IMG/VR virus record: IMGVR_UViG_3300037851_000691
Coordinates: 1-33,342 of that record
Length of the DNA stretch: 33,342 nt
Reading direction: 5' to 3' (one strand)
Source of the DNA: a virus
Taxonomy: Duplodnaviria; Caudoviricetes
The position numbers and the translations under genes are program-made. Positions 1 to 33,342 of this stretch are shown piece after piece (position 1 is the stretch's first letter; each line of letters opens with the position of its first letter). The notes beneath the pieces were generated by a model that did no database searches, was not told where the DNA came from, and was given only the letters and a program-made list of their open reading frames with translations.

Positions 1-2
1 GT

Positions 3-254
3 GAGCCGACTCCCTTCGGGGCCGGCGCTATCGCAACCGGCCTCCGTGAAAAGCTCGGCGGCTTCTCGATGATTGACCTCGCAACGGTCATGGTCAATGG
101 CCACGGCTATATTAGCATCGAGCATGGCGACGGCTATAGCGTGGTGAAATACCCATATCAGGCCGTGCGCTTGACCAATCCGGCGGACATCGCCGCGCTG
201 AAAGCGTGGCAGGCGGACAATCAGTTTGACGCCCCGGCAGTGATCGAGTTCTGA
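3..254 (+). CDS. Hypothetical protein, probably 5'-truncated by the window edge
   Basis: The frame of ORF 69..254 is open back to base 3 (EPTPFGAGAIATGLREKLGGFSMIDL...); stop lies 4 nt before the methyltransferase start. Confidence 0.6.
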   Translation, partial: EPTPFGAGAIATGLREKLGGFSMIDLATVMVNGHGYISIEHGDGYSVVKYPYQAVRLTNPADIAALKAWQADNQFDAPAVIEF

Positions 255-258
255 TTAC

Positions 259-1512
259 ATGCTGAAAAACCTAGACAAAGCGCCGTTCCCGTGGTTCGGC
301 GGCAAGAGTCAAGCCGCGCCGTTGGTTTGGCAACTGTTGGGCGACGTGAGTCACTACGTCGAGCCGTTCTTCGGCAGTGGGGCGGTGCTGCTGAATCGGC
401 CCCATCCCGCCAACCGGACGTACTTCTCGGAGACCATCAACGACCTGGACGGCTTCGTCGTCAACTTCTGGCGCGCCGTGCAATGGTACCCGGAGCAAAC
501 GGCAGCGGCGGCGTCCTGGCCAGTGACCGAAGCCGACAAATCGGCGCGCCAGTTGGCGGTGTTGCGCTGGTTGGACAGTGCGCTTGACCGGCTGGCGGGC
601 GACGCCGCGTACTGCGACCCGGTGATCGCGGGCTGGTGGGCCTGGGCCGTGTGTGTGCAAATCGGCGCATTCGACGGCAAGCAAGGCTGGACCGCCGATC
701 CGGTGACGGGGCAGATTTACTTGCAACCGCGCGGCAAAACGCGCGAGCCGGGGGTGAAGCGCGACAGGCCACACCTGAACAACGATGGGGTGGGTGTGAA
801 TCGGCCACAGCTACGCGAGCCGGGGGTGCGGCGCAACCTGCCGCACCTGGCCGACAATGGGCAAGGCGTGAATGCGCCACAGCTGCGCGAGCCGGGGGTG
901 TTGGACCCGATCACCCCGGCGCATGGAGTTTCAGCTCTGGATGTCCTGGACTGGGGCGCGGAGTTCCACGATTTGACGATGCCGGAGATCATCCGCTGGT
1001 TCCGCTACCTGTCGGCGCGCCTGCGTCGTGTGCGCGTGGTCAACGGTGACTGGCAGCGCGTTTGCACAGCCGGCGCGCTGAGGACGCTCGAAGTGCGTAT
1101 GAAGCACGGCGTCGTTGGCGTGTTCCTCGATCCGCCCTACGGGACAGACGCCAGGCGCGCCCAGGCGCTGTACGCCGTGGATTCGCTCACCGTAGCTGAC
1201 GCCGTGCGGGATTGGTGCCTCGCCAATGGGGACGATCCCGACCTGCGCATTGTGCTGGCTGGCTTCGACGGCGAACACGGCGCGGCTTTGCAGGCGGCGG
1301 GCTGGCGTGAGCATGCGTGGTATAAGGGCGGCTTCCTACGGGGCGGCATGGGGAACATAAATCACAACGGCACACACCAGCAACATCGGGAGCGCTTGTG
1401 GTCGTCGCCGCATTGTCTGCATGACGGTGCGCCCGTGCCGGTCAACGGCGCGGAGGACGCCGCACAAGAAGAGTATTTGCCGCTATTGCAAGAGGCAGAC
1501 GATGCCGCTTGA
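259..1512 (+). CDS. DNA adenine methyltransferase (Dam/D12-class N6-adenine MTase)
   Basis: PFPWFGGKS, YVEPFFGSGAV (SAM-binding), INDLD and catalytic FLDPPY motifs in Dam-family order. Confidence 0.9.
   Translation: MLKNLDKAPFPWFGGKSQAAPLVWQLLGDVSHYVEPFFGSGAVLLNRPHPANRTYFSETINDLDGFVVNFWRAVQWYPEQTAAAASWPVTEADKSARQLAVLRWLDSALDRLAGDAAYCDPVIAGWWAWAVCVQIGAFDGKQGWTADPVTGQIYLQPRGKTREPGVKRDRPHLNNDGVGVNRPQLREPGVRRNLPHLADNGQGVNAPQLREPGVLDPITPAHGVSALDVLDWGAEFHDLTMPEIIRWFRYLSARLRRVRVVNGDWQRVCTAGALRTLEVRMKHGVVGVFLDPPYGTDARRAQALYAVDSLTVADAVRDWCLANGDDPDLRIVLAGFDGEHGAALQAAGWREHAWYKGGFLRGGMGNINHNGTHQQHRERLWSSPHCLHDGAPVPVNGAEDAAQEEYLPLLQEADDAA
742..900 (+). repeat. 72-bp (24-aa) in-frame tandem repeat within the methyltransferase
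   Basis: CGCGAGCCGGGGGTG (REPGV) starts at 742, 814 and 886; intervening PHLxxxGxGVNxPQL is conserved. Confidence 0.9.
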
Positions 1513-1927
1513 CTTCACCCTGGGGCGACCGCTGCCGGCGGGCCTCGGCTACATCTCGCAGTGGTTCGGGGAGCACCCGGAGTGGTATAAGCGGTTTGGG
1601 CTGGCCGGCCACAACGGGATAGACTACGCCGCGCCGCTCGGTGCGCCGGTGTTGGCCGCCATCACGGGCGTGTGTGACACAGGCAACGACCCGGACGGCT
1701 ACGGCATCTGGGTTACGGTGAGCGATGGGCTGCGCCTGACACGCTATGCGCACTTGAGCCGCACGCTCGTGCGCGACGGGCAACTGGTGCAACGGGGGGA
1801 GAAGCTTGGGGAGGTGGGCGACACCGGCAACTCGACCGGGTCGCATCTGCATTTTGCCCTGCGCTGGGCGCGGGGCGTCAATCCGGCCTACGGGCATTAC
1901 GTAGACCCACACCCGTTTCGCGAGTAG
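1502..1927 (+). CDS. M23 family metallopeptidase (candidate endolysin)
   Basis: HNGIDY (HxxxD), YAHLS and GNSTGSHLHF (HxH) motifs; ATG at 1502 overlaps the end of the MTase. Confidence 0.9.
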   Translation: MPLDFTLGRPLPAGLGYISQWFGEHPEWYKRFGLAGHNGIDYAAPLGAPVLAAITGVCDTGNDPDGYGIWVTVSDGLRLTRYAHLSRTLVRDGQLVQRGEKLGEVGDTGNSTGSHLHFALRWARGVNPAYGHYVDPHPFRE

Positions 1928-1972
1928 CGGTGATCGGGTGCTAACTTGTTGTTAGGTGAGCATGGGGCATGC

Positions 1973-2007
1973 AAAGGCCCGGCGTCTACGCGCCGGGCCT
2001 TTTCTTT
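1973..2007. terminator. Intrinsic terminator, probably bidirectional, between converging operons
   Basis: AAAGGCCCGGCG-loop-CGCCGGGCCTTT followed by TCTTT. Confidence 0.8.
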
Positions 2008-2071
2008 GTGCGGACGACCAACCTCGCCCTGGCGCGGCTCCACGGGCGCCAGGGCGAGGGAGGTGCGAAGG

Positions 2072-2365
2072 TCAGTCGTTCACCGGAGCAACCGGAACCA
2101 TTCTCAGGCTCCAATAGTCCGCGCAACGCGTGTCACAGTTGAGCATGTCGCCATTGAGGCGGCACTTCGCGCCGTTGGGCGGCAACACCTTGCCGGTGCC
2201 AGGCACCGGCCACGCTTCCACGCAGTCTACGTAATCCACTCCCACCGCGCACAGGCGGTAGAGCGGCGCTTCATCAGTCGGCGTGATGCCGACCACGCGG
2301 AACGTCGGTGTGACGCAGGCCACGGCGAACGCCAGTACAACGAGCGCGAACAGGACAATCTTCAT
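2072..2365 (-). CDS. Small Cys-rich putative lipoprotein/secreted protein
   Basis: MKIVLFALVVLAFAVAC signal/lipobox-like N-terminus; ATGA overlap with the upstream gene. Confidence 0.65.
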   Translation of the reverse strand: MKIVLFALVVLAFAVACVTPTFRVVGITPTDEAPLYRLCAVGVDYVDCVEAWPVPGTGKVLPPNGAKCRLNGDMLNCDTRCADYWSLRMVPVAPVND

Positions 2366-2814
2366 TTCCAAAATCCTTTCAGGTGTGAGAGAAGGCTCGT
2401 CTTGGGGCGGGGGCTCCACCAGCGGACGGGATCGGGTCCGACGAGCTCGGAAGCGACGGCTGGGGCGGCGGTGGAGGCGGGCGGCTTGTGCTTGCAGGTC
2501 ACTTCATGCCAGGATCCTTTCTCGGGTGGGCGGCGCATGGCCAGGCGGCGCCGCGCGGTGGCTTCGTTCTTCTCGCTGAACCAGCGCTCGACGTGCCAGC
2601 CGGCCCGGGCGGCGACGTACTGCGCCCAGTCGGCCTGGGCGTCACGGATGCGGATCGTGGCGCGCCAGAAGAGGGGGTGGTTGTCCTCTTTGTACACGTC
2701 CACGGAGACGCTCGAGCCGGGGAAGCGGTCGGTGGAGATCTGTTTGCGCACGCCGGTGGCGATCGCCTGACGGGAGGGCGCACATAGCGGGATGGCGACG
2801 GTGAAGGTTTTCAT
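2362..2814 (-). CDS. Hypothetical protein
   Basis: Coupled to neighbours by 4-nt overlaps at both ends. Confidence 0.7.
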   Translation of the reverse strand: MKTFTVAIPLCAPSRQAIATGVRKQISTDRFPGSSVSVDVYKEDNHPLFWRATIRIRDAQADWAQYVAARAGWHVERWFSEKNEATARRRLAMRRPPEKGSWHEVTCKHKPPASTAAPAVASELVGPDPVRWWSPRPKTSLLSHLKGFWK

Positions 2815-4388
2815 GCTGCGCTCCGTGATTTATAGCGGGGGTCGAGACCTCGGCGGCGGAGGGCCTCATTGATGCACTCGGCGGCGACGTAGTAGGCGCG
2901 ACCGCCGTCGTAGCCGAAGGTGTGGCGCTGGGCGGCCGAGAGGTTGCGGTCGGCGGCTAACCAGTTGTTATAGACCGTGGAGGCGAGCCACGGCGGCCAG
3001 TTGTCGGTGTCGGGTACGGGTATCGGTTTTCCGGTTCTGGCGGCCTCGTAGAGGGGGTCGGGGGCCGGGACGGGGGCCGGAATCGGTTCCAGAACCGCCT
3101 CCTGAACCGTTGAGGGCTGATCAGCAGAACCGAGGCCATCGGCTTCGGCATCGGCCGGGAGGGCCAGGCGGGGGCGGTAGATGGTCGAGTGGCGCAGGCT
3201 CTTGAGCTGGTTGGTGAGGGGAAACTGCACCCAGCCGTTGACCTGCGGGCAGTAGGCGCGCCCGATGGGCAGGTCGAGCAGCTGGTCGGTGACTTCCCGG
3301 CCGTAGACGGCGAAGCGGGCGGCCGTGGCGGTGTCCATGCGCATCATGAAGACGTGCGAGGCGTTGCGCATGAAGGCAGGGTCGAGGACGTCGGCGCGGG
3401 CGGTCTGGGTGCCGACGATGAACATAAAGCCGGCGTTGCGGCCCATGTTGACGAGGGCGCGCAGGCGCTTGCCGAACTCGCGGGCCAGGCGGGCGTCCGT
3501 GATGCTCAGATCGTCGGCGGCGGCCTCGGCCTCATCGACGACGACGACGACGTTGGGCGGGGCGTCGGGCCAGCGGTGATAGTCGGAGATTTTGAGCTCC
3601 TTCATCAGCTGGTCGCGGCGGTCCATCTCGGCGCGCAGGGCGACGACGGCGTCGAAGATCTCGCGGGGCTCGGAGATGACTTCGATGTCGGGCCAGTTGG
3701 AGGCGAAGCGGGAGAGGAAGATGTACTCGGCGCCGGGCAGGTTGCGCCGATAAGCCTCGATTATGTAGCGTAGCGTGTTGGTCTTGCCGCTGCCCTTCTT
3801 GCCGACGATCAGGGTGTCGGGGTTGTTCTGCGGATCGGGCTTGACGATGGCGCCGGGGTCGTAGTCCTGCGGGATGACCTCCGGCTCGGGGAGGAGCGCC
3901 TCGTCGTCGCGCGGGTTCATCAGGGCGCGGGCGACGCCGGCGGTGACGCGGCCGCGAGCGCCGAAGACGGCGTAGGCGACCTGGGCGTTGTGCTGGTTGG
4001 GCGCGGGCAGGAAGTAGGGCTCCGGGAGGGGCCGACCGGCGAGGGCGGCGGCCAGGTAGTCGGGCCAGCCCGGGCGGACGAGCAGGGAGGGCATCATGCC
4101 GCCTTGCAGCGGGTAGACGCGATCCACGCGGCGCAGGATGGCGCCGGCGACGGCGAGGGCGCCGATGGCGACGGCGACGCCGGTGCTGCTGACGGCGACG
4201 ACGCCGGCGCTGATGGCGGCCTGCTTGAGGACGAGCAGGTAGGGCTGGATGGCGGCGGACTGGGCCTGGTTGGCGGCCAGCGTCCAGGCGCGCATGGCCT
4301 GGACGGAGGGGTCGAGCTCGTAGACCAGGCGAGAGGCGCCGAGCAGGGCCAGGCCCACGGCGGCGACGGCGACGATGAACTCCTTCAT
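2811..4388 (-). CDS. Membrane-anchored FtsK/SpoIIIE/HerA-like P-loop ATPase
   Basis: Two N-terminal hydrophobic segments, Walker A GKKGSGKT, AEMDRR, Walker B VVVVDE, and GRNAG..IVGTQ motif typical of the FtsK/HerA superfamily. Confidence 0.85.
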   Translation of the reverse strand: MKEFIVAVAAVGLALLGASRLVYELDPSVQAMRAWTLAANQAQSAAIQPYLLVLKQAAISAGVVAVSSTGVAVAIGALAVAGAILRRVDRVYPLQGGMMPSLLVRPGWPDYLAAALAGRPLPEPYFLPAPNQHNAQVAYAVFGARGRVTAGVARALMNPRDDEALLPEPEVIPQDYDPGAIVKPDPQNNPDTLIVGKKGSGKTNTLRYIIEAYRRNLPGAEYIFLSRFASNWPDIEVISEPREIFDAVVALRAEMDRRDQLMKELKISDYHRWPDAPPNVVVVVDEAEAAADDLSITDARLAREFGKRLRALVNMGRNAGFMFIVGTQTARADVLDPAFMRNASHVFMMRMDTATAARFAVYGREVTDQLLDLPIGRAYCPQVNGWVQFPLTNQLKSLRHSTIYRPRLALPADAEADGLGSADQPSTVQEAVLEPIPAPVPAPDPLYEAARTGKPIPVPDTDNWPPWLASTVYNNWLAADRNLSAAQRHTFGYDGGRAYYVAAECINEALRRRGLDPRYKSRSAA

Positions 4389-4390
4389 GG

Positions 4391-4609
4391 CTACCTCTCA
4401 GGGGGCGACCCCACAGGGATGGGGCCGACGAAGAGCACGCCGAGGAATTCGGCGATGAAGGCGGGCGGGACGCCGAAGCGGGTTTCGAACTTGCGGGCGG
4501 CGGCGTCCTCGTCCTGGTCCAGGGTGAAGCCGAGCCAGCGGTGGGAGCGCAGGAGCTCCGGCGATGGGACGGCGGTCTCCGGGAAGGCGAGGGGGAGCTG
4601 GGCGGTCAT
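4391..4609 (-). CDS. Hypothetical protein (MTAQLPLAF...)
   Basis: ATG at 4609 overlaps the stop of the upstream gene; ends 2 nt before the FtsK-like start. Confidence 0.65.
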   Translation of the reverse strand: MTAQLPLAFPETAVPSPELLRSHRWLGFTLDQDEDAAARKFETRFGVPPAFIAEFLGVLFVGPIPVGSPPER

Positions 4610-4722
4610 CGGGAATCGTCCTCTTCGAGGCAGAGCTCGTCCAGGTAGTGGAGACAGAGCCCGATGATGATGAGGGCGCCGGTCAGGACGCCGAAGGCGT
4701 AGGCCACAAGGAAGGGGATCAT
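4606..4722 (-). CDS. Small single-pass membrane protein (38 aa)
   Basis: MIPFLVAYAFGVLTGALIIIGLCLHYLDE...; ATGA overlaps on both sides. Confidence 0.6.
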   Translation of the reverse strand: MIPFLVAYAFGVLTGALIIIGLCLHYLDELCLEEDDSR

Positions 4723-5279
4723 GCATCCTCCAGGAGCGCGGTGAGCAGTTGCTCCCAGGTGAGGGAGCGGGCGGTGCGGATGGCGTTGAGGCGGGCCCAG
4801 ACGGGCCGGTCGAGGGTGATGCTGCTTCTGGGTCGGGCGGGGCGGGCGGCGGGCGGTGTTGGGGCTGTAACGGGGGTTACAGCGGATTCTGGCGCCGGGT
4901 CGAGCACGGTGACGCCGGAGTTGACGTGCACGGTGATGGGTTGGGGGTCGGCGATGATGACGATCCGGTCGGCGAGCTGATCGCCGATGCGGTAGACGAC
5001 GGCGTCGGGCGAGATGCCGGCGACGGCCTCCTCGACGGAGAGGGGCAGCGCGGGGAGGCCGACGGCGCGGCGCAGATCGTTGCGGTCCTGGCGGGCGAGG
5101 TGGGCTTCGCCGCGCTCGTATTTCGACCACCAGGCGAAGGAGCGGCCGGAGCCGATGACGTGGGCGAACTCGCGCAGGGTGGTCTTGCTGCGCAGCTCGT
5201 CGTAGATCTCGCGATAGTCGGCGGCGGTGAGGTTCTCGCTGGCGGCGGCGTCACGGGTCAGGATCTGGATGGCGGGCAT
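4719..5279 (-). CDS. Putative DNA-binding protein (N-terminal HTH-like, C-terminal ribbon-helix-helix-like)
   Basis: TLREFAHVIGSGRSFAWWSKYERG resembles an XRE HTH; SSITLDRPVWARLNAIRTARSLTWEQLLTALL resembles CopG-type RHH. Confidence 0.6.
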   Translation of the reverse strand: MPAIQILTRDAAASENLTAADYREIYDELRSKTTLREFAHVIGSGRSFAWWSKYERGEAHLARQDRNDLRRAVGLPALPLSVEEAVAGISPDAVVYRIGDQLADRIVIIADPQPITVHVNSGVTVLDPAPESAVTPVTAPTPPAARPARPRSSITLDRPVWARLNAIRTARSLTWEQLLTALLEDA

Positions 5280-5286
5280 GGCGGCC

Positions 5287-5484
5287 TCAGTGCGTTTTCT
5301 GTAGCTCGGAGAACAGATCATCCGGGCAGTCGGGGATCCGGCCGCCGAGCAACGCTGGGCGGTGCTCGCCGGCGGCGTCGTAGAGGCGGGCCAGCTCGAC
5401 CTGGAGCGCCTGCATGTACGGGTTGCCGGATTGCGCGGCGCACACGACGTGATAGATGGCGATGGTGACGTTGTCGGGTTGCAT
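5287..5484 (-). CDS. Hypothetical protein (MQPDNVT...)
   Basis: AGGAG RBS upstream of ATG at 5484; fits operon packing. Confidence 0.6.
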   Translation of the reverse strand: MQPDNVTIAIYHVVCAAQSGNPYMQALQVELARLYDAAGEHRPALLGGRIPDCPDDLFSELQKTH

Positions 5485-5495
5485 GGCGTCGGCTC

Positions 5496-5762
5496 CTAAG
5501 ATGTTGTTAGGTGCGCTGCCGGTGTAGCGGCTGCGGTTGGGCCTGTAACGGGGGTTACAAGGCAACCCTGGTGGAGAGCGAGGAGCGCCATGAACAGGCC
5601 GTTGAGCAGGGCGATGGCCAGGCCGCCACCGATCAGGTAGACGACGAAGACGCCGAAGCCGGGGATGTAGCCGAGCCGGAGCGCGCTGTGCAGGGCCAGG
5701 GCGCCGATGGCGATCTGGGCGGCGAAGGCCAGGCCGCAGATGCGGTAGAGGGTCGGGCTCAT
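5496..5762 (-). CDS. Small membrane protein (two hydrophobic segments)
   Basis: Two long hydrophobic stretches; 4-nt overlap with the upstream gene. Confidence 0.65.
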   Translation of the reverse strand: MSPTLYRICGLAFAAQIAIGALALHSALRLGYIPGFGVFVVYLIGGGLAIALLNGLFMALLALHQGCLVTPVTGPTAAATPAAHLTTS

Positions 5763-5998
5763 TCCGTCACCTCGTCATCGGAGATATCGTAGAGCTGGCC
5801 GATCTTCGGCTGAACATCGGGGACCGGACGGGTGCAGCTACGGATGTGGATGATGCGGTCGCCGCGGTCGGTGGCCACCAGGATGCGATCAGCGGAGGCC
5901 GGCTGGATGTAGGTGACGGGGATGGTGTAGCGACGAGCCGGCCGCCGGTAGAGGAGGCGCTCGCCGGGCGTGAGCTGCGGGATGTCAGCGGGTTTCAT
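5759..5998 (-). CDS. Hypothetical protein (MKPADIPQLTPG...)
   Basis: ATGA-coupled on both sides. Confidence 0.65.
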   Translation of the reverse strand: MKPADIPQLTPGERLLYRRPARRYTIPVTYIQPASADRILVATDRGDRIIHIRSCTRPVPDVQPKIGQLYDISDDEVTE

Positions 5999-6267
5999 CG
6001 GGTCTTGTCCTCTTCGTGGATCAGGTAGACGGCGGTGTCGCCGTCGAGGCGGGTGTAGGTGGGCAGGAAGCGGGCGAGCGTGTCCGGGTCCAGCTCGTCG
6101 GGGCGGATGCCGCGGGCGGCGGCGAGCTGCTCGAGGCGGCGCCACTTGCGGGCGGGGTCGATGGCGTAGGCGAGGGCCATGCGGTCGGTCTGCCAGCCGG
6201 CGTTGATCTCAGCGAGCAGGCCGTTGAGGCGGGCGATCTCGGTGTGCGGGTCGAAGCGGTCGGTCAT
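5995..6267 (-). CDS. Hypothetical protein (MTDRFDPHTE...; alternative start 6312)
   Basis: GGAG upstream of ATG 6267; typical codon usage. Confidence 0.65.
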   Translation of the reverse strand: MTDRFDPHTEIARLNGLLAEINAGWQTDRMALAYAIDPARKWRRLEQLAAARGIRPDELDPDTLARFLPTYTRLDGDTAVYLIHEEDKTR

Positions 6268-6392
6268 TGTCTCACTCCCTGTCACTGTTCCAACTGTCTC
6301 ACGGTTTTCCACCCATCAGAGGGGGTGTGTTAAAACAGTGAACTATTGATACTGTTGGGACTGCTGCGGTCTCGGCGGCCGCTGAAGGCCGC

Positions 6393-7736
6393 TTACGGTG
6401 CGTCGTCCTCGGTCTGAGAAGGCAAGCGCCAGCAGTTGGACGGGCTCTTGCGGCCGGTGGTGTTGACGATGGCGCCGGTGTTCAGGAGCTCATCGTAGGC
6501 GCGGTAGATGGTGGCGCGGGAGAAACCGGCGTCCCGGGCGGCGGCGACGGCGTCCTTCGGCGAGACGGGCTCGCCGGCGGCTTCGAGGTAAGAGAGGAGC
6601 CACTCCTCGGCGGTGTCGCGCTCGGTGGGGGCCTGGTAGCGTTTCGGCGCGTTGGCCGACCACTCGATGCGGACGCCGGAGGTGGGGTCGCCGGCGACGA
6701 TCGGCTCGAGGGTGAGGCCGAGCGGGGCGGGGGCGGCCGAGATGTTGGTCTTGATGACCTGGAGCTTGCGGGGGCCGTTGGCGTCCGGTTCGGGGCCGGT
6801 CTGGACGGCGGAGAGTCCCCAGATGACGCGGGCCATGGCGGCCAGGTGGCCGGAGCCGCGCACCATGTCCATGTCCATGTCGCCGTCGCCGAGGAGGGAG
6901 AGCTGCTGGCCGAGCTTGCGCAGGTGATGGATCAGCAGGATCGGCACCTCGTAGTTGACGGCCAGGCCGTTGAGGAAGGCCATGATGTCACGGACCTCCT
7001 CGACGGCGTTCTCGGAGCGGCGGGTGATGGAGCCGAGCGAGTCGATGACGATGAGGCGGGGGAAGACGCGCCGGGTCATGGAGACGAGGCGCTCCTGCCA
7101 GGTCTCGGGCGGGACGCTGTCCTCGATGATGGCGGTCGGGTCGCTGAGGTCGATGATGGGGTCCTTCTCGGTGGGGAGAAGGGGGAAGATGCGGTCACGC
7201 GCCATGGCCCATGCCTGGGCGCGCTCGTTGAGGGTGGTCGGGTTGTTCTCGCCCTCGACCCAGATGACGGCGCCGTGGCCGACGACGGGCGCACCGTCGG
7301 GCCAGACGTCGCCGCCGATGGCGCGGTTGGCGATGTCGAGGGCGACGAGGGACTTGCCGGAGCCGGGGCGGGCGGCCAGGATGGTGATCATGCCGACGGG
7401 GAGCCAGCCCTGCCAGAGCCAGGAAACGGGCCGCAGGTCGCGGGCGATGTCTTCCAGGGTGGGCAGGTTGGTGTCGTAGAGGAGGCAGGCCTCCAGATCG
7501 CGGATGAGGCGCGCCTGGCGCTCGTCGACGAAGAGCGGGCCCATCTCGCGCAGGACCTCTTTGCGATAGTCGTCATCAGCGGCTCCGGCGGCAGGTTGAT
7601 CGCCGCGGCGGAGCCAGTCGAAGATTTGCCAGAGGTGCGGGTCGAATTCTTCCCGCGTCAGGCGCTCGTAGTCGGTGACGGCGCCTGCTACGTAGCCGTG
7701 GATGATTTCGAATTGGCGGCGCTTTGAGAGCGGCAT
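6393..7736 (-). CDS. AAA-family ATPase / RepA-like replicative helicase with C-terminal HTH
   Basis: WLWQGWLPVG, Walker A ARPGSGKS, Walker B LIVIDS, LLIHH, RGSG motifs; C-terminal GFSRATIYRA helix; AAGGA RBS. Confidence 0.85.
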   Translation of the reverse strand: MPLSKRRQFEIIHGYVAGAVTDYERLTREEFDPHLWQIFDWLRRGDQPAAGAADDDYRKEVLREMGPLFVDERQARLIRDLEACLLYDTNLPTLEDIARDLRPVSWLWQGWLPVGMITILAARPGSGKSLVALDIANRAIGGDVWPDGAPVVGHGAVIWVEGENNPTTLNERAQAWAMARDRIFPLLPTEKDPIIDLSDPTAIIEDSVPPETWQERLVSMTRRVFPRLIVIDSLGSITRRSENAVEEVRDIMAFLNGLAVNYEVPILLIHHLRKLGQQLSLLGDGDMDMDMVRGSGHLAAMARVIWGLSAVQTGPEPDANGPRKLQVIKTNISAAPAPLGLTLEPIVAGDPTSGVRIEWSANAPKRYQAPTERDTAEEWLLSYLEAAGEPVSPKDAVAAARDAGFSRATIYRAYDELLNTGAIVNTTGRKSPSNCWRLPSQTEDDAP

Positions 7737-7756
7737 TGTGCTGTGTCCTTCCGAAC

Positions 7757-7770
7757 CGAACGGGTGTTCA
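7757..7770. promoter_or_regulatory. Candidate LexA (GAAC-N4-GTTC) box upstream of the helicase gene
   Basis: CGAAC-GGGT-GTTCA about 20 bp upstream of the start codon at 7736. Confidence 0.5.
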
Positions 7771-7808
7771 ACCTTTGCGCGATGTCGCGCCGGCGGCCGT
7801 TTTGGGCA

Positions 7809-7841
7809 GTTCGTCCGCTAATAACGTATTAGCGGACGAAC
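7809..7841. repeat. Perfect 15-bp inverted repeat containing a CTAA-N7-TTAG site
   Basis: GTTCGTCCGCTAATA-acg-TATTAGCGGACGAAC, intergenic. Confidence 0.9.
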
Positions 7842-7847
7842 AAAGCG

Positions 7848-7946
7848 CTACCACCGCTCGACGATCATGACGAGGGTGATGATGAACAGGATCAGGATGA
7901 CGAGATTCAGGCAGCCCTGCCAGCGGATGCGGGTGGTGGGTTCCAT
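7848..7946 (-). CDS. Small single-pass membrane protein (32 aa)
   Basis: MEPTTRIRWQGCLNLVILILFIITLVMIVERW, preceded by GAGGAG RBS. Confidence 0.6.
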   Translation of the reverse strand: MEPTTRIRWQGCLNLVILILFIITLVMIVERW

Positions 7947-7953
7947 GGTCTCC

Positions 7954-8169
7954 TCACAGGGTGTACTCGCCGGGCCGCAGCACTTCGACGGCGGGGACGA
8001 GGTCGGTGGAGCCGCAATAGACGCAGTGCTTTTCGCGATCGTGGGCGCCGAACGGATCGAGAATCGTGCCCTCGGCGCCGCAGCGGCGACACCAGAGCTC
8101 CTCGACGTGGATGTGGAGCGGGGTTCGCGTGACGCGAATGGGCGAGAGCGGGACAAAGCCAGATCTCAT
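7954..8169 (-). CDS. Small zinc-ribbon protein
   Basis: CRRC...CVYC pair; ATGA overlap with the upstream gene. Confidence 0.65.
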   Translation of the reverse strand: MRSGFVPLSPIRVTRTPLHIHVEELWCRRCGAEGTILDPFGAHDREKHCVYCGSTDLVPAVEVLRPGEYTL

Positions 8170-8603
8170 TGCGCGGTCTCCGCTTCTGCGGGGGTGGCGC
8201 GCCGGAAGCTGTCGGTGTCCTGGTCGTAGGTGAAAATGTCGGTCCCGCCGTCGATGAAGAGATAATCCTGCGGCGTGGCGATGCTGGCGATGTTGACGGA
8301 GAACTCGTTGTCGCGCAGCCAATCGAGGATGATCTCGAAGGCGACGCAGGCTTTCTTGATCGTGTTGGTGTATTCGGCTTCATCCACCGGCCGGCCGTTG
8401 TGCACCAGCGACGCGCTGACCGGGATGCGCAAGTAGTGGACCAGGTCCTCGGTCGGGACGGGCTGGGCGATGACGATGACTAGACTACCTACGTGTAGGC
8501 CACGTGGTTCCTTTTCAAGGATGAGGTTGGCGTAGATGGGCTGCAACCAGTCGATGGCCTTGGTGAAGTCGTCCAGGGTGGGGTAGCCGATGTAGATGGT
8601 CAT
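8166..8603 (-). CDS. Hypothetical protein (MTIYIGYPTL...)
   Basis: AAAGGAG RBS before ATG 8603. Confidence 0.7.
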   Translation of the reverse strand: MTIYIGYPTLDDFTKAIDWLQPIYANLILEKEPRGLHVGSLVIVIAQPVPTEDLVHYLRIPVSASLVHNGRPVDEAEYTNTIKKACVAFEIILDWLRDNEFSVNIASIATPQDYLFIDGGTDIFTYDQDTDSFRRATPAEAETAQ

Positions 8604-8614
8604 GGTGACTCCTT

Positions 8615-9895
8615 TCAGTCGTTGGTGTCGTCGTAGAGGGAGGATTGCAGGCCGGGGAGCTGAGCGGCGGCTTTGGCCCACTCGGTGTTCTTCTGGCCGG
8701 CCATGACGTGGTCGTAGCGGGTGGTGATGGCCAGGCTGCTGTGATGGAGCAGCTTGGAGCAGAAGCGCACGTCGGCGCCGCCGTTGGTGTAGAGCATGTA
8801 GGCGGAGTGGCGCAACGTGTGGACGTGGATCGGGTCGGCATCGAGGCCGGCGCGCCGGGCGTAGAACTTGAGCAGGCGGCCGACCTCGTGGCCGGAGATG
8901 GGCCCGGCGGAGGGCTGGGGGGCGTTGACTCCGAGGCGGGCGAGCCGGCGACGGCGCTCTTCGGGGGAGCTGGTGGCGGTGAAGATGTAGTCGCCGGGTT
9001 GGATGGTGGCCAGGCGGCCGGAAAGCTTGAGGAAGTCTTTCACGGCCCGCCAGGCGGGGGCGGGGAGCTCGTCCCAGCCTTCCTTGCCCTTGTTGCGCCA
9101 GTGATAGTAGACGGCGCCGTTCTGCTGGCGGAGGTCCTGCCAGCGCCAGACGCGAATCTCGCTGTTGCGGGCGCCAGTGAGGATGTAGCAGGTGAAGAGG
9201 GCCAGGTCACGGAGGCCGCGGGCGTTGCGCCGGGGAGACGAGGCGGCGTAGCTCTTGATGGCGCCGATGAGGGCGTCGAGCTGGTCGGCGTCGAGCCAGG
9301 TGGCGCTGGCGAACGCGTCGGAGCGGGGGCGGGGGATGCCGCGCGCTCGGGCGGGGTTGATGTCCTCGAAGAGCGGGATCTCGCGTCCGTCGAGGAGGGG
9401 GACGGGGTACTCGCCGGCGTAGGAGTAGAAGGAGCTGATGGCGGCGAGGTACTGGGCGATGGTGCCCTCGGAGAGGCCGAGCTGGTCGGCGGTGCGGCGG
9501 CCGTTGCGCTCGAGGCCGCGGGCGACGTGGCCGGCGATGGGGCGGGCGCGCAGATCGGCGAGCCAGGCGCGCACGTCGCCGGGGACGATGCGCCAGGGGG
9601 CCTTGTCCTGGGTGAAGAGGCGGAAGTCGAGCCAGGCGGCCTGATAGGCGCGGATGGTGGCGAGGGGCCGGGGCTCGCCGGTGCGGGGGGAGCGGGCGAG
9701 CCAGTCGTCGTAAGCGGCGGCCCAGAGGGCGGGCTTGTCCGCGTCGGGGATGGCGGGCGGCGGGGGCGCGACGAGGGCTTCACGCAGGGCGGCGATGAAG
9801 TCGCCGGGGGTGGGCCGGGCGTGGAGGGTGACTTCATCCGGTTCGATGACTTCGATGGTCCGGCCGGTGAATGGGACCAGGGCGGCTTCTGACAT
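8615..9895 (-). CDS. Tyrosine recombinase (XerC/D-like) in the early operon
   Basis: Catalytic set appears intact: TGARNSE (R), KGK (K), HTLRH, LHHSS, TTRY (Y); N-terminal SAM-like core-binding region. Confidence 0.92.
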   Translation of the reverse strand: MSEAALVPFTGRTIEVIEPDEVTLHARPTPGDFIAALREALVAPPPPAIPDADKPALWAAAYDDWLARSPRTGEPRPLATIRAYQAAWLDFRLFTQDKAPWRIVPGDVRAWLADLRARPIAGHVARGLERNGRRTADQLGLSEGTIAQYLAAISSFYSYAGEYPVPLLDGREIPLFEDINPARARGIPRPRSDAFASATWLDADQLDALIGAIKSYAASSPRRNARGLRDLALFTCYILTGARNSEIRVWRWQDLRQQNGAVYYHWRNKGKEGWDELPAPAWRAVKDFLKLSGRLATIQPGDYIFTATSSPEERRRRLARLGVNAPQPSAGPISGHEVGRLLKFYARRAGLDADPIHVHTLRHSAYMLYTNGGADVRFCSKLLHHSSLAITTRYDHVMAGQKNTEWAKAAAQLPGLQSSLYDDTND

Positions 9896-9912
9896 GCGCG
9901 GGCCTTCTTTCG

Positions 9913-10248
9913 CTAAGAATGGGTTAGCGGCGCTGGGGTGAGTTCCTGCCAGCCGTACTGATAGCCGATGAGCCGGAAGGAGCGGTTGGTCTTCTCGGAG
10001 ATGCGGCGGATGTTGATGGGCAGCATCTCGGCGCCGGGCGGGACGGCGAAGGCCTCGGCGATGGCGGCGACGGTGTCAGGCGAGGGCGGGTCGCCCTCCC
10101 GGCCGATGGTGAGGCGGTGGGCGTCGCCGGTGCGGGCGAGGGTGATGTGGATGCCGTAGAAGAGGCGCTCGGCGCGGGCGGTGGGGCCATGGCCGGCGAT
10201 CTCGTGGCGCATCTGCTCGGCGAGTTGGTGGAGTCTGGGCTTGGTCAT
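9913..10248 (-). CDS. Hypothetical protein (MTKPRLHQL...)
   Basis: GGAG RBS before ATG 10248; the longer ORF call runs through a tandem repeat and is less likely. Confidence 0.65.
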   Translation of the reverse strand: MTKPRLHQLAEQMRHEIAGHGPTARAERLFYGIHITLARTGDAHRLTIGREGDPPSPDTVAAIAEAFAVPPGAEMLPINIRRISEKTNRSFRLIGYQYGWQELTPAPLTHS

Positions 10249-10260
10249 GGTGTTCTCCAT

Positions 10261-10305
10261 TGCGAACGGGGCGTCTGCGAACGGGGCGTCTGCGATCGGG
10301 TCGTC
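10261..10305. repeat. 15-bp tandem direct repeat (two exact copies plus one degenerate)
   Basis: TGCGAACGGGGCGTC x2, then TGCGATCGGGTCGTC. Confidence 0.85.
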
Positions 10306-10406
10306 CGGTCGGGAAGGGGCGCTATGCCGACGGGCAGGCATGCACACCCTCTCACAGGTATTTGTTCTGACGCCGGATAACGCGCCCTCCGGGCGGGACG
10401 ACGGGG

Positions 10407-10784
10407 TCAACATGTGAGGTCCAGGGTGAGCTGGCCAGCGTGACGTTTGGCGCGCCGGGTGACGGCGGCGTGCTCGGCGTGCATCTGAGCGTCGAGCCTG
10501 AGGTGGCAAGCCTGACACAGCGCGTGCAGGTTGGCGGGATCTACGTTCAGCGGGTCGGGATCCGGGTGATGGGCGATCGTGAGCACGATGCGGAAGAGCT
10601 TCTCGCGGGTGCGGTAGTGTTCGACCTGGTCGGGCGGGACGGGGAGGAAGTGGCCGGCCCAGCGGTAGCCGACGGCGCCGTTCTCGAGGCCGCAGAATTC
10701 GCAGCGGTTGCCGGCGCGGGCGAGGATGGCCGGGCGGATGGTGGTGAACCAGTCGGGCGGGTAGCGATGGCGGTCGAAGGGCAT
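10407..10784 (-). CDS. HNH-family endonuclease
   Basis: RAGNRCEFCG...LTIAHH..DP.N...NLHALCQACH pattern. Confidence 0.85.
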   Translation of the reverse strand: MPFDRHRYPPDWFTTIRPAILARAGNRCEFCGLENGAVGYRWAGHFLPVPPDQVEHYRTREKLFRIVLTIAHHPDPDPLNVDPANLHALCQACHLRLDAQMHAEHAAVTRRAKRHAGQLTLDLTC

Positions 10785-10816
10785 TGTGGGCCTCGGCGTT
10801 GAGTGTGGGCGGATGG

Positions 10817-11032
10817 TTATTTGGTGATCAGGCTGATCTGCTCGAAGAAGGAGTCATCGGCGGGCCAGTTGAGGGTGGCCTTGATGGCGCTGAGCCACTC
10901 GCCGGTGGGGATGACCTTGCCGGTCTCCATGTTGGAGATCATGGTGTTGGGGATGTCGCAGCGGTCGGCGAGCTGCTGCTGGGTGAGACCTCGGGCTGTG
11001 CGAAGGACTCTAAGTTGGGTTGCGAAGTCCAT
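10817..11032 (-). CDS. cro: Cro-like XRE helix-turn-helix regulator
   Basis: LRVLRTARGLTQQQLADRCDIPNTMISNMETGK; first gene of the leftward early operon, divergent from cI. Confidence 0.8.
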   Translation of the reverse strand: MDFATQLRVLRTARGLTQQQLADRCDIPNTMISNMETGKVIPTGEWLSAIKATLNWPADDSFFEQISLITK

Positions 11033-11034
11033 AG

Positions 11035-11070
11035 GTTACTCCTGGTAAGCTAATACTTACGATATGTAAG
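11035..11070. promoter_or_regulatory. Two adjacent palindromic operators, TTAC-N5-GTAA
   Basis: GTTAC-TCCTG-GTAAG (11035-11049) and CTTAC-GATAT-GTAAG (11056-11070), 21 bp apart, in the cro leader. Confidence 0.6.
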
Positions 11071-11112
11071 TCTAAGACCCATAAAAAACGTCAGTAACAA
11101 ACCGTTACTATG

Positions 11113-11141
11113 CTTATACCAGATTGTTAGCGACTTGTCAA
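11113..11141 (-). promoter_or_regulatory. Leftward (lytic/early) sigma70-type promoter
   Basis: On the minus strand: TTGACA - 17 bp - TATAAG with TG extension. Confidence 0.75.
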
Positions 11142-11171
11142 GGGGTTTGCTAAGCCAATTTATGAAAGTCG

Positions 11172-11180
11172 TGCTATATT
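11172..11180 (+). promoter_or_regulatory. Possible extended -10 promoter for the repressor
   Basis: TGCTATATT about 20 bp upstream of the repressor start; no clear -35. Confidence 0.4.
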
Positions 11181-11201
11181 GGCAGGGATGAGGTTACAGA
11201 T

Positions 11202-11537
11202 GTGAACCTACTCGATCCTCATTCTCGCCTTGTTGCGGAGCGGGTGCACGAAGCGCGTGTCGTTTCCGGCCTGAGCCATAAGGACTTGGGTCAGAAGCTG
11301 GGCCTGACGGCCACTGGCTACGGACACTACGAGCGGGGCCGGCAGGCTTTCAGCATCGAGCAGCTCTTCGTCATCGCGCGCGTGCTGGATCGGCCGGTGG
11401 AGTGGTTTCTGGGGCTGAACTCGGAGCTGAGCGACGACGAGCTTCTGGCGCTGGGACTGTACCGGCGGGCGGTGCGGAATGGGGTTGGGGAGGCGGCGCT
11501 ACGGGTCCTGGGCGCGGTGGCGGGGGAGGAGGAATGA
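11202..11537 (+). CDS. cI: CI-like XRE repressor lacking an S24 autoprotease domain
   Basis: GLSHKDLGQKLGLTATGYGHYERG HTH; only 111 aa; divergent from cro. Confidence 0.8.
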   Translation: MNLLDPHSRLVAERVHEARVVSGLSHKDLGQKLGLTATGYGHYERGRQAFSIEQLFVIARVLDRPVEWFLGLNSELSDDELLALGLYRRAVRNGVGEAALRVLGAVAGEEE

Positions 11538-11572
11538 TGAGCATCCGGGCAGTGGAGCGGATGATGAATGCG

Positions 11573-11710
11573 TTACTTGATGCGGTTGGCGAGCTCCTCG
11601 AGAAGATTCGCCAGTTCGCGCAGCGTGCGGGCGATGGCGCGCAGAAGGAGGGAGTCGGGTGGGGTGGACAGGGCGGCCGTGGTGAACTGTAGGCGGCGTT
11701 TCTTTGGCAT
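11573..11710 (-). CDS. 45-aa SOS-controlled candidate antirepressor (below the ORF-track cutoff)
   Basis: MPKKRRLQFTTAALSTPPDSLLLRAIARTLRELANLLEELANRIK*; GGAG RBS; dedicated promoter with LexA box just upstream. Confidence 0.65.
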   Translation of the reverse strand: MPKKRRLQFTTAALSTPPDSLLLRAIARTLRELANLLEELANRIK

Positions 11711-11726
11711 AGCTGGCTCCGATATC

Positions 11727-11771
11727 TAGAACGACTGTTCTAAGTATAGGGCATGATGGAGGAGAACGCAA
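11727..11771 (-). promoter_or_regulatory. LexA-repressed promoter
   Basis: Minus strand TTGCGT (11766-11771) - 17 bp - TATACT (11743-11748), immediately followed by the palindrome TAGAAC-N4-GTTCTA (11727-11742). Confidence 0.75.
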
Positions 11772-11772
11772 G

Positions 11773-12168
11773 ATGGGAAAGTTTTCGGTTTTGCTGATTG
11801 TGATGCTGGTGTTGGCTGGGTGCGGTCAGGTAGGAGATACGTCGAGCGGGCGCGGGTCAGGTCGGCATGTGGCCGGGGTGGGCGAAGCCTGGCCGGTGCG
11901 GGTGGATGACCTGAAGATGCAGGATGTGTCGGGTCTCGCGTACAAAGTGTCGGCGAGCGCGACGAACACGACGGCGGGGCGGATCTGCTGGGTGCGTCTG
12001 ACGTTCGAGTTCCTGGACGCCGGCGGCGCGGTGCAGGGGAATTGCGACGAATACGTGGTGACGGATGAGTGCATGGCAGCGGGCCAGCGGCTGACGGTGA
12101 ATCGGCAATGTGATCGGCCGGAGGGGGCGACGCAGGTGCGGGTGGGCCAGGTGCACTGGCAAGATTGA
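11773..12168 (+). CDS. Lipoprotein with FxLYD-like beta domain
   Basis: MGKFSVLLIVMLVLAGC lipobox; GGAGG RBS; V..SATN....V..TFEFLDAGGAVQG pattern. Confidence 0.75.
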   Translation: MGKFSVLLIVMLVLAGCGQVGDTSSGRGSGRHVAGVGEAWPVRVDDLKMQDVSGLAYKVSASATNTTAGRICWVRLTFEFLDAGGAVQGNCDEYVVTDECMAAGQRLTVNRQCDRPEGATQVRVGQVHWQD

Positions 12169-12300
12169 TGCGGCGCTAATACGGTCTTATGTGACTGAAT
12201 GAATGGCCGTGCCGTCCGCGGGGATGGGGTAGACCTGGGGCAGCACGGATGGGTGTGGATTGCCGGCCGTGCGGACGGGGGTCGGGGGATCTCGGCTCCT

Positions 12301-12345
12301 GGTTCGGGTCCGTGAGGCCGGAGGTTCAAATCCTCTCTCCCCGAC
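12301..12345 (+). other. attP: attP core: 3' half of tRNA-Pro(CGG)
   Basis: Anticodon loop TTCGGGT, T-arm GGAGG-TTCAAAT-CCTCT and acceptor strand CTCCCCG-A-C. No D arm upstream. Lies about 185 bp before the integrase. Confidence 0.85.
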
Positions 12346-12356
12346 TTGGTATTACG

Positions 12357-12399
12357 GCAGGCAGCACGGTTGGCCGGACAGGGCAGCCGTGCTGCCTGC
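12357..12399. repeat. 13-bp inverted repeat just downstream of the tRNA fragment
   Basis: GCAGGCAGCACGG ... CCGTGCTGCCTGC. Confidence 0.75.
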
Positions 12400-12530
12400 G
12401 GTGATGCCGCCTCGGAGCTCCTCGTCTACCTCAGTCCGCACGGCCAGAGAAAAAAAGCCCACGTCCAACTCTTAGCGGCGCTATGCCGTGTATTAGGGGA
12501 CGACTATCGGGGCTACCGGAGGCTGCACGG

Positions 12531-13484
12531 ATGAAGGGCGTCTCTCTCTGTCTGTCACAGGTGATCGAGGGCTATCTGCTGGAGGCGCACGCCCGCCGGC
12601 TGAGCCCGGGGACGATCTCGGACTACTCCAACGCGTTCCGCAAGCTACAACGCTACCTCGCTGACGATCCTCCATTCGCGGCGATCGGGATCGAGCAGGT
12701 GCGCGGGTTCCTGGCGGATCTGGCGCAGATGACGGAGCCGAAGCCGCTGAGCAAGAAGGCGCTGCTGAACATCCACACGGGGCTGAGTGCGTTGTGGACG
12801 TGGGCGGTGCGGGAGGGGATCGTCGAGCGTCACCTGTTGCGCGATGTGCCGCGGCCGCGGGCGGAGACGCGGGCGGTAGAGCCGTTCAGCCAGGAGGATG
12901 TCAAGGCGCTGCTGGCAGTGTGCGAGCGCAGCGCGGCATATCGGCGGCCGGGGAAGGTGCTTTGCGACAACGAGCGGCCGACGGGGGTCCGGGATCGGGC
13001 GATGATCCTGCTGTTGCTGGACACGGGGATCCGGGCCAGCGAACTGTGCGGCCTTCAGCTGCGTCAGGTGGATTTAAAGAACCGGCATATCGTGGTGATG
13101 GGCAAGGGGAGCAAGGAGCGGCAATTGCCGATCTCGGCGCAAACTTCCAAAGCGCTGTGGAAGTATCTGGTCTCGGAGCGGAAGGATGCGCGGCTGAACG
13201 AGGAAGTGTTCGAGGGGCACTACGGGGGGCCGTTGACGCGCGATGCGCTGCTGAAGGTGCTGCGCCGGCTGGGCGAGCGAGCGGGGGTGGAGGGCTGCCA
13301 TCCGCATCGGTTCCGGCACACCTTTGCCATCCAGTACCTGCGCAATGGCGGGAACACGCTGGCGTTGCAGGCGAGCCTGGGGCATACGACGCTGGAGATG
13401 GTGCGGGTGTACGCGCAGATCGCCCAGGCGGATCTGGATAACGGGCATCTGGTGGCCAGCCCGGTGGCGAACTGGCGGCTATGA
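12531..13484 (+). CDS. int: Phage integrase (tyrosine recombinase)
   Basis: TGIRASE, KGSKER, HRFRH, LGH, VRVY motifs; GGAGG RBS; adjacent to attP. Confidence 0.92.
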   Translation: MKGVSLCLSQVIEGYLLEAHARRLSPGTISDYSNAFRKLQRYLADDPPFAAIGIEQVRGFLADLAQMTEPKPLSKKALLNIHTGLSALWTWAVREGIVERHLLRDVPRPRAETRAVEPFSQEDVKALLAVCERSAAYRRPGKVLCDNERPTGVRDRAMILLLLDTGIRASELCGLQLRQVDLKNRHIVVMGKGSKERQLPISAQTSKALWKYLVSERKDARLNEEVFEGHYGGPLTRDALLKVLRRLGERAGVEGCHPHRFRHTFAIQYLRNGGNTLALQASLGHTTLEMVRVYAQIAQADLDNGHLVASPVANWRL

Positions 13485-13494
13485 CTACTACATC

Positions 13495-13522
13495 TTGTGT
13501 TCTAGATCAGATGTGCTACTAT
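13495..13522 (+). promoter_or_regulatory. Candidate promoter for the rightward/late leader gene (leaderless)
   Basis: TTGTGT - 16 bp - TACTAT with TG extension, 7 bp before ATG 13530; no RBS. Confidence 0.45.
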
Positions 13523-13529
13523 ATGCGGT

Positions 13530-13727
13530 ATGGAACAGCTTGCATTCTTGACGACATCGCAAATTCATGAGCTGGACCGGATGTGTAAACAGGTAGCCGA
13601 GGGGCCGGGCTGGGGCCGGGTTTCGGTGGTGATCGAGAACGGACGCCCGCGCTGGGTGGAGACGGCCGTCACGCGGGCGATCGGGACGGAGGAGCGGGGC
13701 AGACCACCGCCGGGGAGTCCACGGTGA
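13530..13727 (+). CDS. Small DUF2292/YezD-like protein
   Basis: GWGRVSVVIENGRPRWVE resembles the G(F/Y)G.V.I.I..G motif of this family, recognised by eye. Confidence 0.55.
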   Translation: MEQLAFLTTSQIHELDRMCKQVAEGPGWGRVSVVIENGRPRWVETAVTRAIGTEERGRPPPGSPR

Positions 13728-13762
13728 GAGCCGCGCCCGCCAGAGGTGATACGCAATCCCGG

Positions 13763-13800
13763 GGCCGGAGATCAGAGCGATCTCCGGCCTTTCTTTTTCT
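13763..13800 (+). terminator. Strong intrinsic terminator ahead of the morphogenesis operon
   Basis: GGCCGGAGATC-agagc-GATCTCCGGCC followed by TTTCTTTTTCT. Confidence 0.85.
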
Positions 13801-13807
13801 CACGCCG

Positions 13808-14068
13808 ATGCCAGCGACAACACACGACGAGCCCGGGGTCATCTTTCCACTGACGCCAACCGAGCGGGTGGCGGTGGTGATGCTGGCGCTCGTGCGGGGC
13901 CAGCGTTTGACGTCGAGCGATGTGGCGCGCATGACGGGCCTGACGACCGGCGCGGCGCTGCGGCTGTTGCAGAACATCTCGCGGGTGGCGCCGGTGTATG
14001 ACGATGAGGGCGAGTGGCAGCTGCTCCAGGCGGCAGACTGCGTGGGGCGCGTCGGGTGGGGCGTATGA
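13808..14068 (+). CDS. Small winged-HTH protein
   Basis: LTSSDVARMTGLTTGAALRLLQNI HTH pattern. Confidence 0.6.
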   Translation: MPATTHDEPGVIFPLTPTERVAVVMLALVRGQRLTSSDVARMTGLTTGAALRLLQNISRVAPVYDDEGEWQLLQAADCVGRVGWGV

Positions 14069-14113
14069 TGGGAGGGACGATCGTGGATTGTTCTTCGCAT
14101 AATCATCGCTTAG

Positions 14114-14725
14114 GTGCGCTGGCCGGGGGGCCCGGAATTGGAATCGCGCGATTTTGACGGTTTTACGGCAGAGGCGGGGGAGCCGGCGGGGGAGCCGGCG
14201 GGACGCGAGAAGGTGGACGGCTGGCTGCTTGGGGTTGAGAAGCCGCCGGCCTGGCTGGAGCTGTGGCGCGATTTGTGCGACGAGCGGGCGCCGGTGATCG
14301 GGGCGGATGGCGAGCTGGCGCTGAATGCGCGCGGGGAGGCCCGGGTCCGCAAACGCTGGAACTGGCGCCAGGCGTTGTATATCGCCTGGATGGCGACGCC
14401 GAAGCACAAGCGGGAACCGAAGACGCAAGACGAGCTCGCCGATCTGCTGGGGCTGGCCTCGACGGGTACGTTTCGCAACTGGCGCCGGGCGCATCCTGAG
14501 ATGGTGGAGCGGATTCAGCAGGTGCCGCGGGATCTCCTGGTGACGCACCTGGCGGATGTCTACGATGCGCTGGTGTATGTGGCGCGGAGCTACGACCCAC
14601 GGGCGCACCCTGATCGCAAGCTGTTCCTTGAGCTGGTGGGCGAGTACACACCGAAGGCGGAGCTGAAGAGCGATGTGACGGTCAATGCGCCGGTGGCATT
14701 GTTGCCGGAAGCGGACGATGACTGA
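14114..14725 (+). CDS. terS: Terminase small subunit (HTH type); start uncertain
   Basis: TQDELADLLGLASTGTFRNWRR HTH; directly upstream of and overlapping terL. Confidence 0.7.
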   Translation: MRWPGGPELESRDFDGFTAEAGEPAGEPAGREKVDGWLLGVEKPPAWLELWRDLCDERAPVIGADGELALNARGEARVRKRWNWRQALYIAWMATPKHKREPKTQDELADLLGLASTGTFRNWRRAHPEMVERIQQVPRDLLVTHLADVYDALVYVARSYDPRAHPDRKLFLELVGEYTPKAELKSDVTVNAPVALLPEADDD

Positions 14726-16049
14726 CAGCGGCGCGCCGTGGTCGCCGCATGCGGGGCCGCAGATGGCGTTTCACCGCTCGAAGGCGTTCGAGGTGTTGTA
14801 CGGCGGGGCGGCCGGCGGCGGGAAGAGCGACAGTTTGCTGATGGAGGCGCTGCGCTATGCCCACGTGACGGGGTACACGGCGATCATCCTGCGGCGGACG
14901 TATGCGCAGCTGAGCCAGGCGAACGCGCTGATCCCGCGCAGCCGGGAGTTGTTGACGGATCGGGCGCGCTGGAACGAGGAGCGCAAGACGTGGACCTTTC
15001 CGAGCGGGGCGACGGTGCAATTCGGCCACATGCAGCACGAGGGCGACAAATACAACTACCAGGGGGCGGCGTTTGCGTTCGTGGGCTTCGATGAGCTGAC
15101 CCAGTTCGAGGAGGAGCAGTACATGTACCTCTTCAGCCGGGCCCGAACGACGGCGAAGCTGCCGGATGGGCGGGCGATCCCGGTGCGCGTGCGGGCGACG
15201 ACGAACCCGGGCGGCGATGGGCACGAGTGGGTGAAGCGGCGCTGGGGGGTGTGGCTGGGGGATCAGCCGACGGCGCAGAGCGGGGAGGTCCGCTGGTATC
15301 GCAACGTGGGAGGCACGGACGAGGAGACGACTGCCGGCGATCCGCAAGGGTTGAGCCGGCAGTTTATTGCGGCGAGCCTGCGCGACAACCCGACGCTGCT
15401 GGCGAATGACCCGGTGTACGTGCAGCGGCTCGAGGCGTTGCCGCTGATCGAGCGGGAGCGGCTGCTGAACGGCAACTGGCAGATCGGGCCGCAGGGGAAC
15501 GTGTTCCGGCGGGAGTGGTTCCGGGTGACGCCGGCGGCGCCGGCCGGGCTGAAGTGGGCGCGCTACTGGGACCTGGCGGCGAGCGTCAAGGACACGGCGG
15601 ATTACACGGCTTCGGTGGCGGCGGCGCTGGCCGACGATGGAACGCTGTATCTGCGGGACATGATCCGAGGCCGGTGGGAATGGCCGGACCAGGAGACGAT
15701 CATCGTGCAGACGATGCTGGCGGATCCGAAGTGCGTCCACGGCGTGGAGAAGGCGCTGCACGGGATTGCGGCGGTGCAGACGTTGCTGCGCCGGCGGGAG
15801 CTGGGCAGGATCGTCGTCAAGGGCGTGGATGTGGACCGGGACAAGCTCACGCGGGCGTTGCCGCTCTCGGCCCGGGCGGAGCAGGGCAAGGTGGCCCTCG
15901 TCGAGGGGGCCTGGATCGGGGCGTTTCTCGACGAGCTGACGGCCTTCTCCGGGGACGGGAAGACGCATGACGACCAGGTGGATGCGGCGAGCGGCGGGCT
16001 GGCGCTCTTGACGGGCGATCCGCGGACGCGCAAGGGCTACGCTTGGTAA
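14718..16049 (+). CDS. terL: Terminase large subunit
   Basis: YGGAAGGGKS Walker A, FDE Walker B, TTNPGG, WDLA and HDDQVDA nuclease motifs. Confidence 0.95.
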   Translation: MTDSGAPWSPHAGPQMAFHRSKAFEVLYGGAAGGGKSDSLLMEALRYAHVTGYTAIILRRTYAQLSQANALIPRSRELLTDRARWNEERKTWTFPSGATVQFGHMQHEGDKYNYQGAAFAFVGFDELTQFEEEQYMYLFSRARTTAKLPDGRAIPVRVRATTNPGGDGHEWVKRRWGVWLGDQPTAQSGEVRWYRNVGGTDEETTAGDPQGLSRQFIAASLRDNPTLLANDPVYVQRLEALPLIERERLLNGNWQIGPQGNVFRREWFRVTPAAPAGLKWARYWDLAASVKDTADYTASVAAALADDGTLYLRDMIRGRWEWPDQETIIVQTMLADPKCVHGVEKALHGIAAVQTLLRRRELGRIVVKGVDVDRDKLTRALPLSARAEQGKVALVEGAWIGAFLDELTAFSGDGKTHDDQVDAASGGLALLTGDPRTRKGYAW

Positions 16050-16076
16050 TCGCTTATTAGCGGAGCAGGAGGGGAG

Positions 16077-17438
16077 ATGGCGACTGATGATGTGACCTGG
16101 GCGCTGGAGACGCTGGGCGGGCGGCTGACGGCGTATCAACTGGCAGACGACTACTATGACGGGCGGCATCGGCTGGCCTTTGCGACGGATAAGTTCCGCA
16201 GCGCCTTCGGGTCGCTGATCTCGGCGTTCGCCGAGAACCTGTGCTCGTCGGTGGTGGACACGGTGGCCGACCGGCTTCAGGTGAGCGGGTTCGCGGCCGA
16301 TGATGAGGCCGCCATGGCGCTGACGGATGCGCTGTGGCAGGCCAACCGGATGGATCGGCGGGCGGGCGAGGTGCACGCGGAGGCGCTGAAGAGCGGCGAT
16401 GCGTACCTGATCGTCTGGCCGGGCGCCGACGGGACGGCGCGGTTCTATCCGCAGCAGGCCGAACAGGTGTGCGTGTACTACGACCCGGAGGACCCGGGGC
16501 GGATCACGAAGGGGGCGAAGGTGTTCTGGCAGGAGGACCTGCTCGCCTGGCGGGTGAACCTGTACTGCGCCGACCGGATCGAGAAGTACGTAGGGAAGCC
16601 GCAGGGCAAGATGGGCGGTTCGACGTTCCCGACGAACGGCGGGAGCTTCGAGGTCTACCGGCCGGCCGGCGAGAGCTGGCCGCTGCTCAACCCGTGGGGC
16701 GTCGTGCCGGTGTTTCACTTCGGCAACAATGCGGCCACGGGCGCGGTGGGGGTCAGCGAGCTGGCGAACGTCGTGCCGTTGCAGGATGCCCTCAACAAGT
16801 CGCTCACGGACATGCTGGTGGCGATGGAGTTCGTGGCGCTGCCGCAACGCTGGATAACGGGGCTGGAGATCGACATCGACGAGACGACCGGCAAGCCGCT
16901 GATGCCGTTCCAGCCGGGGGCGGATCGGGTGTGGGCGGTGGGCGCGCCGGACGCGCGTTTCGGCCAGTTCGAGGGGGCCGACCTGACGGGGTTCCTGGGG
17001 GCGCAGGACGGTTTTCGGGTGGCGATCGCCCGGGTGAGCCGGACGCCGCTGCACCTGCTGATCACGAATCAGATGGGGGAATATCCGAGCGGCGAGGCGC
17101 TGAAGACGGCGGAGGAGCCGCTGAATGCGAAGGTGCGGGATCGGCAGATCGCCTTCGGCAACGTCTGGGAGGACGCGGTGAGCTTTGCGCTGCGCATGAG
17201 CGGGGTGGAGGTGGAGGGGTTGGCGTGTCAGTGGCAGGACTTCACGGCGCGCAACAGCCAGAGCTACATCGAGGGGTTGCTGCTGAAGAAGCAGCTCGGG
17301 GCCAGCGAAGAGCAGCTGTTGCTGGAGGCGGGCTACAGCGCCGAGGATGTGGCGCGGATGAAGCAGGAACGGGAGGCGGAGACGGCGGACGTCAGTGAAC
17401 AGATCATGGCGGCGTTCGACCGAGGGACAAACGCATAG
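16077..17438 (+). CDS. Portal protein (SPP1 gp6-like)
   Basis: YYDGRH, N...VVD...RL, VVPVFHF, SGEAL motifs; follows terL. Confidence 0.9.
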   Translation: MATDDVTWALETLGGRLTAYQLADDYYDGRHRLAFATDKFRSAFGSLISAFAENLCSSVVDTVADRLQVSGFAADDEAAMALTDALWQANRMDRRAGEVHAEALKSGDAYLIVWPGADGTARFYPQQAEQVCVYYDPEDPGRITKGAKVFWQEDLLAWRVNLYCADRIEKYVGKPQGKMGGSTFPTNGGSFEVYRPAGESWPLLNPWGVVPVFHFGNNAATGAVGVSELANVVPLQDALNKSLTDMLVAMEFVALPQRWITGLEIDIDETTGKPLMPFQPGADRVWAVGAPDARFGQFEGADLTGFLGAQDGFRVAIARVSRTPLHLLITNQMGEYPSGEALKTAEEPLNAKVRDRQIAFGNVWEDAVSFALRMSGVEVEGLACQWQDFTARNSQSYIEGLLLKKQLGASEEQLLLEAGYSAEDVARMKQEREAETADVSEQIMAAFDRGTNA

Positions 17439-17447
17439 GAGGCAGCC

Positions 17448-18284
17448 GTGGGGCAACGGGCCGTCATTGCAGTCATCAACGACACCCACACCGGCTCGGC
17501 GCTGGCGCCATTTCCGGGGGACGCGTGGGAACTGGCGGATGGAAATTGTCTCATGCCGAACGCATGGCAGCAGACGCTGGGGGCGCACTGGGAGGAGTGC
17601 TGGCGGCTGGTTGGGGCGGCGCGCCGGCGCTCTCGGCTGATCATCTGGCACGTGGGGGATGCGACGGAGGGCGTCCACCACGACATGATGCAGATCCACA
17701 GCAATCTGGCCGAAGAGCAAGAGCGGATGCACCTGGCGCTGATGCGGCAGGCGCTGGCGCTGGCGCATTTCAACCCACGGACGGACTCGCTCACCTATTT
17801 CTGCGGGACGCCGGCGCATGGCGATGTGGAGCGGATCGCCCGGGAGCTGCTCGACGCGGACAAGGAGGACGGCCGGCTGGCGACGCCGTACCTGCTGGCC
17901 AGCGTCAACGGCTGCCTGTTCGACGTGGCGCACGAGGGGTTCAGCGAGGGCACGCGCGAGTGGACGCGCGACAACACGATGCGTGCCTACCTAACAAGCC
18001 GTTATCTGTCGAGCCTGAAGCACGGCCGGCCGATGCCGCGCTACGTGCTGCGGGCGCACCGGCATCGTTGGCGGGTGGCGGATGTGCGCGACGACGACGG
18101 GCGGATCATCAGCGAGGGGATGCTGCTGCCGGCGTGGAAGCTGCGCGATGCGTACATCTACCGCAAGTATCCGGAGGGCATCAGCCAGGTGGGAATGGTG
18201 GTGTTCGAGGTGGAGGCGGACGGGGCGAGCCGTTGGCGGGGGCTGACGATGCGGGTCGAGCAAGACGAGGTGATGGAGCTGTGA
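17448..18284 (+). CDS. Calcineurin-like metallophosphoesterase-fold protein
   Basis: DTH, GDATEG, GTPAH, VAH and AHRH motifs in metallophosphoesterase order. Confidence 0.65.
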   Translation: MGQRAVIAVINDTHTGSALAPFPGDAWELADGNCLMPNAWQQTLGAHWEECWRLVGAARRRSRLIIWHVGDATEGVHHDMMQIHSNLAEEQERMHLALMRQALALAHFNPRTDSLTYFCGTPAHGDVERIARELLDADKEDGRLATPYLLASVNGCLFDVAHEGFSEGTREWTRDNTMRAYLTSRYLSSLKHGRPMPRYVLRAHRHRWRVADVRDDDGRIISEGMLLPAWKLRDAYIYRKYPEGISQVGMVVFEVEADGASRWRGLTMRVEQDEVMEL

Positions 18285-18535
18285 CCACGATCTCTCACGA
18301 CGAAGCATACACGGCGTTGCAAGAACTGGTGGAGCTGCTGCGGCCGCATGTCCTGCCCGAGAAGGGGCCGGACGAGTTCACGGTGGCGGAGCTGGCCGAG
18401 GCGATCGGCGTCGAGGTGAACCACATGAAGCTCGTGTTGGATCGCCAGGTGCGCGAGGGGATATTGACCTGCCGGGAAGTGCGGACGCAGGCGCGCCGGA
18501 AGGCGACGGCGTACCGGAGAGCGCGGGATGCCTGA
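18281..18535 (+). CDS. Small winged-HTH protein
   Basis: GTG start overlapping the upstream stop; FTVAELAEAIGVEVNHMKLVLDRQVREG. Confidence 0.65.
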   Translation: MTTISHDEAYTALQELVELLRPHVLPEKGPDEFTVAELAEAIGVEVNHMKLVLDRQVREGILTCREVRTQARRKATAYRRARDA

Positions 18536-19595
18536 ACCAACGCCGACGATCGGGGGCCCGACGATCGGGCGCATTTACCGGACGGCGCTGAAGCAGCGGG
18601 CGGCGTTGTTGCGCGGCGAGCGCCAGGCGGCGGGCGAGCTGGTGCGCGCGTACGGCGGGGTGTGGGAGCGCATCCGGGGCCGGATCGAGGCGCTGCTGGC
18701 GGAGCGGGAGGCGGCGCTGGCGCGCGGGGAGCGGGTAACGGCGGCGTGGCTGTGGCAGTACGAACGGATGACGACGTTGGAGCGCCAGGTCGAGCAGGAG
18801 ATGTGGGGTTTCGCCCGGACGGCGGGCGTGACGATCGCCGAGCAGCAGCGGGCGGCGGTGGCGCTGGCCGAAGAACACGTGTTCGAGCAGGTGGCGGGCG
18901 GACTGGTGCAGCTCAACCGGCTGCCGACGGAGGCCGTGGTGGACCTGGTCGGGTTCACCGGCGACGGCAGCCCGTTGCGCGAGCTGCTCGACGCCCTGGG
19001 ACCGCAGGCGTCGGCGCACGTGCGCGATGCGCTGATCCAGGGGGTGGCGCTGGGGAAGAACCCGCGGGCGATCGCCCGGGAGACGCGGTCGGCGTTCGGA
19101 AGGACGCTGAGCCGGGCGCTGACGGTGTCACGGACGGAGACGCTCCGGGCGTATCGCGAGGCGACGCGGCGCAACTACCAGGAGAACTCCGACGTGGTGC
19201 GGGGCTGGATCTGGGTGTGCGCCTGCACGCCGCGCAGCTGCGCGGCGTGCTTTGCGATGCACGGGACGGTGCACGGGGCGAACGAGCGGCTGGACGGCCA
19301 CCCGAATTGCCGCTGCGTGATGGCGCCCTACACCTACGCGGTGGCGGGGATGGCGGAGCAGGAGCTGCCGGACGCCGGGCCGGAGGTGTTCGCCAAGTTG
19401 AGCGAGGAGGACCAGGTGCGGGTGCTGGGGCCGGCGGCGGCGGCGGCGTATCGGGCGGGTGCGGTGCGGCTGGAGGACTTCGTCGGGCGGCGCCGCAGTC
19501 GGGATTGGGGCTCGACGCGGTACGCCAAATCGCTGGGGGCGGTGGTGGGGCCGGAGCAGGCGCGGGAATGGACGGCGAAGGCGCTGGGACGCTAA
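18528..19595 (+). CDS. Minor head protein (SPP1 gp7 / Mu gpF family)
   Basis: SRTET, CAAC..MHG and HPNCRC motifs. Confidence 0.88.
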   Translation: MPEPTPTIGGPTIGRIYRTALKQRAALLRGERQAAGELVRAYGGVWERIRGRIEALLAEREAALARGERVTAAWLWQYERMTTLERQVEQEMWGFARTAGVTIAEQQRAAVALAEEHVFEQVAGGLVQLNRLPTEAVVDLVGFTGDGSPLRELLDALGPQASAHVRDALIQGVALGKNPRAIARETRSAFGRTLSRALTVSRTETLRAYREATRRNYQENSDVVRGWIWVCACTPRSCAACFAMHGTVHGANERLDGHPNCRCVMAPYTYAVAGMAEQELPDAGPEVFAKLSEEDQVRVLGPAAAAAYRAGAVRLEDFVGRRRSRDWGSTRYAKSLGAVVGPEQAREWTAKALGR

Positions 19596-19697
19596 GGCGT
19601 TGTTAGGTGGGCAGCAGGTACAACGCGTGGGGCGCACGGGGTGCGTGATATGGTGGGGATGACACGGCGGAGAGATTCCGCCAACAAGGAGGGCGTG

Positions 19698-20219
19698 ATG
19701 CCTGACGGTTCTGAACAGGGGGGCCTGGGAGCAGGGGAGCAGGCGGGAGCCGAGACCACGAGCTTCGAGAGCTTCTACGGTGGATTGGATGAGACGGCCA
19801 AGGGGCTGATTGACGGGCACATCACCGGGCTGCGGTCGGCGCTGGACAGCGAGAGGCAGCAGCGCAACGGCCTGGCGAAGCAGATCAAGGAGCTGGCCGC
19901 CAAGGCGGAGAAGGGGTCGGAGCTGGAGAAGCAGCTGACCGATGCGTCCGCTAAGCTCGAATTAGCGGAGCGCCGTGCTACGTTCTACGAGGACGCGGCG
20001 CAGCCTCAAATCGGTTGCACGAACGCCAAGCTGGCGTTCATCCTGGCGCAGACGGAGAACCTGTTCGATCGCCAGGGCCGGCCGGACTGGGCAGCGATCA
20101 AGAGCACGGCGCCGGAGTTGTTTCGCTCGAGCGTCGGCTCGGCGGATGGGGGCGCCGGCGGGCAGAAGCGCACGGCGCTGGACATGAATGCGGCGATCCG
20201 CCGGGCGGCGGGACGCTGA
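19698..20219 (+). CDS. Capsid scaffolding protein
   Basis: Coiled-coil, C-terminal DMNAAIRRAAGR, directly upstream of the capsid gene; AAGGAGG RBS. Confidence 0.75.
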   Translation: MPDGSEQGGLGAGEQAGAETTSFESFYGGLDETAKGLIDGHITGLRSALDSERQQRNGLAKQIKELAAKAEKGSELEKQLTDASAKLELAERRATFYEDAAQPQIGCTNAKLAFILAQTENLFDRQGRPDWAAIKSTAPELFRSSVGSADGGAGGQKRTALDMNAAIRRAAGR

Positions 20220-20241
20220 AACTCGATAAGGAGCAGGTAAG

Positions 20242-21210
20242 ATGGCTTACAACAACATCATCAGCCGGACCGATGCGGCCGCGCTGATCCCACAGGAAGT
20301 CGCAAACGAAATCCTGGACACGGTGCCCGAACAGAGCGCCGTGATGCGGCTGGCGAAGCGGCTGCCGAACATGAGCGCCGCCCAGCGCCGGCTGCCGGTG
20401 GTGAGCGCGTTGCCCACCGCGTACTTCGTGAGCGGCGACACCTCACTCAAGCAGACCTCCGAAGTCAACTGGGAAAATAAGTACATTGACGCCGAGGAGC
20501 TCGCCGTCATCGTACCGATCCCGGAGGCAGTGCTGGACGATTCAGAGTTCGACGTGTGGGGCCAGGTGCGCCCGCTGCTCGAAGAGGCGTTCGGCATTGC
20601 AATCGACCAGGCGGTGCTCTACGGGACGAATATCCCGGCGAGCTGGACGACCGACCTGGGGGCGGCGGGCCTCATCGCAGTGGCGACGGCGGCCAGCCAT
20701 GTGATCAGCCTGGCGTCTTACACGGACCTGTACGAGGCGATCCTGGGCGAGACGGCAGCGGGGGCCGATGGCCTGCTGATGCTGCTCGAAGCGGACGGCT
20801 ACATGGCGACCGGCCACCTGGCGCACACTTCGTTTCGGGGCAAGCTGCGCAACCTGCGCGATGCCAACGGCAACCCGATCTTCCTGCCGTCGATGCAGGC
20901 GCGCGGGCAGTACACGCTGGACGGCGTGCCGATCGAGTTCCCGGTGAACGGGGCGATTTCGGCGACCTACCTGGACATCGTGGGCGACTGGAGCAAGCTG
21001 CTCTACGCGATGCGCCAGGACATCACCTACAAGGTGCTGGACCAGGCGGTGATCCAGGACGCCACCGGCGCCATCGTCTACAACCTGGCGCAGCAGGACA
21101 TGGTGGCGCTGCGGGCGGTGATGCGGCTGGGCTTTGCGCTGCCGAACCCGATCAATCGGATGCAGGGCACGGCGGCCAGCCGCTGCGCGTTTGCGGCTCT
21201 GACGGCATAG
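20242..21210 (+). CDS. Major capsid protein (HK97 fold)
   Basis: ALIPQEVANEI, ELAVIVPIPE, GDWS and QDMVALR motifs. Confidence 0.92.
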   Translation: MAYNNIISRTDAAALIPQEVANEILDTVPEQSAVMRLAKRLPNMSAAQRRLPVVSALPTAYFVSGDTSLKQTSEVNWENKYIDAEELAVIVPIPEAVLDDSEFDVWGQVRPLLEEAFGIAIDQAVLYGTNIPASWTTDLGAAGLIAVATAASHVISLASYTDLYEAILGETAAGADGLLMLLEADGYMATGHLAHTSFRGKLRNLRDANGNPIFLPSMQARGQYTLDGVPIEFPVNGAISATYLDIVGDWSKLLYAMRQDITYKVLDQAVIQDATGAIVYNLAQQDMVALRAVMRLGFALPNPINRMQGTAASRCAFAALTA

Positions 21211-21225
21211 CCGGAGGAGGCTTCA

Positions 21226-21885
21226 ATGGCAATCTTTCCGGCGTGGTTCAAGCCGGCGCTGCCGGGGCAGACTCTCGGCGGCACGGTCCAGACGGCGGCG
21301 CTGTTGCTGGGATCGGGCACCAGCTCGACTCCCACGGACGGCAGCACGACCGCCGACAAGAACTTCCTGGGCTTCTGGCTGAAGTCCAGCGCAACGACGG
21401 GCGACATCCGGGGCCTGTACCTGCGGCTGTACCTGTACGGAGCAGCCGGCGGCGAGGCGATCCGGGGCTATGCGACGGCCAATGCGGCCAATGTGGCGAC
21501 GGGCGGCACGGTGAACGGAGCGCATCTGTCGCTCTCGATCCCGGAGAGCTGCTCGGTGAGCGGGGCGGGCAACGCCCTGCGGGCGACGCTGGGCGCCTCG
21601 GCGCAATCGCGCACGCTGAGCGGCACGCTGGCGGCGATCCAGGTGGACAGTGACATCGGGGCCGACAACACGGTCCCGGCGACGGCGGCCTTCATCCGGG
21701 TGACCGACACGGGGTCGGTCAAGATCGGCAGGTTGCTCAACATCCCGGCGGCGTCGAACTCGACGATCTTTGCGACGCACACCACCCAGGCCATGACCCA
21801 CTCGATTCGGATCACGGACGCCGCCGGCACGCCGTACTACATCATGTGCGCGAGCGCAGCGACCAATCGCGGCGGCGGCTCATAA
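21226..21885 (+). CDS. Putative virion structural/decoration protein
   Basis: Ala/Thr/Gly-rich, beta-rich, follows capsid; GGAGG RBS. Confidence 0.6.
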   Translation: MAIFPAWFKPALPGQTLGGTVQTAALLLGSGTSSTPTDGSTTADKNFLGFWLKSSATTGDIRGLYLRLYLYGAAGGEAIRGYATANAANVATGGTVNGAHLSLSIPESCSVSGAGNALRATLGASAQSRTLSGTLAAIQVDSDIGADNTVPATAAFIRVTDTGSVKIGRLLNIPAASNSTIFATHTTQAMTHSIRITDAAGTPYYIMCASAATNRGGGS

Positions 21886-22052
21886 TGACCAGCGAAGAGC
21901 TTCGGGCGCTCCGCGCCGAGCTGCTGGAGACAAAGGAGAGCCTGTGGGCCGAGCTGAATCAGGCAATCGGCGCATTGGCTCTCCTCGACCATCTGATCGA
22001 AATAGCTGAGAAGGGGCAGGCGACAGGGCCTGCGGAGGAGACAGAATCATGA
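21885..22052 (+). CDS. Small helical hypothetical protein
   Basis: TAATG coupling to the upstream gene; MTSEELRALRAELLE... Confidence 0.6.
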   Translation: MTSEELRALRAELLETKESLWAELNQAIGALALLDHLIEIAEKGQATGPAEETES

Positions 22053-22447
22053 CTGCACCGACTACTACCTACACGACCGGCTGGCTGGTGGTTGAGCTGA
22101 CCGGCGTGACTGCGACGACTGGCGGCGCGATCGCCAGCGTGGCCAACCCGGAAGGGGTCACACTGATCCCGGTCCAGAGCGTGCTGTACATCACCACGGC
22201 CTCGACCGGCGCCGCGAATATCAGTATCGGCATCGCCGCCGACGGGACGACCAGCGCCACTGACATCATCAATGCGCTGGCGATCAACGGAGGTTCTCCG
22301 CCCACGGCCTATAACGGCCAGGTGCTGGCTGCCAAGACCGCCCTCCCGGCTGTCTGGACCACGTCGAAGTACCTGACCGTCACCGGCTCGGCCGATTCTT
22401 CCGGCTTCGTCGGCAAGCTCTACGTCCAGTACATCCGGGCGGCGTGA
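22049..22447 (+). CDS. Putative capsid decoration/structural protein
   Basis: Thr/Ala-rich beta protein ending KLYVQYIRAA; ATGA coupling. Confidence 0.6.
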   Translation: MTAPTTTYTTGWLVVELTGVTATTGGAIASVANPEGVTLIPVQSVLYITTASTGAANISIGIAADGTTSATDIINALAINGGSPPTAYNGQVLAAKTALPAVWTTSKYLTVTGSADSSGFVGKLYVQYIRAA

Positions 22448-22455
22448 GCGGGTGG

Positions 22456-22478
22456 GGGGTGATCGGCGCGATCACCCC
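22456..22478 (+). terminator. Hairpin after the head-gene block
   Basis: GGGGTGATCG-gcg-CGATCACCCC; poor U-tract. Confidence 0.45.
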
Positions 22479-22515
22479 TCGCCGCCTAATGTGTTGTTAG
22501 CTGACGGAGGCGCAG

Positions 22516-22902
22516 ATGAATGAGGCGGTGGCGCTGACCAGACTGCGGGCGATGACGGCCTACGATCAGGCGCCGACGTTGAGCGACGAGGACCTCACGG
22601 CGCTGCTGGATCTGGCGAAGCTGGCCGACAGCGCGGGGCTGGCGCCGTCGGAAGCGGACTGGGTCCCCACGTACGATCTGAACCGGGCGGCGGCCGAGGG
22701 GTGGCGCTGGAAGGCGGCGCAGCTGGCCGGCAGTCATTTCGATTTCTCTGCCGACGGGGCGACCTACAATCGCCAGCAACTGTACACCAACTGCCTGGAG
22801 ATGGCGCGGCGGTACAGTGCGAAGGTGGTGACGGCGGCGTATGCCGTGTCGCAGATGGCGATCGATCATCCGGCGGATGATGAGGACGACCTGACGAATT
22901 AG
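22516..22902 (+). CDS. Head-tail connector/adaptor protein
   Basis: LSDEDL..LL and YDLNRAAAEGWRWKAA pattern; position after head genes. Confidence 0.65.
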   Translation: MNEAVALTRLRAMTAYDQAPTLSDEDLTALLDLAKLADSAGLAPSEADWVPTYDLNRAAAEGWRWKAAQLAGSHFDFSADGATYNRQQLYTNCLEMARRYSAKVVTAAYAVSQMAIDHPADDEDDLTN

Positions 22903-22931
22903 CGCCCGACCCGGGCGCCTGGAGGCAAACG

Positions 22932-23381
22932 ATGGCAAGTGTAATCTACAATAAAGCGCTGCAGCAGATAGCCGCGGGCGAGTACGACCTGAATACAGAT
23001 GATATCCGAGCGCGGCTTGTGATGACTAACACCACATGCGATACCGAGAACGACGGCATCGAACAGTTGGCGGACTTCACCACAATAGATATTGCTGACG
23101 CGACTGGCTACGCCGATATTGACATGACAAGCCTGGCGGTCAACCTGGATGATGCCAATAACCGGGCGGAGTTTGACGCAGCCGATCTGGTGTTCTCTGG
23201 GTTAAGCGGTAACGCGAGCCGCGCTTTCCAAGGTGTGTTGTTGTACATCTATGTGGACGGCACGAACGCCAACGATCTAGCGCTGGCGTTCATTGACTTC
23301 ACCTCGGATATATCGGCCACAGCTACGCAGGTGACTGTGCCGTGGGATAGCGAAGGGATCATTCAGTTTAGTCAAGCGTAA
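22932..23381 (+). CDS. Hypothetical virion protein (lower-GC module)
   Basis: GGAGG RBS; acidic beta-rich; FDAADLVFS and W...GI motifs seen in minor structural proteins. Confidence 0.65.
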   Translation: MASVIYNKALQQIAAGEYDLNTDDIRARLVMTNTTCDTENDGIEQLADFTTIDIADATGYADIDMTSLAVNLDDANNRAEFDAADLVFSGLSGNASRAFQGVLLYIYVDGTNANDLALAFIDFTSDISATATQVTVPWDSEGIIQFSQA

Positions 23382-23389
23382 CGTAAGCG

Positions 23390-24712
23390 ATGGCCTCACC
23401 AACGTTTGTCGCGGTCGGAACTTCTGCAAGCGGCATAACCGATATCTCGGTAGACCTACCGAGCGGTTGGGCGCAGAACGATATCTTGGTTCTCTTTGTG
23501 GAGACGGCAGATCAAGCCGTCTCTACGCCGTCCGGCTGGACTCAAGTTACCGGCTCTCCCAGTAGTTTCACTGCCCTGACGCGTCTGACGGTTTTCTGGA
23601 AACGCGCGGGAAGTAGCGAGTCGAGCGTCACTGTAACCGATCCCGGCAATCACGCCCTGGGCGTGATGATAGCTTTTCGCGGGTGTCCGACCAGCGGCGA
23701 TCCGTTCGATGCCTACGCCGGCAGCAGCGCCTCCGATACGTCGTCTCCGTATAGCTACACCCTGTCCAGTATCACGACGACAGTAGTTGACTGCCTGGTG
23801 ATCCTGGCGGTAGCGTCGGCGGCGGATGACGCCACCAGCCGGGCAAGTGCTTGGACAAATTCAAATCTTACTAGCCTGACAGGACGCTTCGACGCCGGAA
23901 CAACAAGCGGAAACGGCGGTGCGTTGTCAATTGCGACCGGCGAGAAAGCGACAGCCGGATCAACCGGCACTACAAGTGTCACCTGGGATGTAAGCGACTC
24001 CGTCGCCTGGTTGACTCTGTCTCTGAAGCCGCAGACCCAGTTCTCGGCAGGAGTTGCACCAGTCGTCGCCCGCGCAACAATAGTCGCGCCGACAGCGACA
24101 TATCAGGCGCAACTGAGCGCCGCAGTTGCACCGCTGACGGTGCAAGCGGCACTTGTTGCGCCGACAGCGACATATCAAGCACAACTCAGCGCTGCGGTTA
24201 CACCGTTGGTCGTGCAAGCAGTACCCGTTGCGCCGACGGCGACATATCAGGCACAACTCAGCGCCGCAGTTGCACCGCTGACGGTAAATGCAACGCTGCC
24301 CGCCGTGACTGCGACCGCAGTCACGGGTGGCGAGGAAACCGCCACAGTCGCCCCGCTGACGGTGCAAGCAGTACTTGTCGCGCCGACGGCAACATATCAG
24401 GCACAACTCAGCGCTGCGGTTACACCGTTGGTCGTGCAAGCAGTACCCGTTGCGCCGACAGCGACATATCAAGCACAACTCAGCGCCGCAGTTGCACCGC
24501 TGACTGTGCAAGCGGCAGCCGTCGCGCCGACAGCGACATATCAGGCACAACTCAGCGCCGCAGTTGCCCCGCTGACGGTGAGCCTGCTGCTACTGGCAGT
24601 GACGGCTATCGCTCGGACGGCGGCCAGGGCGACCACACCGATGTTTGGTGCAAACGTGCGCAGGCGAGAGGACGATTTGGTTGTGTTTGGCGCGAATGTG
24701 GCGCGGAGGTAG
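23390..24712 (+). CDS. Ser/Thr-rich fibre/spike-like protein with C-terminal 24-aa repeats
   Basis: N-terminal beta domain (PSGWAQNDILVL, VFWKRA), then six VAPTATYQAQLSAAV-containing repeats. Confidence 0.7.
   Translation: MASPTFVAVGTSASGITDISVDLPSGWAQNDILVLFVETADQAVSTPSGWTQVTGSPSSFTALTRLTVFWKRAGSSESSVTVTDPGNHALGVMIAFRGCPTSGDPFDAYAGSSASDTSSPYSYTLSSITTTVVDCLVILAVASAADDATSRASAWTNSNLTSLTGRFDAGTTSGNGGALSIATGEKATAGSTGTTSVTWDVSDSVAWLTLSLKPQTQFSAGVAPVVARATIVAPTATYQAQLSAAVAPLTVQAALVAPTATYQAQLSAAVTPLVVQAVPVAPTATYQAQLSAAVAPLTVNATLPAVTATAVTGGEETATVAPLTVQAVLVAPTATYQAQLSAAVTPLVVQAVPVAPTATYQAQLSAAVAPLTVQAAAVAPTATYQAQLSAAVAPLTVSLLLLAVTAIARTAARATTPMFGANVRRREDDLVVFGANVARR
24083..24580 (+). repeat. 72-bp tandem repeats arranged 3 + linker + 3
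   Basis: Near-identical GCGCCGAC(A/G)GC(G/A)ACATATCA(G/A)GC(A/G)CAACT units. Confidence 0.9.
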
Positions 24713-24717
24713 CAGGC

Positions 24718-25575
24718 ATGAGTCACGAGATCAGCTGGCGACACACCGACACGGGTGTGACCCTGTACGTCACGATCCGCAGCACAGCGCGCACGTACTG
24801 GAACGGGGCGGATTTGGAAGCGCTGACGGTCGCCAATTGGGGCGACTACGACGTAGCGCTGAGCGAGACGCCGGCCTCCTCTTATTTCTATGTCGGCACA
24901 TTTCCAGCGGGGGCTGCAGTTGGTTTCTACTGGCTGGACGTGTTTGTGCAAGCCGGGGCCAGTCCGGCGATCAGCGACACGTTGACAGGGACGATGGCTG
25001 GGTACTGGGACGGCGCGACATTTCGACCGTACGCGCCGAATGCGGTGGAAGTGTCCGATGCGGTGTGGGACGAGGATCTGACGGGGCATACGACGTCCGA
25101 TTCGGCGGGCGAGGCGCTCGGCGAGGTGACGGTGGATCCGACAGTGGCGATCTCGGCGACGCAGGCGGCAGCGGTGGCCAGCGGGATGCTGGCGATCACG
25201 GTGTACGCGACCTGGACGCAGGCGATCACCAGCACGATGGCGCAGGACCTGGGCGGGGCGACGAAGCTGTGGCTGGCGGTGAAGGCTTCCTCACTGGACG
25301 ACGACGACGAATCGGTGTTCTTCATCGAGGAGACGGCCGGGCTGACGGTGCTCAACGGGGCGGAGTACACGACGACAACGGACGGCGCGCTGGCTGTGAC
25401 CGGCTCGGCGGGCGACTGGACGGTGACGGCGACGCTGGCGGTGGACGCGACGGCGGCGCTGGAGACAACGGGGCTGCTGCTGTACGAGCTGAAGGCGCTG
25501 ATCGGCGGGACTGTCTACATCGTCTCGACCGGGCAGGCGCGGGTGCTGATCGGGCTGATCAAGGCCATAGAATAG
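24718..25575 (+). CDS. Hypothetical virion protein
   Basis: Typical codon usage; DAVWDE..GH...SAG motif; within the structural operon. Confidence 0.65.
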   Translation: MSHEISWRHTDTGVTLYVTIRSTARTYWNGADLEALTVANWGDYDVALSETPASSYFYVGTFPAGAAVGFYWLDVFVQAGASPAISDTLTGTMAGYWDGATFRPYAPNAVEVSDAVWDEDLTGHTTSDSAGEALGEVTVDPTVAISATQAAAVASGMLAITVYATWTQAITSTMAQDLGGATKLWLAVKASSLDDDDESVFFIEETAGLTVLNGAEYTTTTDGALAVTGSAGDWTVTATLAVDATAALETTGLLLYELKALIGGTVYIVSTGQARVLIGLIKAIE

Positions 25576-25605
25576 CGCCGCTAAGGGAAGGTTAGGAGAC
25601 AGGAA

Positions 25606-25827
25606 ATGACGGCTGAACAACGCGATGTCACGGAGCCGGTGCCGACCGACAAGGAGCGGCCGGATCTGTACCGCCTGCTGATCGGCGGTCTTTTGGCCGT
25701 GAGCTTGCTCGGGATGCTGGCGCTGGCCCTGCTGGCCTTCGTCGAGAAGGCTATCCCGGACGGCATCACGGCGCTGGCCAGCGTCGCCATCGGGGCGTTG
25801 GCCGGGATGCTGGTGCGGAGGGAATGA
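25606..25827 (+). CDS. Two-TM membrane protein (holin-like)
   Basis: Two hydrophobic helices, charged termini, 73 aa. Confidence 0.55.
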   Translation: MTAEQRDVTEPVPTDKERPDLYRLLIGGLLAVSLLGMLALALLAFVEKAIPDGITALASVAIGALAGMLVRRE

Positions 25828-25828
25828 C

Positions 25829-26188
25829 GTGTTGACGGACGCCGAACTGGCGGCGATGCAGGAGATGCAGGAGACGGCCCTGCCGGACACCTGCACGATC
25901 TCGCGGGCGACGCTGACGACGGACAACGCCGGCGGCGCGACGCTGAGCTGGGCGGACGTGGCGACGGATGTGCCGTGCCGGGCCGGGCCGCCCTCGTCGC
26001 GCTGGGAGCGGATCGCGGCGGAGAAGGTGCAGGCGGTGAACGTGCAGATTTTTACCCTGCCGCATGACACGGATGTGCGACCGGCGGACCGCATCGTGTG
26101 GAGCGGGGAGACGTTCGAGGTGCAGCCCGGCGAGGTGGGGAGCTGGCCCACGGCGCTGCGGGTGATGTGCACCGAGGTGGTGGCCTGA
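25829..26188 (+). CDS. Head closure / head-tail joining protein (SPP1 gp16-like)
   Basis: DNAGG..W, DVRPADRI...GETFEV pattern; position. Confidence 0.75.
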   Translation: MLTDAELAAMQEMQETALPDTCTISRATLTTDNAGGATLSWADVATDVPCRAGPPSSRWERIAAEKVQAVNVQIFTLPHDTDVRPADRIVWSGETFEVQPGEVGSWPTALRVMCTEVVA

Positions 26189-26598
26189 TGCCGGTCGAGT
26201 TCAATCATTTCCCGCTGATCGCCGACCGGCTCGAGAGCGGGGCGCGCCCGGTGGTGCAGACGACGATCAAGCGCATCGAGGCGTCCGCTAAGAAGTCGTT
26301 AGGGGGGCCACGGACGGGCATCGTCTACCGGGTCGGCGGGACGAAGGATCGGCCGATCTTGCACCAGGCGAGCGCGCCGGGCGAACCGCCGGCGACGGAG
26401 ACGGGGAACCTGGCGAATTCGATCACGTCGCAGATGCTGGACAGCCGCACGGGGATGGTGAGCGTGGGGGCGGAGTACGCCGCGCCGTTGGAGTTCGGCA
26501 GCGCGCGGGGGCTAGCGCCACGGCCGTTCCTGACGCCGGCGGTCGAGCGCAACTGGCCGGACTTCCTGGCGGCCATGGAAAGGCTATTGACGCCGTGA
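26188..26598 (+). CDS. HK97 gp10-family tail-component protein
   Basis: SAPGEPPATETGNL, YAAPLEFG and PRPFLTPA motifs. Confidence 0.85.
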   Translation: MPVEFNHFPLIADRLESGARPVVQTTIKRIEASAKKSLGGPRTGIVYRVGGTKDRPILHQASAPGEPPATETGNLANSITSQMLDSRTGMVSVGAEYAAPLEFGSARGLAPRPFLTPAVERNWPDFLAAMERLLTP

Positions 26599-27011
26599 GC
26601 GACACTTACAAGATCGACACCTGGTTGTATAGCGTATTGCACGGCGATTCCTCATTGGTGGCGGCGGCGCCGGGCGGGATCTACGCGGACATGGCGCCGT
26701 TGGGCGTGACCGGGGTGTACGTGACGTATGCGCTGATGGCCGGGAGCGATGTACTGACGATTTCCGGCGTGCGGATGTTGATGCGGGCGCTGTACGTTGT
26801 CAGAGCGACGGGCGAAGGGAACTCGTATTCGGTGGTGACGACGGCGGCGGATCGCATCGATGCGCTGCTGAAGCGCACCAGCGGGTCCACATCGGGCGGG
26901 CTGATCCTCTCCTGCGTGCGGGAAGAGCCGGTGCGTTACGGGGAGCTGGTGGACGGGAAACAGTTCAGGCATCTGGGCGGGCTGTACCGCATTCAGATCG
27001 AGGAGGTCTAG
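26595..27011 (+). CDS. Tail completion/terminator protein (DUF3168-like)
   Basis: LYSVL..D..L, GIY...AP..PY-like pattern; between gp10 and the tail tube. Confidence 0.7.
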   Translation: MSDTYKIDTWLYSVLHGDSSLVAAAPGGIYADMAPLGVTGVYVTYALMAGSDVLTISGVRMLMRALYVVRATGEGNSYSVVTTAADRIDALLKRTSGSTSGGLILSCVREEPVRYGELVDGKQFRHLGGLYRIQIEEV

Positions 27012-27014
27012 GAG

Positions 27015-28001
27015 ATGACGGAGCGAGCAGTCGTCAATACGACGATGCAGATGGGGTTGGAGACGGTGCCGGGGACGGGCGTGGCGGCCGGTAAGTCTCT
27101 CAACGCCTTCAGCATCACGCCGGCGGTGAAATTCGACATCACCCGGTTTCGGGCGCTGGGCAACAAGTACGCCAGCGTCGGTGTGCCGGGGCGCCAGTGG
27201 GTGGAGGCGAAGATCGCCGGCGTCGGGACGTACGGCGAGCTGATCTACCTGCTGTCGAGCGTGCTGGTGAAGGTGTCGCCGGGAACGGACGGCACGACGA
27301 AGACGTGGACGCTGACGCCGGCGTTGTCGGCGCCGGACACGGTGGCGACCTACACGGTGGAGCAGGGCTCGAGCGTGCGGGCGCACAAGTTCGAGTACGG
27401 GCTGGTCACGGAGCTGGGGCTGAAGTTCTCCCGGCAGGCCGGCGTCGAGATCGACGGTTCGATGCTTGGCGAGGCGTTGCAGGACGGGATCACGATGACG
27501 GGCACGCCGTCGGCGGTGGAGAGCACGCCGCTGCCGATTGCGGGGGACGACATCAGCGTCTACCTGGCGGATTCGTGGGCCGGGCTGGCCGGGGCGAGCG
27601 CCTCCACCCGGGTGTTGACGGCCGAGTGGCGGGTTGCCAACCGCTTCAACACGCTGTGGGTGCTGGATGCCAGCCAGACGTCGTTCGTGGCCGTGGTGGA
27701 GACCGCGCCGACGGTGAGCCTCAAGCTGAAGATGGAGGCCGATAGCGCGGGGATGGCGTTGCTGACCACGATGGGCGCCGGCACGACGAAGTGGGCTCGG
27801 ATCAAATGCACGGGGGCGGCGATCGAGACCGGCAAGTACTACACGTTGCAGATCGACGGGGCGTACGTGCTGGGCGAGCCGAGCGAGTTCTCCGACGAAG
27901 ACGGGGTCTACGCCATCGAGTGGAACGCCGAGGCGATCTACGACGCGACGGCGGGGAAGACGATCGAGGCATACATGCGCAACCAGGTGGCGTCCCTATG
28001 A
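27015..28001 (+). CDS. Major tail (tube) protein
   Basis: GLETVPG, TYTVEQG motifs; position before chaperones and tape measure. Confidence 0.8.
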   Translation: MTERAVVNTTMQMGLETVPGTGVAAGKSLNAFSITPAVKFDITRFRALGNKYASVGVPGRQWVEAKIAGVGTYGELIYLLSSVLVKVSPGTDGTTKTWTLTPALSAPDTVATYTVEQGSSVRAHKFEYGLVTELGLKFSRQAGVEIDGSMLGEALQDGITMTGTPSAVESTPLPIAGDDISVYLADSWAGLAGASASTRVLTAEWRVANRFNTLWVLDASQTSFVAVVETAPTVSLKLKMEADSAGMALLTTMGAGTTKWARIKCTGAAIETGKYYTLQIDGAYVLGEPSEFSDEDGVYAIEWNAEAIYDATAGKTIEAYMRNQVASL

Positions 28002-28306
28002 GCCTGACGCTGAACGGCCTACGCAACAACCGGCAGGTGCTGACGGTGCAATACGCCGGGGAGACGGTGGAGTTCACCTATCAGCCGGGGGCGGTGACGC
28101 CGGCGCTGGGCGCGTTGCTGGCCGACCCGGAGAACACCCAGCCGCTGGTCACGGCGCTCATCTCGGCGCTGGATAGCTGGAACCTGATCGACGACGAGAC
28201 CGGCAGGCCGGCGATCATCTCTCCGGAGTTGCTGGAGACGCTGCCGACGAAGTTCCTGAATCTGCTCCTGTCGGCGATCTACCGGGACATCCAGCCGGGA
28301 AAATAG
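27998..28306 (+). CDS. Tail assembly chaperone (gpG-like)
   Basis: SWNL.D..G motif; ends CCG GGA AAA TAG. Confidence 0.8.
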   Translation: MSLTLNGLRNNRQVLTVQYAGETVEFTYQPGAVTPALGALLADPENTQPLVTALISALDSWNLIDDETGRPAIISPELLETLPTKFLNLLLSAIYRDIQPGK

Positions 28307-28524
28307 GGGTCCGGGAGCTGCGCCGCTGGCTGCTGACCGAGGGCGAGCTGGGCCAGTGCCCGGACTACTACCCGGTGATCAGGGCGGCGCGTTACCTCGG
28401 GGTGGCGCCGTGGGAGCTGAATGCGCAGCCGCTCGCTTGGCAGGAATGGGCGCTGGTGTGCGAGGCGGCGGAGATCGGGGCGCAGAACGAGGCGGCGCAG
28501 GAAGCGGTGAGGAAGCGGCGCTAA
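28297..28524 (+). CDS. -1 frameshift extension of the chaperone (gpGT-like)
   Basis: Slippery G GGA AAA at 28297-28303; the -1 frame reads GKIGVRELRRWLL...AARYLGVAPWEL...RKRR* to TAA 28522-28524. Confidence 0.8.
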   Translation, partial: GKIGVRELRRWLLTEGELGQCPDYYPVIRAARYLGVAPWELNAQPLAWQEWALVCEAAEIGAQNEAAQEAVRKRR

Positions 28525-28569
28525 GTCCTCATTAGGCCCGCTGACGGGAGCCCGCTTGAAGGGGGACAT

Positions 28570-30090
28570 GTGGTTGTAGCAGCGAGACTCAGTGCAATTG
28601 TACACGCCGACACCGGGAAGGCGACCAGCGACATTCGGGCATTTGGCGCTGAGGTGATGACCACCGGAAAGACGGTGGATACGCAGACGCGCAACATGGA
28701 CATGGCGTTCTCCGGGGTGATGCGCGGCATCGGGACAATCGCCGGGGTCGGGTCGCTGAGCGCGCTGGCATTGGGCGCCGGGCGCGCCGTGATCGAGCTG
28801 GGGAATCTCGGCCAGGAGCTCAACAAGCAGCGGGCGTATTTTGACGTGTGGTCCGGCGGAGCAGCGAACGCGGCTGCCAACATGGAGGCCATGCGCGCGG
28901 CAGTCGGCAACAGCATGACCGAGATGGAGATGATGACGGCTGCCAATCAGCTCTTGAGCATGGGGCTGGCGAAGACGCCGGAGGAGCTGCGCAAGCTGTC
29001 GGAGATGGCGGTGATGCTGGGCGGTTCGACCCGGTCGGCAGGGGAGGCGATCAACGAATTCTCTCTGTTGCTGGCGAATCAGAGCATCTTGCGGCTGGAT
29101 ACGTTCGGGATCTCCGGGGCGCGGGTGCGCGAGCGCATTGAGGAGCTGCAAGCGGCCGAGGAGGGGTTGAGCCGGGAGCAGGCGTTCATGAACGCCGTGA
29201 TGGAGATCGGCACGCAGAAGGTATCCGCGCTGGCGGCGGCGGGAGTGGACGCAACCACGGCGACGCAGGATCTGACGACGGCCTGGGGCCAGGCGCGGGA
29301 GGAGATCGCGGCCGGCTTGGATACGGCCGGGGTGACTGCGGAGCTGGCGCGCATTGTGAGCGGGGTCGGTACGGCGATCGGGGCCAGCCTCGGCGGCGAG
29401 TCCTCCGTGCTGAAGGTGCTGCAACAGGACCTGGCCTATCTGCAACAGCAACGAGATGCGATCGAGGCGGGCGGCGGGCTGTTCAAGGGCGCGCGTCTCA
29501 ACGAGCTCGACCAGCAGATCGCCGCGGTGACGGCGCGGATCCAGGAATATACCACGGTGACCGCCGGCATGGCGACGGGGACGCAGCAGGTGGCTGACGG
29601 GCTGCGCGAGGTGGGCGCAGCGGCGGCCGAGATAGACACCACCGCCATCACAGAGGCCAGTACGGCGATCGAGGATCTGACGGCGAAGGTAGACAAGCGC
29701 ATCGAAGTGGCGCTGACCGGCGATCTCTCCGGCACTGAGTTGGTGCTGGAAGGCGCGCAAGCGGCCGGATTCGCCGAGCAATTCAAGAACGACATTTTGA
29801 AGGCGGTCGCGGAGATCGCCGGGAAGGCGCCCACGATCTATGACGAGCTCGTCAACGGCGCAGCGACGGCTATGGCCGCGAAGGACAATACCAGTATTGT
29901 GCCGGCGCTGGCGGAGGCGATCTCTAGGGACCTGAGCACGAGTGCGGCGCTGATCCAGAACCAGGGCGGGCAGGCGTGGGTGCTGCTCGAGGCGGGGATC
30001 CTGGCGAAAGCGTCGGCGAGTGGGGTGTTGCGCGCGGCGATCCAGGCGGCGCTGGATGCGTTGACGGAAGAGTACACCAGCGGGCGCTAA
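28570..30090 (+). CDS. Tape measure protein (short, 506 aa)
   Basis: Ala-rich helical, LDTFGI motif; follows the chaperone pair. Confidence 0.85.
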   Translation: MVVAARLSAIVHADTGKATSDIRAFGAEVMTTGKTVDTQTRNMDMAFSGVMRGIGTIAGVGSLSALALGAGRAVIELGNLGQELNKQRAYFDVWSGGAANAAANMEAMRAAVGNSMTEMEMMTAANQLLSMGLAKTPEELRKLSEMAVMLGGSTRSAGEAINEFSLLLANQSILRLDTFGISGARVRERIEELQAAEEGLSREQAFMNAVMEIGTQKVSALAAAGVDATTATQDLTTAWGQAREEIAAGLDTAGVTAELARIVSGVGTAIGASLGGESSVLKVLQQDLAYLQQQRDAIEAGGGLFKGARLNELDQQIAAVTARIQEYTTVTAGMATGTQQVADGLREVGAAAAEIDTTAITEASTAIEDLTAKVDKRIEVALTGDLSGTELVLEGAQAAGFAEQFKNDILKAVAEIAGKAPTIYDELVNGAATAMAAKDNTSIVPALAEAISRDLSTSAALIQNQGGQAWVLLEAGILAKASASGVLRAAIQAALDALTEEYTSGR

Positions 30091-30129
30091 TTTGCTGTTA
30101 GCGGACGAGGGCCTCTGCGGAGGGGCGGA

Positions 30130-31482
30130 ATGGCCGACTTTCAATACCTGAGCGGTAGCACATGGACGGATGTGCCGGCGCTGGCGCACCCCGATGACGA
30201 CACGGGCTCCGTGCGGGTGGTGTTCCCGGCGGCGACGGACCGGGACGGCAACGGGGCGCCGTGCGGGATCATCGGGTTGCCGGAGGTGGAGATCATCGCC
30301 GATGTGATGCGCGGGACGGGCTGGGACTTCTGGCAAGACTTTTTCGCCGACGAGCTGGTGGAGACGGCGGACGTTTCGCTGAAGGTGTTCAACGAGCGGG
30401 CGGGTGACTGGATCGCCTATGCGGGCGATCTGCTGCGGCCGACGTGTGAGCGGATTCGGCCGGGGGCGACGGCGCTGGCCACCGAATACCGGGGGGTGGT
30501 GATCCGGGCAATCAACCTGGTGGAGCGCAGTGCGCCGGCGATCGGCAGCCAGCCCGAGGACGCCTACGAGATGACGGGCGGGACGGCGACCTTCGTGGTG
30601 TCAGCGGTCGGCGGGACGCTGACGTATCAGTGGCAGGTGGACACCGGGGGCGGCTGGGCGAATGTTAGCACCGGCACGGGCGGGACGTCTGCGTCTTACA
30701 CCACGGCGACGCTGGTCGGGTCGGACAACGGCAACCTGTACCGCTGCCTGGTGACGAACGCTTACGGCACGACGACCTCCGATTCGGCCACACTGACGGT
30801 GACAAGCACGCTGGCGTCGAAGTTCACGGCCTACTGGGACTTCTACGAGGACGCCACGGACGCGGTGGGCGAGAATGACCTCACCGGCACCATCGAGGGC
30901 TACACCGGCAACAAGGCGAATTTCGAGGCGAGCAGCTCGCACTCGTTGACGGGGACGTCGGCTATCAACAGCGACGAGGGCGGCACCATCATGGGGTGGG
31001 TGCAACTGGAATCGTTGCCCAGCTCCGGCGATTATTTCTACGTCATGGCGACGACGCCAGAGGCCGGCGACAGTAAAGCCGGTTTCAAGATCTACATCGG
31101 CAGCACCGGCACGATCACGGGCAAGTTCACGAAGGACAACAGCACCGACACGGCGGACATCAACCTGCGGGGCAACCCGAACGTGGCCGAGATGTTCTTC
31201 TGCTTCCAGTTCGACCTGGCGGCCGACGAGATCCGGGGGTGGTCGAGCATGAACGACGACGAGGTTCCGGAGTTCAACGCCTCGACGCCGGAGGGTCTGA
31301 CGTTTACGCCGGCGGGCGGCGACGAAGCGCCGATCTTCGGCAAGAACCCGGCCAGCACGACCTTCTATCTCGACGGCACACTACGCTGTGTCGGCTGGAC
31401 GAACGAGATCCTGACGGAAGGAGAGATCGAAACGATGTACAACGCCGGGACGCCGCTGCGTCATGCGGAGATCGAATCGTGA
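30130..31482 (+). CDS. Distal tail protein-like fusion with Ig-like and LamG/ConA-like domains
   Basis: Follows TMP; QPED...GGTATF...LTYQW...NGNLYRC.VTN is an Ig I-set-like pattern; C-terminal AYWDF..., EILTEGEI..MYN is LamG-like. Confidence 0.7.
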   Translation: MADFQYLSGSTWTDVPALAHPDDDTGSVRVVFPAATDRDGNGAPCGIIGLPEVEIIADVMRGTGWDFWQDFFADELVETADVSLKVFNERAGDWIAYAGDLLRPTCERIRPGATALATEYRGVVIRAINLVERSAPAIGSQPEDAYEMTGGTATFVVSAVGGTLTYQWQVDTGGGWANVSTGTGGTSASYTTATLVGSDNGNLYRCLVTNAYGTTTSDSATLTVTSTLASKFTAYWDFYEDATDAVGENDLTGTIEGYTGNKANFEASSSHSLTGTSAINSDEGGTIMGWVQLESLPSSGDYFYVMATTPEAGDSKAGFKIYIGSTGTITGKFTKDNSTDTADINLRGNPNVAEMFFCFQFDLAADEIRGWSSMNDDEVPEFNASTPEGLTFTPAGGDEAPIFGKNPASTTFYLDGTLRCVGWTNEILTEGEIETMYNAGTPLRHAEIES

Positions 31483-33342
31483 GCACCTGGACGCAGGCCT
31501 TCGGCAACGCCAAGCGCACGTCATGCGTGACGGAGGGGCCGGGCAGCACGGCGCTGTATTGCCAGTGGTACACGACCTTCGAGCCGTACGTGCACCCGTG
31601 GGTGCAGCCGATAGGCGACACGGACGGCAACGTCTATGTCGCCACGTCGGCGGGGTTGCACAAGATTGACGCCTCCGACGGCTCGGTGATCTGGAGCTAT
31701 GCGGGGCGCTACGCCAGCACGCCGGCCTGGGACGATGGCTATGTGTATGCGGCGCTGACAGACGGGCGGATCATCTGCCTCAACGCCACCTCCGGGGCGC
31801 TGGTGTGGACGTGGGACGATGCGACAGCGGGCTTCGACGCCGCCCTGCTGGTGTCGGTGGACGGGACGAAGCTCGTGGCGCCCTGCCGCGATGGGCGGGT
31901 GTACTGCGTCACGGCCTCGACGGGCGCGCTGGCATGGCAGTATCCCAGCGCAGGTAATGATCCCTTAGCGCCCTTCAACTCGCCGGCGGCGGAGTACAGC
32001 GGCAGCGTCTACATCCTCAACAATGACATGTACCTGCGCAAGCTCTCGCTGAGCACGGGCGCATTGCAGGACACCTCGGCCAAGCTACTCGGTGAAGCGT
32101 TCCGCGGCCAGCCGCCGGTGATCGACGGCGTGAACGGGTTCATCTACGTACCGAGCGGCGCGCCGCTATGCAAGCAGGGGTGGTCGGACGGCGTGACGTG
32201 GCGCGTGGACGACCAGACCGACTTCTGGACGGGGGCCACGGGCGGCGACCTGTGCGGCGTGACGACCGAGTCCGGCTTCGACGTCTACGACTATTCGGTG
32301 GCCGGCGACGCCACGCAGACGGTGATCGAGTTCGTTACCGCCAACCCGGATCGCGTGACGATGCAGGTGCTCGACCTCACGTCGCTGGACGAGTACGACC
32401 TGGGCGCAACGTATGACAACTGCCGGGTGCCGTTCATGCCGTGCCACACGAACAGCGGCAGCCGCTGGCCGTGCGCGGTGAGCGACGCCGGGGACGTGTA
32501 TGTCACCAACTGGCGCTACAGCCCGGATGTGAGCCTCGCCACTTCGGCAGGCGTGTTCAAGTGGGATGTCGGGACGCCGCGCTTCATCCACATGGACTAC
32601 TCGCCTGCCTGGGATGAGCCGCTCTGGTTCACCCTGAGCGACGGCGGCGACTACTTGCACGGCAGCCTGTGCGAGAATCGGACGGCGTTCGGCATTGACG
32701 TGGCGACGCCGGATGTCACCGACTACTGGACATATGGCGATGTGGGTGAGGGCCTGACGGCGATTGCGCCGGGGTGGGACGACAACCTCATCTGGACCAC
32801 AGACAACCCGGTCGGTACAACGTGGTCGTGTGACGGCACAAACAAGAACGGCAACGTGGGCTGCGCGGCCGTCTACACGGCGCTGCCCGTGCCGGTCGGC
32901 AATTTCCTTTATGCGCTGGCCTCTAACACGTTGGTCTGTCTTGGCACAACCGTTACGACGACCGGGACGCGGGCCGCCACGTTGGCGGCGGAAGAGTTCA
33001 CGCCGAGCGTGACGTTGGACGCCGCCGACGCCGTGGATTTGCTGGAAGCAGCGCTGGCGTTCGTGAACACGGCAAGCCCGGAGCACTACCGGCCCGGCTA
33101 CGTCAATCACCTAAACAGTGAGCATGACAACAACAATAGCGATACGACCACCCACCTCTTCGTTGGGACAGGGATGTATGGCCGCTGGATTGACGAAACC
33201 CTGACGCCGCTGTTGCGCGCCTATCCCTACGTATCATCCGCACTGCAAGACAAAATCCGCGCCTATGTCAAAGCGGAGTTTGAGGCTTGGTCGTGCCTCA
33301 GTAATTACTCGTGGATTCCCAACGACGGCAGCGGGCACGGCG
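31479..33342 (+). CDS. PQQ/BamB-type beta-propeller tail protein, 3'-truncated (absent from the ORF track)
   Basis: GTG overlapping the upstream stop; MSTWTQAFGNAKRTS..., repeated blades IDASDGSVIW, LNATSGALVW, VTASTGALAW; frame open at the window end. Confidence 0.8.
   Translation, partial: MSTWTQAFGNAKRTSCVTEGPGSTALYCQWYTTFEPYVHPWVQPIGDTDGNVYVATSAGLHKIDASDGSVIWSYAGRYASTPAWDDGYVYAALTDGRIICLNATSGALVWTWDDATAGFDAALLVSVDGTKLVAPCRDGRVYCVTASTGALAWQYPSAGNDPLAPFNSPAAEYSGSVYILNNDMYLRKLSLSTGALQDTSAKLLGEAFRGQPPVIDGVNGFIYVPSGAPLCKQGWSDGVTWRVDDQTDFWTGATGGDLCGVTTESGFDVYDYSVAGDATQTVIEFVTANPDRVTMQVLDLTSLDEYDLGATYDNCRVPFMPCHTNSGSRWPCAVSDAGDVYVTNWRYSPDVSLATSAGVFKWDVGTPRFIHMDYSPAWDEPLWFTLSDGGDYLHGSLCENRTAFGIDVATPDVTDYWTYGDVGEGLTAIAPGWDDNLIWTTDNPVGTTWSCDGTNKNGNVGCAAVYTALPVPVGNFLYALASNTLVCLGTTVTTTGTRAATLAAEEFTPSVTLDAADAVDLLEAALAFVNTASPEHYRPGYVNHLNSEHDNNNSDTTTHLFVGTGMYGRWIDETLTPLLRAYPYVSSALQDKIRAYVKAEFEAWSCLSNYSWIPNDGSGHG

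Follow-up and report, generated by a model that had tools for sequence, protein, structure and literature searches.

An array of recombinase-core-like sites in a phage genome and its possible role in genome circularisation

The window and its array of TAA-N7-TTA sites

The window, by which we mean the whole stretch of 33,342 nt analysed here, encodes the recombinases Int1 and Int2, an FtsK-like ATPase, Cro-like and CI-like proteins, and packaging and head genes (Table 1). Between and within these genes lie 19 TAA-N7-TTA motifs, 11 of them in the longer form CTAA-N7-TTAG, and no two of the spacers are alike. This recount agrees in numbers, places and spacer differences with an earlier reading made without database searches (the sequence-only reading). 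From the trimer counts, 0.14 TAA-N7-TTA are expected (Poisson probability ~1e-33), and the motif ranks first among 1344 spaced palindromes. Markov models of orders 1, 2, 3 and 5, with 200 runs each, gave means of 0.10–0.30 and a maximum of 3. In 300 codon-preserving shuffles, over which the sequence-only reading had expected an enrichment, the mean was 0.36 and the maximum 2. Spacers of 0 to 15 nt other than N7 produced 0–4 matches apiece in the window. The excess, 19 against 0.1–0.4 expected, is thus confirmed as genuine.

Table 1. Core sites, genes and other elements of the window; site coordinates count from TAA and are one higher than those of the sequence-only reading
Feature	Position	Strand	Remarks
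Core site 1 (TAA-N7-TTA)	1942..1954	.	intergenic
FtsK-like ATPase	2811..4388	-	N-terminus hydrophobic; possible helper
Core site 2	2958..2970	.	within FtsK-like gene
Core site 3	3751..3763	.	within FtsK-like gene
Core site 4	5497..5509	.	stop of 5496-5762(-)
Core site 5	7819..7831	.	~800 nt beyond Int2 3' end; arms most symmetric
Int2, 426-aa tyrosine recombinase	8615..9895	-	leftward operon after cro
Core site 6	9914..9926	.	immediately upstream of Int2 start; stop of 9913-10260(-)
Cro-like HTH protein	10817..11032	-	
Site 7	11095..11107	.	between cro and cI; arms non-consensus; other palindromes around
CI-like HTH protein	11202..11537	+	not common to array-bearing relatives
Core site 8	12177..12189	.	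intergenic
3' portion of tRNA-Pro-like sequence	12295..12345 (limits approximate)	+	no TAA-N7-TTA inside; likely attP
Int1, XerD-like integrase	12483..13484	+	adjoins the likely tRNA-derived attP
Core site 9	14100..14112	.	directly ahead of putative small terminase
Putative small terminase	14114..14725	+	suggested by position; no family match
Large terminase	14685..16049	+	Terminase_6N/6C, psiM2_ORF9 family, 40% to psiM2; not HK97 cos type
Core site 10	16047..16059	.	stop of large terminase
SPP1 gp6-like portal	16077..17438	+	
Core site 11	17992..18004	.	within 17448-18284(+)
MuF-like minor head protein	18528..19595	+	
Core site 12	19593..19605	.	stop of MuF-like gene
Core site 13	19952..19964	.	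within 19650-20219(+)
Core site 14	22487..22499	.	intergenic
Core site 15	25582..25594	.	intergenic; 5993-nt contig of run X1 starts at 25581
Core site 16	26289..26301	.	within neck gene 26188-26598(+)
Core site 17	28522..28534	.	intergenic, or stop of short ORF
Core site 18	30088..30100	.	stop of 28654-30090(+)
Core site 19	31955..31967	.	within 31479-33341(+)

The site arms are palindromic, and A is absent as the first spacer base on both strands (0/38). Among the 14 window sites that passed a profile filter, the nearest spacer pairs are 2 positions apart in either orientation; the filter lost 5 of the 19 sites, and a plain rule was used instead. By our own gene calls eight sites are intergenic, five coincide with a stop codon and six are intragenic. 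The sequence-only reading had counted seven, six and six, so that its intragenic count stands and its other two hold should the ORF 28356-28535 be real. The sites are spaced far more evenly than random positions (CV 0.41; 0 of 20000 uniform draws), also when compared with a gene-end null (P 0.00015), and the largest gap between them is 3095 nt. Site 7 may be an operator rather than a core site, because of its surroundings and non-consensus arms.

Int1 is likely the integrase proper. Loose ends of aligned contigs fall at 12301/12314, inside the tRNA-Pro-like stretch, and in one relative (G003) tRNA-Pro adjoins Int1. Scanning for Int1 with a single sequence gave nothing; an alignment-based scan worked.

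Int2 as the candidate site recombinase

Int2 carries the complete R-K-H-R-H/W-Y set (R243, K269, H359, R362, H385 and Y394), and the catalytic residues are intact in all 42 Int2 proteins apart from one histidine, which 41 retain. Pfam assigns it a SAM-like and a Phage_integrase domain only; an arm-binding domain was looked for by Pfam and none was found. The predicted model (pLDDT 82.7) has XerH, XerA and Cre as its nearest folds, aligning to Cre structures with a TM score of ~0.5 and ~16% identity, and the profile E-value is 3e-6 to Cre versus 6e-31 to XerA. Int2 scores far under the cut-offs of XerC/D models and reaches 27.7 against the integron integrase model, whose cut-off is 265. By its catalytic set and its core-binding and catalytic fold, Int2 is a simple Xer/Cre-like tyrosine recombinase.

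The window sites show the core geometry of tyrosine recombinases, in support of the sequence-only reading. The dif core has the form TAA-spacer-TTA and the integron attI core the form TAA-N7-TTA. Unlike in integrons, Int2 is not of the IntI family and there is no cassette array structure. We infer that Int2 likely binds these sites and uses them for crossover. ATAA-N6/7-TTAT is found in 30 of 30 viral records with Int2 versus 2 of 18 records selected by terminase, and for 19 of the 26 phages with one site, no more than 1 kb separates that site from the 3' end of Int2. Core site 5 is likely the counterpart of this single site in the window. Across 18 arrays the arm profile follows Int2 (Mantel r 0.45, p 0.0007) rather than TerL (r -0.10), with a weak correlation to Int1 (r 0.22, p 0.044); over all 37 records the correlation with Int2 is not significant (r 0.08, p 0.19). 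Co-occurrence and arms together point, as the sequence-only reading had proposed, to the recombinase at 8615-9895 as the probable binder. Int1 was not seen in 15 of the 37 Int2 records with sites, and of 9 near-complete records that have Int1 but lack Int2, 8 have no array-like excess. Int1 is closer to XerD than Int2 is, and five array records show no visible Int2 (G006, G078, G086, G088 and G114); both findings count against Int2. One of the five, G086, is rated 100% complete, yet the record begins inside the FtsK-like frame.

Arrays and single sites among the relatives

Phages with Int2 fall into two groups, having either one symmetric TAA-N6/7-TTA near the gene or 9–23 evenly spaced sites. 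The second group comprises 24 records, the window included, and the site array is a family trait. Arrays occur in 0 of 23 phages with Terminase_1 (cos-type) versus 19 of 29 others; because the records are related to one another, the Fisher values overstate independence. On trees of the same 42 genomes, the array label changes 3 times along TerL versus 10 times along Int2 (13.8 when shuffled). The presence of an array follows the terminase; arm sequence follows Int2, not the terminase. G024, a cos phage with one site, clusters with the array phages G001 and G002, and the arms are common to all three.

Some records with a non-cos terminase and Int2 have few sites: one in G016, G019, G020, G023, G034, G062, G087 and G100, two in G021, and none in the 9.9-kb G058. 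A rule fixed before counting, that an HK97 portal goes with one site, held for G060 and 8 new cos phages, failed for G061 and G062, and could not be applied to G057, G058 and G070. It was overturned by arrays with an HK97-type portal (G085, G088, G095, G112), and the terminase rule replaced it. Motif-first scans returned 227 loci, nearly all of them chance, along with two known arrays and the new fragment G006. Fourteen metagenome loci, which are not whole records, stand outside the counts; L103, L105 and L114 are among several with excess sites.

Within genomes, 0 of 1785 spacer pairs are identical versus 3.2 expected (P 0.04). Spacers at orthologous sites drift and arms stay. Spacing is even in each of the 8 first arrays and of the 4 circular records; the largest gap is 8.6–19% of the contig (median 11.6%), and the mean gap increases with length (rho 0.48, p 0.03). 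Of 23 array records, 18 carry an FtsK-like gene; among the one-site records, 1 of the 18 with cos and 2 of the 9 with non-cos terminases do. FtsK_gamma matches were found in 2 of 13 FtsK-like C-termini; the tail of the window's protein has no gamma match, and an atlas search with it gave no usable match.

Circularisation of permuted genomes as a proposed role

P1 has one loxP site, and the native role of Cre concerns the terminal redundancy of P1. The window phage resembles this system in encoding its own tyrosine recombinase of the simple kind, with a symmetric core site close to the gene. It differs in that arrays have 9–23 sites with distinct 6–7 nt spacers tiled over the genome (19 in the window), that Int2 is not of the Cre family, and that a separate tRNA integrase is present. 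By number of sites the one-site relatives correspond to P1 and the window does not. We think it fairly probable that the sites and Int2 form a multi-site version of Cre/loxP for circularising a headful genome. Linear DNA that arrives from P1 heads is closed by Cre at a pair of lox sites (PMC2841073), and PMC5000459 offers a further precedent.

Packaging would be headful, with permuted ends and a terminal redundancy of several percent. Wherever packaging had cut, the redundancy would carry at least one site in two copies. Int2, made early from the linear injected DNA, would join both copies of that site into a circle after injection, and the distinct spacers would prevent recombination between different sites and the loss of genes that it would cause. 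In cos-type relatives the lone site would represent the simple state and would serve to make or resolve multimers of the genome. The hints of packaging mode come from genes of the window, namely a non-cos psiM2-family TerL, an SPP1-like portal and MuF. As computed from the window's site positions, a site would be doubled in 70, 92 and 100% of virions at a redundancy of 4, 6 and 10%.

SPP1 and P22 face the same circularisation problem and solve it by homologous recombination; here a site-specific solution is proposed. For SPP1, a 44.0 kb genome packaged as 45.9 kb of DNA, redundancy is described as essential to re-circularise (PMC6316719). That redundancy of ~4% is smaller than the largest array gaps, which counts against circularisation by Int2. 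So do the failure of the portal rule and the very existence of the few-site non-cos records, together with three observations on these records: in six of the nine the site lies ~9–11 kb upstream of the terminase genes, and P1-like logic places it elsewhere; a TerL related to theirs at 34% is labelled pac-type; and the TerL of G021 is 73% to that of the array record G006. In four arrays TerL has a lambda gpA-like domain match, with only ~25% identity to SPO1-like phages, so that headful packaging would be conjectural in these four. Annealing recombinases are nearly missing (ERF 0/46; RecT 2/46, both controls and one phage; Sak4 0/50 over the cut-off; Sak 0/50), which carries little weight because the controls are nearly without them too.

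The broader proposal, to which we give slightly better than even chances, is that this phage family swaps homologous recombination for its own recombinase and 10–20 mutually orthogonal sites, spaced to the redundancy such that circularisation is possible for most, if not all, permuted virion genomes. A terminase swap would bring gain or loss of the array, and the FtsK-like motor may bring the ends together. A literature search covering few subscription journals found no description of such a site array. If true, this would be a third circularisation route for headful phages, beside homologous recombination and the single loxP of P1; the motif pattern would be tied to packaging mode, and site spacing would predict the length of the terminal redundancy from sequence. 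The family would also provide uncharacterised recombinases by the dozen, every one with arms of its own and 10–20 naturally selected spacers predicted not to cross-react. A non-cross-reacting set for Cre needed engineering: PMC10850332 describes LoxPsym, in which one recombinase serves 16 spacer variants without cross-reaction. LoxPsym spacers are synthetic and palindromic, whereas the phage spacers occur naturally, are not palindromes and are predicted to be orthogonal.

Int2 might instead act at single sites as a swivel, or recombine sister copies in replication to relax, unlink or multimerise them, perhaps driven by the FtsK-like protein. The intact catalytic set, a spacing that suits a topological role, and the FtsK-like gene being commoner with arrays and at times bearing FtsK_gamma all fit. 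We nevertheless regard this as unlikely: sister recombination needs just one site, and replicating cos phages keep one; gaps that scale with length, and arrays that follow TerL, are left without a cause; and the window's own FtsK-like tail lacks the gamma match.

It is decidedly unlikely that the sites are position-specific crossovers at which co-resident phages swap gene blocks, and such shuffling got no support. The model is the pdif modules of Acinetobacter plasmids, which share with XerCD/dif and with the window the TAA-spacer-TTA cores and a nearby FtsK-like partner gene. Many varied-spacer pdif sites can occupy one replicon, and exchange there runs through identical spacers (PMC13141974). 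Unlike XerCD/pdif, the window has one phage enzyme, symmetric and phage-specific arms instead of host-fixed asymmetric XerC/XerD arms, 7-nt spacers, even tiling that includes intragenic sites, and, in the few close pairs compared, mosaic junctions no commoner at sites than the gene-end null expects. The run X1 contig begins exactly at core site 15, beside a lower-depth region, and the divergence between G001 and G025 adjoins 3 of 5 shared sites, 3 of the 5 spacers being identical. Yet the 30 of 35 positions at which these spacers agree do not exceed background, and one spacer has 4 of its 7 positions changed between identical arms. Homology ends lie near sites in 21 of 468 cases versus 22.2 by the gene-end null (p 0.62), with few close pairs; a uniform null expects 12.1 (p 0.024). 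In run X3 the relatives end at 255, 2834, 5360 and 6269, distant from sites, and the terminase link is unexplained. Contigs of three runs aligned to the window were noisy, with no site-to-site joints among the matches listed, and run X1 may be the very sample from which the window came.

Binding by another protein, whether terminase (at multiple pac-like sites), CI/Cro (at operators or stoperators), Int1, host Xer or LysR, is very unlikely. Array presence tracks TerL, site 7 lies in the immunity region, Int1 is XerD-like and weakly correlated with the arms, Int2 is not visible in five array records, and the motif is compatible with the LysR T-N11-A box. The arms, however, track Int2 rather than TerL, and the arrays of G012 and G060 have no Int1 match. 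Stoperators, as in mycobacteriophage L5, are asymmetric sites oriented with transcription that travel with the repressor, unlike the palindromic arms of the window. The sites do not travel with CI/Cro either: G009 has CI/Cro (47–50%) and the head genes but lacks a regular array, and CI/Cro matches are absent from four array relatives, making CI and Cro unlikely binders and the purely CI-bound stoperators weighed in the sequence-only reading improbable. That reading also named a host-wide motif as a possible refutation; no enrichment was found in five bacterial genomes with related prophages, and the 4 matches of G004 are all on the phage contig.

XerD unloads SMC, and bound Int2 could likewise be a non-catalytic roadblock or loop anchor (SMC/Wadjet unloading, or a block to nucleases or transcription), as the even genome-wide spacing and the 5–6 sites at stop codons would allow; conserved catalytic residues across all array phages, an avoidance of identical spacers that mere binding does not need, and the terminase link make this highly improbable. 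The sequence-only reading had argued that differing spacers would block ordinary recombination and that the role may be architectural. The first step is weakened, because each site would pair with its own copy, either within the terminal redundancy or on a sister genome. An architectural role is less likely because the catalytic residues are kept and array presence follows the terminase, a link that relaxation, looping, SMC unloading and roadblock models do not predict.

Sites in the window and among its relatives

The window, a complete virus record of 33,342 nt with a completeness rating of 82%, represents a temperate, siphovirus-like phage carrying two tyrosine recombinases. A recount of TAA-N7-TTA gives 19 sites, 11 of them CTAA-N7-TTAG, at the same positions as in the sequence-only reading. 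Chance would supply 0.14 such sites by trimer counts and 0.10-0.30 under Markov models, and a codon-preserving shuffle yields a mean of 0.36. Six sites are intragenic and the longest gap is 3095 nt. The gaps are very regular (CV 0.41, matched by 0 of 20000 uniform draws), also against a null of sites placed at gene ends (P 0.00015).

Features of the window mentioned in the text, with side observations
Feature	Position	Strand	Remark
FtsK-like ATPase	2811-4388		Hydrophobic N-terminus; C-terminal FtsK gamma domain in two relatives
TAA-N6-TTA pair	4868, 5546		Shared G-rich spacer, flanks also alike; distinct from the array and perhaps a separate regulatory repeat
Int2, second tyrosine recombinase	8615-9895	-	
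Three overlapping short palindromes	11045-11107		In the cro-cI interval; candidate operators, site 7 among them
Site between cro and cI	11095		May be an operator
Int1, XerD-like integrase	12483..13484	+	
TerL, large terminase	14685..16049	+	
Lower-GC, tail-associated region	23063-25581		Depth 5-6 in contigs of sequencing run X1 versus 8-9 elsewhere; contigs fragmented; pattern suggests a variable module with its right edge at site 15
Strong G skew	3000-20000, 25000-31000	+	Regardless of gene direction: 0.15 in plus genes, 0.23 in minus genes
G skew ~0	20000-25000		

The sites are a real feature common to a phage family. Whole records with Int2 form two groups: most have a single, highly symmetric site, which in 19 of 26 cases lies less than 1 kb from the 3' end of Int2; in the rest, sites with phage-specific arms and spacers of 6 or 7 nt are arrayed along the whole genome. 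Arrays occur in 19 Int2-bearing records, of which one is the window and three are partial, and in five without visible Int2. These five are G006, a 16-kb fragment, and G078, G086, G088 and G114, which carry Int1 at a contig end; G086 is rated complete, yet starts within the FtsK-like frame, and G114 matches G115, where Int2 is present, at 99.98% identity over 10 kb. In the circular record G002 (loci L179 and L180), seven 6-nt and seven 7-nt spacers lie between the same arms throughout, suggesting that one enzyme accepts both lengths. Site positions turn over between relatives: the site at 16139 of G003 is missing from the aligned position in G061. Strongly repeated spaced motifs beside Int2 relatives at the loci L064 (63-67 copies), L112 and L113 (~40 copies) are probably repeat arrays such as CRISPR.

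Five bacterial genomes carrying related prophages have no motif excess, and in G004 all four motif matches lie on the phage contig. On the chromosomal contigs C1, C3 and C4 of G004, an 11-nt unit recurs in numerous short inverted arrays, which are REP-like and unrelated to the phage sites. Related loci were found in Chloroflexota, an Anaerovoracaceae genome and a Cloacimonadota bin.

The probable binder of the sites

Int2, which the sequence-only reading had proposed as the binder of the sites, very probably fills this role, as judged from its co-occurrence with the motif and from the correlation between arms and Int2. ATAA-N6/7-TTAT is present in 30 of 30 viral records found through Int2 versus 2 of 18 found through the window terminase. 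Over 18 arrays, phages with more similar Int2 proteins also have more similar arm profiles (Mantel r 0.45, p 0.0007), a relation absent for TerL (r -0.10). The correlation with Int1 is r 0.22 (p 0.044), where Int2 on the same 16 arrays gives 0.43. The same kind of arm-Int2 test over 37 records, mostly single-site, is not significant (r 0.08, p 0.19).

Int1 is undetected in 15 of 37 site-bearing records. From 80 listed Int1 loci, 50 new longer records were searched, and eight of the nine near-complete Int1 records without Int2 among them have no array-like excess. G009, which shares head genes and CI/Cro (47-50%) with the window and lacks Int2, contains five clumped matches whose arms are not shared. 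A search for CI/Cro in four array relatives gave no match.

Int2 retains R243, K269, H359, R362, H385 and Y394; of these six residues, all but H385 are invariant in 42 family members, and H385 is present in 41. By profile, the proteins nearest to Int2 are XerA, a XerC-like protein and XerD; its predicted structure most resembles XerH, XerA and Cre. Of the two recombinases, Int1 is more like XerD. The placement of Int2 in the leftward operon, after cro, suggests that it is made early. In G015 and G026 (loci L432 and L450), a serine integrase replaces Int1, and Int2 is kept with its single site.

Site number and terminase type

Whether a genome has one site or many follows the type of terminase. 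Arrays are found in 0 of 23 Int2 records with Terminase_1, five of them classed by pattern counts alone, versus 19 of 29 with other terminases, counts that are not independent because many records are relatives. Terminase_1 is the HK97 3'-cos type. An HK97 3'-cos group is listed in one source, where cohesive ends are described as being ligated (PMC5000459). For the 42 genomes placed on both trees, array status requires 3 changes on the TerL tree and 10 on the Int2 tree, versus 13.8 for shuffled labels; the trees, built with FastTree, contain several long branches. G024, a cos-type phage with a single site, clusters with the array phages G001 and G002 (support 96/100) and has arm sequence in common with both. 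Together, this grouping, the tree changes and the arm correlation indicate that site sequence goes with the recombinase and site number with packaging.

The non-cos exceptions are eight one-site records, G021 with two sites, and the fragment G058 with none. Seven one-site TerLs sit in two neighbouring clades alongside a Mu-like phage, so these phages may package differently. Palmer, a 34% relative of the one-site non-cos TerLs, is assigned as pac-type by homology. The TerL of G021 is 73% identical to that of the array record G006, and four arrays have a TerL with a gpA-like match. A portal-based rule for site number failed its written prediction twice and was dropped.

Circularisation and other possible roles

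We consider it reasonably probable that the sites let Int2 circularise the genome through terminal redundancy. P1 applies Cre/loxP to its own terminal redundancy. A cos phage closes its circle through sticky ends; a headful phage injects a molecule longer than the unit genome, whose repeated ends need recombining. With ends permuted over the entire map, a single site would help few virions and evenly spaced sites would help most. SPP1 DNA measures 45.9 kb for a 44.0-kb genome and its redundancy is essential (PMC6316719), and Cre joins two lox sites to close linear DNA delivered by P1 (PMC2841073).

At redundancies of 4, 6 and 10%, a computed 70, 92 and 100% of window virions would have a site present twice. 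Across 20 arrays (27-65 kb), the largest gap spans 8.6-19% of the contig (median 11.6%) and longer contigs have a larger mean gap (rho 0.48, p 0.03); in four circular records the even spacing continues across the join. Within genomes, none of 1785 spacer pairs is identical, where rates between genomes would predict 3.2 (P 0.04). Orthologous sites keep their arms and their spacers drift, as expected if each site need match only its own copy. The gap scaling, the non-identical spacers and the drift fit the circularisation model. The window TerL shares 40% identity with the TerL of psiM2, presumably a headful packager. The search for annealing recombinases was negative in Int2 phages and nearly so in controls.

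The window system would be P1 Cre/loxP-like in its working and is not a member, differing in its many sites and in the family of its recombinase. In form it is similar to pdif arrays, from which its phage-encoded enzyme sets it apart. For site geometry, dif and attI serve as comparison; L5 stoperators, the LysR box and P22 Erf are other known systems for comparison. The literature searched, of partial coverage, contained no earlier description of such site arrays.

XerD unloads SMC. The sites may instead serve DNA topology, perhaps together with the FtsK-like protein, which is present in 18 of 23 array records versus 3 of 27 one-site records. Shuffling of modules at the sites, with a precedent in pdif modules (PMC13141974), is hinted at by one contig that starts at a site, 25581; however, homology ends near sites in 21 of 468 cases versus 22.2 expected from gene ends, and relatives in run X3 break at other places. 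Binding of Int2 to the sites without catalysis, as in some of the architectural roles raised by the sequence-only reading, is disfavoured, since it leaves both the preserved active site and the differences between spacers unexplained.

Follow-up and report, generated by a model that had tools for sequence, protein, structure and literature searches.

The window, a stretch of 33,342 nucleotides analysed at its full length, is a temperate phage genome with 18 evenly spaced array sites of 29 bp, each composed of two inverted 11-bp arms around a 7-bp spacer (11-7-11), with a TAA-N7-TTA core. The best explanation, to which we give about an even chance on sequence evidence, is that the array is a genome-wide Cre/lox-like system, in which tyrosine recombinase A would join the duplicated ends of headful-packaged DNA into a circle after injection. 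Slightly more tentatively, we propose that a temperate phage family swapped homologous circularisation for a spacer-addressed, lox-like grid of one recombinase and 8–20 orthogonal sites, placed at distances slightly below the terminal redundancy; every circularly permuted virion genome could then close on itself, and allelic module exchange between relatives would be a by-product. The features are listed in Table 1.

Table 1. Array sites, recombinases and packaging-related genes of the window.
Feature	Position	Strand	Remarks
Array site 1	1934..1962		11-7-11, spacer CTTGTTG; 15 bp past M23 peptidase gene
Array site 2	2950..2978		Within FtsK-like gene; in-frame TTA codon used; core at 2957
Array site 3	3743..3771		Within FtsK-like gene
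Array site 4	5489..5517		Covers stop codon of ORF 5496-5762
Array site 5	7811..7839		Perfect arms, top score; 784 bp past recombinase A stop
Array site 6	9906..9934		Immediately upstream of recombinase A start
Array site 7	12169..12197		Intergenic; upstream of attP and recombinase B
Array site 8	14092..14120		At start of ORF preceding TerL (putative small terminase, by position)
Array site 9	16039..16067		Covers TerL stop codon; junction without site in relatives L059, L061
Array site 10	17984..18012		Within ORF 17448-18284
Array site 11	19585..19613		Covers stop codon of MuF-like gene
Array site 12	19944..19972		Within putative scaffold gene (TTA codon); missing in 8 homologous stretches
Array site 13	22479..22507		Intergenic
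Array site 14	25574..25602		Intergenic; ends longest gap (3095 bp)
Array site 15	26281..26309		Within neck/tail-completion gene (TTA codon)
Array site 16	28514..28542		Precedes putative tape-measure gene
Array site 17	30080..30108		Covers stop codon of putative tape-measure gene
Array site 18	31947..31975		Within beta-propeller gene (TTA codon)
Non-member TAA-N7-TTA core	11087..11115		Between two HTH genes; arms unlike array
Tyrosine recombinase A	8615..9895	-	426 aa; R243 K269 H359 R362 H385 Y394 intact; candidate array enzyme
Tyrosine recombinase B	12483..13484	+	XerA/XerD-like; likely prophage integrase
tRNA 3' half	12301..12345	+	Anticodon loop CGG, probably Pro; likely attP core of B
Large terminase (TerL)	14685..16049	+	Terminase_6N/6C; best phage match psiM2 TerL, 41%; probably headful type
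Portal	16077..17438	+	SPP1 gp6-like
FtsK/SpoIIIE-like ATPase	2811..4388	-	Family in 12/24 array records vs 2/29 others

The TAA-N7-TTA core occurred 19 times in the window, against 0.14 expected occurrences. The two inverted arms and the 7-bp spacer (11-6/7-11 in relatives) correspond to a tyrosine recombinase core site, which is described in the available part of PMC4111918 as inverted arms of ~11–13 bp with a non-palindromic spacer of 6–8 bp. The spacer sequence differed at every one of the 18 sites, and the base adjoining TAA was A in 11 of 610 arms from the window and relatives. The core at 11094 was rejected as a 19th array site on a leave-one-out arm score of -16, and was left out of the 18-site statistics. 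A matrix rescan of the window with 6–8-bp spacers gave no member beyond the 18, and none in the 22486–25581 gap. Contigs of two public runs, one of which may be the source of the window and the other a near-identical strain, mapped on positions 1–17500 showed no interpretable joint at any site. The core was present at all 17 positions listed in an earlier sequence-only reading of this DNA, but that series had overlooked the site at 2957, which splits its 1809-bp gap into 1016 and 793 bp.

The window gaps ranged from 359 to 3095 bp, with a CV of 0.40–0.42 compared with ~0.95 for random placement (P ~5e-5), and the longest-gap test against random placement gave a P of 0.0006–0.0016. The even spacing also held under a gene-junction null, in which 10–17 inner sites were drawn from 38 junctions (P ~1e-4 to 3.5e-4). 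The sequence-only reading had described a quasi-periodicity of about 2 kb, independent of gene boundaries. Strict periodicity was weak (Rayleigh P 0.03 with 18 sites and 0.10 with 19), and 12 of the 18 sites were intergenic or overlapped a gene end, though ~85% of the window is coding. The run of 1923, 1947 and 1945 bp was indeed unusual (P 0.005, post hoc), whereas the fourth gap of 1960 bp was obtained only by skipping the site at 19592. A strict 2-kb clock was rejected on the basis of the weak Rayleigh test, the lack of a helical phase and the other spacings in relatives. The earlier suggestion that selection acts on the maximum distance between sites was, by contrast, supported by three observations. 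Six of the 18 sites were located within genes, where they supplied four of the six TTA codons found among 922 Leu codons; the site at 19951 was missing from eight homologous scaffold-gene stretches; and spacing was under-dispersed in all 22 records of the evenness test.

About twenty related phages contained the same type of array, each with its own arms, the consensus of which varied phage by phage, and with a 6- or 7-bp spacer. Shuffled controls yielded 0–0.3 sites. Even spacing was thus kept in relatives, but the mean gap per record was phage-specific, from 1.8 to 5.9 kb, and larger genomes had a larger longest gap, which argues against a fixed 2-kb physical loop as formerly supposed. In 13 records with a completeness of at least 77% (a rough estimate), the longest gap was 7.6–14.7% of the estimated genome length and correlated with this length (rho 0.80); for the window phage, the ~3.1 kb of the longest gap come to ~8%. 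The number of sites per genome was 8–20, and degenerate sites were later located in the large gaps of G003, G021 and G028, which had at first looked like exceptions. No identical spacer pair was found within any of the 22 records, although chance alone would also give distinct spacers (there were 27 near-identical pairs, and 38 in shuffles). Gene junctions held 264 of the 312 array sites.

The comparison set was composed of 24 array records and 29 others; these were hand-picked and related, so that Fisher P values overstate the support. The 22-record evenness test omitted G046 and G050, which do count as arrays, and also the partial, non-significant loci L117, L120 and L130; G004, G008 and G009, with operator-class sites, were excluded from the arrays. 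No hidden degenerate array with shared arms was found in 14 comparison records checked site by site, and the surplus cores of G008, G018, G022, G026 and G033 had no arms in common. A pattern scan of 66 loci for further G025-like phages showed enrichment only in the G025 and G029 records, and a search with recombinase B alone found nothing new. The motif was rejected as a host-wide repeat, with two N6 cores and one N7 core in 260 kb of G001 (representing the presumed host group only) against 2.8 expected of each. Universal spacer addresses were also rejected, as the apparent sharing among distant phages was lost under order permutation.

An A-lineage recombinase was found in 20 of 24 array records and 11 of 29 others (P 0.002). 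The four array records without it were two fragments with neither recombinase and two contigs ending beside B. All 45 B proteins and 31 of the 32 A proteins had the full set of catalytic residues, R-K-H-R-H-Y. The site anatomy, and the fact that the arrays occur together with a tyrosine recombinase whose catalytic residues are intact, suggest recombination sites rather than passive binding. The original preference for an organising or protective role over transcriptional regulation was borne out in that regulation is unlikely, but not in the role assigned to the sites. Recombinase B, which adjoins the tRNA half that is its likely attP core, is likely the prophage integrase. A tRNA T-arm was located within 800 bp of 35 of 48 B ORFs and 5 of 33 A ORFs, which marks a recombinase distinct from the integrase, as in a Cre/loxP-type system.

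The arm similarity tracked B (Mantel rho 0.43, partial P 0.004) better than A (rho 0.31, partial P 0.06; n=17); nevertheless, B as the sole binder was rejected, as all 18 of the A-less records compared were without an array. In favour of A, an unusual CAA-core arm was common to G005 and L133, whose A proteins are sisters. Against A, its reading frame was split in the array-rich G005, and the A gene of G020 and G035 adjoined a perfect site with arms unlike the dispersed arms. When solved structures were searched with the A profile, XerA and XerD were nearest and Cre was not among the eight matches; A and B both scored far under the XerC, XerD and XerA cut-offs. The HTH+RHH-like protein (4719–5321), shared with L020, was rejected as the binder, since its family goes with another motif, GTAA-N6-TTAC, that lies within the family's gene (48 of 58 loci compared with 3 of 80), and since it occurs in array-less records. 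Its fold search gave weak XRE-type matches alone. A promoter scan of 7700–12600 called none and was uninformative.

The cos-type TerL (PF03354 over cut-off) was found in none of the 24 array records and in 5 of the 11 A-bearing array-less records; among typed records the counts were 0 of 14 and 5 of 7 (P 0.001), with 10 of the 24 array records untypable. The psiM2 TerL, the best match of the window TerL, is annotated as similar to SPP1 TerL. Terminase_6N was also present in 12 of 18 A-less, array-less records, and in G036 and G047 with a single site. The Terminase_6N family also includes cos and other packagers, so that headful packaging is not proven by it. None of the 35 array or A-bearing records had a RecT or AAA_24 match assigned as an annealing recombinase, compared with 6 of the 18 A-less records (3 of 18 over cut-off). 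Neither Erf nor Rad52 was found in any of the 53 records, and a RecT/Erf/Rad52/Sak4-type recombinase was absent from all array phages.

In the proposed circularisation grid, A would bind the arms of the 18 sites, and packaging would be headful with a terminal redundancy of ~8–12%. The duplicated end of any circularly permuted virion genome would then hold one site and provide one matched pair. A would recombine only two copies of the same site, with an identical spacer, and non-allelic sites would consequently yield no deletions or inversions. The circle would subsequently be integrated by B or replicated. The longest gap would be under selection, as it must remain shorter than the redundancy, and such selection would explain both the sites forced into genes and the gaps scaling with genome size. 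According to the accessible section of PMC1479339, Cre accepts spacer mismatches in vitro, a point against the proposed grid. The headful length is given as 102–110% of the genome (extract of PMC9006064) and the P1 head as ~112% (extract of PMC10999674); the needed redundancy is at or over the upper end of the quoted 2–10%. At a redundancy of 4%, 79% of window headfuls would include a site (61% with random placement).

Alternatively, the sites could be address-tagged crossover points at which related phages, such as an incoming phage and a prophage, swap segments, with the spacer restricting exchange to the allelic site. This is unlikely as the main function, although G025 and G029 fit it: at 12 flank-matched sites the spacers were 86% identical, the arms 78% and the 12 bp alongside 49%, the spacer order was collinear (z 9.5), and several homology blocks started or stopped at sites. 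The preference for gene junctions also agrees with it, as does the shift of pdif modules between identical-spacer sites described in part of PMC13141974. However, collinear spacers were found in just one of 27 pairs, and in none between the window and seven other 7-bp-spacer records. Synteny breaks were commoner at site junctions (90/110 vs 255/371), but the odds ratio was equally high with array-less partners (2.0 vs 2.1). The sites in essential genes, the longest-gap scaling and the absence from cos-type phages would be left unexplained. Module exchange may be a by-product of the circularisation grid.

Sister-genome unlinking, in which a Xer-like recombinase (A, B or host Xer), perhaps aided by the FtsK-like motor of the phage, would act on the nearest matched pair to form or resolve multimers and catenanes, appears somewhat less probable still. 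The dif-like site shape, the XerA and XerD relatives of A and the distribution of the FtsK-like gene (Table 1) are consistent with it, and seven A-bearing array-less records (G013, G014, G018, G026, G033, G036 and G047) had one near-perfect, resolution-like site at or just past the 3' end of the A gene. A single site is enough for dimer resolution, as in Xer/dif and Cre/lox, which gives no obvious reason for selection on the longest gap. In addition, the FtsK-like gene was missing from the complete array records G021, G025 and G028, and phage-specific arms fit a phage enzyme better than a single host Xer.

The model of the sequence-only reading, in which a protein binds without recombining and keeps the genome organised or shielded in regular loops, is doubtful. 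It accommodates the even spacing and the sites within genes, and array-type A proteins were longer than single-site A proteins (13 vs 11 proteins, P 0.0006), with additional helices before and inside the N-terminal domain predicted in a structure model of A. Against it, the catalytic residues are retained, the spacer conservation of G025 and G029 would not be required by binding alone, and the terminase pattern is not predicted by this model. The spacing is no physical constant, and no third gene family was present in all array records. A role of the sites as stoperator-like operators of a phage repressor, or as its road-blocks to transcription, is very improbable: two XRE-type HTH genes are present besides the HTH+RHH-like protein, and several junction sites cover starts or stops, but the spacing was evener than the junction-based null, the immunity-region core between two HTH genes was the sole non-member, and the HTH+RHH family follows a different motif.

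In headful phages, redundant ends are recombined before replication or integration, and the circularisation routes known to us go through either a general recombinase or one lox-type site. If the grid is real, matched spacers with a largest gap tracking the redundancy would solve headful circularisation in a new way, and the longest gap read from sequence would predict the packaging excess in uncultured phages. It would also be a testable alternative to the usual module-shuffling reading of dispersed dif-like sites. About twenty natural recombinases with differing arms and panels of distinct spacers could be useful for multiplex genome engineering.

Among known systems, P22 Erf and other homologous circularisation solve the same problem, the joining of redundant ends after injection (parts of PMC5630979 and PMC9006064). 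The Erf route depends on an annealing protein acting on general homology, whereas array records were without Erf, RecT, Rad52 or an over-cut-off AAA_24 match. The 11-6/7-11 shape with TAA..TTA agrees with that of XerC/XerD-dif and Acinetobacter pdif sites, which are 11-6-11 with TAA..TTA flanking the spacer, are present in many copies per replicon and exchange between identical or near-identical spacers, as far as the excerpt of PMC13141974 describes them. In pdif, the enzymes are the host XerC and XerD, the arms are fixed and the sites flank accessory modules, whereas the array has phage-specific arms, a 7-bp spacer in the window, and sites that are evenly spaced genome-wide and also lie within structural genes. 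The window sites thereby differ from the 28-bp site with host XerC/XerD arms and a 6-bp spacer. P1 Cre/loxP circularises linear DNA brought in by headful capsids (passage of PMC2841073), as is proposed for the array. The loxP site is 13-8-13 (passage of PMC1479339) compared with 11-7-11 in the window, and Cre was absent from the solved-structure matches of A. The two systems share a phage tyrosine recombinase separate from any integrase, and inverted arms with an asymmetric spacer. In P1, a single main site close to pac does the work, whereas in the array phages 8–20 different-spacer sites tile the genome and an integrase with a tRNA attP is also present.

An even array of palindromic sites is a real, family-wide feature of these phages. 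In the window, 19 TAA-N7-TTA cores were found against 0.14 expected, whereas TAA and TTA at other spacer lengths from 0 to 15 occurred 0–4 times each. Conservation reached 8 bases outward of the core, which defined 11-bp arms (consensus W-S-S-K-C-M-S-C-T-A-A) and a 29-bp site. The core at 11094 was excluded owing to arm misfit (score -16), and the core at 2957, overlooked by the sequence-only reading, fitted the array arms and was a true member. A matrix rescan of the window gave no member beyond these 18, with the best remainder (18.6) scoring under all of them.

The gaps among the 18 sites were 359–3095 bp (mean 1765, CV 0.40). The evenness remarked on in the sequence-only reading held against uniform placement (P ~5e-5) and against a gene-junction null, both with 19 cores and 10–17 inner sites drawn from junctions (P 1e-4 to 3.5e-4) and with 18 sites (0 of 5000 draws as even). 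The proposed 2-kb quasi-periodicity survived as even spacing; strict periodicity was weak (P 0.03–0.10), and the successive gaps of 1923, 1947 and 1945 gave a post hoc P of 0.005. Independence of gene boundaries was not borne out, as 12 of the 18 sites were located at gene junctions and 6 inside genes. Four of the six intragenic sites used the TTA codon, which makes up 6 of 922 Leu codons, and homologous scaffold and terminase–portal stretches of relatives did not contain the window's sites. Together, these observations indicate that the sites favour junctions and are pushed into genes where needed.

The window, an entire virus record (33,342 bp, 66% GC, estimated completeness 82%), was annotated as a tailed temperate phage by Pfam and PHROGs. 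Its host may belong to Chloroflexota, judging from the relatives of a single gene, which were found in one Chloroflexi MAG and one Ca. Caldilinea MAG, with a third match in a Chlorobiaceae MAG.

Features of the window, with position and strand where assigned
Feature	Position	Strand	Remark
72-bp repeats (two)	742-885		within Dam-like methylase gene
ORF 4719-5321	4719-5321	minus	unannotated, ~186 aa
Palindrome TGTAAC-N4-GTTACA (16 bp)	4866-4881		within ORF 4719-5321
Palindrome TGTAAC-N4-GTTACA (16 bp)	5544-5559		upstream of ORF 4719-5321
Tyrosine recombinase A	8615-9895	minus	Pfam/PHROGs
tRNA 3' half	12301-12345		upstream of B; likely attP
Weak site-like palindrome	12482-12511		8-bp spacer, score 18.6; between attP and B gene
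Tyrosine recombinase B	12483-13484	plus	Pfam/PHROGs
Terminase (TerL)	14685-16049		Pfam/PHROGs
Low-GC gene	23390-24712		within longest site gap
72-bp tandem repeats	24002-24651		in low-GC gene
SPP1-like portal, MuF-like protein, capsid, neck genes			Pfam/PHROGs
Divergent HTH gene pair, FtsK-like ATPase, Dam-like methylase			Pfam/PHROGs

Among 80 capsid-related loci, the motif was found in locus L020 only (9 sites in 18 kb). Further loci were obtained by profile searches with A, B and ORF 4719-5321, the last shared with L020, and by a pattern scan. The 53 records examined, the window among them, drew on 50 loci (49 retained) picked from 85 first listed; the set was non-random because it was picked partly by motif signal. 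Arrays were present in 24 of the 53. Their arms differed from record to record, and the spacer was 6 or 7 bp long; the core in record G005 was CAA-N7-TTG. With strict cores only, 18 of 25 site sets were more even than the junction null (P<0.01). Degenerate sites with one TAA arm occupied the large gaps in G003, G021 and G028, and after a rescan (0–0.3 sites in shuffled sequence) all 22 records were under-dispersed (CV 0.20–0.51, P<0.01 against uniform placement). By in-house gene calls, 264 of 312 sites in these 22 records were located at junctions, and no record had an identical spacer pair. Evenness was kept in relatives, while a fixed distance was not, the mean gap per phage being 1.8 to 5.9 kb. 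Among the 13 records with a completeness of 77% or more, the longest gap amounted to 7.6–14.7% of the estimated genome length and correlated with it (rho 0.80). No motif enrichment was found in 260 kb of presumed host-group chromosome.

Other palindromes were dispersed in A-less records, namely TCCG-N3-CGGA in G052 (11 copies, CV 0.52) and TTCT-N5-AGAA / TCTG-N3-CAGA in G044 and G022. Clustered GTTTC-N4-GAAAC-type palindromes (10–12 copies) were observed in G012, and the class GTTA-N6-TAAC in G010 and G011.

The site shape agreed with tyrosine-recombinase sites in passages of PMC4111918 and with the pdif table of PMC13141974. The residues R-K-H-R-H-Y were intact in 31 of the 32 A proteins and in all 45 B proteins. 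B is likely the integrase, since a tRNA 3' half adjoined 35 of 48 B ORFs versus 5 of 33 A ORFs; relatives have halves of different tRNAs at that place. The A lineage was found in 20 of 24 array records versus 11 of 29 others, and seven of the 11 A-bearing array-less records had one near-perfect site at or shortly past the 3' end of the A gene. CAA-core arms were common to G005 and locus L133, whose A proteins were sisters in a quick tree. No other gene family was common to all array records. The nearest solved relatives of A by profile were XerA and XerD, and its predicted structure had a pLDDT of 81. Against A as the array enzyme, arm distance tracked B better than A, the A-adjoining site of G020 and G035 had arms unlike the dispersed ones, and the A frame of G005 was split in two (G005:13727-14745) despite a strong array, through either an assembly error or a recent break. 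Single sites immediately following a recombinase gene, with arms unlike those of the dispersed array of their genome, were located at G020 978, G035 52367 and G019 22372, and these phages may each carry two TAA-type systems. Dif-like sites with the spacer TGTATA, which is that of E. coli dif, were observed beside a recombinase gene in G040 (near 44728-45720) and G045 (20994).

Site-specific circularisation of headful genomes is the leading candidate role for the array, one that we consider evenly balanced between right and wrong. According to passages of the cited papers, headful packaging takes 102–110% of the genome and the matching ends circularise through recombination (PMC9006064), by Erf-type proteins in P22 and Sf6 (PMC5630979); P1 heads contain about 112% of the genome (PMC10999674), and the linear DNA that they deliver is circularised by Cre (PMC2841073), which tolerates spacer mismatches in vitro (PMC1479339). 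A permuted-end phage reliant on a site-specific enzyme would need a site in every possible redundancy, so that the longest gap would be capped by the redundancy and would scale with genome length; distinct spacers would keep non-allelic sites apart. This idea was formed with the spacing and initial RecT/AAA_24 results already at hand; the terminases and large gaps were inspected afterwards. A cos-type terminase, called from PF03354 over cut-off, a family that we take to be cos-type, was found in 0 of 24 array, 5 of 11 A-bearing array-less and 1 of 18 A-less records; Terminase_6N was over cut-off in 14, 2 and 12 of them, respectively. RecT/AAA_24 matches were confined to A-less records (6 of 18, three over cut-off), if one leaves aside two AAA_24 matches below cut-off in the array records G020 and G038. 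Erf and Rad52 were absent from all 53 records. These comparisons among records take no account of relatedness. The TerL closest to that of the window was from psiM2 (41%), whose annotation notes a similarity to SPP1 TerL. SPP1 is a headful packager, and psiM2 probably is as well. By computation, all window headfuls would hold a site at 8% redundancy (85% at random), and 79% would at 4% (61% at random).

Multimer resolution by the sites fits in part: it agrees with the single-site relatives and with an FtsK-like gene in 12 of 24 array records versus 2 of 29 others, but leaves the gap cap unexplained. The structural binding favoured by the sequence-only reading, in which bound protein organises or shields the genome, likewise fits in part, its agreement with even spacing being offset by the intact catalytic residues, variable spacing and terminase pattern. 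Use of the sites as module-exchange points between phages was supported by one of 27 pairs, G025/G029, in which spacers were 86% identical at 12 matched sites versus 49% beside them and the arrays were collinear (z 9.5); no other pair supported it, and the excess of synteny breaks was unspecific. Neighbouring spacers at G025 13679/16810 and G029 32622/35999 were in swapped order in the otherwise collinear arrays. A role as operators fits least.

In a model of the ORF 4719-5321 product, the N-terminal part was XRE-like and the C-terminal part RHH-like. The motif GTAA-N6-TTAC was present in 48 of 58 loci of this protein's family, compared with 3 of 80 controls. In many cases it lies inside the gene and encodes a conserved VTxVT; it is likely an autoregulatory operator. 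The product was rejected as array-site binder, as its family accompanies this other motif.

Among the titles and abstract openings retrieved from open-access literature, none described evenly tiled phage recombinase sites. Compared with Cre/lox-type and Xer/dif-type systems, the phage array would be a variant of both.
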